In this document: piece by piece, positions 1-47,605 of the stretch
Position numbering within the stretch: the stretch's first letter is position 1
Layout of the letters: the number at the start of each line of letters is the position of its first letter
Assembly: GCA_016930515.1 (NCBI GenBank)
Contig: JAFGGO010000045.1
Span: forward strand, 1 to 47,605
From: Promethearchaeota archaeon
Lineage (GTDB): Archaea > Asgardarchaeota > Lokiarchaeia > Sigyniarchaeales > SOKP01
DNA length: 47,605 nucleotides
Direction of reading: 5' to 3'
The notes under the pieces: model-generated
The model's input: only the letters and a program-made list of their open reading frames with translations
Told to the model about the DNA's origin: nothing
The model's database searches: none
Made by a program: the position numbers and the translations under genes

Positions 1-201
1 GATTTCTACAAAAACGACTACAAAACAATGCTTGTCGGGACAGGCGAAACGCCGATAATCTTGTCGTTTTATGAAAGTTGTGGATTTAAAAAGTCATATC
101 GAGTAAAGAATTTTTTTACAGACAATTACAACCACCCTATTTTCGAGGGCGACATGCAACTTGTTGACATGATTTATCTTAAAAAGGATTTAAAGGAATA
201 G
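1..201 (+). CDS. GNAT-family N-acetyltransferase, C-terminal part (runs off the window start)
   Basis: Frame 1 reads [66 protein letters not shown], with the GNAT C-terminal 'VGTG...FYxxCGF' pattern; TAG at 199-201. Confidence 0.8.
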
Positions 202-320
202 CAGAAATGTATCACAAACGAAATAAAAACGCTGAACAGCGAAAATACTGATAGCAACGGGCTAAAGATAAAGAAACAATTCTTCGAACCTCTAAGATCT
301 CTCTCTCTTCAAAATTCTTG

Positions 321-355
321 TGATCTTTCAGAAATAAACCAAAATCCCTTATAAA
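321..355 (+). repeat. 35-bp direct repeat, copy 1
   Basis: TGATCTTTCAGAAATAAACCAAAATCCCTTATAAA; 33/35 identical to 2836-2870. Confidence 0.9.
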
Positions 356-853
356 GGAGAAATAAAAATTATTTTTTCAGTTTTCATAAATAATACAAAA
401 TATTAAAATAACATTTTAATTATAATCTTCTTTTTTGAAAATATTACCTATTTAATCATCCAGTTTTAGAGTAAGGTACTCGTTGACCTTGAATTCTTTA
501 TCTGCCATTTGTCTATAAATTCAAAATATAGCTAAAGATTTAAAGATAGATAATAAAATATATTAATCCCTAAAAAAGACTATCAATGAAAAATTCTTGG
601 TTATTTATGAATAATCAAATTTTATAGATTAAATAAATAAAACAACAAGATTTTCTTCTGCGATATTAATTTATTTACATTTTGCACATTAATGAAAATA
701 AATTAAAAGAATTATCCAAATTTGGGATTTACAGGTTTTAGAAAAAGGTTTGATTTTATATTTTTTTCAAGTATAGGGAAATTTTTTTAAATATCTAAAG
801 TTGCATATTCTATCATCGAAAATTTTCAAATTACCTAATATTATAGATTTATA

Positions 854-2815
854 ATGATAATTATGAAAAGAGTGAGATCAACTCTAATAATAAGTTGCTT
901 CTTTCTTTATGTTCTTATTTCGAATTTTTCCTTTTCTTTTTATTTAGATGAAAAAACCAATTTAGAATCATTTAATTACATAAAAAATAATTTTCTAAAA
1001 ATAGGACAATATAATGCTTGGGAGAACAACGGAACAATTATCTGCGATGAAATTGGTAGGCAATCTGAAGCACAAATCTGTTCTGATGGAGAAGGAGGGA
1101 CAATTATAACTTGGACAGACTCGAGAGAATTAGGAGAAGATGATATCTACGCGCAAAGAATCAATTCCAATGGAGAAACAATGTGGAATTCAAATGGCAT
1201 AGTGATATGTAATAAAATGTATGACCAATTTAAGCCTAAAATATGTTCTGATGGCGAGGGAGGAGCTATTATTGCTTGGTTGAATTTCAGTAATGGTGAG
1301 TTTGATATTTATGCTCAAAAAATCAATTCCAATGGAGAAATATTATGGAAACCAAATGGTACACTTATCTGCAATGCATTTGAGAGACAAGAGAAGGTTC
1401 AAATCTGTTTTGATGGCGAGGGAGGTGCCCTTATTACATGGGAGGATAATAGAAATGTCCTTAGTTTAATGACAAGTCTGGATATTTATGCTCAAAGGAT
1501 CAATTCAAATGGAGAAGTATTATGGGAACCAAATGGTACTCCTATATGTACTGAATATGATGGGCAAATACACCCTCAGATCTGTTCTGATGGTGAAGGT
1601 GGTGCAATAATTATATGGGAAGATGATAGATGGCTGGATTTTCCAACTCTATCTGGTCAAGGTATATATGGTCAAAGAATAAGTTCAGAGGGAACCCCAT
1701 TATGGGAGGCAAATGGTACAGCCATATGTATCATAGAAAAAGACCAAATTAATCCTCGAATCTGTTCAGATGGAGAAGGTGGTGTTATAGTTACGTGGTC
1801 TGATAGTAGAATTTCATATGAATATTACAATATCTATGCTCAGAGAATTGATCCCTTAGGAAATGGATTATGGGAGGCAAATGGCATTGCGATATGTAAA
1901 CAAGGAAAGTCGCAAAGAGAACCTGAAATCATTTTCGACGGAGCAGCTGGGGCTATTATCGCGTGGACGGATTACAGATTTTATTCTGAAACATATGATT
2001 ATGCCATAAGTATATATGCTCAAAAGGTTAATTCAGATGGAGACATAATTTGGAAGGAGAATGGGGAGATGATGTATAATCAAAGCGAAATTTTTCCACT
2101 TTTTAAGCGAATTTCTTGTGATGGAGAAGGTGGTGCTATTTTATCTTGGTATGATGAGAGAGTTTCATTTGAAGATTACAATATCTATGCTCAGTGGATT
2201 AATGCTACTGGAGACATATTGTGGAATGAAAATGGGATAATCATTTGCAATGAAATTAACAATCAACTAAATCAAGATATGTGTTCCGACGGAAATGGCG
2301 GAGTTATCATTAGCTGGGCAGATTATCGAGATTCATTATATGAAGATGATATTTATGCTCAAAAAATAGTAACAGAATATGAAATTAACAATCCACCAGA
2401 ACTAATACAAGCTTCGGTTAATCCTAAAATCGGAGATAAGGACACCTTGTTTACTTTCGAGATCACTTATTTCGATTCAAACAACAACGAGCCACAACAT
2501 GTGAATGTAATTATAAATGACTCCTCTCGAATAATGCAAAAAGTGGATTCCACAGATACAAATTATATAGATGGGTGTCTTTATCAATATCAAACATTCT
2601 TATACATGTCTCCTTACAATTATACTTACCAATTTGAATGTAGCGATGGATATAGCATTATATCTACAGAGCGATTTACGGATTTACAGGTTGATCACAT
2701 CCCAGGAATAAATAATGGTGACTTTAATGTTCCAGTTATTGTTCTCCTTATCGTTGGTGCTATAGCAGTTTCATTCTTAATTCTTGGTATTATTAAGGGA
2801 AAAAATCGAAAATAA
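854..2815 (+). CDS. Secreted, C-terminally membrane-anchored repeat protein (probable beta-propeller plus Ig-like domain)
   Basis: Hydrophobic N-terminal signal; eight ~55-60 aa repeats 'CSDGEGGAIIxW.D.R...IYAQRI...G..LW..NG..IC'; beta-rich domain after NNPPEL; TM segment VPVIVLLIVGAIAVSFLILGII followed by KGKNRK. Confidence 0.8.
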   Translation: MIIMKRVRSTLIISCFFLYVLISNFSFSFYLDEKTNLESFNYIKNNFLKIGQYNAWENNGTIICDEIGRQSEAQICSDGEGGTIITWTDSRELGEDDIYAQRINSNGETMWNSNGIVICNKMYDQFKPKICSDGEGGAIIAWLNFSNGEFDIYAQKINSNGEILWKPNGTLICNAFERQEKVQICFDGEGGALITWEDNRNVLSLMTSLDIYAQRINSNGEVLWEPNGTPICTEYDGQIHPQICSDGEGGAIIIWEDDRWLDFPTLSGQGIYGQRISSEGTPLWEANGTAICIIEKDQINPRICSDGEGGVIVTWSDSRISYEYYNIYAQRIDPLGNGLWEANGIAICKQGKSQREPEIIFDGAAGAIIAWTDYRFYSETYDYAISIYAQKVNSDGDIIWKENGEMMYNQSEIFPLFKRISCDGEGGAILSWYDERVSFEDYNIYAQWINATGDILWNENGIIICNEINNQLNQDMCSDGNGGVIISWADYRDSLYEDDIYAQKIVTEYEINNPPELIQASVNPKIGDKDTLFTFEITYFDSNNNEPQHVNVIINDSSRIMQKVDSTDTNYIDGCLYQYQTFLYMSPYNYTYQFECSDGYSIISTERFTDLQVDHIPGINNGDFNVPVIVLLIVGAIAVSFLILGIIKGKNRK

Positions 2816-2835
2816 GAAAAACATCAAGGCTTCCA

Positions 2836-2870
2836 TGATCTTTCAGAAATAAACCAAAAACCTTTATAAA
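2836..2870 (+). repeat. 35-bp direct repeat, copy 2 (degenerate third copy at ~2896-2924)
   Basis: TGATCTTTCAGAAATAAACCAAAAACCTTTATAAA; third copy TTTCAAAATAAACCAAAATCATTCATAAA. Confidence 0.85.
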
Positions 2871-2923
2871 TGAATCAAGAATATTATAAAGAGTTTTTCA
2901 AAATAAACCAAAATCATTCATAA

Positions 2924-3109
2924 ATGTTTTATATTGATTGGATGGACACTAGAGTATCTCAAGAAGCTCTTGAATATCAAATGGAATCCTTTGATCAATA
3001 TATAGAACGGATAAAGCGAAATAATAGATTCAAGAGAGGATTTATGAAATTAATAGCACCTTTAGCAAGTCGTGCTTTAATCAAGAGATCTCCATATCTA
3101 ATCAAATAA
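2924..3109 (+). pseudogene. 3' remnant of an NAD-dependent epimerase/dehydratase, paralogous to 3315-4313
   Basis: FYIDWMDTRVSQEALEY...LIAPLASRALIKRSPYL aligns with LYVDWMDTKESQENLKY...IISPLAKRFLLRMSPYL of the next gene; no N-terminal domain. Confidence 0.85.
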
Positions 3110-3314
3110 TATCTAATTTCAATACCTTTTTTTATTATAAAGAATATTATTTTCCATTTTATATGTAAGATAAAGAATAATAGCTGATTTTTAGGCAATA
3201 TCTGTTTGCATTACATGATTTCCAGACAATTTGTATGACTTTACAAAAGAATTTCAGGCCAATAAACTTTAATTAACAGAATTCTATAATATATAAATAT
3301 AAAGAGGATATACA

Positions 3315-4313
3315 ATGAAAAAGAAAGTACTTTTAACTGGTGCCTTTGGTAATGTGGGTCAAAATACATTAAAGCAACTACTAATGCGTGAACATGAAGT
3401 TAGTTGTTTTGATCTACCAAATCCCTCAAATAAAAAGATCTTTAAAAAATTATCAAAAAAATTACAATTTACAATGCATTGGGGGAACATACTCAATAAA
3501 GATGACTTAAAGAAAGCTGTAGAAGGAGTAGAATGTATAATTCATCTTGCAGCTATTATTCCCCCCTTAAGTGAATTAAATCCAGAACTAGCGCGTAAAG
3601 TAAATGTTGAAGGTACTCAAAATTTAATAGAAGCCGCAAAAACCCTACCAGATACGCCAAGATTCATCATGGCAAGTTCTGCAAGTGTACATGGGGTAAC
3701 AATGCATTTAGAACCACCCGTAACAGCAGACTCTCCATTGAACCCTTCTGATCATTATTCCACTACAAAAGTTGAATGTGAAAAAATGGTTAAAGCGAGT
3801 GGCCTTCCTTGGTTAGTATTACGATTAGGGGCGGTCTCTGTAGATAAGATGCCTTTCAAATTGGAGGGATTCGCAGATCTTTTATTCAGCGTACCACTTG
3901 AGCAACGTGCTGAGTTTGTAGCTTCAAATGATTGTGCTATAGCGTTTGCAAATGCAGTTATGATTGATAAAATTGATAAAGTGTTTCTTATCGGTGGAGG
4001 CGTAGAATCTCAACTTTATCAAGGAGATTTCTTAGCGGGATTCTTCGATGCATTCGGTTTAAAAATGCTTCCAGAGAAGGCATTCAAACCAGTAAAAACT
4101 AAGGATGATTGGTTATATGTTGATTGGATGGACACGAAAGAATCCCAAGAAAATCTTAAATACCTGACAGAACCATTTCCGTTATATGTTGATAGAATGA
4201 AAAAGAATCACAAATTGAGACGGATTGGAATTAAAATTATATCTCCTCTTGCAAAAAGATTTTTACTCAGAATGTCTCCCTATTTACATCCTAAAACTAA
4301 AAAAGAAGAATAG
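3315..4313 (+). CDS. NAD(P)-dependent epimerase/dehydratase (extended SDR)
   Basis: TGAFGNVG Rossmann motif, IIHLAA, VNVEGT, YSTTK (YxxxK). Confidence 0.9.
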   Translation: MKKKVLLTGAFGNVGQNTLKQLLMREHEVSCFDLPNPSNKKIFKKLSKKLQFTMHWGNILNKDDLKKAVEGVECIIHLAAIIPPLSELNPELARKVNVEGTQNLIEAAKTLPDTPRFIMASSASVHGVTMHLEPPVTADSPLNPSDHYSTTKVECEKMVKASGLPWLVLRLGAVSVDKMPFKLEGFADLLFSVPLEQRAEFVASNDCAIAFANAVMIDKIDKVFLIGGGVESQLYQGDFLAGFFDAFGLKMLPEKAFKPVKTKDDWLYVDWMDTKESQENLKYLTEPFPLYVDRMKKNHKLRRIGIKIISPLAKRFLLRMSPYLHPKTKKEE

Positions 4314-4479
4314 AACCAATTAAATTCTTCTAATTTTATATGCAATCATTACTAAATATTTTGCTTTTTCTTCCTTTTTTTGAGTATTTTTTAAACAATC
4401 TAAATACTCACCTACATATCTATTTCGATTTTTAATAATTGAAAGCAAAGCTTGCTCAAATTCCTTAGAATAAATTTTA

Positions 4480-4875
4480 TTAGCGAGATTCACTCACAAA
4501 ATCTAATGAAACGGAATTGATACAATAACGACATTTCGTAGGTTTAGGACCATCCATGAATAGATGCCCTAAATGTCCTCCACAGTTCTTACATGACACT
4601 TCAGTTCGAACCATTCCATAGCTTCGATCCTCTTTTAACTCGATGTTTTCGTTATCCATCACATCTGAAAAGCTCGGCCAGCCCGTTCCTGACTCAAATT
4701 TCGTGTCAGAAGAAAACAATAGGGATCCACAAGCAGCACACTTGTAGACACCATCGTCGTGGTTGTTCCAATATTTTCCCGTGAAAGGTCTTTCAGTTCC
4801 TTTTTTTCTCAATACATTGTATTGTTCTTTTGTTAGTTTATCTTTCCAGTCTTTTTCTTTTGTTTCAGAAGTCAT
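4480..4875 (-). CDS. msrB: Peptide-methionine (R)-S-oxide reductase MsrB, Zn-binding, Cys form
   Basis: [36 protein letters not shown]. Confidence 0.97.
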
Positions 4876-5081
4876 TTTTATTCTCCCACTTTGATTCTTA
4901 GAGATATAGTAACATTTTGCAATAAAATAAATAATGGTTATAATTCATTAAAGAAAATAAGGTTCTAACTGTTACAGCAAGAAGAAATAAGATTTTTTTT
5001 TTTAAAAAATAATACATTTGTTTTAGATTTATATAAGGAGTTATTTTGAAAAAAAAAATGAAAATATACTTTTTTATCACC

Positions 5082-5651
5082 TTAAAATTGAGCACCACAG
5101 TGCTCACAAAACTTGGATGTTCTTTTTATTTTTTTCCCGCATTCACTGCAAAATTTCATATCCTCTGAATTTTCTTCTTTTTTTATAGATGAAGCATGTG
5201 AAGGAAGTTGTGATCCTTGAACTGGAATGACATAGGTTGAGTTAAATTTATTGTCTCCTTGTGAAGATATAATTCCTGATTTATACTTAAAAATTAATGC
5301 CAAATGCCAATTTTTAAATTTTCCTCCACTCATTACCTTCCATTTTTTCGGCATGTTTACCTTGAATTGATATTGTTTTGTTTCTCCAGATCTGATGAGA
5401 TCTCCTTTAGCAAGTTGTAATTTTTCTTTTGTTTTTTGAAATGTTTTCCATTCAGAGGTTTCATTCCCTGTTACATGATCTATGGTTGTAACATATTTAT
5501 CTACACTATCAATAAGTTGAACTCCTACACTTTTCAATTTTTTATCCTTTTCTTCTTGGTTCTCTATATAGAAAATACCTTCGATTTCATCATTTGGATA
5601 AAAATTTTCTTTATGATTCAAGATTTCATATTTACATATCATTTTCCCCAT
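5082..5651 (-). CDS. Arrestin-N/SpoOM-like beta-sandwich protein with C-terminal zinc ribbon
   Basis: FYPNDEIEGIFYI...VGVQL...GETKQYQFKVNMP resembles the arrestin-N pattern; C-terminal CSEC...CEHCG; SD AGGTGA 7 nt before the ATG. Confidence 0.55.
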   Translation of the reverse strand: MGKMICKYEILNHKENFYPNDEIEGIFYIENQEEKDKKLKSVGVQLIDSVDKYVTTIDHVTGNETSEWKTFQKTKEKLQLAKGDLIRSGETKQYQFKVNMPKKWKVMSGGKFKNWHLALIFKYKSGIISSQGDNKFNSTYVIPVQGSQLPSHASSIKKEENSEDMKFCSECGKKIKRTSKFCEHCGAQF

Positions 5652-5860
5652 TAAAATTTCACCTTTTTGTTATTATAATATATTTTTAAATCTATGTTAA
5701 ACAAGCAAATTGCTACTTATTTAAAAGAATATGGGTACTTTGTGCAATATCAGATCTCTTGTTAATAATAATAATTTAGAATAATAATCAAATTTTCGAA
5801 ATCTAATAGTACCTGCTATATTTCAACATTCTATCAAAAGTTTCTTCTTTTTAGATAATT

Positions 5861-7240
5861 CTAAGATTTTTTTAAGATTAACTCATATAATTCCAAAATA
5901 CTTTTTCTAAAATTATCATAATCAAATTTAATACCTAATCTCGATCTTAATAAGGGAGGAATGTGGTCTACATTCGTGAATATAGGTATGATTGGTTTTC
6001 CTATCGCATCAGCAGCAGTCCATTCCTTTTCAACTGGAATTGAATCTAAGGAGTTAGGAGAGCAGAACAAAAGCATTAAATTGCTTTTGTCAAGATTGTC
6101 GTTCATATACTTGATAATGTTATCATGCATATCCTCTTGCCAATATAGGACATCATCAATTTCTTCAAAAGCAGTCAATTCTTCTGCAATTCTTGAGATC
6201 TGGTATGATTTTGCGTCTATTGTAGCATAGCTTATGAATATTAATAGGTTTTCTCTTTGATATTTTTCTTTTCTTTCAAAAAGTTTTCTTTCTCTTTCAA
6301 TTCTCTCATCTTCTTTTTTCTGAGCTTTGATTAAATTTGACTGATTTTTAAATTCCTTGAAATCCCATAATTTTATGGTTTTATCACTAGAACAACTTAG
6401 AAGAAAATTACCATCACTAGAGAATATGACTTTCCATACATCACCTTGATGATTATTGATGTTTCCAACTATTTCTCCAGTAGAAAAATCCCATATTTTT
6501 ATTGTTTTATCTGCTGAACCGCTAGCAATGTATTTACCATCAGGAGATATTGCTACTGACCAGACTTCACTATTATGACCCTCAAAAGACTTAATCAGTT
6601 TTCCTGTAGGTAGATCCCAAATTTTTATCGTTTTATCAATAGAACCACTTATTATATTTTTTCCATCTGGAGTGATTATTATTGACCACACAGGATTTTT
6701 ATGTCCTTCAAGAGTTCTAATCAAATTTCCTGAGGTCAAATCCCATATTTTTATTGTTCTGTCGCTAGAACCGCTGATAATATATTTATTATCCGGAGAA
6801 AATGATACAGATTGAATTCTAAGGTCATGACCCTCAAACGAACGGATTGGTTTTTTAGCATTAATATCCCATAAAGTTATTTTTTTGTTAAATGAACCAC
6901 TTATAATAGAGTCCCCGATATGAGAAACATCAATAGAATAAACAGGACCAGTCTTACCTTTAAAATTATTAGATGTTCCTGTAGAAGCGTCCCAAATTTT
7001 TATCGTTTTATCAATGGATCCGCTTATAATATTTTTCCTGTCGGGTGTAAATTTAACAGAATGAATTTCATCTTTATGTCCTGTAAATGTTTGAATTAGG
7101 TTTCCAGTGAATAGATTCCATAATTTTATCGTAGAATCTTTTGAACCGCTAACTAGTAAACTATTATCATCAGAAATATCTAATGTTAATATTTCATCTT
7201 CATGACCCATAAAGGTCCGAATTAATAAATTATCTTGCAT
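5861..7240 (-). CDS. WD40 beta-propeller / coiled-coil / TIR-domain protein
   Basis: Seven GH...WD-type repeats; charged linker KKEDERIERERK; TIR motifs IFISYA and VEKEW. Confidence 0.9.
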   Translation of the reverse strand: MQDNLLIRTFMGHEDEILTLDISDDNSLLVSGSKDSTIKLWNLFTGNLIQTFTGHKDEIHSVKFTPDRKNIISGSIDKTIKIWDASTGTSNNFKGKTGPVYSIDVSHIGDSIISGSFNKKITLWDINAKKPIRSFEGHDLRIQSVSFSPDNKYIISGSSDRTIKIWDLTSGNLIRTLEGHKNPVWSIIITPDGKNIISGSIDKTIKIWDLPTGKLIKSFEGHNSEVWSVAISPDGKYIASGSADKTIKIWDFSTGEIVGNINNHQGDVWKVIFSSDGNFLLSCSSDKTIKLWDFKEFKNQSNLIKAQKKEDERIERERKLFERKEKYQRENLLIFISYATIDAKSYQISRIAEELTAFEEIDDVLYWQEDMHDNIIKYMNDNLDKSNLMLLFCSPNSLDSIPVEKEWTAADAIGKPIIPIFTNVDHIPPLLRSRLGIKFDYDNFRKSILELYELILKKS

Positions 7241-7497
7241 TTCTAAGCGTAAATAAATACTATTAATTAAAAAGTTTTATTAAATCAATATGATCTTTTT
7301 ATGAATTAAAATATTTCTAAACAACAATAATTAATTAAAAAATATTATTTTTAGCGTAAAGCATCAGTCAATTAACCTTAATATATATTAAGCTTAATCT
7401 TCTTTAAATGGATTTTATAGTTAATTCAACCAATAGGTGTTCACTTGATAAGGACATTTTACTTTAAAAGCATTAAAATAAAAAGATAATTTCAATT

Positions 7498-8325
7498 CTA
7501 AAGAAAATCTAAAACTAACTTGTTGATTTCGGGCGCTCTGGACAAGTAAGTCATGTCTCCTGCGTTTTGCAATATTTCTAATCGACAATTGGATATCTTT
7601 TCTTGCATTGCAATCATCCATTCTTTTGGATGGAGCTTATTGTGAGAACCTGCGATAATCAATGTCTCGGTGTCAATTTGGTCGATTTCGTTGATGAGTC
7701 TCATCCCGAAAATGGCAGAACCTTGATTCTCGACATCTTTGGGCGTCATGGGATCGATGGAATACTCTTTAATCCAGTCGGCCACGGTCAATGAGTCGTG
7801 AAACATTTTATGCGGATTTGCTTTAAATCCCTTGATAAATTCCTCGTGAAACGACAATGCCGAGTTCCTCGTAAAATATTTCTAGGGGGCATTTTGTTGG
7901 AAGACCAACGCCTTGCTATTGATCGTCGTGATCTCCCGAATCATGTCATCCGATGGAAAACTCGCTGCCGTGTTTAATAAGAGCATTTTTTTCACCCTAT
8001 TTGCGTATTTTAATGCAAAGCGCGTCAGAATCATCGCACCCATTGCATAGCCCATCAAGTAGGACTTTTCTAATTTCAAGTGTTCCATTAATCCTGCTAT
8101 ATCGTCGGCGAATATGTCTAGAGTATAATGATAATCGGGACGATCAGACTTTCCAGAGCCTCGATTATCAAAAACGACTAGTTAAAAACGCTCGCTTAAT
8201 TGTTTGATTTGAGCCATCCACATTTCTTTTTTAAGGCAAAACCCACTTACTAAAATGAGGGTTCTGCATTCTCATTTCCGTGAATTTCGTAGGAAATATT
8301 AACACCATTAACTTGAGCAATTTTA
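7498..8325 (-). pseudogene. Decayed tandem duplicate of the alpha/beta-hydrolase-fold gene at 8541-9377
   Basis: Colinear with the intact copy. No start codon, a 1-nt deletion near 8260 (EP/LIL), TAA in place of Lys near 8183 (ERF*LV) and TAG in place of Glu at 7882-7884 (AP*KYF). Confidence 0.92.
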
Positions 8326-8540
8326 GAAAAGTTGTTAATAATAATTGTTCATTAAAAAGAGTTTTTTCAAAGATAAAGAAAAATATTTAAAGAAATTCCC
8401 TTTTTGACATAAGAGTCAAGCTTAGTGTTTATTTATGAGTCCTAATTTTTTGATATTAAAAATTTAGTCAATAAAATTCAAAATAAAGAAGATATTAATA
8501 ACGCCTTCAATATTAAAAAAAAGGAAAAAAATTGGAGTTA

Positions 8541-9377
8541 TTATTGTAAGAAATCCAATACGAGCTTGTTGACTTCGGGTGCTCGGGATAGGTAAGTCAT
8601 GTCACCTGCGTTTTGCAGTATTTCCAATCGATTATTGGGCATCTTTGCGTCCATTTCTATCATCCATTCTTTTGGATGGATCTTATTGTGAGAACCAGCG
8701 ATGATTAGCGTCTCCGTGTTGATTTTATCTATCTCGTTATAAAGTGTCATCTCCAACATGGCAGAGCCTTGGTTTTCAACGTCCTTCGGCGTCATGGGAT
8801 CGATGGAATATTCTTTAACCCATTCGGCCACGGTCCAGAGATCGTGAAATTTCTTACCAGGATTGGCTTCCAGTTCCTTGACGAAATCCTCGTGAAATGC
8901 CATGATAGCGCTTTTCATGAAGTATTTCTCGGGAGCGCTTAGTTGGAAATCAACTGCCTTGCTGTTAACAACCATTATGTTCTTGATGATATCGTCAGAG
9001 GGAAATCGCGAAGTCGTGTTTAATAGAACGAGTTTCTTGACTCGATCTGGATATTTTAAAACGAAGCGAGTCATTGCCATCGCACCTAAAGCGTATCCCA
9101 TGATATTCGCTTTTTCTATCTTGAGGTGATCCATCAGACCTGCAACATCGTCAGCTATATTTTCCAATGTATAATGATAATCGGGTCGATCGGACTTACC
9201 ACACCCTCGATTGTCAAAAGTGATCAATTTAAAGCGTTCTCCTAATTGCTTTATCTGCGCAATCCACATTTCTTTTTTAAGGCACCAACCACTTACCAAG
9301 ATAAGCGGTTCCCCGTTTTCGCTTCCTTGGATTTCGTAACTAATGTTTATTCCATTAACATGAGCAATGTTAGCCAT
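8541..9377 (-). CDS. Alpha/beta-hydrolase-fold protein with a non-canonical catalytic triad
   Basis: FDNRGCGKSD and YPDRVKKLVL fold motifs; elbow GYALG, acid site AGSHN, base site NAGDM. Confidence 0.9.
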   Translation of the reverse strand: MANIAHVNGINISYEIQGSENGEPLILVSGWCLKKEMWIAQIKQLGERFKLITFDNRGCGKSDRPDYHYTLENIADDVAGLMDHLKIEKANIMGYALGAMAMTRFVLKYPDRVKKLVLLNTTSRFPSDDIIKNIMVVNSKAVDFQLSAPEKYFMKSAIMAFHEDFVKELEANPGKKFHDLWTVAEWVKEYSIDPMTPKDVENQGSAMLEMTLYNEIDKINTETLIIAGSHNKIHPKEWMIEMDAKMPNNRLEILQNAGDMTYLSRAPEVNKLVLDFLQ

Positions 9378-9531
9378 ATGTTTTATAATTAATATTGATT
9401 AAAAAAAATTGTTTATACGAAAACAAGAAATTCTAAAATAGTTTTAATACAATATAGATGGGTAATTTATTCTAAAAAAAAAGAATGAATTTAATCCCAT
9501 TCCTCATAGAAAGAAGATATAATATTCATAA

Positions 9532-11862
9532 TTAATTGCTCTCAATATCCATGTTTTGCATATCAAGCAGGTGCTTATATACACCATTGGGAATGGCAAG
9601 GAGTTCATCGTGGGTTCCTTTTTCAATGAATCCCTTGGCCTCTTTATCCACGACAAGAATAAGATCTGCGTTTCTAATCGTGGAAAGCCTGTGAGCAATA
9701 ATGATAGTCGTGCGACCTTTTCGAGCTTTATTTAAAGCATCTTGAATCAATGTCTCCGTGTAAGGATCGACGGAAGAGGTTGCCTCGTCCAGAATAAGGA
9801 TTTTAGGATCGGTTATGAGTGCTCTAGCAAATGCGATGAGTTGCCTTTGGCCGATAGAAATATTAGATGCGTTTTCGTGAAGGATAGTTTCAAAACCTTC
9901 TGGTTGGGACATGATGAAATTATATAAACCAAGAAATTTCGAAATATCCAACATTTTACGTTCGATTTCATCATCAATAGCATCCAAACCATAAAGAAGG
10001 TTTTCCCTAATAGTGCCCTTGAATAAAAACGAATCTTGAGGTACTAATCCGATATTTTTTCGAAGGTCGTTTTTTGTAATATCTCGAATATCATTGCCAT
10101 CAATAGCGATTTTTCCTTTATTCACATCGTAAAAACGAGCAATTAATTTTATCATTGTTGTTTTTCCCGCTCCAGTTTCTCCGACAATAGCAATTGTATT
10201 ACCCCCTTCAATTGAAAGATCAAGATTTTTTAATATGAATCCTATCGAATTTTCGTGTTCAATCATAACTCTCTCTTCTTCAATACAATCTTGCACCATT
10301 TTTGGGAAAGAATTAAATTCTTCTTTTGGGATAGAAAGTTGGGCGATCATTCTGGCGAGCTGTCGCGATTTCATTTCATCGGGAGATCCCATTTGGCCCA
10401 TACTCGCACCACCTTCACCAGAGGGTGCCCTATTGCTTGCAGGAGACTTTTGAAGTGATTCCCTACGAACTAGTGATTTTTCTAGTTTATTAATAATGCT
10501 CTCAACCAATTGTGGGTTATAATCAATTTTTGATTGAAAACCATTCTTTAAACTACCATTCATTGCGGAAACAGTTTGGAATTTCGACCATCTTGCTTTA
10601 TTGGTTGATTTGTTCAAATGGATTTTCTTTTTTGCGTTATTTTTTTCGTCATATATGAAATTCTTCAATTCAGTATTCAAATTATCGAGTCTATATCCGA
10701 AACTTACATCCTGGAACCTTATGTTTCCCTTAATGTCTTTAAGTAAAATAAGATTAGCAGGATCGGGCAAATCGGTTGTTTCTTCTAGTATTCCATAGAT
10801 CCTATCAGAAGCCGCCATTGCAGATTCTATAATATTTTGAATTTGCATTAATGTCATAAACGGTTGAAAAAATTGAGAAAGATATGTTATAAAAGCCGAA
10901 AGAATTCCAATCGAAACGATCGTTCCAAAAAAATTGATCCCATTAATGTAAGCAAAACCCCCTAAAGTTAAGATTGAAGCCGTAAGAATTTGAGTGGTGA
11001 GCTGCATGAGAGGAAAGAAAGTTGAGAAGGTTTTTCTAACCTTAAAGTTTGCTTGATAATTTTCTTCGTTTGCCTTAGTGAATTCTTGGCTCGCTTTATC
11101 CGCTTGGTTGTAGGCTTGTATGACTTTCGCTCCAGCTACATTTTCTTGAATTGAAGTAGTAACTTTACTGATTGTCTTACGAGTCTCTTTAAAATCGCCA
11201 CTTACCTTTTTTTTGAAAAGCTTGAAGAAACCAAGAAAAAGTGGGAAGGCTATCATGCTAAATGCGGCTAAAAGCACATTAGCTATAAACATGAATGATA
11301 TACTAAGCCCAAGAGCGATCACGCTCGTTATTATTTGGGTTATTTGCCCCGAGACTAATAAATTCACTTGATCGACATCATTCGTTAAAATTGAAATTAT
11401 TTCTCCACTGCGCTTGCGATCAAAATACGCCATTGACATTGTTTGGAGTTTATCAAATAGATCATTTCGGATTCCATAGGTTATATCCTGTCCAAGCTTG
11501 TTTATACCAAAAGTGCCGAAATAATTAGCAAATATGACGCATATCATCAAGGAGGAATATAAAATACTCATGTATAATATGATAATGGGATCTCTACCGA
11601 TAATTCCTTGATTTATTAAAAACGCAATTAACAAGGGATTAGCAGAAAACACGATCGTGCCAAATATGATGAAAAGAAAATAAAAAGCGAATTTTCGCTT
11701 TTGAGGGAGCAAGTAAGAAAAAATCCAACGCCAAAGAATTCCTCGCGAATGTTCTATCTTAGCCTTTTCTCCAAATAAATGTGGAGGGCCTCGTTGACCC
11801 GCATGATGCACTTTAATTACTGGTTCTTCTGGAATTTCTTTCTTTTTTTTAAGTTCGCTGAT
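9532..11862 (-). CDS. ABC exporter half-transporter (TMD+NBD), consensus-site subunit, with a ~150-aa NBD insertion
   Basis: GETGAGKT, LDEATS, IAHRLS, signature ISIGQ. The ORF track starts at GTG 11811; an SD-spaced in-frame ATC at 11862 is proposed as the start. Confidence 0.9.
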   Translation of the reverse strand: MSELKKKKEIPEEPVIKVHHAGQRGPPHLFGEKAKIEHSRGILWRWIFSYLLPQKRKFAFYFLFIIFGTIVFSANPLLIAFLINQGIIGRDPIIILYMSILYSSLMICVIFANYFGTFGINKLGQDITYGIRNDLFDKLQTMSMAYFDRKRSGEIISILTNDVDQVNLLVSGQITQIITSVIALGLSISFMFIANVLLAAFSMIAFPLFLGFFKLFKKKVSGDFKETRKTISKVTTSIQENVAGAKVIQAYNQADKASQEFTKANEENYQANFKVRKTFSTFFPLMQLTTQILTASILTLGGFAYINGINFFGTIVSIGILSAFITYLSQFFQPFMTLMQIQNIIESAMAASDRIYGILEETTDLPDPANLILLKDIKGNIRFQDVSFGYRLDNLNTELKNFIYDEKNNAKKKIHLNKSTNKARWSKFQTVSAMNGSLKNGFQSKIDYNPQLVESIINKLEKSLVRRESLQKSPASNRAPSGEGGASMGQMGSPDEMKSRQLARMIAQLSIPKEEFNSFPKMVQDCIEEERVMIEHENSIGFILKNLDLSIEGGNTIAIVGETGAGKTTMIKLIARFYDVNKGKIAIDGNDIRDITKNDLRKNIGLVPQDSFLFKGTIRENLLYGLDAIDDEIERKMLDISKFLGLYNFIMSQPEGFETILHENASNISIGQRQLIAFARALITDPKILILDEATSSVDPYTETLIQDALNKARKGRTTIIIAHRLSTIRNADLILVVDKEAKGFIEKGTHDELLAIPNGVYKHLLDMQNMDIESN

Positions 11863-11886
11863 AATTATTTCACTTGTTTTTATAAT

Positions 11887-13665
11887 TTAAAGCGATTTAA
11901 TGTCCTTTTTTTGTTTTAATTGAAGAGTTTCAAAAATTTGGCGATATAAGGGATTTGCGTTTCCATTTTTACCATTATATAACTCATCGTGAGTTCCAAG
12001 ACCAACAATGCGACCTTTATCTAATACCATAATTACATCAGCATTTCTAATTGTTGATATGCGCTGGGTAATGATAAAAGTTGTTGTATTTTTCATTACT
12101 CTCTCGAGTGCTTGTTGTATTTGATATTCCGTTTCTACATCGACGCTACTTGTAGAATCGTCTAATATCAAGATTTTAGGTTCAATAAGAAGTGCTCGTG
12201 CGATGGATAACCTTTGTTTTTGACCACCAGAAAGGTTCATTCCCCTCTCTCCGACCATTGTTTCGTACTTTTCAGGGAGGTTTTCAATAAAATCTCTAAT
12301 GCCCGCAATTTCTGCAACATTTTCGATGTTCTCCATATTCGCGGAGTCTTTCCCAAAAGCTATATTTTGCTTGATTGATTTATCGAATAAATATGTGTCT
12401 TGAGACACAATTCCGATGTGTCTCCTAAGATTGTTAATTTTATATTTACGAACATCGATTTTGTCGATTAGTATCCTTCCCTTCTTTACATCGTAAAATC
12501 TTGGTAATAAATTGATGATAGTAGATTTTCCCGAGCCAGTAGTACCAAGAATGGCAACTTTCTGACCAGGAGAGATATGAAAATTCATATCATTTAAGAT
12601 AAGATTCGTTTGAGTATATCCAAACGAGACGTGGTCAAAAACAATGTCTCCGTTTATTGATTCTTTTGTAATGGGATTTGGATCCTCAAGAATATCTGGA
12701 GTAGATTCAAGAACTTCGCGTATGCGATTAAGCGCGGCATCAGCTTGAACATACATTATAAAAATGTTGCCCAACATTACTAAGGGAAAGATCGCCATGG
12801 CAATATAACTTTGAAATGTAATAAGAAGCGCCAAAGACATTTCGCTATTGAGAATAAGAGCCCCACCAAAATATAGTGTTAAAATAATCATCAATCCCAA
12901 GAGCAGGATATTTAAAGGCATAAAAAAACTGTTATATTTCGCAGAGAGTATAGATATATCGCGAAACCTCATATTATTCTCTGAAAATTTCTTAAATTCC
13001 TTTTTTTGGGTGCCAAACATTCGCACTACTTGCGCACCTACGATATTTTCTCGTATCGTATTAGTCAAATCCCCAAATGCTTCCCGGCTTTCTTTATAAA
13101 TTGGCTTGAGTTTTTTCGTAATAAAAAGGGACCCAATCACGGAAAGTGGAATGCAAATTGTCAAGATCCAAGCGAGATTGGGTTGAACAGACCATGTAGC
13201 AATATTGACACCTATCAGTTGTAAAACACCCATAATGCCCAATACCAGCCCCATACCGAATATTCCTTCTGTTTGTTCGACATCCGAAGTAGCTCGTGCA
13301 ATTAATTGACCCGTTTCGTATTTATCAAAATAACTGTAAGATTGTCTATAAATAGCGCCGTGAATATCCTGTCGAATATAGAATATGGCTCTAGCTGCGA
13401 TTTTTGCGCCTGAAATACGGGCACCACGACTAATAAAATAAGCAACAACACCAAGAATGGTGATAATGATTAAATTAATAATCAAGTTAAATTGAGTGGC
13501 TTGTTGTTCCTTTGGAAGATTTGGATCTAGTTGCCCTACTAAATTTCCAATAAATATTGGAATGAATAGTCCAAATATGGTGGCAATCATTTGAAATAAA
13601 ACATATTTCACAAAACGCTTTCGAGAGTAAAGCCAGTATTTAAAAATCATGTGCAATGAATTCAT
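11887..13665 (-). CDS. ABC exporter half-transporter, degenerate-site subunit (TM287/288-type heterodimer)
   Basis: GTTGSGKS, LSGGQ, degenerate Walker B LDDSTS and switch TQR; ATG 13665 follows GGAAGTAA. Confidence 0.9.
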   Translation of the reverse strand: MNSLHMIFKYWLYSRKRFVKYVLFQMIATIFGLFIPIFIGNLVGQLDPNLPKEQQATQFNLIINLIIITILGVVAYFISRGARISGAKIAARAIFYIRQDIHGAIYRQSYSYFDKYETGQLIARATSDVEQTEGIFGMGLVLGIMGVLQLIGVNIATWSVQPNLAWILTICIPLSVIGSLFITKKLKPIYKESREAFGDLTNTIRENIVGAQVVRMFGTQKKEFKKFSENNMRFRDISILSAKYNSFFMPLNILLLGLMIILTLYFGGALILNSEMSLALLITFQSYIAMAIFPLVMLGNIFIMYVQADAALNRIREVLESTPDILEDPNPITKESINGDIVFDHVSFGYTQTNLILNDMNFHISPGQKVAILGTTGSGKSTIINLLPRFYDVKKGRILIDKIDVRKYKINNLRRHIGIVSQDTYLFDKSIKQNIAFGKDSANMENIENVAEIAGIRDFIENLPEKYETMVGERGMNLSGGQKQRLSIARALLIEPKILILDDSTSSVDVETEYQIQQALERVMKNTTTFIITQRISTIRNADVIMVLDKGRIVGLGTHDELYNGKNGNANPLYRQIFETLQLKQKKDIKSL

Positions 13666-13734
13666 TAAATTACTTCCAATTAATCTTATAACTATGTATT
13701 CAAAATTATGATTCACAGATAAAATTAATTGCTA

Positions 13735-14598
13735 TCATTCATAAGAATCGTTTTTAGCATTTCTGAAAAATAAATCTGGCGTCAATTCTGCCTCTGGAAC
13801 AAATGAATATTTCTGGAATTCTGTTATTCCCCCCTCTTTAAGAACATCCTCGTCTATGAAGAAATTCCCCGTAAATTCACGACTTGATTTGGTTATAATC
13901 ATATACGCCGCATCAGCAACGATTTCTGGTTTTCTCGAGTGTTTCATTGCTGTTTCCCCACCTAATAAGTTTTTTACAGCAGAAGTAGCAATAGTTGTCT
14001 TAGGCCATAGAGCGTTTACACCAATACCAAACCTTTTAAATTCCTCTGCTAATCCCAAAACGCACATGGACATTCCAAATTTTGACATTGTGTAAGCCAA
14101 CGAACTTGCAAACCAAGTAGGTTCCATCACGAGTGGTGGCGATAGAACCAAAATATGTGGATTATCAGATCTTTTCAAATGGGGAATGCATAATTTAGAA
14201 CAGAGAAAAGTACCCCTAACATTTATATCAAACATTAAATCAAAACGCTTCATAGATGTTCCTAAGGTAGGGGTTAGGCTAATGGCACTTGCGTTGTTTA
14301 CGAGAACATCTATTTTTCCAAATTTCTTAATTGTTGCATCAATGGCTTGTTGTAATTGGTCTTCAAAACGAATGTCAACTATACATGGAATAGCATCACC
14401 ACCCACACTCTTAATATCCTCTACGGCAGTAAATACAGTACCTGGAAGTTTTGGATGTGGTTCGCTCGTTTTTCCAATAACCGCAATCTTGGCCCCATCT
14501 CTTGCACATCTCATGGCAATCGCTTTTCCTATTCCCCTACTAGCCCCTGTTATAAATATAACCTTGTTTTTTAAGCTGATGATTATCTCACCTCGCAT
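13735..14598 (-). CDS. Short-chain dehydrogenase, HSDL2-like
   Basis: ITGASRGIG, EPHPKLPGTV, NNASAI, YTMSK, VNALWP; probable true start ATC at 14580 (MSLKNK). Confidence 0.9.
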   Translation of the reverse strand: MRGEIIISLKNKVIFITGASRGIGKAIAMRCARDGAKIAVIGKTSEPHPKLPGTVFTAVEDIKSVGGDAIPCIVDIRFEDQLQQAIDATIKKFGKIDVLVNNASAISLTPTLGTSMKRFDLMFDINVRGTFLCSKLCIPHLKRSDNPHILVLSPPLVMEPTWFASSLAYTMSKFGMSMCVLGLAEEFKRFGIGVNALWPKTTIATSAVKNLLGGETAMKHSRKPEIVADAAYMIITKSSREFTGNFFIDEDVLKEGGITEFQKYSFVPEAELTPDLFFRNAKNDSYE

Positions 14599-16091
14599 TC
14601 GCGAACGAGTTTCCCTTTTTCTGATAAGTTCATAACAACGACTTTCGGCCTGCTCATGGCCTCGATTGCATATTTAACGCCTTGGGTCCCCAAACCCGAG
14701 GATTTCGTACCCAAAAAAGGAAAGTGATCGGGCCCTCTCGAGCTCTGTCCGTTTATTTGAACGGTTCCAACTTGTAATTCTTGAGCAATATTAAAGGCGA
14801 GATCGATATTTTCGGTAAAAATCATTCCTTGAAGCCCGTATTCAGACTTGTTTGAAATATCTATTGCTTCCTGAACACTTTTCACGCGTATGAACGGTAA
14901 TACGGGACCAAAAGGTTCTTCCCAAGCAACTCTCATTTCAAGCGACACATTGTCTAAGATTGTAGGCCACATCAGATTTCCTTTTCTTTTATTTCCGCAA
15001 ATTATTTTTGCTCCTTTTTCCAAGGCATCGTCTATAAGCTCTTGTACATAATCACATTGTTTCGAACTAATTAGAGGGCCAATCGATTTATTTTTTGCGG
15101 GATCACCAACACTAAGTTGTAGAACTTGTTCGGTCACCCGTTCAATGAGGTGATTGGCGATTTGTGGCATTGGTAAAACTCGCTTTACTGCCGTGCACCT
15201 CTGTCCGCTATAGGAAAAAGCACCCTTCACAATCGCATTTACCGTCAATTCCAAGGAGGCGTCGTCGAGAACGATGGCCGCATCCTTGCCTCCAAGCTCT
15301 AAAAGCAAGGGTTTCATACCTGCTGATTTTGCAATGTGTTTTCCGGTTTCTGAAGACCCCGTAAAACTAATCATATCAATCAAAGGATGAGATGAGAGGT
15401 GGTCTCCAATTTCAGAACCATACCCCGTAATTGCGTTAAACACGCCATTGGGAACACCTGCTTTTTCCAAAATAACTCCAAAATGGAGCGCAGTGATGCT
15501 TCCTTGAGTGGACGGTTTCATAACTACGGAGTTTCCTGCCAATAAAGCCGGCGCTATCTTCGATCCCGTGAGGTTAAACGGATAGTTAAAGGGACCTATG
15601 CATAAAACGACGCCTAAAGGAACTCTATATGTCATTGATATTTTATCCCGGGCGGATTCGTCAAGAATGTCGCCCCTCATCGTTTCTCCGATCATTTGCG
15701 AAGCAGAATCTGCAGTGGCATTAAATATTTCGGCAGTTCGTTTTATCTCTGATATCGCACTATTCAGTGGTTTTCCAATTTCCCTCATTAATAAATAACC
15801 TAAAGTATCTGCCCATTCAAGCATTATATTAGCGGTTTTCCGAAGAACATTGGCTCTTTCTTTAATTGAAATTTGTTCCCAACATTCGTAATTATCGTTC
15901 GCAACATGGATCATTTGGTCTACTTCTTGAATAGTACAAGCTTGAACAGATCCCACTACCTCGTTGTTGTAGGGATTTTTTATTTCTATTACATTTCCAG
16001 ATGATGATTTCTTCCATTCTCCATTGATATAATACTTGTATTCGCTTCCTTCTTTTATTTTAAGAGCATCGTTTATTTCTGTCATGATCAC
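14583..16091 (-). CDS. gapN: Non-phosphorylating NADP-dependent glyceraldehyde-3-phosphate dehydrogenase (ALDH family)
   Basis: PLGVVLCIGPFNYP, LELGGKD, FSYSGQRCTAVKRVL, WEEPFGPVLP, RGPDHFPFLG. Confidence 0.85.
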   Translation of the reverse strand: MIMTEINDALKIKEGSEYKYYINGEWKKSSSGNVIEIKNPYNNEVVGSVQACTIQEVDQMIHVANDNYECWEQISIKERANVLRKTANIMLEWADTLGYLLMREIGKPLNSAISEIKRTAEIFNATADSASQMIGETMRGDILDESARDKISMTYRVPLGVVLCIGPFNYPFNLTGSKIAPALLAGNSVVMKPSTQGSITALHFGVILEKAGVPNGVFNAITGYGSEIGDHLSSHPLIDMISFTGSSETGKHIAKSAGMKPLLLELGGKDAAIVLDDASLELTVNAIVKGAFSYSGQRCTAVKRVLPMPQIANHLIERVTEQVLQLSVGDPAKNKSIGPLISSKQCDYVQELIDDALEKGAKIICGNKRKGNLMWPTILDNVSLEMRVAWEEPFGPVLPFIRVKSVQEAIDISNKSEYGLQGMIFTENIDLAFNIAQELQVGTVQINGQSSRGPDHFPFLGTKSSGLGTQGVKYAIEAMSRPKVVVMNLSEKGKLVRECEVR

Positions 16092-16499
16092 TCACAATAA
16101 ACTTTTGAGATTTATTCTAAATGATTCGAACTTGGTTTTTAACTCTATGCGTAATAAGTTATAAACCGATTTTAATACAAAAATGAAAAGAAAATAATTT
16201 AGAAAAAACCAAGAATCAAAATAAATTCAGCCCACCTCATTCGATTAGATTTTTTAGCTTGTTTTTCTAGTTTTATCAGAAATAACTAAATTTAGATTTT
16301 CGAAAAATCCAAGAACAAATATAACAATTAAATAGTACAATTAAGTAGATACTTTTCTATTTGTTTTTCTCCATAATATTCCTTGATAGGCATAGAATTG
16401 TCAGTTTTTATTGATAAATAATTTAATTTTGTTATGATTTTCTATTTATTTCAGAAATATGAATTATTGTTGCGACTTCCTATAAGTCCCGTGAAAAAA

Positions 16500-16515
16500 G
16501 GGAAAGACTTAAATA
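16500..16515 (+). promoter_or_regulatory. Putative archaeal BRE/TATA promoter
   Basis: Purine-rich GGGAAAGA followed by TTAAATA, about 115 nt upstream of the gene. Confidence 0.45.
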
Positions 16516-16630
16516 TTGAAATTGTTATTAGAATAATGACAAGCTGAATGCAGGGGATGCATATCAGATACAAGCAGTATTACCCTAAAATCATTCAGAT
16601 AATTTATTTTTATAAGGATGTGACTTAAAA

Positions 16631-17806
16631 ATTACTCAAAATGTTTTCTTACTTGATGAACTTAAATACGACGCTCAAAGCGTGAATGTTACTTGTCCTA
16701 TTTGTCAAAAGAAAAAAAAATTTTATTTACCTCGAAACATTCTGAAAAAAAACGGTTTGACAACAATATCCATTCCTAAGGATACGGTCTGCACTCATCA
16801 TTTTCAAGCTTTCATTGATAAAGATCTGCAAGTACGTGGATATCAAAAAGTTGATTTTGAATTGCTTGGAGATTTTGATTCTACTTCTTTTCAATGCCAA
16901 CTATGTAACGCAGATATTAATTTCAAATTAAGCGATGAGAGTACCTATCTTAGCAAGGAGATCTTCCAACATTTCTTGGGTACTGAACTGTACTCAATCA
17001 AAGTTGCCCATTATAGCAATAACGAGTTACATGTTAATACTGTATTGGTAGAAGAAGATGGCACTATAAATAACATTTTAAATTCACATTCCGTTAAACT
17101 AGAGAATTACGAAAACAAGGAACTTATAGATCTGAAATTTTTCAAATTCAGCGAAGATAATCACAACATACTTGAAAAACACCCATTATTTGATTTATTT
17201 GTATTGTTTAATGTTTTCGATAATTGGATTTACGAACTTGTTTGCTTACCGGTCTTTAACTCCCTAGAACTCATCAACATTGTTCATAAAAAAATCCAAG
17301 AAGCAATAAGCATATATTCAAAAATTCCTTCTTACTTGAGTGTTTCGATCGCTGACAAGATTTTTCACTTATGGATAGATCAATCTAATGTTATTTGCGT
17401 GAATCTAAGAAACGAGCTTAACTTTCAATGGTTTAATCCTCTTGTCTCCGAATTTATTGATAGGGCTACTATGGAAGGAACATTGATTTCGAATTGTCCA
17501 AGATTTCTTTTAATTAGTGATTTTTTTCAAGGAAATCTGATTCCAGAAAATAAAATAACCATGATTAAAAGATTAATTAACGACGATCTTCTCTATTCAA
17601 GCGTGAGAGTTAAATATCCAGATCGAATTGAACGCATTTCAAATAAATTAATTGCGGAGTTTGGCATTTCAAAATCTTTTATTCTTGGATTTTTTTATCA
17701 AGACAAGAATATCATAGATTTCATTAAACTATCTGAAAAAAAGGATAAATTTGAAGATTTCATTGAAATGATCGATTACATAAATAGAAGAAAATTATTA
17801 GAATAA
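16631..17806 (+). CDS. Hypothetical protein with two N-terminal Cys/His zinc-finger-like modules
   Basis: CPIC...CTHHFQAFID...VRGYQKVDFE and CQLC...H...H; the ORF track starts at GTG 16682; SD-spaced ATT at 16631. Confidence 0.7.
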   Translation: MTQNVFLLDELKYDAQSVNVTCPICQKKKKFYLPRNILKKNGLTTISIPKDTVCTHHFQAFIDKDLQVRGYQKVDFELLGDFDSTSFQCQLCNADINFKLSDESTYLSKEIFQHFLGTELYSIKVAHYSNNELHVNTVLVEEDGTINNILNSHSVKLENYENKELIDLKFFKFSEDNHNILEKHPLFDLFVLFNVFDNWIYELVCLPVFNSLELINIVHKKIQEAISIYSKIPSYLSVSIADKIFHLWIDQSNVICVNLRNELNFQWFNPLVSEFIDRATMEGTLISNCPRFLLISDFFQGNLIPENKITMIKRLINDDLLYSSVRVKYPDRIERISNKLIAEFGISKSFILGFFYQDKNIIDFIKLSEKKDKFEDFIEMIDYINRRKLLE

Positions 17807-17832
17807 AAATTTAAAATAGAGGTGAGAAGAAC

Positions 17833-18867
17833 ACGAAAGGAAGAATAAAAGCGTGGTCAGAATTGTTGAAGCTTGGATTTGCAAGTAAGCTTAGCAAGGA
17901 AACCAACTTGTTTTATAAGAATATCGTTGTCGAAGTATTGCAAAGGGAAGGGTGGTTTTCTTTTCTTGAAGAACCAAGAAGCCTCGAAGATATTGCTAAC
18001 AAATTTGATTATACCGACAAGGATTACTTAAAAGAAATTCTTGATGCTTTATTATCGGATGATACGATTACTTTTAAGGAAGATAGGTATAAAACAAATG
18101 GAGCTATCGATATAGTGGATGTAAAACCACAAATATTTAACGAGTCTATAATGGATTACTCGAGAGGGTATGCGAAATCTATTCCCGAAAGACTCCGGGG
18201 TAAATATCATTTGGTCACCACGGGCTATAACCTATTTAACATGGATGATGCATTATCCCTTCAAATGTATAAAACAATGAGGAGAAGTGCCTTCGCTTTT
18301 GGGAATGTCGTTAACTTAAAAGGTAAATTCCTCGATATTGGCTGTGGGAACGGTATTGGGACGGCAGACATCTGGACCTTGTACTTCGAAAACAACTATT
18401 TCAATCACCATAAACAAATAGAAATTTATGGTATTGATGTTAACAGCGACATGTTAAAAATTGCAGAAGAAGAGTTTCCATTAAAGATTAAAAACATTCT
18501 ATCGCTTTCCAACGAGGCGATTAAGCAATACGAAGGAAAATTTCCAAAACTTAAGGAAGGAACGGCAATTGAAATCCCTTTCGAAGACAATTATTTTGAC
18601 ATCGTCTACATCTCTCAAGTATTACATTGGACGGATCCAAGAAAAGCCATAAAAGAGATGTATCGCGTTGTAAAACCTGGAGGAATAGTCTTTGGAACAT
18701 CGATTCTAAGACCAATGGCAAACGAATATCTCCACGTGAATATGAAAACAGTGCAAGGCGCTCACGGATTTTTCACCAAAAAAGAAATGAAGACATGGAT
18801 AAAGGAAGCGGGCTTTAAAGAAATGTCGTTTTCGACACCCTTAACGATTTTCAAATTAGTGAAATAA
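17833..18867 (+). CDS. Class I SAM-dependent methyltransferase with N-terminal wHTH/dimerisation domain
   Basis: FLDIGCGNG, GIDVN, PFEDNYFD, EMYRVVKPGG; the ORF track starts at TTG 17863; SD GAGGTGA + 7 nt + ACG at 17833. Confidence 0.9.
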   Translation, partial: TKGRIKAWSELLKLGFASKLSKETNLFYKNIVVEVLQREGWFSFLEEPRSLEDIANKFDYTDKDYLKEILDALLSDDTITFKEDRYKTNGAIDIVDVKPQIFNESIMDYSRGYAKSIPERLRGKYHLVTTGYNLFNMDDALSLQMYKTMRRSAFAFGNVVNLKGKFLDIGCGNGIGTADIWTLYFENNYFNHHKQIEIYGIDVNSDMLKIAEEEFPLKIKNILSLSNEAIKQYEGKFPKLKEGTAIEIPFEDNYFDIVYISQVLHWTDPRKAIKEMYRVVKPGGIVFGTSILRPMANEYLHVNMKTVQGAHGFFTKKEMKTWIKEAGFKEMSFSTPLTIFKLVK

Positions 18868-19112
18868 CTAAATTTTTTTATCATTTTTTAATTAAATAAC
18901 GAGGAAATTTACTGCATCAGTTATTTGATCAAGGTTTATCTTATGTATTTTATTTTTGCTGGCTTTTTAATAATATCGTAATTTTTAAAAACCTTCATTT
19001 TATCTTCAACCTAATATAAATTTTTATAAGTCTTAGGATCTAAAATAAAAAAGAAGGACTATTATGCATTATTTGAATTATAAATAATTATTCAAAAAAA
19101 GTGAAGATAAAA

Positions 19113-20141
19113 ATGTTTGATAAATCGTTTTGTGCGTCTTGTGAAGGGATTGACTGCTTGATGAATTGTCAATGGATAGATTTTAACGGCATTGACGATG
19201 CTCGTTTGGAAATGCAAAAACTAATCAACGAAGATGCAAATGGAAGAGTTCTACAAGAATGTATCGCTTGCTTTGGTTGCGATGAATATTGTCCTAATAA
19301 TTCCCATCCATTTGATTTGATTAACGAGCTCCAGGAAAAGCACAATCCATGGAATATGAATCCTGCTATGGTAAGTAAAATGATAGACATGTACGAACCT
19401 AAAAGAACTCTTGAAATTCGGGAAATAGATCCGACTAAACCCGTATTAAACAAGTGTGCTTTTCCGAAGGTCAATGGAAAGCAAATGAAAGGAAAAATGT
19501 TCGACAACCTTCAATCAGTTGGTGGATTACATTATTTCTGTAATTTAGTTTATCAACACGTTGCTAAACCGTCAGTTATAAAGGAAAGAGTCCCCATCGT
19601 TCTGGATAATTTTAAAAAAATTGGAGTACAAAAAAATACTGAAGTGATCTGTTGGCACGATGAGTGTTATGGGCTATATACCTCCTACTGCGAAAGAAAT
19701 GACTTGGAGGTCCCTTTTAAACCAGTTCATCTTTACGAGTATGTTTATAATTACTTAAAACAACACGAATCAGAGATTAAAAAGTTAAATCTTAAAATTG
19801 CGTATCAGCGAGGTTGTTCAAATAGATATATTCCTGAAACCGATAAGTGGTTGGATAAAGTATGCGAGCTAATCGGCGTTGAAAGAGTTGCGAGACAGTA
19901 CGATAAAGAACAGGCTTTATGTTGCGGAGGCGCATTTCCGTGGAAGGGTAAAAAAGAACTCTTAATCCCTACCCAAACGAAGAATATCGAAGACATGATT
20001 CAATATAGTGCAGAAGCGTGCGTGTTTAACTGTCCAGCGTGCAAGGAAACTCTCGAAAAACAGTTAACAGAAAAAGGAATAAAATCATACTTTATAAGCG
20101 ATTTAGCAAGGCTTGCCTTGGGAGAAAGTTTAGATTATTAA
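19113..20141 (+). CDS. Fe-S protein with CCG domain (HdrD/GlcF-related)
   Basis: CASC...CLMNC, CIACFGCDEYCP, LCCGG, NCPAC; ATG 19113 is 8 nt after GTGA. Confidence 0.8.
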   Translation: MFDKSFCASCEGIDCLMNCQWIDFNGIDDARLEMQKLINEDANGRVLQECIACFGCDEYCPNNSHPFDLINELQEKHNPWNMNPAMVSKMIDMYEPKRTLEIREIDPTKPVLNKCAFPKVNGKQMKGKMFDNLQSVGGLHYFCNLVYQHVAKPSVIKERVPIVLDNFKKIGVQKNTEVICWHDECYGLYTSYCERNDLEVPFKPVHLYEYVYNYLKQHESEIKKLNLKIAYQRGCSNRYIPETDKWLDKVCELIGVERVARQYDKEQALCCGGAFPWKGKKELLIPTQTKNIEDMIQYSAEACVFNCPACKETLEKQLTEKGIKSYFISDLARLALGESLDY

Positions 20142-20168
20142 TAATTAAATTCTTAAATTAGAAACACC

Positions 20169-21548
20169 ATGACAGATAAGATACTTGAAGAATTGGAAAA
20201 CATCGTAGGAAAAGAGTTTGTCTCGAATAATAAGGAAGAATTATATATATACTCCCAGGACCCAGGGGCCTCTATACCTCGTCCTGTTGATTATGTTGTA
20301 ATGCCTAAAACCACTAAAGAAGTTCAAGACATCGTAAAACTTGCAAATAAAGATAGATTTCCGATAATTCCCATGGGTGGAGGTCTCACATTAAGTGGTT
20401 TGACGATTCCGGTTAATGGAGGGATAGTTTTAGACATGAAAAGGATGGACGAAATAATCGAAATAAGCGAGTCAAGTAGATACGCTCTTATCGAACCGGG
20501 AGTTACTTCTGGACGGCTTTCATCCTATCTCAAGAACCATCATCCAACTCTGCAACCACCACTTCCAGACGCCCCTCCTTCTGTAACTATAGCAGGCAAC
20601 GCCTTAATTAACGGTTCTGGATATATTTCTCAAAGACACGGAGACCACGGTTCTTTAATTAACGGTTTAGAAGTCGTATTACCAACGGGAGAAATCGCGA
20701 AATTTGGATCAGCAGCCGTTTCGGATTATTGGTTTGCACGAGGACCAATACCCGATTTAGTTGGTTTATTTCTCAGTTCTTTTGGATCCTTGGGGGTTGT
20801 GACAAAACTCGCAATTCAATTGTTTCCTACACCGAAATTTAGGGATTTTGCTTTCGGATTGACGAAAGATCCGAAAAATCTATTAACATTGCTCCCTAAA
20901 ATCACCGAAACTGGTCTTCCTGAGGACGTCCTTTTAGGAACTCAAGATAAACCCGATTGGATGAAAGGTTATTTTTTCATTAACACCTACATTACCGCAG
21001 ATTCTGAAAAGGATATAGAAGAACAAAAAAGAAAGCTTAACAAAATATACGAAGAAAACGGCGCCCGAATGATGGAGGTTCCAGAAAATCTTCGCCAGTA
21101 TTATCTCATCAAGCCATTATTTGCGTCGAGTGCTGCGGATTTTAGAAAAGGCGGAGGATTTGAGTATGTTGGAGCAATGATGCCCCTCGAAAATGTTCCA
21201 GAAGCTTATTTAAAGGGGATTGAAGTATCAAGAAAGCACGGCATATTCACCACGATAGGCTCAAGGTTAATCAGTCAGACACATAACATTCTCGTGTTTT
21301 TTACATATCCTTTCAATAGGGCGGATCCTAAAGACATCGAGAACGCTCGCAATGCACTTCACGATACCAATAAGTTCGTTTTGGAAATGGGGGGAATCCC
21401 TTGGAAAGCAGAATTAGGAGCTCAAAAAATGATTCTCGAGAAAATGAATCCCGGGTTTAAAAAAGTATTGAAATCAATTAAAAATTTATTAGATCCTAAT
21501 AACATCATGAATCCTGGAAACTGGGAGGTCAAAAAAAATGACGCTTGA
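20169..21548 (+). CDS. FAD-binding oxidoreductase, GlcD/D-lactate dehydrogenase family
   Basis: PMGGGLTLSG, GGIVLDMKRM, GLEVVLPTGE, GSLGVVTK, DPNNIMNPG. Confidence 0.88.
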   Translation: MTDKILEELENIVGKEFVSNNKEELYIYSQDPGASIPRPVDYVVMPKTTKEVQDIVKLANKDRFPIIPMGGGLTLSGLTIPVNGGIVLDMKRMDEIIEISESSRYALIEPGVTSGRLSSYLKNHHPTLQPPLPDAPPSVTIAGNALINGSGYISQRHGDHGSLINGLEVVLPTGEIAKFGSAAVSDYWFARGPIPDLVGLFLSSFGSLGVVTKLAIQLFPTPKFRDFAFGLTKDPKNLLTLLPKITETGLPEDVLLGTQDKPDWMKGYFFINTYITADSEKDIEEQKRKLNKIYEENGARMMEVPENLRQYYLIKPLFASSAADFRKGGGFEYVGAMMPLENVPEAYLKGIEVSRKHGIFTTIGSRLISQTHNILVFFTYPFNRADPKDIENARNALHDTNKFVLEMGGIPWKAELGAQKMILEKMNPGFKKVLKSIKNLLDPNNIMNPGNWEVKKNDA

Positions 21549-22698
21549 AGAATATAAAGATATAATCCACAGGTGTTTCAGGTGCGGTTATTGTAAATTT
21601 AGCTACGACTTTTCGGATTTTAATTGTCCCGCTTATAAAAAATATCGCTTTGAATCGTACAGTTCAGGTGGAAAGATGTGGCTTATTCACGGGATTCTCA
21701 ACAACGAGCTCCAGTGGAGCGAGAACATAGCGAAGATCTTATTTTCTTGCTCAACGTGTGGAAATTGCGTTGAAAATTGTCGATTCGATAAGTTTAACGA
21801 GCATTGGGTTGATATCATTGAAGCGGCTCGCTCTGAAGCGGTTAAAAACGGTTTCTGTCTTGAAGCTCAAAAAAAACTGTCAGAAAGAACAAGCAATGAG
21901 GATTATTATAATCCATATGGTGAAAAACATTCAAACAATGAAAACCTGAAAAAACAATATAATTTACCAGATAAAGCAGAATGGGTTTATTTCATTGGGT
22001 GTACTTCAAATTATCGACAACAAACGCTTAGAGACGCAACAATTCGATTCTTGAAAAAAGCGAAAATTGATTTTACGATCATTAATGAGCGTTGCTGCAC
22101 GAGCCCGTTAATCAGGACCGGACAAATTGACGAAGTTAGGGATTTTATGAATTATAACATCGAAGCAATTAAGAAAGCGGGAGCTTCGAAGGTCATTACT
22201 TCTTGCGCGGGATGCTATAAGACAATTAAAAACGACTTTAGAAAACAAGGAGTAGAGCACAATCTTGAGATATATCACACTTCAGAATTAATTAAAAAAT
22301 TACTAGACGACGGGAAGATAGAAATTCAATCGGGTTTCGATAAGACCATCACATACCACGACCCTTGTCACGTCGGCAGGCACTCTGGGTTATACGATAC
22401 ACCAAGAGCCGTCTATCAATCAATACCAGGTGTTAAAATGGTCGAGATGAGAAGAAATAGGGAAAATTCTTGGTGTTGTGGTGCCGGAGGAGGAGTAAAA
22501 ATAGGATTCCCCGATTGGGCCTTGGAAGTTTCAAAAGAGCGCGTGCTCGAGGCAAAAGATACGGGAGCAACTATATTAACATCAATATGTCCTTTCTGCA
22601 AAACGAATTTAAGCGACGCTAATAGGGAATATAACCTTGGTCTGGAAATATTAGATTTAGTGGAAATATTAGATCAATTGGAAATAAAAACCAAATGA
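21538..22698 (+). CDS. Fe-S oxidoreductase with two CCG domains (GlcF/HdrD-like)
   Basis: CFRCGYC, CSTCGNCVENC, ERCC, TSCAGC, YHDPCH, CCGAGGG, CPFC. Confidence 0.9.
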   Translation: MTLEEYKDIIHRCFRCGYCKFSYDFSDFNCPAYKKYRFESYSSGGKMWLIHGILNNELQWSENIAKILFSCSTCGNCVENCRFDKFNEHWVDIIEAARSEAVKNGFCLEAQKKLSERTSNEDYYNPYGEKHSNNENLKKQYNLPDKAEWVYFIGCTSNYRQQTLRDATIRFLKKAKIDFTIINERCCTSPLIRTGQIDEVRDFMNYNIEAIKKAGASKVITSCAGCYKTIKNDFRKQGVEHNLEIYHTSELIKKLLDDGKIEIQSGFDKTITYHDPCHVGRHSGLYDTPRAVYQSIPGVKMVEMRRNRENSWCCGAGGGVKIGFPDWALEVSKERVLEAKDTGATILTSICPFCKTNLSDANREYNLGLEILDLVEILDQLEIKTK

Positions 22699-22772
22699 AA
22701 TTTTTTTTATTAATTTTAAATCTCAATTCTAATCTCAAATAGTTAGGAAAATAGATAAAATACTATAAGTAT

Positions 22773-23806
22773 TCAATCCAAGTTGTCGTATCTATAGGTA
22801 TCTGGAAAGGATAGCACAAAGTCTTCTCCAAATGCCATTGAAGGAGTTAAACTGCCTACTGGTTTGGATTTAAGGATTCTCTCCACGCACATAACTCCAC
22901 TTATAAAAGTAAAACGATAGGGTTCTATGGTTTCTAACCAAGCTTCTGCTTTATCACCTTCCTTGTTCATTGCACACACCCAGATGTGTGATCTCCCTTC
23001 GTTCCTAACTTTTTCTCCTGGACCATATACATTTTTATCAATCCACTCAAAAATTTGATCTTTTGGAGATTTGCTCGTGTTTGTTACTGATGATTGACTG
23101 GTTTTTAAAACGGAGGAAAGATGTTTTGAAAAAGGCATATATGTCGTGATGTTGGGGATACCTGTGGTTTTATAAGCAGTAGATAAATCCCCCCATGATA
23201 CTGGAAATACCACTCGTAGAAACGAATTTTTTTCAAGGGATCGTAATCTGATTTTTTGACAAGTAACCCATTTCTTCTGAAAAAAGTTCCGTTTGAAAGT
23301 GTCTCCACGGTAGTTTTAAGCGTACCCCTGCTAATTTCGTTCATGCCAGAAATTGCAATGTCCAAACGATCTGAATCCTGCACTTTTTTGCTAATATAAC
23401 TTGCCATACAGTCGGTTGGCAGTACATCAAAACCAACCCCTGAAATGATCGCAATTGAAGCGTCCTTTGCATCTTGATGATATTGAAAATTTTGCTCAAA
23501 AACGGATATTTCTCCAGTTATATCTATATAATTCGTACCGACTTTGAGGTAAGCTTCAACTAAAGCATTGCTCGTCTGCTTAAATGGACCCGCAGCGTTT
23601 AAAACTATCTCAAATTCTTTTAATAAATCTTTTAGCTTTTGCTGGTCGTTTAGATCAAATACCAGATATTCTAATCCTAATGATTTTGATATTTCTGTAA
23701 CCTTATCTTGAGATCGTCCAGCCAAGACAGGTTCATAACCCCTTTTATGAGCCTCTTGTGCTATTAACGAACCCGAATAACCATAAGCACCATAATTCAT
23801 CCACAT
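22773..23806 (-). pseudogene. Frameshifted saccharopine-dehydrogenase-like (trans-acting enoyl reductase family) oxidoreductase
   Basis: The N-half (YGAYGYSG, NAAGPF, YIDITGE, GFDVLPTD, SRGT) and the C-half (SWGDLSTAY, GSLTPSMAFG) lie in different frames; switch near 23215. Confidence 0.8.
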
Positions 23807-23870
23807 AATATCATAAAAATAAAATTTTTTACTAAAATAGAAAAAAAAACTGTAAAAAAAGTTAAGTGTT

Positions 23871-24107
23871 TTATTTTACAGCTTCAAAATAAATATACCA
23901 TTGTTCGTCGTCCTCGAGATACTCCGTTCCCAAGTGCTTGTGTTTTGTTTTAGCCAAGTCTCTCGGGACAGAATCACTTGCAGGCTTGTAATCCGTTATT
24001 ACCTTTAACACTTGTCCTGGCCTCATGGTTCTTAATTGCTTTTTAGTTTTCAAAGCAGGAACCGGACAAACCAAACCACATACATTTAATTCTTGGTCAT
24101 ATTTCAT
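23871..24107 (-). CDS. tusA: TusA/SirA-family sulfur carrier
   Basis: LNVCGLVCPVP (CPxP), GQVLKVITD. Confidence 0.9.
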   Translation of the reverse strand: MKYDQELNVCGLVCPVPALKTKKQLRTMRPGQVLKVITDYKPASDSVPRDLAKTKHKHLGTEYLEDDEQWYIYFEAVK

Positions 24108-24132
24108 TTATTATATCATTCCTCCTTATTTT

Positions 24133-26604
24133 TTAATCGCATATAGCGCTAAAGACTGGTTCTTCCAAAGCTGGCGCGATTTTCATATTTAGCTTTTGTT
24201 GTTGTACTAGTCTTAGAGCCTCATATCTAACTTTTTTAGGTTCCATTGCAAGATTTTCCGATATTTTCGTTATTGTTAATGGTCCTTCAAGATTCACATA
24301 ATCAAGTATCTTCTGTCGGGGTGTTGTTTCAAATCTTAATAATTCACGCTTTGATTTGATATTTATTGCACTTTGGATCTTTTCCTCGTTGATGCTTCCA
24401 ATCTCAAATAAACCTTTCTTGATAGCTGTTTCAACAATTTCTTTCCCCTTTTCCGTCCAAGCTATAACCGTCGTATATCCTTTTTTAGAACCAATATCTC
24501 CTGCTGCAAGATCGGCATGAGAGGCAGGAAAATCCTGGCAATGAGAGCAGTAATTATTGCAATTTAAACATCGTTGTGCCTCCGAAATCGCTCTTTCTTC
24601 GTTGAACATTCCTTCTATTTGCTTAAAATTGTTAAGAAAATCCTCTGAGACGGGTTCTTGGTGTTCTGGTTTAGGTGCCCTAAATTTCGGGATCCTTTTA
24701 GGACCATACGAAAATAGTTTTGATTGCTTCACGCGCCCTTTCTCGAGATCTTTCCCTTTTAAATATCGATCAATAGAGAGAGCAGCTTCTTTTGCTTGAG
24801 CAACTGCCGAAATGACAACGCCTTTTGAATTCTGGATCATGTCTCCAGCAGCAAAAATTCCGGGCACATTCGATTCAAAGGTAATTTCGTTCACAACTAA
24901 TCGCCCCCTGTCTTTTTGGAGCTTATTATCTGTTGCTGCATCCAATTCCGAGAAATCCACTGTTTGACCTATCGCTTGAATTAAAACATCAATGTTTAGC
25001 TTGAACTCTGAGTTTTCAATTACGATTGGTTGGGGTCTCCCAGACGAGTCCGGCTTCCCAAGGTCCATTTCTACACATTCTAACTCGCTGCAACACCCAT
25101 TTTCATCCCCGATAATACAAACGGGGTTTGTAAGAAATTTGAATTCAATGTTTTCCCTTTTAACCATTTCTATCTCTTCGTCTGATGCGGGCATTTGATC
25201 CTCAGATCGGCGATATAAGATAATGACTTTTTTAGCTCCAAGCCTTACCGCCGTTCTTGCCGAATCCATCGCCACATCTCCTCCACCAACGACTCCAACG
25301 ATTTTATCTTTGACTAGGTTGCTCATAATTTTCTTGCTTTCTTCTGATTTTTTTACCATTTTTAAGAAATCAACGCCCTCAAAGACGTTTTTCAGGTCAT
25401 TTCCCTCAATGCTCATGCTAAAACCGTTTTGTAAACCAATTCCAACAAAAAAGGCTTTATAACCTTCCTTTTTCAGATCCGAAATGGTCAATTTAGAACC
25501 TATGGTTGTATTAGTGAGAATTTCCACACCTGCATTCTTTATAACCTGAATGTCATGCTCTAAAAATTCCTGCGTTAGTCGAAACTCAGGTACTCCATAT
25601 CTCAACATTCCACCTATTCGTGATGACTTCTCAAATATTGTTGGTGAATATCCCATTTTAGCAAGAAAGTATGCTGCTGTTAATCCTGAAGCACCTGATC
25701 CAATGATCGCTATTTTCTCTCCTTTATTTTTTGAGGATTTATCATATTTGGTAGTATTATTAATTTCCCAGTTGGCAGCGTTTTTTTTTAATTCTCGAAT
25801 AGCAATAGGGCTCTCAACACCCATGAGCGTGCAATTATGTTCGCATTCGTTAGTACATATTTGACCACAAACGGAAGGTAAGGGATTATTTTTACGGATT
25901 AGATCCATTGCATCTTTAAATTTTGATTGACGGATCAGGTCAATATAACCTCTTGCGTCAACATCAGCAGGACATCCACTACAACAAGGTGAACACATTA
26001 TACCTTGATCTGTCTTAAAAGATCGCATTCCAGCGTTACAAAATAAGCCAATTTTGAGAATATCTTTATTCAATAGATTTTGAATATTAGAAACACCTCT
26101 CATTTCGCACGGCACTCCAACGATCCCGATTTTTTCAAGAGGATTTTCAAGAGTTTGAATCAATTTTGATAAGACATTCGGACGACCATAAATTGAACCT
26201 GCGGATTGAATTACATCTTCGACTTTAGAAGTAGAAATCGCTCTTGGGATTTCATTATCGTTTTGAACCAAGACCACATTGGTCAATTCATTTTTTTCTA
26301 ATAATTTTTTAACTATTGTCGTCACGAAACCTCCGCTTGAGGCATTTTTTTGAATTTCAGGATCCTTCGTTCTTAAGGAGTATATTCCCTTTGGGATCCT
26401 TGGTTCAAATTTTTTTTGTATTACTTGTGGACAACTATTATAGCATTTTCCGCACTCCACCCCTTCTCTGTCTAAAACGCAGTAATCCTTCAACTCTGGC
26501 TTGAAACCCTCAAATTTGATGTGCTTGCACAAGCCTTCACATAAACCACACCCTTGACAGAGCCCTACATCAATGATCTTGCTTTTTAACATTTGAAAAC
26601 TCAT
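24133..26604 (-). CDS. Fusion protein: ferredoxin + FrhB/FdhB-like flavoprotein with inserted GltD/NfnB(SudA)-like domain + C-terminal wHTH
   Basis: CQGCGLC/CGKCYNSCP; FrhB motifs GGFVT, VGVPC, IGLFC and later CSHCQDF..ADLAAG..GYTTVIAWTEKG; GltD motifs PCCSGCP, CGQIC..CEHNC, GSGASG, GGMLRYGVP, GGGDVAMD, YRR, FAAGD, RCLNC. Confidence 0.88.
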   Translation of the reverse strand: MSFQMLKSKIIDVGLCQGCGLCEGLCKHIKFEGFKPELKDYCVLDREGVECGKCYNSCPQVIQKKFEPRIPKGIYSLRTKDPEIQKNASSGGFVTTIVKKLLEKNELTNVVLVQNDNEIPRAISTSKVEDVIQSAGSIYGRPNVLSKLIQTLENPLEKIGIVGVPCEMRGVSNIQNLLNKDILKIGLFCNAGMRSFKTDQGIMCSPCCSGCPADVDARGYIDLIRQSKFKDAMDLIRKNNPLPSVCGQICTNECEHNCTLMGVESPIAIRELKKNAANWEINNTTKYDKSSKNKGEKIAIIGSGASGLTAAYFLAKMGYSPTIFEKSSRIGGMLRYGVPEFRLTQEFLEHDIQVIKNAGVEILTNTTIGSKLTISDLKKEGYKAFFVGIGLQNGFSMSIEGNDLKNVFEGVDFLKMVKKSEESKKIMSNLVKDKIVGVVGGGDVAMDSARTAVRLGAKKVIILYRRSEDQMPASDEEIEMVKRENIEFKFLTNPVCIIGDENGCCSELECVEMDLGKPDSSGRPQPIVIENSEFKLNIDVLIQAIGQTVDFSELDAATDNKLQKDRGRLVVNEITFESNVPGIFAAGDMIQNSKGVVISAVAQAKEAALSIDRYLKGKDLEKGRVKQSKLFSYGPKRIPKFRAPKPEHQEPVSEDFLNNFKQIEGMFNEERAISEAQRCLNCNNYCSHCQDFPASHADLAAGDIGSKKGYTTVIAWTEKGKEIVETAIKKGLFEIGSINEEKIQSAINIKSKRELLRFETTPRQKILDYVNLEGPLTITKISENLAMEPKKVRYEALRLVQQQKLNMKIAPALEEPVFSAICD

Positions 26605-26608
26605 AAAA

Positions 26609-27847
26609 TTATTCCTCCTTAATTTTTATTTTTGTGATTACGCCTTTTGAATCGATTCCAAATTCTATTCTTCCATTTTTATAATTTCCTTCGAAAATCT
26701 CAAATGATTGAGATTTATACTCTTCAAAATCATTCAATTCTCCAACAGGCGTTTTAAAACCACCAAAAAATACATTAGACAAGTTCATATTACCCGCAAT
26801 CCTCCTTATTTCGCTTGTTATATTTTCGTATTTATTAGCGTCCTGATCTTTCATTGCGGTTTTAAGTTGATTTTCTAAGTTCTTAAGGTCTTTTCTATAT
26901 TGAACAGTTTTTTCACTCACATCAATTCCAGTTCCTTTTTCATAAGCTTCAATTAAACTCAATGTCAGGGATATGGCGTTTTCTCCACCTAAAAGACCAG
27001 TTATTAATGGAGCTTCTTCGATTAACCTGTCAACGAAAATATCTTCTAAGACACTCCCCTTTGAAGGAATTTTTCCTTTTGGTAGTCCAGATGTTGGGAG
27101 CGTGAATCGGAAGAAATTTCCGACCACATCTGGGAGACTTTCAGTTACATCGTCATCTTCGTCGGATAATTTATCTGTTGCCCCGTATTTTGAAGCTTCG
27201 GTTGCAACTTCTACATTCCCCATAAGCGTTCCAAACATCCCAAGCATTCTAATGCCCGAGCGCGGAACCATCGGCTTGCACCCTCGACATTGTGTTCCAT
27301 AATCTATACATCTTTCCTTGCATTCAGTCGAAACATATCCATTGCAGAGAAAACCTTGATCGTTAAAGCACATTTCTTCGTCTTCAAATGGATCGATTTG
27401 TCTCTTGACTTCGTCCAGAAATTCACAAGTGGATTTTCGCTTGCAAGATTGACACAATGCTTTCAATTTAGGCTTCTCTTCTCCCTTAATTTCTGATTTT
27501 AATTCCTCGACTTCGGCAAGACATCCATTTATCTTTGTAGTACCTTCAAAATATTTATCTATTGGTGTTATGCTCCATCCTTTTTGATTTGCAAGTCCAA
27601 AAACGCCTCCTGTTGTGGTACAATCTCCATATGCAATAATTTGCTTAGCGCTCGAACCAATCTTCGATATTTTTTCTTTATCTTCTGGCAGCAAATATCC
27701 ACACACGATGGCCACATCAATTTTTTCTTCTTTCCAATTTCTCGGATTTTGAACGAGTTCTAATTGTATCGACGAATCTTTTTTCAATAAGAGAGTTTCA
27801 TTGAAACATTTCTTGCAACCGTTAAATTGAAACGCTTTAACTTTCAT
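26609..27847 (-). CDS. MvhG/VhuG-like Fe-S subunit fused to a vestigial NiFe large-subunit (MvhA-like) segment
   Basis: GCKKC, YGDCTTTGG, NGC, LCQSC, CFNDQGFLCNG..C...C......CRGC; C-terminal region IEEAPLITG...GGFKTP; ATG 27847 overlaps the mvhD stop. Confidence 0.8.
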   Translation of the reverse strand: MKVKAFQFNGCKKCFNETLLLKKDSSIQLELVQNPRNWKEEKIDVAIVCGYLLPEDKEKISKIGSSAKQIIAYGDCTTTGGVFGLANQKGWSITPIDKYFEGTTKINGCLAEVEELKSEIKGEEKPKLKALCQSCKRKSTCEFLDEVKRQIDPFEDEEMCFNDQGFLCNGYVSTECKERCIDYGTQCRGCKPMVPRSGIRMLGMFGTLMGNVEVATEASKYGATDKLSDEDDDVTESLPDVVGNFFRFTLPTSGLPKGKIPSKGSVLEDIFVDRLIEEAPLITGLLGGENAISLTLSLIEAYEKGTGIDVSEKTVQYRKDLKNLENQLKTAMKDQDANKYENITSEIRRIAGNMNLSNVFFGGFKTPVGELNDFEEYKSQSFEIFEGNYKNGRIEFGIDSKGVITKIKIKEE

Positions 27848-28280
27848 TTTCAAACTTTCCTCCGTCATTAATTGCTGCACACAATCGTTCCACGATATCA
27901 TCAAAATCTCCAACCGCCGTTTCACCTTCTGCGGCTCTTGAAGTATATTGATTCACGAATTGATCGCTATACCCTAATTCCTTAAAAAGTTTTTTCATTA
28001 TTTTTATCCTGCGCATTGCTATGAAATTCCCATTAAAAAAATGACAGGCGCCTAAGCAACACCCCACGCAAGCAACGGAATCTGCACCATTATTTAGCGC
28101 ATCCATTATCTGTATTGGACCAACTTGACCCGTACATTGAACTCTTACGATTCTGATCGCAGGATCGTATTCCATCCTTCCAACCCCTGCAGTATTTGCA
28201 GAGCCTTGACCACATTCATTGCACATAAATACGACAATATTTTCATATCCTTCACATTTGGCAGCTTCACATTCATTCAT
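27837..28280 (-). CDS. mvhD: MvhD/FlpD [2Fe-2S] subunit
   Basis: FMCNEC, IRIVRVQCTG, GADSV..VGCCLGACHF.NGN; SD GGAGGTG upstream of ATG 28280. Confidence 0.92.
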   Translation of the reverse strand: MNECEAAKCEGYENIVVFMCNECGQGSANTAGVGRMEYDPAIRIVRVQCTGQVGPIQIMDALNNGADSVACVGCCLGACHFFNGNFIAMRRIKIMKKLFKELGYSDQFVNQYTSRAAEGETAVGDFDDIVERLCAAINDGGKFENES

Positions 28281-30294
28281 TACAAACAACACCTCCACCA
28301 GATATTGGAATGATCTCGTAAAGCAGTTGGTCGTCGCTAAAATTAAGCAATTGTATGGCACCAACAGGACACGCAGGCATACACATCCCACATGATTTAC
28401 AAGCAACTTCGTTAATCACGGGTCTTCCATTATCGTTCCATTTAATTGCAGACGGATTACATGCTGTAATACACATTCCACAATCTACGCATAATTCATA
28501 ATCGATTGAAGGAATTAGCATTTCCTTTTCGATGTATCCTTTTACTAAATGCTGAGAGGCAAGAGCAGCAGCATTGCCAGCATGTGCCACGGATTCGGAT
28601 ATATCCTTGGGACCTTGAATGGCACCTGCCAAGTAAATCCCGCCTTTGCTACTTGCCGTTGGATTCATCTTGATGTGAAATTCTTTAAAGAATCCTTCTT
28701 TTGAGCGTAGAATTTGAAGTTTTGATCCAAGCGGCCCTATTCCTTGAGGAGGAACCATGGCTGCCGACAAAACAACTAAATCAGCTTTAAGTCTTAATGG
28801 GATTTGGCTTAAAGTATCCTCTACGATGACATGTAAGTCACCAGATATAGGATCCTTTAATATCTCAGATGGTCGACCTCTTATAAATCGCACTCCTTTT
28901 TCTTGGGCACTCATGTAATATTCTTCAAAGTTTAATCCTGGTGTCCGCATATCAATATAACAAATTGTTACATCAGCATCGGGATACATGTCTTTTACGA
29001 TTCCGGCGTTTTTAGTAGCGAATTTACAACAAACTCCAGTGCAATATTTATTTCCAACCTGTTCGTTTCGACTTCCAACACATTGAATCATTACAATCTT
29101 TTTCGGAATTTTTCCGTCCGATGGTCTCATTACCTCGCTTCCCGTCATAGTAGTGGGTCCAAGCATTCTTTCCAATTGTAACTGAGTAATGACATCATCG
29201 TATCCTACTTTTCCATAATGATAAGCTTCGATCTCGCTCGGATCGTACTCTTCGTATCCAACGGCTACGACTATTGATCCAACCTTGAAACTTTTTATTT
29301 CTGGTTTCTCGGAGAAATCAATAGCTTGAACCGGACAAATATTAATGCAAGTATTGCATTCAATGCAATCCTTTTTGGAACGAACAAAAGTTGAAGGAAT
29401 GGCCTGGGGATAAGCCTTATATATCGCAGTGCGCGTTGACATTCCCTTGTCCCATTCTGATAGTACTTCCACAGGACAATTAGCAGCACATTCTCCACAT
29501 GAAGTACAGTTATCCTTCACATATCGTGGTTTAATTTCGATTTCAACTTCAAAATTGCCCATCGAACCTTCAACACTCTTGATTTGAGAATTTGTAAAAA
29601 GCTGTATTAGAGGATGATTAGCAACGCCGTTTGTTAACGGGGAGATGCTACATTGTGGACATTCGTTCGTTGGAAATGTTTTGTTCAACCTCGTCATATG
29701 GCCCCCTATTGTCGACTCCCTCTCGACTAAATAGACGGGAATTCCTAATTCGGCCATATCGTAAGCAGCTCGTAGACCAGCAATTCCAGCACCTACGACC
29801 AAAGCCGCTTTTGTTGTTGGAATTTTTTTCGTCTCTACTTCTTTTAACTTTCGAGCTCGATTTATTCCTGCCTCAACCATTTTCATTGCCTTGTTGGTTG
29901 CCTTATCTTTTTCTTTATTATGAACCCAACTGCAAAACTCTCTAATATTTACTTGTTGATGCAAGTGCTTGTTTAAACCCATTTCTTCGATGGCTTTGGC
30001 AAAAGTTCTTCCGTGTTGATTTTTTGAACAGGAAGCAACCACCGATTTATTCACGCCTTTTTCTTTTATGGCTTCTTTTAATAATTCAACTCCAGGTTTG
30101 GAACACATGAACATATAATGCTTTGCTTCCACTACATTAGGTAAAGTTCCTGCATATTCAGCAACCTTCTCAACATCAACAGTTCCTGCAATATTATGAC
30201 CACAATGACATACAAACACACCAATCCTAGGTTCTTCTTCACCTTCTGCTTGTTTTTCGATTTTTGCTTTTATCTCATTTTTTTTAACAACCAT
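28273..30294 (-). CDS. hdrA: Heterodisulfide reductase subunit A
   Basis: RIGVFVCHCG.NIAG, NIREFCSWVH, GAGIAG, KTFPTNEC..C, IQCVGSR...YCTGVCC, GPKDI, C-terminal ferredoxin motifs. Confidence 0.97.
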   Translation of the reverse strand: MVVKKNEIKAKIEKQAEGEEEPRIGVFVCHCGHNIAGTVDVEKVAEYAGTLPNVVEAKHYMFMCSKPGVELLKEAIKEKGVNKSVVASCSKNQHGRTFAKAIEEMGLNKHLHQQVNIREFCSWVHNKEKDKATNKAMKMVEAGINRARKLKEVETKKIPTTKAALVVGAGIAGLRAAYDMAELGIPVYLVERESTIGGHMTRLNKTFPTNECPQCSISPLTNGVANHPLIQLFTNSQIKSVEGSMGNFEVEIEIKPRYVKDNCTSCGECAANCPVEVLSEWDKGMSTRTAIYKAYPQAIPSTFVRSKKDCIECNTCINICPVQAIDFSEKPEIKSFKVGSIVVAVGYEEYDPSEIEAYHYGKVGYDDVITQLQLERMLGPTTMTGSEVMRPSDGKIPKKIVMIQCVGSRNEQVGNKYCTGVCCKFATKNAGIVKDMYPDADVTICYIDMRTPGLNFEEYYMSAQEKGVRFIRGRPSEILKDPISGDLHVIVEDTLSQIPLRLKADLVVLSAAMVPPQGIGPLGSKLQILRSKEGFFKEFHIKMNPTASSKGGIYLAGAIQGPKDISESVAHAGNAAALASQHLVKGYIEKEMLIPSIDYELCVDCGMCITACNPSAIKWNDNGRPVINEVACKSCGMCMPACPVGAIQLLNFSDDQLLYEIIPISGGGVVCNE

Positions 30295-31215
30295 CTAAAT
30301 TGCCTCCTCCTCCTTTTCACGCATGTCTGTAAGTTTGAAATTGTAATTTTTTCCCATCATCTGATATTGGAGTCCAATAAAATCGACATCCATCCCCATA
30401 CAATACGCAAGAAGTTGAGAAAGATGGATTACAGGATAATCGTATGAACACCCTTTATTCTTGTTTAAATAATCTTGTCCAGTCTCGAATTGAAGGTGGC
30501 AGAACGGACATATGTCTAATATGAAATCGGGTTTAACTTCGTCAATATTTTTCATTTTTTCTCCAAAAATTGTCATGCTAGATGTTCCATCAAAAGCCTT
30601 TACTCCGCCACCTGCTCCGCAACACGTGAGCTGTTCTTTAAACCTAACAGATTGAACGCCGAGTGCTTCTATGAAGTCTTCAATTATCGTTGGGCTTTCA
30701 GAGCTTTCGATCTCCCGTATCCTCGTTGGTTTGAGGAAATGACACCCATAATGAACTGCTGCCTTAGCGTTGACTTTTCTTACGATAGCATCTTCAATAC
30801 CCCAAGGTCCTATATCGAAACCCAGAACTTCTGCTATGTGTCTAACTTCAATTGTCCCTTGAAACTCATAATCCCCCAATAAGGTTAACTTTTCATTAAC
30901 TATTTTTTTTGCTGATTCGTCTTGCTTGAGGTGTTTATTAACTTCTTGCAAGGTTCCAAAACATCCATTACACACGGTCAAAATATCGGCATCCATTTTT
31001 TCCGCTATGCATATATTTCTTGCAGCGTGTACCATCCAATCAACCTTATTAAACGATCTAAATACCCCTGGAGCGGGACAACACGCTGCTCTTTCCATAT
31101 CCAACAATTCATAACCAAGTTTTTCCATGACGAATTTGGTTGCTTTTTCTATTTGAGGATATCTATTAGGCATAATACATCCTAAAAAGAACGCAAAAGT
31201 CATTTCTCTTGCCAT
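30295..31215 (-). CDS. hdrB: Heterodisulfide reductase subunit B
   Basis: FLGCIMPNRYP, CCPAPG, CNGC, HYGCH, CCGAGGG, CPFCHLQF. Confidence 0.97.
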   Translation of the reverse strand: MAREMTFAFFLGCIMPNRYPQIEKATKFVMEKLGYELLDMERAACCPAPGVFRSFNKVDWMVHAARNICIAEKMDADILTVCNGCFGTLQEVNKHLKQDESAKKIVNEKLTLLGDYEFQGTIEVRHIAEVLGFDIGPWGIEDAIVRKVNAKAAVHYGCHFLKPTRIREIESSESPTIIEDFIEALGVQSVRFKEQLTCCGAGGGVKAFDGTSSMTIFGEKMKNIDEVKPDFILDICPFCHLQFETGQDYLNKNKGCSYDYPVIHLSQLLAYCMGMDVDFIGLQYQMMGKNYNFKLTDMREKEEEAI

Positions 31216-31782
31216 TTATTTATCTTCCTCCTTAATTTTCTTTTTTTCAGGTACTAAATCAAATAAATTTTTTGCGATGTTTTTTAAATCATCGTCTTTT
31301 TCGTCTTTATACTTATATGCCGTAGGAGGAAGTTCTTCCAAACCTAATTCGACCCTTTGTTTTTTAATTGCATCGTTAATGGGGACTGCGTGTCCAGTAT
31401 TTTTCAAGTAACCTACTACCGCCCTATGATTCGGACTTATATTTCCTAGTTTTGTAGCGTAATTTCTTAGTTCTATTATGACATCGGTGGGGCGTACATC
31501 TCTAGGACATCGCTCGTAGCATTGATAACAGGTGGTACATAACCAAATATCTGGATCTTCTAATACACTGAGATCCCCCAAAACAAGTCTCCTTATTATC
31601 GAACGCGTTTTCAGAGCTGTCCATCTGCCACTTTCACAACTGGCGGTACAAGTTCCACATTGAATGCAAGACCAAATATTCGTCTTTCGCTCTATATCCT
31701 TGAAATATTGAGGGTCGAAATCAGAATCAGTCTTATATTGCCTATTTTTGGATTTATTCTCGGTTTCTGATATTCTTACCAA
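31216..31782 (-). CDS. hdrC: Heterodisulfide reductase subunit C
   Basis: CIQCGTCTASC, WLCTTCYQCYERCPR, TGHAVP; the start may be ATA at 31773. Confidence 0.96.
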   Translation of the reverse strand: MVRISETENKSKNRQYKTDSDFDPQYFKDIERKTNIWSCIQCGTCTASCESGRWTALKTRSIIRRLVLGDLSVLEDPDIWLCTTCYQCYERCPRDVRPTDVIIELRNYATKLGNISPNHRAVVGYLKNTGHAVPINDAIKKQRVELGLEELPPTAYKYKDEKDDDLKNIAKNLFDLVPEKKKIKEEDK

Positions 31783-31822
31783 CTCCTTTATATTATTATC
31801 TTTAAAAATAAAAAAAAATAAT

Positions 31823-32239
31823 TTACAACGATACGATCCTTCCGCCTTCGCTCATTTCGAGAAAGGAGGCGGCACCAACAGGATCTTCTACGAAGTCGAA
31901 TAGTTGCTCTCTTTTAATTCCCATGAGATCCATCGTCATTTGGCAGGGGAATAACCTCATACTTCTATTATCGACAGCCTCCTTGATCATGCCCCAAGGG
32001 TCTTCAATACCAAACTTTTTCAACTTCTTTAAGAACATCTTTGCTGCCATTCCCTTCATTGGAGCGGGCATTCCGGCCACTTTTGGTTTGAATTTCTTTT
32101 TTAACAGAAATAATCCCCAAAACGTAAAAAAGAAATTCATCTTGACATCCATGGCATCGCCTGTGGTTCCCAAGATCATCATCATTGCAAATTTTTCAAA
32201 AGATTTGTCTTTTACAATAAAATTAATTGTTTCAACCAT
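31823..32239 (-). CDS. DsrE2-like sulfurtransferase
   Basis: FFTFWGL, PCQMTMDLMG, VGAASFL; ATG 32239 follows GATGTGA. Confidence 0.88.
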   Translation of the reverse strand: MVETINFIVKDKSFEKFAMMMILGTTGDAMDVKMNFFFTFWGLFLLKKKFKPKVAGMPAPMKGMAAKMFLKKLKKFGIEDPWGMIKEAVDNRSMRLFPCQMTMDLMGIKREQLFDFVEDPVGAASFLEMSEGGRIVSL

Positions 32240-32296
32240 ATTTTTCACATCTTCTTTTTTTCTTTGTCTGTTTTTATATTTTAAAAAATCTTTAAT

Positions 32297-32638
32297 TTAC
32301 ATCCAGGATACTATTTTTTCCGAGTTTTCTAACACATCTACTAGATCTGTGTATTCAATTGGCTCGACTTTATCGAATAAATTATCCGCGCTAATTCCTC
32401 GAGCCTTCAAGTCTGGACTCATTGCGAAAAATTTCACGGGTAAGTCGAATAGGTTTTTGATTATGTCATTGAATTTTCTTTTGGAAAAACTAAGAACGAC
32501 GGAATCGTGAATCAAGACCATCCCGATTTTTGAACCGCTTGCAATTTGCTCATTTATTAAAGGAATTATTGTATTCAGGTGATTTAAAGCGTCAGAACCA
32601 TAACCATACAGATAGGTGATATTTATTTTTTCTACCAT
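32297..32638 (-). CDS. DsrH/TusB-like protein
   Basis: VLIHDSV, DLKARGI, IEYTDLVD...IVSW. Confidence 0.85.
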   Translation of the reverse strand: MVEKINITYLYGYGSDALNHLNTIIPLINEQIASGSKIGMVLIHDSVVLSFSKRKFNDIIKNLFDLPVKFFAMSPDLKARGISADNLFDKVEPIEYTDLVDVLENSEKIVSWM

Positions 32639-32654
32639 TTTTCATATTCACCCC

Positions 32655-33023
32655 TTACATGTAAAAACAGGAACTTGCATCATCGATGAATCCTTTCAAG
32701 TCTCTCATGCTAATCACGCTTAAGTTTTCGTAATCAATTAAATCCACTTTTGACAATCCCACCTCTTCTAAAGCCGTATCCAATACTTTCAGCTCCAAAT
32801 CCGATAAGTCCGCCATCTCTAAGGTTTCTTCATAAGAATCCCCCCCTGTGGCCCTTGGATCTGCTTGTTTGTTCAACATATACACAGAATCTCCTGTAAA
32901 TACAATTTTGCAATCCAGTTCTTCTCCAAGACCCATAAAACCAGAACCCAGTCTGATAACTTCGATAGCTGAATTCTTTCCAATTGGGGATTTATTACAG
33001 ATAATTATTACGGATTCAACCAT
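32655..33023 (-). CDS. DsrF/TusC-like protein
   Basis: KSPIG...EVIRL, VFTGDSVY; position between dsrE and dsrH; ATG 33023 follows GGAGGTTGA. Confidence 0.8.
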   Translation of the reverse strand: MVESVIIICNKSPIGKNSAIEVIRLGSGFMGLGEELDCKIVFTGDSVYMLNKQADPRATGGDSYEETLEMADLSDLELKVLDTALEEVGLSKVDLIDYENLSVISMRDLKGFIDDASSCFYM

Positions 33024-33028
33024 TTTTT

Positions 33029-33397
33029 TCAACCTCCTACCCCAAACACAATCAATTTATCCGATTCGTAAGCCCAGTTGGATAATTCTCCGAGCCCTTC
33101 GTCTCTTCCCGTATAAATGAAGCTATCCTCTTTTATGCCAGTCAATCCCACCCAAGTACTGCATCCTGCGATTGGAATATTGTATTTTTCGCTGAATTCT
33201 TCCAATCTCTGCGGTATGTTTCTCGTGGACGCCCCTACATTAATGTCCTTTTTAATATTATATACGCCGCTTCCAAACGTGAAGATCCCCTTAACCAAGT
33301 GACCTTTTTCTATTAGTGCCTTGCATAGATTTATTATTGTATCAGTCGCTTCAAATTTATAGGGTTCCGTGCAGAGTAAAAATGTGTAAGTCGACAT
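33029..33397 (-). CDS. DsrE/TusD-like sulfurtransferase
   Basis: TEPY, GIFTFGSGVY, active-site-position Cys in AGCST, GLGELS...SDKLIVF. Confidence 0.85.
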   Translation of the reverse strand: MSTYTFLLCTEPYKFEATDTIINLCKALIEKGHLVKGIFTFGSGVYNIKKDINVGASTRNIPQRLEEFSEKYNIPIAGCSTWVGLTGIKEDSFIYTGRDEGLGELSNWAYESDKLIVFGVGG

Positions 33398-33424
33398 TTA
33401 TTGCACCTCTTTTTTTAGGATCCT

Positions 33425-33649
33425 TCAGGCTTTTTTTATTATAAACGTGATAATTTCGCCATCTTGATTCGTTTCAACTATTTCATCGCCTGTTTTTTTG
33501 ATGAGAGCGGGAATGTCTTTTAAAGCTCCTATGTCGTCTGCAATCAATTCAATCGTCTGCCCCGTGGTCATATTTTTTAACTCTTTTTTCGTCAATAATA
33601 CGGGCATTGGACATTTCTTACCTTTCGCATTAATAATTTTTTCAGCCAT
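33425..33649 (-). CDS. tusA: TusA/SirA-family sulfur carrier
   Basis: INAKGKKCPMP (CPxP), ADD.GA..DIP. Confidence 0.92.
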   Translation of the reverse strand: MAEKIINAKGKKCPMPVLLTKKELKNMTTGQTIELIADDIGALKDIPALIKKTGDEIVETNQDGEIITFIIKKA

Positions 33650-33696
33650 ATTATTCAACTTTTACGTTTTTTTGTTTCATTTTTTTAGTTTTTTAT

Positions 33697-33715
33697 ATCA
33701 CGAATGTATCGTGAT
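33697..33715. promoter_or_regulatory. Perfect 7-5-7 inverted repeat, putative operator of the tusA-dsr-hdr operon
   Basis: ATCACGA-ATGTA-TCGTGAT, between the TATA-like TTTATAAA (~33746-33753) and tusA. Confidence 0.55.
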
Positions 33716-33913
33716 TTTTTGCTATCTATCACAAGTCAATGGTCATTTATAAATTTATAGCCTAAAAAAACTAATAATCTATAAACTAGATTCAAAAAAG
33801 TAACCCATCCTTTTAAAGGAGTATCACAAAACAAAGGTTTAAATTTTCTTAATTCCTTGATTAATATTAGAAAGTCTTAATCAATATTAAATCAAAAATA
33901 ATGATATCAGATC

Positions 33914-34387
33914 ATGACTAAACCAATGGATTTTATAGACATTGACGATAAGGACAAAAAAATTTTAGATATCCTGCAACACGATGCTAAAACATCACTA
34001 AGAGACATGGCCAAAGAAACGGGACTTAGCACGACTGCGATAAGAGCCAGATTAAACAAGCTTAAAGAAGAGGAAGTGATAAAAAGTCAAATTACCTTGA
34101 TAGACTGCAGTAAATTAGGCTATCGGGAAATGGTGCTGGCTTCTTTAAGGGTTAATTCTTCTCAACCTTTAGATCAAATCAAAAAAAAAATTGACGAGAT
34201 GGAAAAAATCAAATATGCATACATTATTACAGGAGAATATCCACTTTTTCTCATGTTCAAGTGCCTCGACCACGGTGATTCCATAAAACAGATTGAAGCA
34301 TTGAGAAATCTGCCAGGTGTTGAGGAGGTAAAAACGCAAATCGTCCTCGATCGAATCAAAGAAGATCATTCAATAATAATTCCCTAA
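33914..34387 (+). CDS. Lrp/AsnC-family transcriptional regulator
   Basis: IDDKDKKILDILQHDAK HTH, ITGEYP RAM domain. Confidence 0.95.
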   Translation: MTKPMDFIDIDDKDKKILDILQHDAKTSLRDMAKETGLSTTAIRARLNKLKEEEVIKSQITLIDCSKLGYREMVLASLRVNSSQPLDQIKKKIDEMEKIKYAYIITGEYPLFLMFKCLDHGDSIKQIEALRNLPGVEEVKTQIVLDRIKEDHSIIIP

Positions 34388-34456
34388 AATCCATAATTAT
34401 AAATATATTTATCGAATAACCAAAATTGTATTCGAAAACCTTGAAAAAATTATAGA

Positions 34457-34705
34457 TTAGCTTGTTTTTCGTATTTCCAAAATACAATTAAGTATTCCAT
34501 AACCATTTAATCCAATATAAACAATATTAATTATTGCGATACTTAAAACATTGATTGAAAAAGCGAAAATTGCCATTAATAATGATATTAAGATCGAAAT
34601 TACAAGTCCGATTAACCTATAACTCGGTTGGCTTGCTTTCTTACTTATAAAGAAGTAAAAAGCTACGAAAGATAAGATTGTAAAAACCCATTCAATTGGT
34701 TCCAT
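34457..34705 (-). CDS. Small 3-TM membrane protein (possibly PnuC/SemiSWEET-like)
   Basis: Three hydrophobic segments, IEW start, LNGYG end. Confidence 0.6.
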   Translation of the reverse strand: MEPIEWVFTILSFVAFYFFISKKASQPSYRLIGLVISILISLLMAIFAFSINVLSIAIINIVYIGLNGYGILNCILEIRKTS

Positions 34706-34828
34706 TACTAATGTTTAAAATAATTTGTTTTAATCTTCACGATATTCGAACTTTGTGAGATGTTCATAATATGATTGTAAAATACCGTATTTAAATATTT
34801 TCATTAAATTCGAACTAAAAGAATATAT

Positions 34829-35938
34829 ATGTATAAGCATATTCTCCATACAATGATGAATTCAAGAAATGAATTTATTATTGACCAGAAACTTCGCAAG
34901 TACGAAGAATTAATTTTAAAGTATTACACTCAAAGAGCGGAATATAACTTACAGTCAAGGACTTTAGCAACTATGATTGGTTTTTTATCAATTTATGGCA
35001 GCTTAACTCAAACACAGCTTAAAAAATTGACCAAATTTTCAAAATCAACCATATCTACAGGTTTATCAAACTTGATAAATGTAGGATATGTTGTAAAGGA
35101 AAAATTGTTAGGAAAAAGAGAATATAAATATTTCCTAAAATTTAATTCACACGATTCAATTGATGATGCTTTAGGAAGTGTAAAACCAGAAATTTTTTTT
35201 TTAAGACAAAAAATTAGACATCTTGAGACTTTAAAAGCAGAGAAAAAATATGGAGCGGATTTCCTATTAGATAGGTTAAAGGAAGCTATAGAAGTCTTCG
35301 TTTTATATCAAAAAATTGTGGATGATATAAAGAATTCAATAACATCGAATATAGGGAAAAATACCCCGCAAAAAAGGATAAATTTCTCCAAGGGCGATTT
35401 TGAATACATTTTAAAAGATTTTAACAAAGATGTTAAGGAAATTGAGAATGAAACTATCGATTTTTTTAAGTTTCAATCCGCTTATTCCACATTAACTGAG
35501 TTTACACTAATAATATTTGTATATTTTATAACTAGAAAAATTTTAACCCAGAATAAAATAAAAGAGCTTACGGGTTTATCAAATGGCAAAATTTCGCAAG
35601 TGATAAACGAGCTTAAAAAAAAGAGATTTATAATTAAAATTGACAAGGAACACTATAACAAGTGGATTCCGAAACAAATGGAACGCCAATATATCTACGG
35701 AATACCATCAATTAGTGATTCGTTCTTCCTTTCTGGAATTGATTCACTAAATCAAATGTTAAAATGGGAAGAAAAATTTGATAAGATAAAAACCGAACTA
35801 CTTGAAAATAGAATCGAGCTTGAAAAACTTCAAGGTTATGAAAAAATAAAAAAAGCTATAATAAATCTCTTGAATTTAATGGTAGATTACAAAAAAGCTT
35901 CAGAACGTTTTTCCAAATTTTTAAGCATAAATTTATAA
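34829..35938 (+). CDS. Tandem GbsR/MarR-like wHTH regulator
   Basis: Two repeats: LTQTQLKKLTKFSKSTISTGL and LTQNKIKELTGLSNGKISQVI. Confidence 0.8.
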   Translation: MYKHILHTMMNSRNEFIIDQKLRKYEELILKYYTQRAEYNLQSRTLATMIGFLSIYGSLTQTQLKKLTKFSKSTISTGLSNLINVGYVVKEKLLGKREYKYFLKFNSHDSIDDALGSVKPEIFFLRQKIRHLETLKAEKKYGADFLLDRLKEAIEVFVLYQKIVDDIKNSITSNIGKNTPQKRINFSKGDFEYILKDFNKDVKEIENETIDFFKFQSAYSTLTEFTLIIFVYFITRKILTQNKIKELTGLSNGKISQVINELKKKRFIIKIDKEHYNKWIPKQMERQYIYGIPSISDSFFLSGIDSLNQMLKWEEKFDKIKTELLENRIELEKLQGYEKIKKAIINLLNLMVDYKKASERFSKFLSINL

Positions 35939-35949
35939 AAAAACATGAT

Positions 35950-37509
35950 TCATTCGTATTCAATCGTACTTGGTGGTTTGTTCGAGATATCGTATACAAC
36001 CCGATTGAATCCTTTTACCTCATTGATTATTCTCGTGCCAATCTTTTCCAATAAGTTCCAATCTAGCTTTGAGAAGTTTGCAGTCATTGCGTCTCTTGAC
36101 TCCACTACTCGTATGGCGCAGAGGTGTTCGTAAGTTCGAAAATCTCCCATGATTCCTACGGTTTTTACGGGAATGAAAACGCAAAATGCTTGCCATAACT
36201 TCTCGTAAATGTTGGCTTTTCTTATTTCCTCTATGAGAATGTAATCGGCTTCCCTTAATGTATCCAATTCTTCTTTATTTACTGATCCTAAGCACCTAAC
36301 GGCAAGACCCGGACCTGGGAAGGGATGTCTTTCGATTAATTCGCGATCAAGCCCTAATTTAAGCCCGATTTTCCTTACCTCGTCCTTGTAAAGATCTTTA
36401 AGTGGTTCTATGATCTTGAGCTTCATATCGTCTGGGAGCGTTAAATTATGGTGTGACTTGATCTTAGCTGAAGACTTGCTCGTAGCGGCAGTTTCCACTC
36501 GATCAGGGTAGATTGTTCCTTGAGCGAGATGTGTTATGTCCGGAAACTCTTCTTCAAGATGAATGGTTTTCTCTTCAAAGACTTCAATAAACGAATGGCC
36601 TATAATTTTACGCTTTTCTTCAGGATCGCTCACATCTTTTAATCTAGAGAGAAATAAGTTTTCGGCATCGATGTAGTGGAAGTTCTTGAACTGAAGTTTT
36701 TCTTTAAACGTCTCCTGAACTTGCTTTTCTTCGTTTTTTCGTAGTAATCCATTATTAACAAAAATGCAGTGTAATCTGTCTCCAATCGCCTTATGAATCA
36801 AAACGGCAGCAACGGAAGAATCAACACCCCCGCTTAATCCTAAAATGACTTTATTGGTAGTTCCAATTTCTCTATTGATATCCTCGATCGAGAGTTCTAT
36901 CCAATCTTCGAGTTTCCATTCTTTTTTTGATCGGGCGATTTTTGAAATAAAATTCTCTAAGATCTGATTCCCCTTAGGTGTATGGACTACTTCTGGATGA
37001 AATTGTACGCCATAAATCGAATTTGAATCGTCTTGATAAGCCGCAATTGGGCACGTATCTGTTTTAGCTATCGCTTTAAATCCTTCTGGAAGATTTCTAA
37101 CCTGATCACCGTGCGACATCCACACGATTTCCTTATCATCTAGTGCCTCTAGCAATAAATTTGGACTAACAATATTAAGTTCGGTTTTACCATATTCCTT
37201 CTGTTCGTGGGGTTCAATCGTTCCCCCTAATCGCTTGATAATTGTATGGTGCCCATAGCATATTCCTAGCACGGGTATTTTTTCCTCTTTTACAAATTTA
37301 AAGAATCCATCTGGTAATTGAGGACTATTGACATCGTAAACGCTACTGGGTCCACCAGAAAGGATGATCCCTTTTGGTTCTTTTTTTTTGAGTGCTTCCA
37401 TTTTCGTATCAAAAGGGAGGATTTCCGAGTAAACACCCAAGTCTCTTATTCTTCTTGCAATTAAATGACAATACTGACCGCCAAAATCTAAAACGATGAT
37501 AGTATCCAT
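35950..37509 (-). CDS. guaA: GMP synthase, glutamine-hydrolysing, fused GATase+ATPPase form
   Basis: LDFGGQY, GICYG, QFHPEV, SGGVDS, IKSHHN, HPFPGPGL, KPPSTIEYE. Confidence 0.98.
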   Translation of the reverse strand: MDTIIVLDFGGQYCHLIARRIRDLGVYSEILPFDTKMEALKKKEPKGIILSGGPSSVYDVNSPQLPDGFFKFVKEEKIPVLGICYGHHTIIKRLGGTIEPHEQKEYGKTELNIVSPNLLLEALDDKEIVWMSHGDQVRNLPEGFKAIAKTDTCPIAAYQDDSNSIYGVQFHPEVVHTPKGNQILENFISKIARSKKEWKLEDWIELSIEDINREIGTTNKVILGLSGGVDSSVAAVLIHKAIGDRLHCIFVNNGLLRKNEEKQVQETFKEKLQFKNFHYIDAENLFLSRLKDVSDPEEKRKIIGHSFIEVFEEKTIHLEEEFPDITHLAQGTIYPDRVETAATSKSSAKIKSHHNLTLPDDMKLKIIEPLKDLYKDEVRKIGLKLGLDRELIERHPFPGPGLAVRCLGSVNKEELDTLREADYILIEEIRKANIYEKLWQAFCVFIPVKTVGIMGDFRTYEHLCAIRVVESRDAMTANFSKLDWNLLEKIGTRIINEVKGFNRVVYDISNKPPSTIEYE

Positions 37510-37667
37510 GGTTAAGAATTATTTTATATATATATTATGAAATATAAATCTTAATTCCCTTTTTAATTGACTTATTAATTCAAACTAGCTGATAGAGCCC
37601 AATTAACACGATTTTAAAAAAGAAATAAGAAAATTATTTGAATTAAGTCGGTGTTCCCTTATTTCAC

Positions 37668-39578
37668 TCATTTCGTGTTAAGCTTTCCAATTACAAAATC
37701 CAATCCAAGGAATTTTAAAGTTTCTTCTGTTGGAATACCCGTCTCGGGATCCCAGCCTCTTGCTATATAATAGCCACTAAGCATCGATTGAAAGCCCTCC
37801 TCGCTTAAAACATAGTCTTTAGCGGGTCCAATTGTATGCGGTTCTTTAAAGAATCTCTCTGGAGGGTGATCGTCCACCCTCGTCCAACCTTCCCTTATAT
37901 TAAAGCACTTAGAAAGGGTTAAAATCGCCTTGGCACGAGTATAGACATATATCGTATCAGTGTTAAAACCAGTAACCAAATTAAACATTTTAGCCAAATC
38001 GTCTACTTCATAAACACCCCTTGCAAACTTGCACATTATGAGGGAGTCCGTAAGAGTTGAATCGTCTTCTAATCCCACGATAGCCTTTCCTCTCCCAACA
38101 GGGTCGTCGTATTTGAAGCGATCGTATTTTCCCCTAAGGTCCAAACCATAAGCGCTATTTCTCAAGTGACATGCTCCCCGTATTGATACACCCATCCCAA
38201 CGGCAAAAGAACTCATTCCGTGAAGGTCAAAAGCGGGAAGCTCCAACCCCTTAATGTGAATTCCGTAATAACTCGCATTTTTCCGCCCCATTTCCTCCAA
38301 TCTTCTTCCGGCTTCTTTAGTACCGTCTCCAAAAATCTTACCTGCGAAATTTTTCTTGAGACACATTTCTTCGGTAAATTTAACCAATGTATCCGTGGAG
38401 CTGAACGGGAGCTCGTAACCAAGATCTTCCTTTGTGATTAAGCCAATATCGTATAATTCACAGGCCATTGCGGCAGTTGCTCCTCCCGATATGGCGTCTA
38501 TCCCAAAATCATCGCATAATTGAATGCATTTCATAATGCTAGGCCAATCAGTACAACCAGTTGCAGATCCAAAACTATAAAGCATTTCGTGATCGACACT
38601 AACGATTAAACCAGGATATTTCGAGTGTTTTTTAGGTACTTTTGCTAAATGATCACACGCAACGCTACATTGTGAGCACGCCACTTTCTTCACGAGCCAT
38701 TCGTTATTTAATACTTCGGCGTTGAGTAAATCTATCTTATCAAACACGCCTTCTCGGAAGTTGTAAGAAGGTAACATTCCTAATTTACTGTATTTTTCCA
38801 TTCCAGCGGCGGTCCCTAAACCGCGATATTTTATCGTGCGCGGCCCTTGCGTGTCTTTAATGAGTTTCTTTGCAAATTGGTAAAATTCAGCGTTATTAGC
38901 TACTGAAACGTTTTTTGTTCCTCTAAAAGCGATTGCTTTTAAATTTTTAGAACCCATAACGCCACCCATTCCTGTTCGTCCCGCTTGTCTATTTCTATCG
39001 TTTGTGATGCAACCTAAACGGGACATCATTTCTCCCGAAGGTCCAATGCTCATTACGGCTAATCTTTGGTCGTTAAATTGTTCCTTGAGAATCTCTTCTG
39101 TTTCCCAACAACCTTTTCCCCATAAAGTGTCCTTACACGGTACCAAGTACCGATTGTCATCGTCAATTACGAGATACACAGGTTCGGGAGCTTTTCCCTT
39201 TAATACAATTAAATCAATACCAGCTCGTTTGGCTTGAGCGGCTATTGACCCAGAGGAAATAGCAAAACCAAAAAAATGCGTTAAAGGAGATTTTGCAAAC
39301 ACGCCATATTTTGATGAGGAAGGTGCGATTGTTCCAGAAATAGGACCTGTTGCCCACACCAAGACATTTTCAGGACCTAAAGGATCCACGCCAGGTTTCA
39401 GCTCGTCCCATAAAATCTTTGCTGCAAATCCATAGCAACCAATCCATTTATGACAAAAATCTTCGGATATTGAGACCTCTTCAATTTTACCCGTGGTTAA
39501 ATCTACGTTAAGTCTATTTTGCGAATAACCGCCGAGTTTCTTGGTTTCTCCCTTTGATTTTACTAATTGAGTTGTCAT
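37668..39578 (-). CDS. aor: Tungsten-containing aldehyde:ferredoxin oxidoreductase family protein
   Basis: KSPLT, AGRTGMGGVMGSKNLKAI, CSQCSVAC, CDDFGIDAIS, RGACH, DSLIMC. Confidence 0.93.
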   Translation of the reverse strand: MTTQLVKSKGETKKLGGYSQNRLNVDLTTGKIEEVSISEDFCHKWIGCYGFAAKILWDELKPGVDPLGPENVLVWATGPISGTIAPSSSKYGVFAKSPLTHFFGFAISSGSIAAQAKRAGIDLIVLKGKAPEPVYLVIDDDNRYLVPCKDTLWGKGCWETEEILKEQFNDQRLAVMSIGPSGEMMSRLGCITNDRNRQAGRTGMGGVMGSKNLKAIAFRGTKNVSVANNAEFYQFAKKLIKDTQGPRTIKYRGLGTAAGMEKYSKLGMLPSYNFREGVFDKIDLLNAEVLNNEWLVKKVACSQCSVACDHLAKVPKKHSKYPGLIVSVDHEMLYSFGSATGCTDWPSIMKCIQLCDDFGIDAISGGATAAMACELYDIGLITKEDLGYELPFSSTDTLVKFTEEMCLKKNFAGKIFGDGTKEAGRRLEEMGRKNASYYGIHIKGLELPAFDLHGMSSFAVGMGVSIRGACHLRNSAYGLDLRGKYDRFKYDDPVGRGKAIVGLEDDSTLTDSLIMCKFARGVYEVDDLAKMFNLVTGFNTDTIYVYTRAKAILTLSKCFNIREGWTRVDDHPPERFFKEPHTIGPAKDYVLSEEGFQSMLSGYYIARGWDPETGIPTEETLKFLGLDFVIGKLNTK

Positions 39579-39796
39579 GATAAATCCATCCTTATTATCT
39601 TACTTGTTTTATTTCTATTTAAAGGATTCTTTAATCAAAATTTAAGGACCTTTAAATAATTTAAATTCATTTAAGATGAGTATTATACAATTAAGTATGA
39701 AAATGGTTTTTTAATTAAAATTATTCTCCTTTTGAAGTATTAAATGAACAATGTTCTCATACTAAGTACTAAAATTTTCATAAATTCTTTCTTTTT

Positions 39797-41134
39797 TTAT
39801 TTTAGAATTTCCATATAAGCACCTAATCGAGTTTTTACTTGTTCTATGTTTTCGCCTATCTTGTTAAAATTTATGTAAGTTATTGGAATTTCAAGTGTTC
39901 TTCGGACTTTTTCTCTTAACATGCTATAGCAATTTGATACTGAATGACAACCAAATAGCTGATTAAAAACCATACCGTCTACATTTAAACGCTCAGCAGT
40001 AGCTAAATACGAATCCGTAAGCGTGTTATTGTCACAACCAATCTTGCTTGTTGCGTTCGTTAAAAACTTAGCGTATTCTTGAATCGGGTCGTTATTTTTT
40101 GTAACGTTTACCTCTTCAAGAAGTCCAAATACATCCCAATCCGCGTAAATCGTTCTTGCACCCATCTCGTATAGAATATCTTGAGTTTCAGGCTCCCAAC
40201 CTCCAAACATTGGTGTTAGCATTATTCTTGGCATGTGAGATACATCCATTCCAATCCCTTTCCTCATTCTCTCTCGCATCTCTTTGACAAGATTTGCCAT
40301 ATTTTCAAGATATTGCTGGCTGTTTGAATTTAAGTCTTGGAACGAAATACTAATCAAGCTTAGAATGACGGCAAAAGTTGCAGGATTGCACGGATAAAAG
40401 TCGGAAGCACTAATTTCATACAGAATTGTTTTATAATAACGCTTGATTTGATTGCTTATTCTGAATTGTTTATTGAGGGAATTATCGGTAACATTATTTC
40501 CAGTAATTTCCTCTAAGTTTTGAATAGTTTTACGAAGTTGTTCAGCCAGTAATTCTTCTGAATTTCCAATATTTCTCGGAGGAATGTCAACCCAGAGTTG
40601 TTTAGGGACGAGTAATTTCAAGGATTCGTGATATTTGTTAAACGCACTACATCGAATGGTGAAGTACAAGCTAGCATCGACATTTTTTCCTTTTGAAACA
40701 TGCATTCCAAAAAGATTTTTAATTCCATAACAAAAATCACTTGATATCCCACTTTCAACGCCAAGATCGCACATTTCATTGTATTTAATATTAATCGATT
40801 TGATGACATCATCAAGGATTGTATCAAGGATTTTTAAAGCGTCAAATTGTTTTATAAATCCAAGTAATTTTGAAGTCAATCCCCAACCAAGAAAAGAAGA
40901 AGCTGAATTGAGCGCAACCAGGTATTGATTGAGAACAAACGATTCCATCCTTATAGGAAAAACAGGTACACCACCAGCTGCAAATACAAGATCTGAAAAG
41001 GGCAAAACGACCGAAATTAACTTCTTTTTTTCTCTAAACTTGAGTTTTTTAAGATAATCTCTACCCGATAAAAAATTATACGCCATCTTCAAGACCGAAG
41101 AAAAATTTACAACATCGTCTCCAAATGCGCTCAT
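39797..41134 (-). CDS. 2-hydroxyacyl-CoA dehydratase / benzoyl-CoA reductase-type subunit
   Basis: SDFCYG, IRC, VDGMVF....GCH, EQVKTRLGAY.E. Confidence 0.8.
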   Translation of the reverse strand: MSAFGDDVVNFSSVLKMAYNFLSGRDYLKKLKFREKKKLISVVLPFSDLVFAAGGVPVFPIRMESFVLNQYLVALNSASSFLGWGLTSKLLGFIKQFDALKILDTILDDVIKSINIKYNEMCDLGVESGISSDFCYGIKNLFGMHVSKGKNVDASLYFTIRCSAFNKYHESLKLLVPKQLWVDIPPRNIGNSEELLAEQLRKTIQNLEEITGNNVTDNSLNKQFRISNQIKRYYKTILYEISASDFYPCNPATFAVILSLISISFQDLNSNSQQYLENMANLVKEMRERMRKGIGMDVSHMPRIMLTPMFGGWEPETQDILYEMGARTIYADWDVFGLLEEVNVTKNNDPIQEYAKFLTNATSKIGCDNNTLTDSYLATAERLNVDGMVFNQLFGCHSVSNCYSMLREKVRRTLEIPITYINFNKIGENIEQVKTRLGAYMEILK

Positions 41135-41137
41135 TTA

Positions 41138-42280
41138 CTACATCATCTCCATAAACGCTTCTATTCTCGTAGAAAGTTGTCCTCGATTTGAACGGGAGTA
41201 ATCCCTTTCCAGATTTAAAACCCTAATGTCTCGGTCTTGCAATTTTTGTTTCAAAAAGGTTTGAAATATATTAATATGATCGCAAAACTTAATGATGTGA
41301 TTGATGACACCAACTTTTCCGTTATCTTTTTTTGCGTACTTTTTTACTAAATTATCTAAAAAGTTCACCTTGTTCTCAAGGAAGTTTGGAACGAAATGAT
41401 CACCCTGAAGGTTTTCAGCAAACCTTTTCACGAATAGGTCAATAGGATCTTGAACATTAGTATAATCGCTTTCTTGCAAAACATCTGAGTAATAATTGCT
41501 ACCAATCCAGGTGTCGAAAAAAACAACATTTCCACCCGAATCTTCGATAAGATCTATGAGGTAATCTCCAATAAAAATCGAACAGCCCGTAAATATTATA
41601 CTAACAACATTATTTTCATGTTCCTGAAAATCAGTTTTTTCTAGCTTTTGAAGGATCTTAGAAATTTCGTCAGAGAAGGCAGGTCCATATAATATTGCTT
41701 TCTGTATTAATTTTAATTTTTCAGCACTTCTTATTTTTAGATCGTGCAATTTAGCAATTTTTTTCTTGAAGATATCGTATTTTTTCAAGCTGGCGATAAT
41801 CTCTTCGCTTGAAATCGCTTTTCCCGATATTTTTTCCAATTGCTCCTTCAAATCTAATAATTCTAATTTGAGATATTTAAGCGCTTCGGTAGTTTGGGTA
41901 TAGGAAACAAAAAAGTTTATTCTTGGTATGTTAAAATATTTCGTGATGATTTCCGAGCAGCAAGCATCTGAAACGCAATGATTAGATACGATAAAAAAAT
42001 CGACTAAATCTAAAAACTTGAACGCGTTAGGTTTTGAAGAAAACAAACCAATACAGGATTGTGCGAAACTGCAGGTAGAAGGTGGTAGATAATCATTGCT
42101 AATATTCATTAATTCGTCGTTGCCTGCAAACATCATGCGTAATGGAATCATTCCAAAAGCGTCAATCAATTCTTCTGGTACATTATCATGTCCCATGAAG
42201 GCTACGATTTTTTTATTTCCTTGAATTTTTTGTTCTTTTAAGTATTCGTAATACTCTAAAAGAAGTTCCGTATCGTTCAT
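41138..42280 (-). CDS. 2-hydroxyacyl-CoA dehydratase subunit (HgdB-like)
   Basis: VPEELIDAFG, TCSF, NHC, KFCD, GQLSTRIEAFMEM. Confidence 0.85.
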   Translation of the reverse strand: MNDTELLLEYYEYLKEQKIQGNKKIVAFMGHDNVPEELIDAFGMIPLRMMFAGNDELMNISNDYLPPSTCSFAQSCIGLFSSKPNAFKFLDLVDFFIVSNHCVSDACCSEIITKYFNIPRINFFVSYTQTTEALKYLKLELLDLKEQLEKISGKAISSEEIIASLKKYDIFKKKIAKLHDLKIRSAEKLKLIQKAILYGPAFSDEISKILQKLEKTDFQEHENNVVSIIFTGCSIFIGDYLIDLIEDSGGNVVFFDTWIGSNYYSDVLQESDYTNVQDPIDLFVKRFAENLQGDHFVPNFLENKVNFLDNLVKKYAKKDNGKVGVINHIIKFCDHINIFQTFLKQKLQDRDIRVLNLERDYSRSNRGQLSTRIEAFMEMM

Positions 42281-42376
42281 TGTATAATATCATTTGAAAA
42301 GTTTAGTGATAAAGGGGATAATAATTCAAAAAATTTATTATTATTACTACTATTAAAATGAATAAAAGTCAAGAGC

Positions 42377-43153
42377 TTATTTGCTTTTATTATCTTGAGC
42401 TATGAGAGCCGCACCTATAGCTCCAGTGAGTTGTGGTTGTTCTGGTGTCACGATACTAAAGCCTAATTCTTCTTCAAGATATTGCTTTACCGCAACATTT
42501 TTCGCAACTCCACCGCAAAAAACCAGTAATGGACAAACACCTATACGCTTTGCCATTCCTGCAACCCTTCGCGCAATCGATTTGTGGATACCACTCGCAA
42601 TGTCTTGTTTCGAAGTACCACGAGCAAAGAGCGATATAACCTCACTTTCAGCAAAAACAGTACAAGTAGAGCTTATTGATGCGGGAGAATTGGATTTTAA
42701 GGCCAAAGATCCTATATCCTCAATTGATACTTCCAATGCGTGTGCCATGACTTCGAGAAAACGCCCTGTTCCTGCTGCGCACTTATCGTTCATTTGAAAG
42801 TCAATGACATTGCCAGTTTTTTTTGACATTACAATCGCCTTGCTGTCTTGGCCACCAATATCTATAACCGAAGCTGCTTCAGGATAAAAGAATTGCACCC
42901 CTTTTGCGTGAGCGGTTATTTCCGTTATTCGATCGTCAGCAATATCGATGGAATTTCTTCCGTATCCAGTAGACATCACATAAACATCGCTTCTTTTGAG
43001 ATTATTTTTTTCTAAAAGATCTTTAAATAGATCTCCTCCAATTCGCTTGAAATCGTAAGTCGATCTATCAACACGATGATCGACTAGTTTTCTGCCATCC
43101 ATCAAAACAAGCTTGCTCGCTAGCGAGCCAATATCTATTCCTACGCTTAACAT
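42377..43153 (-). CDS. CoA-substrate-specific enzyme activase (HgdC/BadG-type ATP-dependent activator)
   Basis: GIDIGS, TGYGR, IDIGGQDSK, MNDKCAAGTGRFLE, STCTVFAESE, GGVAKN. Confidence 0.95.
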   Translation of the reverse strand: MLSVGIDIGSLASKLVLMDGRKLVDHRVDRSTYDFKRIGGDLFKDLLEKNNLKRSDVYVMSTGYGRNSIDIADDRITEITAHAKGVQFFYPEAASVIDIGGQDSKAIVMSKKTGNVIDFQMNDKCAAGTGRFLEVMAHALEVSIEDIGSLALKSNSPASISSTCTVFAESEVISLFARGTSKQDIASGIHKSIARRVAGMAKRIGVCPLLVFCGGVAKNVAVKQYLEEELGFSIVTPEQPQLTGAIGAALIAQDNKSK

Positions 43154-43379
43154 TTGTTTGACACTAAATACTTAATTTTCTTTATCAGTAATCGTTTATT
43201 CATTAAATATTCAAAAAGTATTAAACTTGTTGTAATGAATATTCTATAGTTTTTCGTTCTTTCAAAAATCTAATAATTTTTAATCAATGATCTCGTTGAG
43301 ATTTTTAATATCCACATTTGGAAATATTAAATATAAGTTGAATAAAAATATGGATGTTTTTATCGTTTTAAGCTGTAAA

Positions 43380-44125
43380 TTACCCTAAAAATATAATTAT
43401 GATCACCATGGTTAACACAAAAGCAAAAAGCATCTGTAATATATTTTTTATTATGGACTCTTTTGAAATTCTTCCAAGAAAAATCCCCAATAATACGATA
43501 GACAATACAATTATAATGAACGATACTATGAATATTATCACGCTAGCACTGGCAACTATGAAGAAAGGAATTAACGGAACTAGTCCTCCTAAAAACGGGG
43601 ATCCTCCATTTACAATGGCCACGATGATTCCCGCAAAGCTTTCAGCCTTGTGATGAAGTGTTTTTATTTTTCTTTCTTTTTTCTCCTTCTTCTGAGAAAG
43701 GGTTAGTTTTACGGGCTTCAACATTGCTTTTTCAATCTCGTTAGCTTGTAGGTCAATGTCAATTCTCTCCTCCGCTTCCTCTTCTCGTTCCACGATTCCC
43801 ATTGCTTTTTGTAAATCGGCTTCACTTTTTTTTTGTTCTGCTCTTTCGGATAAATAAGACCCAGATAAGCCAGATATGAACATTGAAATAGCCGTTCCTA
43901 ATCCAGTTAATATCACATAAGCCGAAGGTATAGTTGGTTGGGTGGGATCTTTAAGTACGACGACAAAGAATCCCAATAATATTCCTAATACTGTTAGGTT
44001 TATGGTTAATAGAGAGAATTCTCACATCAATTTCCATCGTAAAAATTATTGATAAAATACCTTCGAGCCACTGCTGAGTAATCGGTTATTTCGTTATAAA
44101 TTCTTAATTTTTTTATAAATGACAT
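43380..44125 (-). CDS. VIT1/CCC1-family (archaeal TIGR00267-like) Fe/Mn transporter, split into exon 1 (44125-44032) and exon 2 (43999-43380); 237 aa if spliced
   Basis: Exon 1 reads MSFIKKLRIYNEITDYSAVARRYFINNFYDG; exon 2 continues LTVLGILLG...AISMFISGLSGSYLSERAE...GGLVPLIPF, typical VIT1 motifs. Confidence 0.85.
44000..44031 (-). other. Putative 32-nt bulge-helix-bulge (BHB) intron in a protein-coding gene
   Basis: Central 4-bp helix ATGG/CCAT, a 3-nt AAA bulge on each strand, inner helix TTGAT/ATTAA capped by GAG-AATT-CTC, outer helix TTACG/CCTAA; canonical excision gives in-frame GAT GGA AAC CTA. Confidence 0.8.
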
Positions 44126-44305
44126 TTTTAATTAAAAATATGATGACTTTAAATTCAATTAATTTGGATAGGATAAAAATCTTATTAAAGCGGATTTTAT
44201 GTAAGACAGGTGTTATTTAAAAATTTTTATAACTTAACTCATAAAAACTATTATTTTTATTGGTCTTTTTGTATATTATATATAAAATTAAAAAATCTGT
44301 TAATA

Positions 44306-44938
44306 ATGAACAAATTCAAAGAACAATTGATAACGATGCTCATCGAGCATTCAAGGATCATTTATTCCGTTATAAGCGAAATGGGAGTATATTACTCGAA
44401 TTGGGCGGAAAATGGCCAAGAAGAAGCTGAAAACTTGGAAAAAAAGCAAAATAAAATACAATTATTGGAAGAAGACGGAGATAGCATAAAGATACGCTTG
44501 ATCAAAGAGTTTTCGGAAGCGGGAGCACAAGGACTAGGAGGATATGTGGAACTCCTTCTAAAGATGGACAACCTAGTTAATTCAGCGATAGAATTCGTTG
44601 AAGCAATTAGTCATATTAGTGCAAAAATAAATGAAGAAATTAAAAGTCGCTATCATAAGTTAATAAATACTATAATCGAAATGGCAGATGTTTTAAAAGC
44701 TACGATAAAAAGTTTAAGAGATAAACCCGAAATCGTGTTTAAAAATACGACAAAGATTCACGAAATGGAAAATAATATTGATAAAATATTTCGGGAATTT
44801 ATGAATTACATTTACGATGACAAGGCATTGGACATCAGATTGCTTCTGAGAATTCGAGATAGTATCATTATTTTAGAAGAATTGGCGGATCGAATGCATG
44901 ATATAGCCGATCTCATTCGCGTTCTCGTTTATCAATAA
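44306..44938 (+). CDS. DUF47 / PhoU-like helical-repeat protein
   Basis: IQLLEEDGDSIK...MDNL and IHEMENNIDKI...LEELADRMHDIAD repeats; ATG 44306 preferred over upstream GTG. Confidence 0.85.
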   Translation: MNKFKEQLITMLIEHSRIIYSVISEMGVYYSNWAENGQEEAENLEKKQNKIQLLEEDGDSIKIRLIKEFSEAGAQGLGGYVELLLKMDNLVNSAIEFVEAISHISAKINEEIKSRYHKLINTIIEMADVLKATIKSLRDKPEIVFKNTTKIHEMENNIDKIFREFMNYIYDDKALDIRLLLRIRDSIIILEELADRMHDIADLIRVLVYQ

Positions 44939-45117
44939 GAAGAAATTATACAATATTCTTTTTTAATGCGTTTTTTTCAAATCATAAGACATAGATTTTT
45001 TAAATTAAATTTTATGAACTTATTATGCATTTTTCTCTTATTTTTCGTAGTAACCTTTTTACGGAATTTTTTCTTTTATTTATTTAAATTACAATACTTT
45101 TAGAAAATGAAAGCATC

Positions 45118-45462
45118 ATGAATACAAAAAGAAAATTTGGAATATCGATCCTATTGCTTCAAATATTGCTAGTGGTTTTAGTTTATCTAACGGTCGATAA
45201 ATTTATTACACCCGTAGCTGCCCAAACAACCCAAACTGATTCAGGAACATCAATGGCTTTAGCCATCTCTGCTGGTTTATCAATAGGGTTATCAGCTATT
45301 GGTTCGGGCTTAGCTTTAAAGACCGTTGCTACAGCGGCCGTTTCTGCAATAACGGAACGAGAAGGTGCATTTGGAAAAATCTTAGTATTAGTAGCTTTGG
45401 CTGAAACCTTGGCGATTTATGGATTAATTGTTAGCATCTTGCTTTGGACAAAAATTCCTTGA
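45118..45462 (+). CDS. atpK: A/V-type ATP synthase proteolipid subunit K (c)
   Basis: AGLSIGLSAIGSG...LVALAETLAIYGLIVSILL; extra N-terminal hydrophobic segment. Confidence 0.92.
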   Translation: MNTKRKFGISILLLQILLVVLVYLTVDKFITPVAAQTTQTDSGTSMALAISAGLSIGLSAIGSGLALKTVATAAVSAITEREGAFGKILVLVALAETLAIYGLIVSILLWTKIP

Positions 45463-45520
45463 TCAATCTTCAAGTTAAATTAAAAACAATTAAAGAATTT
45501 ATTAGCGGGGTTTAAAGAAA

Positions 45521-46579
45521 ACGAGCATCATAATTCCAAGCTATGCCTATACTCATGTCAAGATTGGATTTTTCAAGCAATTAATCATGGATGAGACCTC
45601 GCTTTTAAAACTTCGAAAAATAAGAGATGGACAAGAATTTATTGATTTTATAAAGCCTTTTTATCCGACTTTAGAAATAAAAGATTTGATCATTGAAGAA
45701 TTAGAAAGGGCAGTTTATAATGCATATATTAAAATTATTGGTAAATTAATGCATGTCTCACCACCTAACATGCGTAATTTTCTTAGAACTTATCTTTATA
45801 AATATGAGATTTTGAATATCAAGGAAATAATTCTTGGATCTATTGTTGGAATGAGTGCTAAAGAAAAATCAAAAAATATCAATTTTTTAATAGAAGAATA
45901 CCTTGAAAATACGAAATTTATTAAAGATCTTATCAAAATTCAAAGCTTAGAAGAAATACAATTGTTTTTGAAAGGTACTAAATACGGAAAAGTTGTAAAA
46001 GAAGGCATCTTATATTACCGTAATACAAACGAAGTTTTTGTATTAGAAGCATTTTTGGATCGTTTATATTATGAGATGCTAATAACCGAAAAACTTCTCT
46101 ATAATAGAAAAGAAAGCGAAATCATTAACACATTCATCGATTTTGCAATAGAAATATATAATCTTAAAGTGATTTATCGAGGCGTTATCAATAAAATTGA
46201 TAAGAATTTATTACGTCAACTTATTGTTGGGAACTATTTTTTCTTAGATAGAGAAAAAATTGAAGTATTAATAGCACAGAAAAATATTGATGAATTTTTA
46301 AAACAATTCGAATTTTTCCTACGAAAATCGATTCATATAAAATATCTGTTAGATCAAATTAATATACGACGAGAACATTTTGTATGGTCTGTTGAGGCTT
46401 TATACTCAGAATTTATAATGAAAAAATTTCATATGAATAGAGGAGATATTGCACAATCAACGATATACAGAATAATTGAGTTGATAATAAAAAAAGAAAA
46501 AGAAATTCGATTTGCGATTCTTCCAACTGTGATTAATATCTTTCACGAAAAATACGAAAAAATGGAATCTAGAGGATAG
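45521..46579 (+). CDS. atpC: A/V-type ATP synthase subunit C (d)
   Basis: YAY-type N-terminus upstream of the first ATG (45587), KYEILNIK, GTKY, LEAFLDRLYY, EIYNLK; proposed ACG start at 45521. Confidence 0.85.
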   Translation, partial: TSIIIPSYAYTHVKIGFFKQLIMDETSLLKLRKIRDGQEFIDFIKPFYPTLEIKDLIIEELERAVYNAYIKIIGKLMHVSPPNMRNFLRTYLYKYEILNIKEIILGSIVGMSAKEKSKNINFLIEEYLENTKFIKDLIKIQSLEEIQLFLKGTKYGKVVKEGILYYRNTNEVFVLEAFLDRLYYEMLITEKLLYNRKESEIINTFIDFAIEIYNLKVIYRGVINKIDKNLLRQLIVGNYFFLDREKIEVLIAQKNIDEFLKQFEFFLRKSIHIKYLLDQINIRREHFVWSVEALYSEFIMKKFHMNRGDIAQSTIYRIIELIIKKEKEIRFAILPTVINIFHEKYEKMESRG

Positions 46580-46593
46580 AGGGATATAAAAAC

Positions 46594-46911
46594 ATGGATA
46601 TATTCAATTGGGTTGATGAAATTGAGAAAGTATATCAAGAACTAGTTGATAAAGCTAGGCTTGAAAACCAGGTAGAAATTGAGAATTATCAAAAACAACA
46701 GAAAGAGATGTTAAAAACAATACATGATAAAAACGACGAATTTATAAAATCAAATATCGATTCGCTCTTAGAAGAATTAAAACAGGGTGTGCAAATTTTT
46801 GATAATCAAATAATAAAAGCCCTTGAAGATATCAAGCAAGAATATCAAAAACAAAAAAAAATAGTGATTAATAACATTATTCATAAGCTTGGATTTGATT
46901 TTAATGGTTGA
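46594..46911 (+). CDS. Probable A-type ATP synthase peripheral-stalk subunit H/G
   Basis: 105-aa charged helical protein inside the ATP synthase operon. Confidence 0.65.
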   Translation: MDIFNWVDEIEKVYQELVDKARLENQVEIENYQKQQKEMLKTIHDKNDEFIKSNIDSLLEELKQGVQIFDNQIIKALEDIKQEYQKQKKIVINNIIHKLGFDFNG

Positions 46912-47224
46912 TCAAGAAATACACGTTATAGGAACCGACGATCTCGTCATTTTATTTGGATTAATTGGAGTTAATGGTACTATCATTAAAGAAGAATCTG
47001 AATTTTTACCACTTTTCAAGGATTTAACTGAAAGACCTTCAATAGGGATGATAATAGTTGCATTCGATTTAACTCAACAATTGGTGGAATTTATAGTAGA
47101 TTTCAAACTAAATAATAGAACTCCATTTATATACTATTTACCAGACATATTTAAACCTAATATTGAGATAAATGATGCGTTCTGGAACCATATCACGACT
47201 TCAATTAAAAAATTAATTATATAG
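46904..47224 (+). CDS. atpF: A/V-type ATP synthase subunit F
   Basis: IHVIGTDDLVILFGLIG, IGMIIV, YLPD. Confidence 0.88.
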   Translation: MVDQEIHVIGTDDLVILFGLIGVNGTIIKEESEFLPLFKDLTERPSIGMIIVAFDLTQQLVEFIVDFKLNNRTPFIYYLPDIFKPNIEINDAFWNHITTSIKKLII

Positions 47225-47237
47225 GAGGGGAGAACAC

Positions 47238-47605
47238 ATTACTGACGATAAAAATTTAAAAGAGAACTTTGGAAATCTTGGAATTTACATGATAGATCAA
47301 GCAAAAAACGAGATCAGAGAATTAAATCAAAAAACATTATTTCAAAAAGCAGAAATTAAAAAAAAATATAGAGAAGAATTAGTCCTTGATATCCAGAAAT
47401 CTCGGGATTATTTTGAAGAATATGCAAATGAAATTCTCAATAACTCCTTATCTACAACTCTTATAGAAATGAATCAAAAATTTCTTGATTTAAAATTAAA
47501 ATTAGTTAAAGAACTAAACGATAGCGTTGTTAACGAGTTAGAGAAGAAAATTAAAGAAAATTACGATAATTATATTACATTTCTTATTGATAATATAAGA
47601 AATCA
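47238..47605 (+). CDS. atpE: A/V-type ATP synthase subunit E, partial (runs off the window end)
   Basis: Open frame (I/M)TDDKNLKENFGNLGIYMIDQAKNEIRE..., long charged helix after atpF; SD GGAGGGG then ATT. Confidence 0.7.
   Translation, partial: MTDDKNLKENFGNLGIYMIDQAKNEIRELNQKTLFQKAEIKKKYREELVLDIQKSRDYFEEYANEILNNSLSTTLIEMNQKFLDLKLKLVKELNDSVVNELEKKIKENYDNYITFLIDNIRN

Follow-up and report, generated by a model that had tools for sequence, protein, structure and literature searches.

Bacterial infC, which encodes initiation factor IF3, begins at an AUU codon and is translationally autoregulated, and E. coli pcnB likewise starts at AUU. NCBI translation table 11 lists ATT, ATC and ATA as initiators; ACG is not in this table. 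In eukaryotes, Met-tRNAi reads ACG, CUG, AUU and other near-cognate codons, and eIF1 autoregulates its own synthesis via a poor start context. Plant organelles provide a further route, in which an ACG is converted to an AUG start by C-to-U RNA editing. For archaea, AUG, GUG and UUG are the accepted start codons (review, PMC7531240), and Sulfolobus aIF1 is cited in PMC6237735 as discriminating against non-canonical starts. In ribosome profiling of Haloferax, near-cognate codons made up about 30% of the putative sites of alternative initiation (PMC7261190), a hint that archaeal ribosomes can occupy such codons. In these archaeal reports, near-cognate codons were either regarded as rejected or set aside as possible false positives (PMC7531240, PMC6237735, PMC7261190). 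No paper on a near-cognate start habit in Asgard archaea was found by literature search.

We examined a window of 47,605 nt (the whole stretch of DNA that was analyzed; contig JAFGGO010000045.1, assembly GCA_016930515.1) from a Promethearchaeota archaeon (Lokiarchaeia, Sigyniarchaeales, SOKP01). A preliminary description of this DNA had listed seven genes in which a Shine-Dalgarno (SD)-like motif is followed by an in-frame ATC, ATT, ATA or ACG, and had proposed a relaxed use of start codons that is missed by gene callers. The motifs, spacings, codons and second codons of all seven sites were found as described, as was the ATG gene given for comparison (AGGTGA-7-ATG at 5651). Near-cognate sites were compared to the homologous positions of 30 related genomes, where genome counts are not independent observations because the relatives share phylogeny. 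By this approach, four of the seven sites were found to be strong (atpC, a second ATPase-operon gene, a Zn-ribbon gene and a methyltransferase gene), with ATG, TTG or the identical near-cognate codon at the homologous position of relatives and with conserved residues encoded before any canonical start is reached. Two others (SDR and hdrC) have canonical alternatives nearby, which the preliminary description had overlooked, and the ABC transporter site is weak. The near-cognate codon is homologous to the ATG of orthologues in the four strong genes, hdrC and SDR. Based on these comparisons and on the genome-wide statistics below, we put the probability at about 85% that translation really starts at near-cognate codons in this organism, clearly so at ACG and AUU and less often at AUA and AUC.

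The gene for A-type ATPase subunit C (atpC, PF01992; 45521 to 46579, forward strand) has a candidate ACG start at 45521 to 45523, which is separated by 7 nt from an SD-like GGGGTTT (45507 to 45513) and is followed by a conserved SxIxPSYAYT motif. As previously claimed, there is no ATG, GTG or TTG between the in-frame TAG at 45503 and the first ATG at 45587, and a start called at this ATG would cost the protein 22 residues. Of 17 family genomes, 13 (from 9 genera) have ACG at the homologous position, three have ATG and one has TTG; in the sister family, ATG was found at this position in 3 genomes. Stop codons are located 1 to 3 codons upstream of the start in three genomes (L038, L042 and L043). 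The ACG was also retained while nearby synonymous sites changed, and ACG represents only 24% of Thr codons. Downstream of atpF in the same operon, a gene that is cut by the contig end (47238 to 47605, forward strand) has a candidate ATT start (47238 to 47240) positioned 6 nt after GAGGGGA (47225 to 47231). The start-site coordinates given for this gene stood, and its earlier name of atpE did not, as the protein (about 245 amino acids in relatives) had no match to any Pfam or NCBIfam family. The start codon was ATT in 13 of 18 family genomes, with ATC, GTG, TTG and ATG each in single genomes, and a TAA is located immediately 5' of the ATT in genome L120. A conserved FGxLGxY motif is encoded 5' of the first ATG (47289), and 17 residues would be lost from the protein without the near-cognate start.

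The remaining strong sites are within neighboring genes of the forward strand. The SAM methyltransferase gene (17833 to 18867) has a candidate ACG start (17833 to 17835) at a spacing of 7 nt from GAGGTGA (17819 to 17825), and a conserved AW motif precedes its first canonical codon, TTG at 17863. Homologues of this gene have ATG (G005), ATC (G003) or ATA (G004) at the same position, with GAGGTGA ahead of the ACG, ATC and ATA and GGTGA ahead of the ATG. Similarly, the Zn-ribbon gene (16631 to 17806) has a candidate ATT start (16631 to 16633) that is 7 nt from GATGTGA (16617 to 16623), with a conserved NxFLLDE..YDAQ stretch encoded 5' of the first canonical GTG (16682). A paralogue on another contig of the same genome (C186) also has ATT at this position, both copies of G005 have ATG, and G003 and G004 have TTG. 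Thus, the proposed check of whether orthologues have ATG at the same positions returned ATG in relatives, for example for atpC, the methyltransferase gene and the Zn-ribbon gene.

An alternative explanation is that initiation occurs only at the nearest ATG, GTG or TTG, such that the SD-led near-cognate codons are coincidental or reside in untranslated leaders. This explanation fits best the three window genes that have a usable canonical codon nearby. For hdrC (TIGR03290; 31216 to 31773, reverse strand), the candidate ATA (31773 to 31771) is positioned 5 nt from GGAGTTGG (31786 to 31779), and an in-frame TTG (31782 to 31780) is found three codons upstream, within the SD-like motif itself. ATA was conserved in 5 of 5 genomes of the genus, ATG was at the same position in other genera, and an ACG immediately following TGA TAA was detected in G015. 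The hdrC start is considered ambiguous, since in every ATA-bearing genome (all five members of the genus) a GTG or TTG is also in frame three codons upstream. For the short-chain dehydrogenase gene (SDR; 13735 to 14580, reverse strand), the candidate is one of two consecutive ATC codons (14583 or 14580) downstream of GAGGTGA (14594 to 14588; GAGGTGA-7-ATC at 14580), and an in-frame ATG (14598 to 14596) is present six codons upstream with no intervening stop. This ATG is 5' of the SD, is formed from the Glu-Cys codons that end the preceding gene, and is cut off from the SDR gene by a stop codon in three sister genomes; orthologues have ATG where the ATC pair is located. This site is likewise graded as ambiguous. 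The ABC transporter gene (TMD-NBD; 9532 to 11862, reverse strand) has a candidate ATC (11862 to 11860) in a run of ATA-ATT-ATC, 7 nt from a weak AAGTGA (11875 to 11870), with GTG at 11811 as the next canonical start. Its N-terminus is poorly conserved, and ATG was found in G001 and G017 about equally far from the RGP motif, making the near-cognate start plausible only.

By contrast, exclusive use of canonical codons is difficult to reconcile with atpC, the second ATPase-operon gene, the Zn-ribbon and methyltransferase genes and the gene encoding aIF1, each of which has an upstream in-frame stop, conserved N-terminal residues and no usable canonical start. In these genes the next canonical codon is 10 to 58 codons downstream, and its use would remove conserved residues. 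This explanation also leaves unaccounted for the ATG codons of relatives at the exact near-cognate position and a genome-wide enrichment that is specific to both codon and spacing, and we consider it improbable.

The genome-wide analysis used a home-made list of stop-to-stop ORFs and an empirical definition of the SD, as the assembly is without a 16S rRNA gene. When the first 30 in-frame codons were scored for an SD 5-mer at an aligned spacing of 5 to 8 nt, ATG was observed 229 times (34 expected) and GTG 51 times (13 expected). ACG was found at 35 such sites compared to 7 expected (P=4e-14), with the same spacing peak as GTG, and ATT at 55 compared to 30 expected (P=4e-5). ATC and ATA were not significant by this test in the genome of the window and reached significance only in a stricter test; the out-of-frame and internal controls were flat. 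The stricter test was restricted to orphan ORFs, which have no canonical start between the upstream stop and 10 codons past the candidate. Here, an SD at 5 to 8 nt preceded 40 of 974 near-cognate codons (ACG, ATT, ATA or ATC) compared to 34 of 5589 other codons (odds ratio of 7, P=3e-15). Each near-cognate codon was individually significant (ACG, 8/66; ATT, 16/413; ATA, 10/352; ATC, 6/143), AAG, AGG and CTG were not enriched in these ORFs, and control spacings of 0 to 3 and 11 to 14 nt were flat. The genome-wide count of codons behind SD motifs, which had been suggested as a check, thus revealed a pattern in excess of chance. Near-cognate starts would serve a few per cent of genes; among strongly SD-led starts, their share would be about 15% by rough count. 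Taken together, the ATG homology in relatives, the conservation of ACG and ATT across 9 genera and these statistics upheld the proposal of relaxed start-codon use.

The aIF1 gene (G000:C31:21089) is itself among the affected genes. Its 111 codons include no ATG, GTG or TTG before codon 58, and translation from the ATT assigned as its start gave a match to positions 2-101 of 102 of the SUI1 family profile NF002096. Canonical-only calling would leave a 54-residue C-terminal fragment, with the Zn knuckle and half of the SUI1 fold deleted. Within its own family, aIF1 starts at ATT or ATC in all surveyed genera except g8 (ATA), with ATT in almost every genome. The start is ATA, TTG or ATG in sister family f2, ATA in families f5 and f7, ATG in f4, and TTG in f6, where one genome possibly has ATG; class-wide, ATA, TTG or ATT is used and ATG is rare. 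The gene therefore begins at the codon type against which its product discriminates, similar to infC, in which a factor that rejects non-canonical starts is itself made from an AUU behind an SD. An altered initiator tRNA, earlier suggested as a cause, was not borne out, as the tRNAi (G000:C31:4088-4187) is canonical and has all initiator identity elements. It has A1:U72, a GGG/CCC anticodon stem and a CAU anticodon, and is interrupted after position 37 by an intron of 21 nt; its anticodon arm, GGGCTCATAACCC, is identical in 7 family genomes. For aIF1, the other factor that had been suggested, the ATT start of its gene points to the amount of the factor more than to an altered protein.

It could also be proposed that C-to-U deamination turns ACG into AUG in the mRNA, as in plant organelles, and that initiation is canonical. 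Like these organelles, the organism has genomic ACG at the start position of conserved genes; among non-canonical codons ACG has the strongest enrichment, its conservation as ACG is strict, and C-to-U editing is reported to occur in one archaeal tRNA (Methanopyrus CDAT8). Unlike in plant organelles, ATT, ATA and ATC are at the same homologous positions as ACG (in the methyltransferase family and hdrC), and the same tests show their enrichment, such that the effect is not limited to ACG. Neither an editing machinery nor edited transcripts are known for this organism, our literature search found no mRNA editing in archaea, and to our knowledge none has been described; we rate editing as even less likely than exclusive use of canonical codons. 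Least credible is that near-cognate codons function only by termination-reinitiation after an upstream operon gene with no general relaxation. Several window cases are indeed just 3' of such a gene: the candidate ATC of SDR shares nucleotides with the stop of the gene before it, and the ATT of the ATPase-operon gene is 13 nt past the atpF stop. Genome-wide, however, an upstream ORF on the same strand ends no more than 30 nt away for only 19% of strict near-cognate candidates compared to 50% of SD-led ATG starts, and AT-rich intergenic DNA precedes aIF1 and the Zn-ribbon gene.

We favor direct initiation at near-cognate codons, in which the codon would be brought into the P site by the SD duplex and would pair there, with one mismatch, to ordinary Met-tRNAi (CAU). 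The first residue of the protein would therefore be Met, and efficiency would be below that of AUG. The habit appears to be inherited throughout this Lokiarchaeia family, and its weak starts may set low expression, for instance of the single-copy rotor subunit C. Overall stringency may be set by aIF1, which would autoregulate because its own gene begins at AUU.

The machinery for such initiation is that of other archaea (aIF1, aIF1A, aIF2 and SD-led or leaderless mRNAs). Unlike in earlier archaeal reports, the near-cognates identified here by sequence comparison are conserved in an Asgard lineage as the probable primary starts of housekeeping genes. As in bacteria with infC and pcnB, further genes with AUU-type starts are scattered through the genome. 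In contrast to the bacterial AUU cases, ACG is about as frequent as GTG among strongly SD-led starts, and core genes, for example those for ATP synthase subunits, retain their unusual start codons from genus to genus. Also unlike infC, aIF1 is a homologue of eIF1/SUI1 that is unrelated to IF3, and its autoregulation is presumed. Eukaryotic near-cognate initiation is similar in its one-mismatch codons, in its use of the eIF1/aIF1 family and in its hierarchy, with ACG and AUU used and AAG and AGG not. It differs in that eukaryotes rely on scanning and Kozak context rather than on an SD duplex, in that CUG is not enriched here, and in that the near-cognate codons of this archaeon appear to be the sole start of main ORFs, not starts of uORFs or N-terminal extensions.

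Very probably, then, ATP-synthase subunits, aIF1 and other ordinary genes of this organism and its relatives begin at ACG, ATT, ATA or ATC after a ribosome-binding site, and standard gene finders therefore shorten these proteins. Callers limited to ATG, GTG and TTG would leave a few per cent of proteins truncated or mis-started in these genomes, with distorting effects on protein families, on predicted structures and on how eukaryotic signature proteins are compared for the archaea closest to eukaryotes. The conserved ACG and AUU starts of housekeeping genes, together with the near-cognate start of aIF1, suggest a graded start-codon stringency in Asgard archaea, which would resemble the autoregulation of eIF1 in eukaryotes and of IF3 in bacteria. 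We tentatively propose, at somewhat less than even odds, that Lokiarchaeia have a stringency circuit of this kind, in which aIF1 made from its own AUU, AUA or UUG start tunes an ACG/AUU/AUA/AUC regulon of a few per cent of the genome, including the ATP-synthase subunits. In that case, a tunable form of near-cognate initiation would be older than eukaryotes and present in their nearest archaeal lineage.

All seven arrangements of a Shine-Dalgarno-like (SD) motif, spacer and near-cognate codon (ACG, ATT, ATA or ATC) reported for the window in the preliminary description were found exactly as written there. Orthologues were sought in 30 relatives, of which 18 belong to the same family (13 genera) and the remaining 12 to three further families of the order, and the DNA was read at the aligned first codon of each. 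By this approach, an ATG was detected at the same position in some relatives for atpC, the ATPase-operon gene, the methyltransferase, the Zn-ribbon gene, hdrC and the SDR gene. The window is the complete 47.6-kb contig C94 of a 4.0-Mb genome (35% GC, 190 contigs, 94% complete) that contains A-type ATPase genes, hdrABC, intron-rich tRNAs and aIF1. Four actin-family genes are also present (contigs C111, C108, C130 and C148; top score 440 bits across the full Pfam Actin profile), and this gene content is consistent with an Asgard archaeon.

For atpC (45521), the aligned start was ACG in 13 of 17 family genomes (nine genera), ATG in three and TTG in one; three sister-family genomes had ATG. A stop (TAA, TAG or TGA) was located 1-3 codons upstream of this start in three genomes, and an S-x-I-x-P-S-Y-A-Y-T motif follows the start codon immediately. 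Selection acts on the ACG codon itself, since ACG represents only 24% of Thr codons and nearby synonymous sites vary. No solved structure was matched by atpC in a phmmer search. Peptide stretches predicted from ORFs extended to ACG or ATT codons include SIIIPSYAYT (atpC) and ITDDKNLKENFGNLG.

The ATPase-operon gene (47238) aligned to ATT in 13 of 18 genomes and to ATC, GTG, TTG and ATG in one each; a TAA directly precedes the ATT in one genome, and the first ATG of the window gene is preceded by a conserved FGxLGxY motif. The gene for the ATT-initiated protein follows atpF, and its product measures about 245 aa in relatives. It had been labeled atpE; neither Pfam nor NCBIfam gave a match. Two further proteins of the operon (44210-47605) were likewise without a family match, one of 242 aa (44210-44938) and one of 105 aa (46594-46911) with a faint likeness to V-ATPase G (E=0.024); all three are probably divergent stalk subunits.

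The aligned start of the methyltransferase (17833) was ACG in the window and ATG, ATC and ATA in the related genomes G005, G003 and G004, respectively, with GAGGTGA before the ACG, ATC and ATA copies and GGTGA before the ATG copy. Similarly, the Zn-ribbon gene (16631) had ATT in the window and in a paralogue of the same genome (contig C186), ATG twice in G005, and TTG in G003 and G004.

The starts proposed for hdrC and the SDR gene are ambiguous. For hdrC (31773), ATA was found in all five genus members and ATG in other genera, but an in-frame TTG (31782) three codons upstream had been overlooked; because an in-frame GTG or TTG occurs at -3 in every ATA genome, the ATA of the window is considered a candidate start only. 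An orthologue in genome G015 (locus L093, contig C37) has ACG behind GGTGA immediately 3' of two in-frame stops (TGA TAA); this is a clean case, lacking any alternative start upstream. Downstream of hdrA (28273-30294), two ORFs overlap in different frames (27837-28415 and 26609-27952, within 26609-30294 of the minus strand) and could stem from a gene that is recoded (Sec) or mis-started. For the SDR gene (14580), the ATG of orthologues aligns with two consecutive ATC codons of the window, but an in-frame ATG (14598), six codons upstream with no intervening stop, had been missed and is a candidate start; this ATG falls within the terminal Glu-Cys codons of the preceding gene, 5' of the SD. The ABC gene (11862), with an ATA-ATT-ATC run behind a weak AAGTGA, is only a plausible case because its N-terminus is poorly conserved.

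Enrichment was also examined across the genome. A raw tally of the codons following each GGTGA or GGAGG was dominated by in-frame Gly-Asp/Glu within genes and was replaced by start-zone tests on 3333 stop-to-stop ORFs that do not overlap and span 100 codons or more. Among reliable ATG starts, only about 12% were preceded by a 5-mer of GGAGGTGAT, with a peak at 5-7 nt aligned spacing. SD-led ATG genes were mostly operon-internal, with 50% located within 30 nt of the upstream gene vs 15% of genes lacking an SD. Over the first 30 codons in frame, ATG, GTG and TTG had a spacing peak at 5-8 nt, and the ACG peak was equally sharp. Once codons adjoining a canonical start (ATG, GTG or TTG) were excluded, observed counts exceeded expectation for ATG (229 vs 34; P=3e-107), GTG (51 vs 13; P=1.3e-15), ACG (35 vs 7; P=4e-14) and ATT (55 vs 30; P=4e-5); ATC and ATA were not significant in this test, and the out-of-frame and gene-internal controls had no spacing peak. 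A stricter test was restricted to ORFs lacking any canonical start between the upstream stop and a point 10 codons beyond the candidate. Here an SD at 5-8 nt preceded 40 of 974 near-cognate vs 34 of 5589 other codons (OR 7, P=3e-15), with ACG (8/66), ATT (16/413), ATA (10/352) and ATC (6/143) each significant and AAG, AGG and CTG not; at spacings of 0-3 and 11-14, near-cognate and other codons did not differ. By excess counts, ACG and ATT together account for very roughly 15% of the starts with a strong SD. In several window cases the SD is looser than the 5-mers counted, and the true share of genes with near-cognate starts is probably a few per cent. The assembly has no 16S rRNA gene from which the anti-SD could be read directly.

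The simplest account would be that Met-tRNAi pairs, with one mismatch, with a near-cognate codon positioned by the SD. RNA editing could supply a start at ACG, but ATT, ATA and ATC occupy the same positions and cannot be served by editing. Translational coupling to the upstream gene was rejected as the general cause, since only 19% of the strict candidates have an upstream ORF within 30 nt, vs 50% of SD-led ATG starts. Assembly error and pseudogenes were ruled out, with the same codons recurring in independent MAGs and frames intact.

Relaxed start-codon selection had earlier been linked, tentatively, to altered aIF1 or initiator-tRNA discrimination. ARAGORN (introns allowed or not) and the Rfam tRNA model returned 21-27 tRNAs in the genome and no tRNA-Met, and regex hunts for tRNA-Met found nothing; most tRNAs of this genome are probably hidden from the finders by introns. 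By BLAST with the tRNAi of a relative, the initiator tRNA was located on contig C31 (4088-4187), with a 21-nt intron after position 37 and an anticodon arm identical in seven family genomes. A changed tRNAi is not the cause, because A1:U72, three G-C pairs in the anticodon stem and the CAU anticodon are all kept. A regex for tRNA-Thr(CGU) or an initiator-like tRNA with a CGU anticodon gave no match in this genome, where most tRNAs carry introns.

Discrimination against non-canonical starts has been reported for Sulfolobus aIF1 (cited in PMC6237735). The single SUI1 (aIF1) gene, located outside the window (C31, 21080-21412), has no ATG, GTG or TTG before codon 58 of 111. An ATT (21089) is found four codons past an in-frame TGA and behind GGTTGTGA, and the protein read from it matches positions 2-101 of 102 of the SUI1 family profile NF002096. 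The aIF1 start was ATT or ATC in every genus surveyed of the family except g8 (ATA, in-frame GTG nearby), ATA, TTG or ATG in the sister family f2, ATA in f5 and f7, TTG in f6 (with a nearby ATG in one genome) and ATG in f4. Throughout the class, aIF1 starts are as a rule non-AUG (ATT, ATA, TTG). In bacterial infC and eukaryotic eIF1, too, the gene for the factor policing start codons has a weak start, and the weak start of aIF1 may similarly provide feedback on start-codon stringency.

In Haloferax ribosome profiling, about 30% of putative alternative sites were near-cognate and were set aside (PMC7261190). A literature search whose coverage excluded most subscription journals yielded no account of Asgard archaea with conserved ACG or AUU starts. 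Near-cognate initiation is known as rare in bacteria and regulated in eukaryotes; in this Asgard lineage it appears to be conserved and to include ACG, a reading supported on comparative grounds for four of the seven window genes and for the genome overall.

Follow-up and report, generated by a model that had tools for sequence, protein, structure and literature searches.

A conserved Lokiarchaeal gene cluster for a putative NAD(P)H-linked, nickel-free heterodisulfide reductase that may act on TusA/DsrE-bound sulfur

Results and Discussion

Conserved linkage of hdr genes and sulfur carrier genes in Lokiarchaeia

A 12-gene cluster in a 94%-complete metagenome-assembled genome of the Lokiarchaeia (Promethearchaeota) may encode an NAD(P)H-linked, nickel-free heterodisulfide reductase (Hdr) that reduces sulfur bound to the carrier proteins TusA and DsrE. 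We consider this reading tentative but quite possible; from the sequence, we infer the assembly of the complex, its choice of nucleotide, its substrate, its direction and its physiology. The window, that is, the whole stretch of 47,605 nt that was analysed, had been described in a first-pass annotation as carrying 12 tightly spaced, co-oriented genes, and all 12 are present on the minus strand in the claimed order, tusA1-dsrE-dsrF-dsrH-dsrE2-hdrC-hdrB-hdrA-mvhD-mvhG*-frhB::gltD-tusA2, divergent from an Lrp/AsnC gene. After correction of two starts (mvhD, ATG 28280; mvhG*, ATG 27847), the intergenic gaps are -11 to 48 nt. The Pfam matches in the run are TusA (twice), DsrE (twice), DsrH, DrsE_2, Fer4 (HdrC), CCG (twice, HdrB), HdrA, FlpD (MvhD), Oxidored_q6 (MvhG) and, in the fusion protein, FrhB_N/C, Fer4_20 and Pyr_redox_2; the survey of open reading frames and Pfam domains agrees with the annotation that the run has no gene for a NiFe large subunit, Fdh or Flx. 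The features are as follows.

33914..34387, +, Lrp/AsnC regulator (Pfam), divergent from the operon
33697..33715, candidate operator: inverted repeat (7-bp arms, 5-nt spacer) some 50-65 nt ahead of tusA1
33425..33658, -, TusA1, likely ATG 33649; PF01206, E 5e-22; CPxP cysteine kept
33029..33397, -, DsrE/TusD-like protein with Cys79, kept in 19/19 homologues
32655..33032, -, DsrF/TusC-like protein with conserved Cys41 (18/19 homologues)
32297..32638, -, DsrH/TusB-like protein, cysteine-free
31823..32248, -, DsrE2-like carrier, PF13686; Cys102 kept in 16/16 homologues
31216..31782, -, HdrC with two 4Fe-4S motifs
30295..31215, -, HdrB, methanogen-type, with all ten non-cubane cluster cysteines (two CCG motifs)
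28273..30294, -, HdrA, methanogen-type, with all ferredoxin domains and the full Fe-S set
27837..28280, -, MvhD, 147 aa from ATG 28280, 2Fe-2S cysteines retained
26609..27847, -, MvhG*, 412 aa: an MvhG part, its Fe-S cysteines conserved, followed by a fused tail of MvhA origin
26612..27064, -, MvhA remnant (about residues 262-412), corresponding to a NiFe large subunit in its N-terminal helices, nickel ligands gone
24133..26604, -, donor subunit FrhB::GltD, 823 aa: 2x4Fe-4S ferredoxin, FrhB core, GltD/NfnB insert, FrhB C-terminal part, winged helix
24730..26007, -, GltD/NfnB-like FAD/NAD(P) domain, occupying the site of the F420-channel subdomain of FrhB
24925..25467, -, NADP-type nucleotide-binding segment (YRRS, residues 464-467)
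24136..24339, -, C-terminal winged-helix domain, retained even where the FrhB core is lost
23871..24107, -, TusA2 with CPxP Cys14; extra Cys10 in most Loki copies

The full gene order recurs in 19 Loki loci, including those of the cultured P. syntrophicum MK-D1 (locus tags DSAG12_01139-01151) and L. ossiferum (strain B35), and rearranged versions are present in Thorarchaeia and on one deep-branching contig. The synteny search that the annotation had called for shows the carrier-hdr linkage to be conserved over Loki families and Thorarchaeia; because of this conserved order, the arrangement is more than chance. The carriers lie on both sides of the hdr genes, and a DsrE-family gene immediately precedes hdrC in most loci. 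Among 39 methanogen hdrB loci, with up to 8 kb searched around each, no tusA or dsrE match was found, and the other hdr loci of the window genome have no adjacent carrier genes. In published MK-D1 data, the cluster is expressed at RPKM 182-348, the level of neighbouring genes. Literature searches, with most subscription papers outside their reach, found no description of this cluster.

Hdr core and sulfur carriers

The claim of a methanogen-type Hdr is borne out by HdrA and HdrB. HdrA is far from the sHdr type (E 2e-191 to 5ODC_A against 1e-38 to sHdrA, 6TJR) and, aligned with 5ODC_A, retains the equivalents of K409 and E356, the bifurcation residues (PMC12054007). HdrB matches 5ODC at E 5e-92, shares 45-51% identity with methanogen HdrB and scores above the cut-off of the CoB-CoM reductase model TIGR03288 (365 bits against 345). 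The suggested comparison with sHdr and methanogen Hdr also places the operon HdrBs on one side of a branch with 98/96 support, apart from methanogen HdrBs and from the other HdrBs of the genome, and these proteins consistently carry substitutions adjacent to the cluster motifs (G53R, R206K, R208Y/F/A). With its cluster cysteines and bifurcation residues retained, this Hdr is probably bifurcation-competent.

The cysteines of the carriers are invariant or nearly so across homologues, as with the CPxP cysteine of TusA1 (16/16), and Cys79 of the DsrE/TusD-like protein aligns with the active Cys78 of A. vinosum DsrE (PMC13293266). The DsrE2-like carrier scores 51 with the NCBIfam DsrE2 model, far under its cut-off of 210, and is therefore a distant family member. 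TusA2 is the best-conserved carrier, about equal in conservation to the catalytic subunits, and TusA2 and MvhG* have been gained and lost together: among 70 family genomes, which as kin are not independent, 25 have TusA2 as well as the MvhG* tail, neither was found in 40, and 5 are discordant; three genera (19 genomes) show neither. A prediction of the HdrB-TusA2 complex, run without controls, gave a score of 0.00, which counts neither for nor against their contact. Annotators have named the carriers TusA, TusB, TusC and TusD.

A hydrogenase remnant and a refitted donor subunit

The 'vestigial mvhA' of the first-pass annotation proved real. A profile of the MvhG* tail, searched against the PDB, matches FrhA at its N-terminal helices (E 0.018) and, in a library of 1.8 billion proteins, a Pfam-confirmed NiFe large subunit (P0177; E 1e-4); LLGG stands in place of the nickel-binding RxCGxC motif, the nickel cysteines are gone and the proximal-cluster cysteines of MvhG* are retained. 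The structural model of MvhG* is of low confidence (pLDDT 58), and a fold search with it matched small subunits only. By eye, the last strands of the tail resemble a circularly permuted MvhA N-terminus, which we do not claim. An annotation of 'MvhG next to HdrABC' in Asgard genomes thus need not imply a hydrogenase.

At nearly all loci, the gene after mvhG* encodes a flavin donor. In M. marburgensis FrhB, residues 128-188 form the subdomain that lines the F420 channel (PMC3930138, PMC3591093); this subdomain is replaced by GltD in the window copy and deleted in Thor copies, and it is intact, with its loops, only in a deep-branching copy (L069). The insert lengthens the Cys-to-CxxC spacing to 497 aa against 56-59 in intact FrhB, and the QDGG, KY and MENF loop motifs are altered. 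CofE-family matches indicate that the host makes F420 (CofE being the one gene checked), but F420H2, one of the two donors proposed in the annotation, is unlikely because the GltD domain occupies the place of the channel-lining subdomain. The other, NADPH, suits the window copy and not the family: the GltD domain of the window has GGGx(V/T)AxD followed by YRR, aligning motif for motif with 9N5U and 4YLF, whereas 34/34 orthologues have D or E at this position, the NAD-type acidic motif (a rule for nucleotide preference that we take to hold here). The NADP-type segment groups with an HdrD::GltD paralogue family rather than with the orthologues, so that the donor-subunit gene of the window looks mosaic. 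Recent copying and misassembly are less favoured as its origin: the genome has no second copy of near-identical sequence, and the protein is recorded in both NCBI and Logan, although probably from one sample. The subunit is unstable across loci: two (L049, L075) lack GltD, and that of H. repetitus consists of the ferredoxin and winged helix only. The winged-helix assignment comes from structural modelling, done on the Thor orthologue (Z about 12).

Proposed mechanism and energetics

The cluster would encode a soluble (HdrABC)2-MvhD complex with the hydrogenase arm rebuilt as a nickel-free wire. The FAD of the GltD insert would take electrons from pyridine nucleotide, which would be NADPH for the window copy and NADH for the family generally. 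These electrons would travel by way of the FrhB scaffold, with its Fe-S clusters, and the ferredoxin domain to MvhG*, MvhD and the HdrA flavin, with the MvhA stump as a structural plug. The two non-cubane clusters of HdrB would reduce a sulfur-sulfur bond held by a carrier rather than CoM-S-S-CoB, the relay running from TusA1 over DsrEFH to DsrE2/TusA2; sulfide and the free carrier thiol would be the products, and the second electron would go to ferredoxin if potentials allow. Such a system may let an amino-acid fermenter dispose of reducing power and of sulfane sulfur that originates from cysteine, thiosulfate or polysulfide. In sediment, Lokiarchaeal HdrABC transcripts have been reported without MvhADG transcripts (10.1101/826495). 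Also in favour of the proposal, the genome shows no DsrC/TusE that could accept sulfur from DsrEFH. Against it stand the CoB-CoM reductase score of HdrB, the instability of the donor subunit, the expression in MK-D1, similar in level to that of adjoining genes, and a search of the 94%-complete genome that found no YeeE sulfur transporter.

The energetics of bifurcation with a persulfide as acceptor are marginal. When E0' values are taken from PMC5861303 and the persulfide couple is assumed to lie at -270 mV, the computed cost is +10 to +40 kJ with NADH and -10 to +6 kJ with NADPH. Under these assumptions the reaction with NADH is uphill, and a carrier bond of higher potential would therefore be needed; with a disulfide near -140 mV, the same calculation makes bifurcation feasible.

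Alternative explanations

The last value also accommodates a somewhat unlikely alternative, in which HdrB acts on a small-molecule disulfide (a CoM/CoB analogue, CoA or cysteine) and the carriers play an indirect part as the sulfur source of that thiol or of Fe-S and non-cubane clusters. The resemblance of HdrB to its methanogen counterparts agrees with this explanation, as does the biosynthetic company of ThiF and cysteine desulfurase (IscS) genes inside the H. repetitus cluster. However, the methanogen hdrB loci and the other hdr loci of the genome do without adjacent carriers, a separate tusA-dsrE-iscS-iscU cluster is available on contig C156, and TusA2 is conserved like a catalytic subunit. 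The same ThiF and IscS genes could point to confurcation, which we regard as unlikely: reduced ferredoxin would drive the formation of persulfide from sulfide and a carrier thiol with NAD(P)+ as acceptor, for biosynthesis or an sHdr-like sulfide oxidation. In sulfur oxidisers, sHdr is supplied by TusA and DsrE (PMC11094781). In the genome, no DsrAB or other sulfite reductase was found, and this is the downhill direction for the NAD-type orthologues under the assumed potentials; yet HdrA is far from sHdrA, the cluster has no sHdrH or LbpA gene, and the NADP-type site of the window copy speaks for the reductive direction, provided that the cell keeps its NADPH pool highly reduced. Moreover, fermenters normally have to spend NADH, not make it.

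A link to H2, either by an intact MvhA from elsewhere docking on MvhG* or by an MvhAG pair replacing MvhG* on MvhD, seems quite improbable. The genome contains a single complete NiFe gene (C104) plus two mvhG-mvhA pairs truncated by the ends of their contigs, MvhA is present in each of MK-D1, B35 and FW102, the proximal-cluster cysteines are kept, almost no donor subunit is left in H. repetitus, and a preprint draws H2 as the donor for TusA/DsrE persulfide reduction (10.1101/2025.07.22.663070). Against this, each intact large-subunit gene of the genome adjoins its own small-subunit gene, the fused tail probably fills the docking face (a part of the model with low confidence), and nearly all loci carry the flavin donor gene downstream of mvhG*. 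Ordinary tRNA or cofactor thiolation of the TusA-TusBCD-TusE-MnmA type, with the carriers beside hdr but functionally unlinked, is very unlikely: the annotators' names would fit it, four genes separate the donor subunit from tusA2 in one congener and L097 has no downstream tusA2, but DsrC/TusE was found neither in this genome nor in 14 related ones (three of them single-contig), MnmA is represented in the genome by weak PP-loop matches only (best E 6e-8), the linkage outlasts rearrangement across classes with carriers on both flanks, and TusA2 comes and goes with MvhG*.

Relationship to known systems

Relative to MvhAGD-HdrABC of hydrogenotrophic methanogens (PDB 5ODC), HdrA, HdrB, HdrC, MvhD and MvhG are homologous with cofactor ligands kept, whereas the Loki cluster lacks a NiFe site, has MvhA as a fused tail, adds a flavin donor subunit and is flanked by carrier genes. 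The description of the host as a non-methanogen is supported by the lack of an McrA match in the 94%-complete genome; ComA gave no match there either, which is weak evidence because M. acetivorans likewise gave none. ElpABC-HdrABC of Methanothermobacter marburgensis (PMC12350162, PDB 8RVU) is a precedent for a nickel-free donor arm made from a truncated enzyme, in which a dead remnant is combined with an FrhB-family flavoprotein and a homologue of MvhD. Elp arose from FdhAB and has F420H2 as its donor, whereas the Loki remnant is MvhA, its FrhB F420-channel subdomain is swapped for GltD, its acceptor is probably other than CoM-S-S-CoB, and the 12-gene run has no truncated FdhA (ElpA) or any FdhA-like gene. 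As in type III HdrA/HdrL (PMC12054007) and the NfnA and StnC donor domains (PDB 9N5U, 8OH5), a GltD-type domain would be the entry point for pyridine nucleotide, but here it lies inside an FrhB scaffold, in a separate subunit upstream of MvhG* and MvhD.

The clustering of Hdr-type genes with tusA and dsrE2-type carriers recalls sHdr-LbpA. Nevertheless, by gene order and HdrA scores the Loki cluster has neither the shdrC1B1AHC2B2 nor the type II core (as defined in PMC11094781); its HdrA is methanogen-type, it has a single HdrB and HdrC as well as MvhD/MvhG and DsrEFH, no LbpA or sHdrH is linked to it, and the single GcvH-family gene is on another contig. It differs from rDsr (DsrEFH-DsrC-DsrAB) in that the genome has no DsrC or DsrAB matches. 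For FlxABCD-HdrABC with DsrC, a sulfur bond held by a protein has been proposed as the substrate of an NADH-linked Hdr. In DsrMKJOP/DsrC of sulfate reducers, the trisulfide bound to the protein DsrC is reduced by DsrK, a CCG-cluster protein (PMC10861901), a precedent for the proposed HdrB reaction; in contrast to both systems, the Loki cluster has no Flx, the carriers are of the TusA and DsrE types, and no DsrC or sulfite reductase was found.

That Hdr acts on TusA/DsrE persulfides in a Loki archaeon has already been proposed, in the 2025 preprint on Nerearchaeum marumarumayae (10.1101/2025.07.22.663070, Fig. 5); the preprint assumes H2 and a group 3c hydrogenase as the donor, and neither a dedicated cluster nor a dead MvhA or an NAD(P)H arm is described in its main text. 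What we add, as a conjecture that is possible and no stronger, is a methanogen-type bifurcating Asgard Hdr with TusA/DsrE-bound sulfur as its disulfide substrate, fed through a dead-hydrogenase arm with an evolutionarily refitted donor socket. The socket would form a series from an intact F420 site through a deleted site and NADH to NADPH (the window genome), a natural cofactor-swap series on one bifurcating core. Asgard genomes are rich in Hdr genes, and the cluster offers a candidate substrate and donor for a non-methanogen Hdr; since it is present in the cultured MK-D1 and L. ossiferum B35, it is testable now. If the proposal is true, cultured Loki archaea have an unrecognised route that reduces or makes sulfane sulfur without Dsr, Psr or sHdr, and syntrophs could send electrons to sulfur besides H2, a possibility relevant to those models of eukaryote origins that build on hydrogen and sulfur.

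Regulatory region

The Lrp/AsnC gene is co-oriented and inside the operon in MK-D1, L. ossiferum and H. repetitus. A sigma-70 promoter scan of the window performed near chance and was set aside, as this bacterial model does not apply to archaea. The exact palindrome at 33697..33715 is absent from the orthologous loci searched; visual inspection showed looser AT-rich palindromes at about the corresponding position in several of the orthologous loci.

Operon content and conservation

All twelve genes of the run reported in the first-pass annotation were confirmed in the window, which belongs to a 4.0 Mb metagenome-assembled genome that is 94% complete and most closely related to Promethearchaeota (Lokiarchaeia). 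With the starts of mvhD and mvhG* (encoding MvhG fused to an MvhA-derived tail) corrected to 28280 and 27847, respectively, the intergenic gaps range from -11 to 48 nt. The carrier cysteine is retained in homologs of TusA1 (16/16), DsrE (19/19), DsrF (18/19), DsrE2 (16/16) and TusA2 (23/23); DsrH contains no cysteines.

MvhG* was detected in 43 of the 301 genomes of the phylum searched, chiefly in two families of Loki archaea and in a third whose copies match Thorarchaeota records. The synteny search proposed in the first-pass annotation recovered the linkage of hdr and carrier genes: 19 Loki loci have the complete set, and the majority of the remainder stop at contig breaks, with two exceptions, L097, without the downstream tusA2, and L111, without a carrier gene in the sequence examined at the locus. 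In the Thor loci, the carriers are rearranged, most loci retaining a DsrE-family gene upstream of hdrC and TusA2 downstream of the donor gene, and no carrier matches were found at 39 methanogen hdrB loci. Among 70 genomes of the family, TusA2 and the MvhG* tail were both found in 25 and neither in 40, a count over related genomes that does not amount to a statistical test. The cluster is carried by P. syntrophicum MK-D1, L. ossiferum B35, H. repetitus FW102 and Ca. Sigynarchaeum springense; in MK-D1 (DSAG12_01139-01151), it appears, uncommented, in a list of Hdr complexes, with RPKM of 182-348, on par with its neighbors (PMC7015854). Adjoining the MK-D1 cluster (G306:C1:650000-669900) is a second hdrCBA-mvhD operon in back-to-back orientation, the upstream region of tusA1 being common to both. 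In several genomes (loci L044, L050 and L096), a second, convergent dsrEFH set lies downstream of tusA2.

HdrA and HdrB

Judged by sequence, the Hdr core is of the methanogen type. HdrA matches chain A of 5ODC with an E-value of 2e-191, compared to 1e-38 for the sulfur-oxidizer sHdrA, and retains the equivalents of Lys409 and Glu356, proposed markers of bifurcating HdrA (PMC12054007). HdrB scores above the curated CoB-CoM reductase cut-off and retains all ten cluster cysteines. In a tree of 46 HdrB sequences, rooted only at the midpoint, a branch supported at 98/96 has the operon copies (Loki, Thor and the contig L069) together on one side, with methanogen HdrBs nearby and the other HdrBs of this genome farther away. 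Relative to 39 methanogen HdrBs, the operon copies show consistent substitutions adjoining the cluster motifs, such as Arg for Gly at 53, Lys for Arg at 206 and Tyr, Phe or Ala for Arg at 208.

MvhG* and the hydrogenase remnant

The hydrogenase arm of the operon is dead yet retained. About 412 aa long, MvhG* is conserved (365 matches, the best 120 at 61-74% identity), and its Fe-S cysteines are retained; its 150-residue tail can be aligned to helices from the N-terminus of NiFe large subunits but has another sequence in place of the nickel-binding motif, bearing out the vestigial mvhA of the first-pass annotation. The tail belongs to a small family, with 23 clusters recovered at E 0.001 from 1.8 billion representatives, and all named full-length proteins that contain it are from Asgard archaea.

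Intact NiFe genes are present at other loci of this genome, each adjoining its own small subunit, and in three complete genomes. At one locus (C104:7265-11865), an HdrA that carries a DUF7347 winged-helix domain at its N-terminus and a fused MvhD precedes a small subunit and then an intact NiFe large subunit; this HdrA is another redox enzyme bearing a winged-helix domain. Two similar mvhG-mvhA pairs (C74:1-1580 and C150:1-1652) are truncated by contig ends at an identical position, reflecting either duplication or binning contamination (5.3%).

The electron donor subunit

The F420 channel of M. marburgensis FrhB is lined by a subdomain comprising residues 128-188, with binding of the F420 phosphate proposed for a GKGK turn (PMC3930138, PMC3591093). 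The flanking cluster cysteines lie 56-59 residues apart in intact FrhBs, compared to 18 in the Thor copies and 471-497 in the Loki copies, in which the gap is filled by the GltD domain; the QDGG, KY and MENF loops are changed as well. With the channel subdomain displaced and these loops altered, F420H2, one of the two donors originally proposed, is unlikely to serve the present operon, though the host genome encodes F420 ligases. F420H2 was probably the ancestral donor: an intact FrhB occupies the donor position only in the deep-branching contig L069. This contig (JGI 3300033148, probably archaeal; dsrE-dsrE-hdrCBA-mvhD-mvhG*-intact frhB-tusA) is the deepest branch of the clade.

The donor subunit ends in a C-terminal winged-helix domain. 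In H. repetitus FW102, the subunit is cut to 142 aa, with the ferredoxin and winged-helix parts persisting and the remainder gone, and the cluster contains insertions of ThiF, an extra TusA and a cysteine desulfurase. Two 380-aa donor subunits (L049:6887-8029 and L075:6440-7582) have secondarily lost GltD, leaving short scars.

An acidic residue in place of the YRR site of NADP enzymes usually indicates NAD(H) specificity. Such a residue is present in 34 of 34 orthologous GltD domains, congeners and cultured strains included, which are accordingly predicted, by this rule, to use NAD(H). In the window copy alone, the site reads YRRS, matching Nfn structures, so that the NADPH donor suggested previously fits this copy but not the family. 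Residues 380-560 of the window protein group with the HdrD::GltD paralog family, and residues 200-360 and 565-625 with the orthologs; the gene is 51-53% identical to those of congeners overall, with HdrA, HdrB, HdrC, MvhD and TusA2 of the same congeners at 80-94%. The window gene may be either a mosaic or a deep xenolog retaining an older NADP site. The source of a swapped segment seems to be the HdrD::GltD family; a 904-aa HdrC-GltD-CCG fusion of this NADP-type family is encoded elsewhere in the genome (C157:18659-21373).

Proposed function and alternatives

We tentatively favor, at somewhat less than even confidence, an NAD(P)H-linked Hdr that would reduce sulfur bound to TusA/DsrE-type carriers. 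DsrK acts on the DsrC trisulfide (PMC10861901), so a CCG cluster can be capable of chemistry on protein-bound sulfur; the operon arm resembles that of Elp-Hdr, which is nickel-free and made from an enzyme remnant (PMC12350162). DsrC/TusE, sulfite reductase, McrA, ComA and YeeE were not found in this genome (94% complete), nor DsrC in 14 related genomes, and DsrEFH is therefore without its known acceptor.

The weak point of the NAD(P)H-linked, persulfide-reducing model is energetics: with an assumed -270 mV for the persulfide couple, and with ferredoxin at -420 to -500 mV, the energy balance of bifurcation is unfavorable for NADH and close to zero for NADPH. A small-molecule disulfide as the substrate is an unlikely alternative; operation of the complex in the reverse, confurcating direction is likewise rather doubtful. 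Intact NiFe genes elsewhere in this and three complete genomes leave a route for H2 in trans, but feeding of the complex through such an MvhA appears highly improbable. Linkage of carriers and hdr by chance is scarcely credible.

Every part of the operon is a member of a known family, and reduction of TusA/DsrE persulfides by a Loki Hdr, with H2 as the donor, has been drawn in a figure of a 2025 preprint (10.1101/2025.07.22.663070). Our literature search found no published description of the cluster, of the fusion of MvhG to an MvhA stump or of the refitted donor subunit. New here are the split between NAD- and NADP-type copies, the loss of the F420 subdomain, the ancestral form with intact FrhB and the locus tags in a cultured strain.

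Genomic neighborhood

A true MnmA was not found in this genome. In a separate cluster (C156:12179-18339), tusA-dsrE-iscS-iscU precede a gene whose product joins a CoA-disulfide reductase to rhodanese, TusA and another rhodanese; the cluster possibly represents a persulfide reductase with a second sulfur relay, and could supply or remove sulfane sulfur. Other features of the window, outside the operon:

22773-23806, minus strand: gene resembling saccharopine dehydrogenase, apparently frameshifted into two overlapping ORFs (a single 347-aa ORF in a congener)
19101-22698, plus strand: three-gene cluster of CCG, FAD-oxidase (GlcD-like) and CCG proteins, convergent with the operon
5861-7240, minus strand: WD40-repeat protein of a eukaryote-signature type common in Asgard genomes

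Homologs of the first two genes of the CCG/FAD-oxidase cluster also adjoin the operon at another locus (L003).

What the first reader, a model, noticed from the sequence alone, without database searches (positions are those of the whole stretch)
26609..27055. MvhG fused to a vestigial, nickel-less hydrogenase large subunit
Seen: after a complete MvhG-like Cys set, the protein continues LEDIFVDRLIEEAPLITGLLGGENAISLTLSLIEAYEKGTGIDVSEKT...EIRRIAGNMNLSNVFFGGFKTP. From recall of the family, these match group 3 large-subunit segments 'FEKFxxGRPxEEAPRIxxRICGIC..H' and 'GGxxIHP....PGG'. The Ni-ligating RICGxC is replaced by GLLGGE and the region has no Cys at all. The final GRIEFGIDSKGVITKIKI resembles the large subunit's N-terminal beta-hairpin, possibly permuted. 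Inference: a ~150-aa structural cap left from MvhA turns a hydrogenase into a pure electron wire.
Basis: partly seen in the sequence, partly recalled or inferred. Interest (0 to 1): 0.75.

Follow-up and report, generated by a model that had tools for sequence, protein, structure and literature searches.

The report
Nickel-free hydrogenase relic fused to MvhG
In this Loki-type Asgard archaeon the iron-sulfur "small subunit" of a hydrogenase carries, fused to its end, a conserved 150-residue cysteine-free core of the hydrogen-splitting "large subunit". The heterodisulfide-reductase operon around it therefore looks like a hydrogenase operon but almost certainly takes its electrons from a flavoprotein, not from H2.

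Summary
The minus-strand gene 26609-27847 encodes a complete MvhG-type [NiFe]-hydrogenase small subunit with 12 conserved Cys, enough for three [4Fe-4S] clusters. About 151 further residues follow, with no Cys, His or Trp.

Folded alone (pLDDT 94), this tail matches only [NiFe] large subunits and their complex-I 49-kDa homologues. Z is 9.6-15.5 with 145-151 of 151 residues aligned; the next unrelated fold scores Z 5.5. Profile searches place its first 60 residues on the RxCGxC (L1) helices: FrhA is the top PDB hit at E 0.008, and hhalign gives P 2.4e-4. The order is colinear with MvhA, not permuted.

All four Ni-Fe cysteines, the N-terminal hairpin, about 170 internal residues and the DPCxxC end are missing. 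The tail is as conserved as the MvhG domain.

The fusion occurs in 80 of 400 Asgard genomes, including MK-D1 and L. ossiferum, and in Methermicoccus. In every locus with both flanks it lies between mvhD and an frhB-type gene, and no real large subunit lies nearby.

Best reading: an Fe-S wire, capped by the relic, linking FrhB(/GltD) to MvhD-HdrABC. This parallels Elp-Hdr. The function is inferred, not shown.

This scan has already reported the same fusion in other Asgard genomes.

The parts
26609..27847 (-). Fused gene mvhG::relic-mvhA. It is 412 aa from the ATG at 27847; the mechanical ORF runs to the GTG at 27925.
   Evidence: ORF list and translation. Homologues of 410-436 aa start at M.VK.FQFNGC.
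27065..27847 (-). Complete MvhG-type small-subunit domain with 12 conserved Cys for proximal, medial and distal [4Fe-4S] clusters.
   Evidence: Pfam PF01058. phmmer to 5odc_E and 9sw2_E reaches their C-termini. Foldseek of the whole model hits small subunits, 5odi_E at E 6e-11. The Cys columns are invariant or nearly so.
26612..27064 (-). 151-aa relic of the [NiFe] large subunit, free of Cys and His. It keeps the four-helix bundle and a three-stranded sheet.
   Evidence: AF2 pLDDT 94. VIA Z 13-15.5 to FrhA, MvhA and SHI alpha with 148-151 residues aligned. Foldseek ranks 1-29 are nearly all large subunits or complex-I homologues. No Pfam hit.
26873..27052 (-). Former L1 helix pair (tail residues 5-64), equivalent to MvhA 37-97 and FrhA 44-104.
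   Evidence: hhalign P 2.4e-4 and P 0.003. hmmsearch against PDB puts FrhA first at E 0.008.
26984..26998 (-). GLLGG, standing where the Ni-ligating RICGxC motif lies. Only the Gly of CG.C is kept, and it is invariant.
   Evidence: Alignments; invariant G295.
26750..26833 (-). Helix plus the AGNMNLSN..GGF turn (tail residues 78-105). It is the colinear counterpart of the GG..HP...GG segment (FrhA 144-173).
   Evidence: Sub-threshold second block. G91, L95, S96, N97 and G102 are invariant. Colinear structural ranges.
26612..26731 (-). Terminal three-stranded sheet (tail residues 112-151), the counterpart of the EAPRG..H hairpin region (MvhA 344-384). It is not the N-terminal hairpin.
   Evidence: The best hhalign placement against the whole MvhA profile is 344-384 (P 0.07; P 0.006 against that region alone). 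The N-terminal hairpin gives P 0.11. Chain ranges end near the C-terminus.
27837..28406 (-). mvhD, the [2Fe-2S] connector. It overlaps the fused gene's start by 11 nt, and its real start is probably near 28280.
   Evidence: Pfam FlpD E 2e-32. It lies upstream of the fused gene in 59 of 61 loci.
28273..31782 (-). hdrA (28273-30294), hdrB (30295-31215) and hdrC (31216-31782).
   Evidence: Pfam and NCBIfam; conserved synteny.
24133..26604 (-). frhB with a nested gltD-type NAD(P)H flavoprotein module, an N-terminal ferredoxin domain and a C-terminal wHTH. It starts 4 nt after the fused gene's stop codon and is the proposed electron-entry subunit.
   Evidence: Pfam FrhB_FdhB_N and FrhB_FdhB_C flank Fer4_20 and Pyr_redox_2. 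It lies downstream of the fused gene in 57 of 61 loci.
31823..33658 (-). Sulfur-carrier genes at the head of the operon: tusA (33425-33658), dsrE (33029-33397), a dsrE/F-like gene (32655-33032), dsrH (32297-32638) and a dsrE2-like gene (31823-32248). A second tusA lies at 23871-24107.
   Evidence: Pfam; ORF list.

Best explanation
The gene descends from an mvhD-mvhG-mvhA hydrogenase operon. Deletions in place removed the mvhG stop codon and the first ~35 codons of mvhA. They also removed ~170 internal codons and the last ~50 codons, which include DPCxxC. The product is a full three-cluster MvhG fused to the bare structural core of its former catalytic partner: a four-helix bundle plus a three-stranded sheet. 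None of the four Ni-Fe cysteines remains, so it cannot bind the NiFe(CO)(CN)2 centre and cannot turn over H2. Shown here: the homology and architecture, the loss of the metal ligands, purifying conservation, and strict synteny. Inferred: the relic keeps the surface that the small subunit needs for folding and shields the proximal cluster. [quoted passage not shown] The flavoprotein would be the F420H2 entry point, or the NAD(P)H entry point in Loki through the inserted GltD module. HdrBC would reduce a disulfide or persulfide substrate, perhaps one delivered by the TusA/DsrE proteins of the operon, while ferredoxin is reduced. The complex would work like ElpABC-HdrABC.
For: Architecture: MvhG homology runs to MvhG's natural end and all 12 Cys are kept. 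Relic fold: pLDDT 94; VIA Z 13.1 to MvhA 5odc_F (150 aligned, rmsd 3.0), 14.4 to FrhA and 15.5 to SHI alpha. In the second look at Foldseek's 750 highest-ranked chains, 148 chains score Z >= 8 and every listed row is of this superfamily; in the search of 48,161 representative chains the next unrelated fold scores Z 5.5. Foldseek ranks 1-29 are nearly all the same superfamily. Sequence: three independent profile runs put tail 5-67 on the L1 helices, and the last 40 residues fall on the L4 hairpin. Loss of site: 0 Cys and 0 His, with none conserved in 45 homologues. Constraint: mean pairwise identity is 0.60 in the tail against 0.56 in the MvhG N-domain; the ORF is 410-436 aa with no stops in 80 genomes. 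Context: 55 of 61 loci read mvhD - fused gene - frhB, the other six are cut by a contig end, and none of the 61 has a true MvhA within 6 kb. The same operon occurs in Methermicoccus shengliensis. In that organism an frhB1-'frhG'-mvhD-hdrA2B2 cluster is listed as expressed and is read as an F420-dependent Hdr (PMC8630106 and its supplement). The canonical order hdrA/mvhD-mvhG-mvhA is present elsewhere in this genome. Precedent: ElpA is a cofactor-less truncated FdhA in a solved F420H2-dependent Elp-Hdr complex (PMC12350162).
Against: No biochemical or structural data exist for this protein. Single-sequence searches see nothing: BLASTP of the tail against the genome's own MvhA gives E 8.6, and Pfam gives none. 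Each profile hit is modest on its own (E 0.003-0.008), and Foldseek E-values are 0.1-1. The fold evidence rests on an AF2 model. I could not inspect coordinates, so whether the relic sits on MvhG where MvhA would sit is untested; only the pTM of 0.84 for the whole model suggests a fixed packing. Where FrhB docks, at the proximal or the distal end, is unknown. The most conserved stretch of the protein, the MvhG C-terminal 67 residues (mean identity 0.76), is modelled with pLDDT below 50, so an important interface is unexplained.
Confidence: 0.72

Rival explanations
1. New site rather than a passive cap. As in complex I, where loss of the NiFe centre created the quinone pocket, the relic's conserved polar residues next to the proximal cluster could form a binding site. 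The ligand could be a small redox substrate or a carrier protein such as TusA or DsrE.
For: Fourteen columns of the tail are invariant over 45 sequences, many of them polar (R, E, E, E, E, R, S, N). The tail is as constrained as the catalytically relevant MvhG domain. The operon always carries sulfur-carrier genes. Complex-I NuoD matches the relic nearly as well as hydrogenases do (Z 11-13).
Against: There is no Cys or His to handle sulfur or metals. Only 150 residues remain, and the C-terminal segment that closes the pocket in hydrogenases is gone. No pocket analysis was possible. Conservation is equally well explained by an interface with MvhG and with partner subunits.
Confidence: 0.14
2. 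Still a hydrogenase small subunit. The fused protein would pair in trans with a full-length large subunit encoded elsewhere, and the tail would be an accessory domain.
For: The same genomes encode true large subunits with RICGxC and DPCxSC motifs. The MvhG C-terminal segment that accompanies MvhA in canonical enzymes is retained and highly conserved.
Against: Each true large subunit examined has its own small-subunit gene beside it. None of 61 loci has one within 6 kb. The relic is homologous to the core of the large subunit and would be expected to occupy the same docking surface. The M. shengliensis paper, whose 'FrhG' is most likely this protein (matched by gene order only), does not mention hydrogenases in its main text.
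Confidence: 0.07
3. Convergence. The tail would be an unrelated helical-bundle domain that merely resembles the large-subunit core.
For: Four-helix bundles are common, and the aligner warns that helical models can reach Z ~13 by arrangement alone. Sequence identity to large subunits is only 10-18%.
Against: Generic bundles reach only Z 5.5 and cover 75-97 residues. Large subunits cover 145-151 of 151 residues, including the beta sheet, in the same order. Three profile comparisons hit the same colinear L1 position. The domain sits exactly where mvhA follows mvhG in canonical operons.
Confidence: 0.04
4. Decaying pseudogene remnant with no function.
For: It has lost two thirds of the ancestral subunit and every catalytic residue.
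Against: It is full length with no stop codon in 80 Asgard genomes, and full length also in the Methermicoccus locus examined. It has 14 invariant columns, is as conserved as the MvhG N-domain and folds with pLDDT 94. The protein listed as 'FrhG' in M. shengliensis, most likely this fusion, carries protein-level values.
Confidence: 0.02

Closest known systems
MvhAGD-HdrABC / Vhu-Hdr, the group 3c [NiFe]-hydrogenase:heterodisulfide reductase of methanogens (PDB 5ODC, 9SW2)
   Same: The gene order hdrCBA-mvhD-mvhG-(mvhA) is the same. MvhG is homologous over its whole length and has the same 12 Cys. MvhD and HdrABC are orthologous. The relic superposes on MvhA at Z 13.1.
   Different: MvhA is reduced from about 430-470 to 151 residues, is fused to MvhG, and lacks both CxxC pairs, so no NiFe site and no H2 chemistry are expected. 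An FrhB-type flavoprotein is always encoded downstream.
ElpABC-HdrABC of Methanothermobacter marburgensis (Nomura et al. 2025, PMC12350162)
   Same: The logic is the same. The catalytic subunit of the donor enzyme is truncated and has no cofactor, the FrhB/FdhB-type subunit becomes the electron entry point (F420H2), and an MvhD homologue connects to HdrA.
   Different: The stub in Elp derives from formate dehydrogenase FdhA, not from a hydrogenase large subunit. It is a separate polypeptide, and no small-subunit-type three-cluster wire is present.
'FrhBG-HdrA2B2C2' of Methermicoccus shengliensis (Kurth et al. 2021, PMC8630106)
   Same: This is very probably the same protein family and operon. 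An M. shengliensis-named protein (P0297) has the tail at 41% identity (E 3e-30) and lies in hdrC-B-A-mvhD-fusion-frhB. That order matches the paper's Amam_01017-01021. The paper proposes a ferredoxin-dependent F420:heterodisulfide oxidoreductase.
   Different: The paper calls the gene FrhG and does not note the extra domain or its origin in the text I could search. The Loki version adds a GltD NAD(P)H module and sulfur-carrier genes, and it occurs in non-methanogens without CoM/CoB. I did not see the paper's own protein sequence, so the match rests on gene order.
Complex I NuoB/NuoD (PSST/49-kDa) and other NiFe-less hydrogenase derivatives (Mbs, Ehr-type)
   Same: These are large-subunit homologues that lost the Ni-Fe cysteines but kept the four-helix-bundle core next to the proximal-type cluster. 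The relic aligns to them at Z 9.6-13.4 over 146-151 residues.
   Different: Those keep a full-size subunit of about 370-600 aa that forms a new quinone or sulfur site in a membrane complex, and the small-subunit homologue keeps one cluster. Here the large subunit is cut to its core, the small subunit keeps all three clusters, the two are fused, and the complex is soluble and Hdr-linked.
Hybrid [FeFe]/[NiFe] hydrogenases with a HydA-HyhS fusion (Greening et al. 2024, PMC11216029)
   Same: A group 3 small-subunit domain is fused to another hydrogenase module in archaea.
   Different: There the small domain is fused to an active [FeFe] catalytic domain and still pairs with an intact [NiFe] large subunit. 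Nothing is vestigial.

Membership tests
[NiFe]-hydrogenase small subunit, group 3c (MvhG/VhuG) | Flavodoxin-like N-domain with four Cys for the proximal [4Fe-4S] cluster (CxxC ... GxC ... GC) | tested here: met
   C37, C40, C102 and C135 are conserved. Pfam PF01058 E 3.5e-11. The fourth motif reads GCLAE in the Loki clade and GCPP in the divergent clades.
[NiFe]-hydrogenase small subunit, group 3c (MvhG/VhuG) | Eight further Cys for the medial and distal clusters, and homology over the full length of MvhG | tested here: met
   C158, C161, C186, C194, C202, C206, C213 and C216 are invariant or nearly so. phmmer to 9sw2_E gives E 7e-16, reaching residue 304 of 308. Foldseek to 5odi_E gives E 6e-11. 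The NCBIfam VhuG score of 45 bits is far below the equivalog cut-off of 450.
[NiFe]-hydrogenase small subunit, group 3c (MvhG/VhuG) | A cognate full-length catalytic large subunit encoded beside it | tested here: not met
   No MvhA-like ORF lies within 6 kb in any of 61 loci. In this window the next gene is frhB::gltD.
[NiFe]-hydrogenase large subunit (Pfam NiFeSe_Hases, PF00374) | N-terminal RxCGxC (L1) pair of Ni-Fe ligands | tested here: not met
   The aligned position reads GLLGG. The tail has 0 Cys, and no column has Cys at 10% or more.
[NiFe]-hydrogenase large subunit (Pfam NiFeSe_Hases, PF00374) | C-terminal DPCxxC (L5) pair and the protease-processed C-terminus | tested here: not met
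   The protein ends at the equivalent of MvhA ~384 of 433. Chain ranges stop at 377-402 in chains of 419-447 residues.
[NiFe]-hydrogenase large subunit (Pfam NiFeSe_Hases, PF00374) | A match to the family model above its threshold | tested here: not met
   No PF00374 hit even at E <= 10. Only profile-level similarity to the L1 region was found.
[NiFe]-hydrogenase large subunit (Pfam NiFeSe_Hases, PF00374) | Core fold: a four-helix bundle plus the adjoining beta sheet, in the same order | tested here: met
   VIA Z 13.1-15.5, 147-151 of 151 residues aligned, rmsd 2.4-3.0. It is homologous as a domain but is not a functional member.
Complex I 49-kDa / NuoD-type NiFe-less homologues | Full-size subunit forming a quinone (or sulfur) cavity with the NuoB-type subunit in a membrane complex | tested here: not met
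   Only 151 residues remain. No membrane subunit genes lie in the operon. The shared core fold matches at Z 9.6-13.4.
Elp-type F420H2-dependent donor module of Hdr | FrhB/FdhB-type flavoprotein plus an MvhD homologue plus a cofactor-less truncated catalytic subunit, encoded with hdrABC | tested here: met
   Pfam finds FrhB_N, FrhB_C and FlpD; synteny. This holds at the level of architecture only.
Elp-type F420H2-dependent donor module of Hdr | The truncated subunit is homologous to FdhA (ElpA) | tested here: not met
   The stub is a hydrogenase large-subunit core, not a molybdopterin-enzyme fragment. It therefore works like Elp but is not a member.
Elp-type F420H2-dependent donor module of Hdr | F420H2- (or NAD(P)H-) dependent heterodisulfide and ferredoxin reduction, and physical complex formation | not testable with these tools
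   This needs enzyme assays and purification.

The most novel reading that the evidence does not exclude
The relic is not just a cap. Trimming the large subunit to its core exposes the proximal cluster, and the conserved polar surface of the relic forms a new docking or substrate site. MvhG would then become a two-ended wire: FrhB's ferredoxin domain, or a TusA/DsrE sulfur carrier, at the proximal end and MvhD at the distal end. That would be an independent, soluble replay of the step by which a hydrogenase became complex I.
Probability: 0.15. Interest if true: 0.8.

Novelty: new variant of a known kind. Interest (0 to 1): 0.6.

Why it matters
First, annotation. These genes are labelled 'F420-reducing hydrogenase gamma subunit', 'NuoB family' or 'FrhG'. 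Asgard metabolism models, and the hydrogen-syntrophy ideas about eukaryote origins, lean on MvhADG-HdrABC counts. This operon is present in MK-D1 and L. ossiferum and should not be counted as a hydrogenase. In MK-D1 the only true large subunit lies about 3 Mb away, in a different gene cluster.

Second, evolution. The fusion is a clear intermediate showing how a catalytic subunit can shrink to its structural core while its Fe-S partner is kept. This parallels ElpA/FdhA and NuoD.

Third, mechanism. It gives a defined, nickel-independent electron-input module for HdrABC in non-methanogens. Cultured organisms carry it, and the sulfur-carrier genes encoded beside it suggest a candidate substrate.

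Tried and rejected
- **Pfam and NCBIfam on the tail.** No meaningful hit, even at E <= 10.
- **BLASTP of the tail against this genome's own MvhA.** Nothing (E 8.6).
- **phmmer of the tail against PDB.** It found only the few residues that overlap the MvhG C-terminus.
- **phmmer of the tail against 1.8 billion representative proteins.** Twenty hits; 18 belong to the same fused family or are fragments of it, and two weak multi-stretch hits to longer proteins (841 and 647 aa) look spurious. There was no full-length large subunit and no intermediate form. The short hits come from contigs of 774-1484 bp, so they are fragments and not stand-alone genes.
- **ESM Atlas.** No usable hit.
- **Global hhalign, and the second and third blocks on their own.** Weak. 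Only the L1 block is individually significant.
- **Permuted N-terminal hairpin.** Rejected in favour of a colinear L4 hairpin.
- **Literature.** Five searches and seven papers read. None describes the extra domain as a large-subunit remnant. This is not proof of absence, because most subscription journals are not in the library.
- **The look-up of encoding contigs.** Contexts were obtained with the genome search, the fetch from genomes and the search for related loci instead.
Full report
**What is at the locus**

The window is a 35%-GC piece of a Promethearchaeota (Loki-type Asgard) genome; this is shown by the source names of the protein relatives. On the minus strand a tight operon reads tusA, dsrE, dsrE/F-like, dsrH, dsrE2-like, hdrC, hdrB, hdrA, mvhD, the gene in question, an frhB gene with a nested gltD module, and a second tusA.

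The gene in question is ORF 26609-27925 (438 aa from a GTG). Homologues start at M.VK.FQFNGC, so the real start is most likely the ATG at 27847, giving 412 aa. That start overlaps the mvhD stop by 11 nt. The frhB::gltD gene begins 4 nt after the fused gene's stop codon.

**Observation check**

The quoted residues are there. The first ~260 residues from M27 are a complete MvhG:
- Pfam Oxidored_q6 matches.
- phmmer aligns the protein with the solved MvhG/VhuG chains 5odc_E and 9sw2_E right up to their C-termini, at query residue 287.
- Foldseek of the whole-protein model hits small subunits only.
- Twelve cysteines are invariant or nearly so across 16 and 45 homologues. Four are in the proximal-cluster pattern and eight are for the medial and distal clusters.

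The last 151 residues (window 26612-27064) have no Cys, His or Trp. No column of this region carries Cys in 10% or more of 45 homologues.

**Is the tail a large-subunit remnant?**

Single-sequence methods are blind here:
- Pfam and NCBIfam find nothing.
- BLASTP against this genome's own MvhA gives E 8.6.
- phmmer against 1.8 billion representatives finds only the same fused family.

Profile methods do see the relationship:
- A tail profile against an Asgard MvhA profile gives its single hit at tail 7-64 on MvhA 39-96. This is the helix pair carrying RICGxC, with P 2.4e-4. Smaller alignments give the same region at P 0.003.
- A tail HMM against all 177,635 distinct PDB sequences ranks FrhA first (E 0.008; tail 7-67 on FrhA 44-104). 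A sub-threshold second block places AGNMNLSN..GGF on the GG..HP..GG segment (144-173). HyhL appears lower, at the same L1 position.

Structure settles the question:
- The tail folds alone with pLDDT 94 and pTM 0.88, without templates.
- Foldseek ranks 1-29 are nearly all [NiFe] large subunits or their complex-I, Mbh and Hyc homologues. E-values are only 0.1-1, but probabilities reach 0.99.
- The Foldseek-independent aligner, run against 48,161 representative chains, puts 15 members of that superfamily on top. Z is 9.6-14.4, with 145-151 of 151 residues aligned at rmsd 2.5-3.3. It then drops to Z 5.5 for generic helical bundles that cover only 75-97 residues.
- A second look at Foldseek's list gives Z 15.5 to P. 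furiosus SHI alpha, 14.6 to FrhA and 13.1 to MvhA 5odc_F, with 148 chains at Z >= 8.

Taken together with the position of the domain, I regard homology as established. The domain sits exactly where mvhA follows mvhG in canonical operons. This genome's own hdrA/mvhD-mvhG-mvhA cluster, with RICGLC and DPCISC, shows that order.

**What was kept and what was lost**

The structural ranges run from chain residues ~36-62 up to residues near the C-terminus, for example 5odc_F 36-398 and 6qgt_A 38-402. The mapping is therefore colinear.

The last 47 residues, compared with the whole MvhA profile, find their best placement on MvhA 344-384, the EAPRG..H hairpin. This fits better than the N-terminal hairpin does.

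The relic thus corresponds to MvhA with four deletions:
- residues 1 to ~36, the RIEGH hairpin;
- about 25 residues within 97-143;
- about 175 to 343;
- about 385 to the end, including DPCxxC.

What remains is the four-helix bundle and three-stranded sheet shared by all members of the superfamily, complex I included. At the Ni-binding CxxC only the glycine survives (GLLGG).

**Is it functional?**

- The tail is as conserved as the MvhG N-domain. Mean pairwise identity is 0.60 against 0.56, and 14 columns are invariant.
- It is found in 80 of 400 Asgard genomes, always as one 410-436-aa frame without stops. Most are in the window's own family. A divergent family shares only 31-43% identity in the tail.
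- Named records include Promethearchaeum syntrophicum MK-D1, Lokiarchaeum ossiferum and Harpocratesius repetitus.
- It also occurs outside Asgard. Proteins named Methermicoccaceae and Methermicoccus shengliensis carry the tail at 41% identity (E 3e-30), in a 58%-GC locus with the same operon.
- Short 'stand-alone tails' in the databases come from contigs of about 1 kb and are fragments.

**Context**

- In 55 of 61 loci the order is mvhD, fused gene, frhB-type gene. The other six are cut by a contig end. None has a true MvhA within 6 kb.
- The partner always begins with a ferredoxin-like domain and ends with a wHTH.
- In Loki the partner is an FrhB with an inserted GltD NAD(P)H module. In the divergent Asgard family and in Methermicoccus it is a plain FrhB of ~350-394 aa. 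In Harpocratesius it has shrunk to the ferredoxin domain plus wHTH, 142 aa.
- True large subunits exist elsewhere in the same genomes, and each one examined has its own small subunit beside it.

**How it most likely works**

Shown here: an intact three-cluster small subunit, a metal-ligand-free but constrained core of the large subunit fused to it, and obligate genetic linkage to mvhD-hdrABC upstream and an FrhB-type flavoprotein downstream.

Inferred:
- The protein no longer handles H2.
- Electrons enter at the flavoprotein, from F420H2, or from NAD(P)H via GltD in Loki.
- The relic preserves the surface that stabilises the small subunit and shields its proximal cluster.

This is the same logic as the solved ElpABC-HdrABC complex. 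There a truncated, cofactor-less FdhA accompanies the F420H2-oxidising FdhB homologue (PMC12350162).

It also fits the 'FrhBG-HdrA2B2C2' complex that Kurth et al. proposed for M. shengliensis. Their gene order, FrhB1-FrhG-MvhD-HdrA2-HdrB2, matches the locus I recovered. Their supplementary table lists expression values for these genes, and what appear to be protein-level values for FrhB1 and FrhG (PMC8630106). I checked the paper, the supplement and the synteny myself, but I did not see the paper's own protein sequence.

**What remains open**

- I could not inspect coordinates. The whole-protein pTM of 0.84 suggests a fixed packing of relic on MvhG, but whether it copies the MvhA-MvhG interface is untested.
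- Whether FrhB docks at the proximal end (a true through-wire) or at the distal end is unknown.
- The MvhG C-terminal 67 residues are the most conserved part of the protein (mean identity 0.76) yet are modelled with pLDDT below 50. This suggests an interface with a partner that is missing from the model.

**Novelty**

I found no paper that recognises the domain. The operon has been noted once, under the name FrhBG-Hdr. The library lacks most subscription journals, so this is not proof of absence. I class the finding as a new variant of a known kind: a hydrogenase-derived, nickel-free redox module.

This scan has already reported the same fusion in several other Asgard genomes. Those notes agree with what I found but were not used as evidence.

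Noticed in passing
L020:9139-9588 (Lokiarchaeum ossiferum, CP104013.1): The L. ossiferum orthologue reads GCCGG where the window has GLLGG, at the former RICGxC site. The two adjacent Cys are offset by 1-2 positions from the ancestral ligands, and I saw them in no other sequence examined.
   Followed up: no
L017:8365-8793 (Harpocratesius repetitus, JAIZWK010000001.1): In this lineage the downstream partner is only 142 aa. It keeps the N-terminal 2x[4Fe-4S] ferredoxin domain and the C-terminal wHTH, with the FrhB and GltD parts deleted. This suggests that the ferredoxin domain is the part that docks to the fused protein.
   Followed up: partly
window 27125-27325 (residues 201-267 of the 419-aa form P0002): The C-terminal stretch of the MvhG domain (RSGIRMLGMFGTLMGN...VGNFFRFTLP) is the most conserved part of the protein (mean pairwise identity 0.76). 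AF2 nevertheless models it with pLDDT below 50. It is probably an interface with a subunit absent from the model.
   Followed up: partly
window 24133-26604: An 823-aa protein in which a complete GltD/NfnB-type module (Fer4_20 plus Pyr_redox_2, residues ~200-620) is nested between the FrhB_N and FrhB_C domains. It has an N-terminal ferredoxin domain and a C-terminal wHTH-like end. Relatives outside the Loki clade lack the insertion.
   Followed up: partly
L003 / L004 (G000 contigs C74 and C150, first 1.6 kb): A second hydrogenase in this genome has a 437-aa small subunit with a duplicated Cys-rich middle region, followed by a large subunit with RICGIC that runs off the contig end. The same 1.6 kb appears at the ends of two contigs, which suggests an assembly repeat or a duplication. 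MK-D1 has a similar 453-aa small subunit in the order small-hdrC-hdrB-large (L083).
   Followed up: partly
L084:7265-11865 (G000 contig C104): The genome's canonical group 3c hydrogenase is encoded as an 848-aa HdrA-like/MvhD fusion followed by MvhG (253 aa) and MvhA (433 aa). No hdrBC was detected by BLAST in the flanks I retrieved.
   Followed up: no
window 22773-23806 (-): Two overlapping ORFs in different frames (23105-23806, 233 aa; 22773-23213, 146 aa) look like the two halves of one saccharopine-dehydrogenase-like gene. This could be a frameshift, a sequencing error or a pseudogene.
   Followed up: no
window 33914-34387 (+): An Lrp/AsnC-type regulator gene (judged from its sequence only; no family search was run on it) is divergently transcribed from the head of the tusA-dsrEFH-hdr operon.
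   Followed up: no

What the first reader, a model, noticed from the sequence alone, without database searches (positions are those of the whole stretch)
43992..44044. Candidate tRNA-type (bulge-helix-bulge) intron inside a protein-coding VIT1/CCC1 gene
Seen: the minus strand reads ...TTT TAC GAT GGA A|ATTGATGTGAGAATTCTCTCTATTAACCATAA|AC CTA ACA GTA TTA GGA. The ORF track misses exon 1 (ATG 44125, ...ARRYFINNFYDG), which hits TGA two codons after GGA. The RNA folds as outer helix TTACG/CCTAA (one mismatch), central 4-bp helix ATGG/CCAT with a 3-nt AAA bulge on each strand, and an inner hairpin TTGAT..GAG-AATT-CTC..ATTAA. Known: this is the canonical BHB substrate of the archaeal splicing endonuclease EndA, which cuts after the 2nd nucleotide of each bulge, and RtcB ligates the exons. 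Applying that rule removes 32 nt (44031-44000) and restores the frame, giving FYDG-N-LTVLGILLG and a 237-aa protein. The insert sits right after the conserved TM1 Asp-Gly, the metal-site Asp of VIT1. Archaeal mRNA introns are very rare; crenarchaeal cbf5 is the classic case. Inference: endonuclease splicing of mRNA in a probable Asgard archaeon.
Basis: partly seen in the sequence, partly recalled or inferred. Interest (0 to 1): 0.95.

Follow-up and report, generated by a model that had tools for sequence, protein, structure and literature searches.

The report
tRNA-type mini-intron in Asgard VIT1 gene
An iron/manganese-transporter gene of a Loki-type Asgard archaeon is broken by a 32-base insert shaped like the introns archaea cut out of tRNAs; ten related copies carry different inserts of the same shape at the same spot, so the messenger RNA is very probably spliced, which the papers I could search report inside an archaeal coding sequence for only one gene (cbf5).

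Summary
A 32-nt insert (44031-44000, minus strand) breaks a VIT1/CCC1 gene, and excision by the bulge-helix-bulge (BHB) rule restores a 237-aa frame. Ten further copies (3 genomes, 7 contigs) carry different 29-33-nt inserts at the same bond, all blocking read-through. The central and intron helices covary (89% of cells paired, 20 two-sided changes, 0/500 shuffles), including an exon synonymous site matched by an intron base. Excision gives Met (family consensus), Asn or Ser; Asn also occurs in 12 uninterrupted database proteins. Both exons are under purifying selection. The genome has two EndA subunits; the catalytic one is closest to A. pernix EndA. RtcB was not found in this 94%-complete assembly, but is in 34 of 36 family genomes. 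Corrections: the exon-exon helix is weak, so the motif is relaxed, not canonical. Only 4 of about 93 family genomes with the gene carry the intron. PfkA and Rab genes here, and rtcB and uppS in relatives, carry similar inserts. This scan has already reported a VIT1 intron in another genome and many Asgard mRNA introns. Verdict: a cbf5-type pre-mRNA intron, probability about 0.88.

The parts
44032..44125 (-). Exon 1: ATG start, 31 codons plus the first base (A) of the split codon 32; holds the invariant Asp-Gly of the first transmembrane helix (Asp codon 44038-44036, Gly codon GGA 44035-44033)
   Evidence: dN/dS about 0.11-0.25 against other interrupted copies
44000..44031 (-). 32-nt putative BHB intron, no ORF, with an in-frame TGA at 44029-44027
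   Evidence: same-site inserts in 10 other copies
43380..43999 (-). Exon 2: last two bases of codon 32 to the TAA stop; VIT1 family (PF01988, E 8e-20)
44034..44037 (-). Central helix, 5' (exon) strand ATGG
44031..44033 (-). 5' bulge AAA; predicted cut between 44032 and 44031
   Evidence: cut rule from PMC2738675
44006..44030 (-). Intron hairpin (h'): 5-bp lower stem 44030-44026 with 44010-44006, upper stem and 4-nt loop
   Evidence: 96% of cells paired, 4 of 5 pairs with two-sided changes
44002..44005 (-). Central helix, 3' (intron) strand CCAT
43999..44001 (-). 3' bulge AAA; predicted cut between 44000 and 43999
43994..43998 (-). Weak outer exon-exon helix, 3' strand (pairs with 44042-44038; 4 of 5 pairs; not predicted by folding)
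44210..44938 (+). Divergent neighbour, DUF47/PhoU-like gene, followed by V/A-ATPase subunit genes (context only)
   Evidence: same neighbour in L198, L207, L210
42377..43153 (-). Downstream neighbour, BadF/BadG/BcrA/BcrD ATPase (context only; same neighbour in several interrupted and uninterrupted copies)

Best explanation
The insert is a protein-spliced pre-mRNA intron of the cbf5 type. The transcript folds the end of exon 1 onto the end of the insert as a 4-bp helix between two 3-nt bulges (structure shown by covariation). The two-subunit tRNA splicing endonuclease EndA cuts after the second base of each bulge, and a ligase, most likely RtcB, joins the exons (inferred from the known archaeal pathway). 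This rebuilds codon 32 (A + AC = Asn) and a 237-aa VIT1/CCC1 transporter with its first-helix Asp-Gly joined to the rest of the protein. Unspliced RNA gives a 32-residue peptide. The intron is most likely a tolerated passenger at a GG-purine site that the tRNA machinery removes constitutively. It was probably gained once in a subclade, in a Met codon, and lost precisely many times; repeated gain at one hot spot is not excluded. The Met-to-Asn/Ser change at the junction adds a G-C pair below the 3' bulge and survives as a scar in intron-less relatives (inference).
For: (1) 11 distinct inserts of 29, 30, 31, 32 or 33 nt at the same bond; the non-3n ones shift the frame and the 3n ones hold in-frame stops. 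(2) The same excision rule restores D-G-x-L-T in every copy, with x = Met (the family consensus, 137 of 210 database proteins) in five, Asn in five and Ser in one; L206 is the one copy whose helix does not fit that register. (3) Covariation: 89% of cells paired, 20 two-sided changes, 0/500 shuffles reach it, slid controls 11-44%; RNAalifold finds the same helices unaided. The Asp codon change GAT to GAC is matched by an intron change A to G in L209 and L210. (4) The Gly codon is GGA in 11 of 11 interrupted copies but 18 of 55 uninterrupted ones. (5) dN/dS is about 0.1-0.25 in both exons, like uninterrupted pairs. (6) EndA catalytic subunit is closest to A. pernix EndA (E 6e-35), keeps the catalytic His and the extra loop, and a second subunit lacking the His is present; heteromeric EndA cleaves relaxed motifs in cbf5 pre-mRNA (PMC2738675; loop: PMC2724299). 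(7) Independent BHB inserts in PfkA and Rab genes of this genome and in rtcB and uppS of relatives.
Against: No spliced transcript or cleavage was seen. RtcB was not found in this assembly, though it is in 34 of 36 family genomes, including G003 and G009. The outer helix is weak. Three copies have a terminal mismatch in the central helix, and L206 needs one 4-nt bulge to splice in frame. Related copies are not independent, so the shuffle counts are not probabilities. G004 also has a frame break in a poly-A run, as does intron-less G005.
Confidence: 0.88

Rival explanations
1. Regulated switch (an add-on to splicing, not an alternative to it): splicing efficiency responds to metal or stress, for instance through the Mn2+ need of RtcB (own knowledge), and so controls transporter output as HAC1/XBP1 splicing does in eukaryotes.
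For: Unspliced RNA gives no transporter; the gene is a predicted Fe/Mn transporter; a regulatory role was proposed for the cbf5 intron (PMC2738675).
Against: Only 4 of about 93 family genomes with the gene carry the intron, and it is scattered among intron-less sisters. Like introns sit in unrelated genes. The hairpin interior is not conserved.
Confidence: 0.07
2. Ribosomal bypassing or frameshifting over the hairpin, as in T4 gene 60 or yeast mitochondrial byps elements (own knowledge), with no RNA cutting.
For: In this genome the codon before the stop is AAT and the codon in landing register is AAC, both Asn, with a stop and a hairpin between them.
Against: The match is not kept: landing-register codons are CAC, AGC and ATG in G003, G004 and G009. 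Insert lengths cover all three frames. Covariation ties the insert to upstream exon bases, which a ribosome at the take-off site would have melted.
Confidence: 0.04
3. Dead gene or assembly error: an insertion that inactivated this copy, with the intact paralogue on contig C27 taking over.
For: Most orthologues are uninterrupted; an intact paralogue exists; MAG assembly.
Against: Eleven different inserts at one bond in separate assemblies, one of them in three samples. Purifying selection in both exons although dS is above 1 between most interrupted copies. The paralogue is a separate family (about 38% identity) that co-occurs with the intact orthologue in relatives.
Confidence: 0.03
4. Split gene: exon 1 makes a short peptide and exon 2 is translated from its own start, the two assembling in the membrane.
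For: Gene callers start exon 2 at a TTG. In the Met-type copies the last intron base plus TG forms ATG, GTG or TTG.
Against: In Asn/Ser-type copies, this genome included, no start codon sits at the junction; G003 and G004 have none until codon 38 of exon 2. The break lies inside one predicted helix, residues 15-46. It does not explain the BHB covariation.
Confidence: 0.02

Closest known systems
cbf5 pre-mRNA intron of Desulfurococcales and Sulfolobales (PMC2738675; Watanabe 2002 as cited there)
   Same: Short (16-44 bp there, 29-33 nt here), no ORF, relaxed BHB at the borders, cuts between the second and third bulge bases match the exon borders, variable interior, interrupts a conserved functional motif, host has heteromeric EndA, lineage-specific loss.
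   Different: Asgard lineage; a membrane transporter, not an RNA-modifying enzyme; present in a small, scattered minority of orthologues; one of several interrupted genes per family; splicing not yet shown experimentally here.
BHB intron in the 5' UTR of Haloferax volcanii HVO_1309 (PMC7714728)
   Same: EndA substrate inside an mRNA.
   Different: Lies in the untranslated leader and does not break a reading frame.
Archaeal tRNA introns, including the many non-canonical ones of Asgard archaea (bioRxiv 10.64898/2026.10.13.758758)
   Same: Size, BHB geometry and enzymes; a D-loop intron in this genome has a like central helix, CTGG/CCAG.
   Different: Substrate is an mRNA. The preprint does not mention mRNA (0 occurrences). 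No tRNA intron with matching sequence was found in this genome.
HAC1/XBP1 non-spliceosomal mRNA splicing in eukaryotes (own knowledge)
   Same: Endonuclease-plus-ligase removal of a short frame-breaking intron from an mRNA; RtcB is the ligase in animals.
   Different: Uses IRE1 and dual stem-loops, not EndA and a BHB, and is signal-controlled; no control is shown here.
EgVIT1 vacuolar iron transporter (PDB 6IU3/6IU4)
   Same: An uninterrupted orthologue with the same D-G-N junction folds like it (Foldseek probability 1.00, TM 0.59-0.64); PF01988 covers both exons.
   Different: 20% identity; a long charged loop; metal specificity untested.

Membership tests
EndA-spliced (BHB) pre-mRNA intron, cbf5 type | Short ORF-less insert that interrupts a coding frame | tested here: met
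   32 nt, stop after residue 32; 29-33 nt in 10 other copies
EndA-spliced (BHB) pre-mRNA intron, cbf5 type | 4-bp central helix with a 3-nt bulge on each strand, strict or relaxed | tested here: met
   outer helix weak; L206 irregular
EndA-spliced (BHB) pre-mRNA intron, cbf5 type | Cuts after the second bulge base coincide with the borders required by protein homology | tested here: met
   D-G-(M/N/S)-L-T restored in 10 of 11 copies with the helix in register; L206 needs a 4-nt bulge
EndA-spliced (BHB) pre-mRNA intron, cbf5 type | Host encodes a heteromeric EndA able to cut relaxed motifs | tested here: met
   two paralogues, catalytic one closest to A. pernix with His and extra loop; substrate range itself untested
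EndA-spliced (BHB) pre-mRNA intron, cbf5 type | Host encodes the ligase RtcB | tested here: inconclusive
   not found in G000, 94% complete; found in 34 of 36 family genomes
EndA-spliced (BHB) pre-mRNA intron, cbf5 type | Spliced mRNA or in vitro cleavage demonstrated | not testable with these tools
VIT1/CCC1 transporter (PF01988) | Profile match and fold | tested here: met
VIT1/CCC1 transporter (PF01988) | First-helix Asp equivalent to EgVIT1 Asp43 (PMC10794610) | tested here: inconclusive
   Asp-Gly kept in at least 90% of rows and at the start of the profile; sequence alignments to 6IU3 begin after it
Translational bypass element (gene 60 / byps) | Matched take-off and landing codons kept across copies | tested here: not met
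   matched only in G000 of four copies examined
Dispersed mobile element (MITE or repeat) | Further copies elsewhere in the genome | tested here: not met
   no other copy by blastn or covariance model

The most novel reading that the evidence does not exclude
Splicing of this transporter mRNA by the tRNA machinery is condition-dependent (for example through Mn2+-dependent RtcB ligation), making it a prokaryotic forerunner of HAC1/XBP1-type regulated splicing in the closest relatives of eukaryotes. A milder and much likelier novel reading (about 0.75) is that EndA splicing of several ordinary mRNAs is routine in Lokiarchaeia, with introns gained and precisely lost, and with RNA structure fixing an amino-acid change at the junction.
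Probability: 0.07. Interest if true: 0.95.

Novelty: new member of a known kind. Interest (0 to 1): 0.75.

Why it matters
In the papers I could search, cbf5 is the only archaeal coding sequence shown to be spliced (PMC7714728, PMC2738675), and four searches for Asgard mRNA introns returned nothing on the subject (subscription journals are mostly not covered). A second, covariation-supported family of coding introns in Asgard archaea means that the relatives of eukaryotes already splice ordinary mRNAs without a spliceosome. It also means that some 'frameshifted' or truncated genes in these genomes are mis-annotated: databases hold this protein as a 198-aa fragment. The 11 natural variants give a ready substrate series for EndA, and the interleaved presence and absence makes precise intron loss testable.

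Tried and rejected
Motif-first genome scans do not work alone: BHB candidates that rescue an ORF are no more frequent than mirror-geometry controls, and the codon-model filter missed this very intron. The first such scripts were too loose or timed out. A loose DNA pattern across the family gave mostly background. A search for shared introns between G000 and two references gave as many control hits as real ones. One search used a mis-registered structure string and is void; one search gave no structure because the short alignment was out of register. No Rfam family matches; the promoter scan was at background and is not built for archaea. Downstream frame breaks in G004 and G005 are poly-A runs, not introns. 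A 39-nt break on contig C178 looks like gene fission, not an intron. A tRNA origin of the intron was looked for and not found by sequence. The one-clade test for the three same-genus copies did not finish.

Full report
Observation. On the minus strand a frame opens at ATG 44125 and stops at TGA 44029-44027 after 32 residues. Removing 44031-44000 gives 237 residues ending at 43380. Exon 2 is a VIT1 family member, and uninterrupted orthologues match the profile from position 2-5, that is from within exon 1. The insert and the end of exon 1 fold as ATGG/CCAT, an AAA bulge and an inner hairpin. The energy is not unusual (z -1.08), but the geometry is rare: 1.8e-5 per random site, and 9e-5 when the insert is shuffled in place. 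The outer exon-exon helix is drawable but not predicted (P at most 0.11), so the motif is a relaxed BHB.

Organism and machinery. The window is contig C94 of a 4.0-Mb, 35% GC, 94%-complete assembly. The closest labelled homologues are mostly Promethearchaeota or Lokiarchaeota. Two EndA paralogues are present. One is closest to the A. pernix catalytic subunit (E 6e-35), with the catalytic His and the extra loop kept; the other lacks the His. Heteromeric EndA cleaves relaxed motifs in cbf5 pre-mRNA (PMC2738675), and the loop is needed for activity (PMC2724299). RtcB was not found here, but it is in 34 of 36 family genomes, so a gap in the assembly is the likely reason.

Relatives. Among 135 family genomes, 93 have the orthologue at E 1e-40 or better. 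Four genomes carry an insert at this codon: G000 (32 nt), G003 (31), G004 (31) and G009 (29, another genus). A covariance model built from the inserts finds those four and otherwise only intron-less junctions. Following up truncated database proteins gave seven more: L199 (33 nt, three samples), L202 (33), L203 (33), L204 (30), L206 (30), L209 (31) and L210 (30). Every insert blocks read-through by a frameshift or an in-frame stop. Cutting after the second base of each bulge restores D-G-x-L-T with x = Met in five, Asn in five and Ser in one. L206 is the exception in geometry, since its helix needs one 4-nt bulge. Met is the family consensus, and Asn is present in 12 uninterrupted database proteins, one cluster of which matches G011.

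Covariation. Across the 11 copies 89% of cells pair, with 20 two-sided changes; no shuffle of 500 reaches this, and slid registers give 11-44%. RNAalifold finds the central and intron helices without guidance. The second central pair is U-A in seven copies, U-G in one and C-G in two, so a synonymous change in the Asp codon is tracked by an intron base. The Gly codon before the cut is GGA in all 11 interrupted copies but in 18 of 55 uninterrupted ones. These sequences are related, so the counts overstate independence.

Selection and history. Both exons show dN/dS of about 0.1-0.25 between interrupted copies, as for uninterrupted pairs, and dS is above 1 for most pairs. The gene has therefore stayed functional through long divergence while interrupted. 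Interrupted copies are not one clade (AU test rejects it). All 11 fall in one 41-row subclade (SH-aLRT 92), interleaved with intron-less copies, and all Asn-bearing intron-less proteins placed on the tree fall in that subclade too (those rows were chosen on purpose). The simplest reading is one gain within a Met codon, a later Met-to-Asn change that adds a G-C pair under the 3' bulge (G-C in the six Asn/Ser copies, G-G mismatch in the five Met copies), and repeated precise loss that leaves Asn behind. Repeated gain at one favourable site is not excluded by a single-gene tree.

What the splice rebuilds. An uninterrupted orthologue with the same D-G-N junction was modelled at pLDDT 81; the junction lies inside one helix, residues 15-46, and the only significant fold match is EgVIT1. 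Asp-Gly is kept in at least 90% of aligned rows. EgVIT1 Asp43 is an essential metal ligand (PMC10794610). That the exon-1 Asp is its equivalent is inferred, because sequence alignments to 6IU3 start after it.

Not an isolated case. A motif-free comparison of 789 orthologues with 1.75 Mb of two relatives recovered one clear unshared intron, in a PfkA gene. Junction-peptide matching recovered a Rab-like gene. Relatives have like inserts in rtcB and uppS. My rough estimate is a handful to a dozen per genome; shared introns and very short first exons are missed, and motif-only scans do not beat their controls.

Rivals. Ribosomal bypassing fits this genome alone (AAT take-off, AAC landing) and fails in three relatives. 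A pseudogene or assembly error is contradicted by the selection and recurrence. A split gene lacks a start codon in the Asn/Ser copies. A regulated metal switch is possible but poorly supported, given the scattered distribution and unconserved interior.

Known and new. Searchable papers list cbf5 and one 5' UTR intron in Haloferax (PMC7714728), and a 2026 preprint on Asgard tRNA introns does not mention mRNA. Four further searches found no report of Asgard mRNA introns. This scan has already noted a VIT1 intron in another genome (e1-5542173), several introns in this genome, and others said to have RNA support. Those are unchecked AI notes and are not counted as evidence here.

Verdict. Real feature; EndA/RtcB-spliced mRNA intron with probability about 0.88; new member of a known but so far single-gene kind; interest 0.75.

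Noticed in passing
L039:434-461, L040:491-521, L041:460-490 (G017, G034, G021): The rtcB ligase gene itself is split in its GGVGY-DINCG motif by a 29-nt insert with central helix TTGG/CCAA, two 3-nt bulges and a 9-bp inner stem that varies compensatorily.
   Followed up: partly
G079:C1 near 1505071, + strand: A uppS-like prenyltransferase gene is split after its Asp-Gly by a 30-nt BHB-like insert with an in-frame stop; the orthologue in G000 (C178) is intact.
   Followed up: partly
G000 contig C126 near 40950, minus strand: PfkA-family gene: a 31-nt insert with central helix GCGG/CCGC, recovered by a motif-free comparison with G028 as the one clear unshared intron among 789 orthologues.
   Followed up: yes
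G000 contig C175 near 12663, + strand: Rab-like GTPase gene: a 30-nt insert with stops and central helix TCGG/CCGA.
   Followed up: yes
G000 contig C58 3934-4563, + strand: The RNase HII match has an in-frame TAA near its start; the insert did not pass my BHB filter.
   Followed up: partly
all clear mRNA introns seen (VIT1, Rab, PfkA, rtcB, uppS): The exon strand of the central helix ends in GG, as at the G18-G19 of tRNA D-loop introns; a tRNA on contig C172 has CTGG/CCAG, and the G009 VIT1 intron also ends in CCAG. This is a possible hint of tRNA origin, not shown.
   Followed up: partly
G000 contig C46 about 3000 nt into the minus strand: An MvhD-like gene has an in-frame TGA where homologues have Cys, also in G079; probably selenocysteine.
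   Followed up: no
G000 contig C178 about 33300 nt into the minus strand: A gene that is one 545-aa ORF in G079 is split by a stop and a new ATG here; it looks like fission.
   Followed up: partly
L028 and L029 (G004, G005): Both VIT1 genes change frame in a long poly-A run in the Lys-rich loop; assembly error or slippage.
   Followed up: no
VIT1 tree, rows G015, G073, G093, G098, G107: These genomes of genus g11 group with the g1 copies, apart from other g11 copies, which suggests transfer of an intron-less allele between genera.
   Followed up: no
window 44210-47603: The DUF47/PhoU-like gene and V/A-ATPase subunit genes lie divergent from VIT1. In many relatives the two VIT1 paralogues are tandem; here the second is on contig C27.
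   Followed up: no
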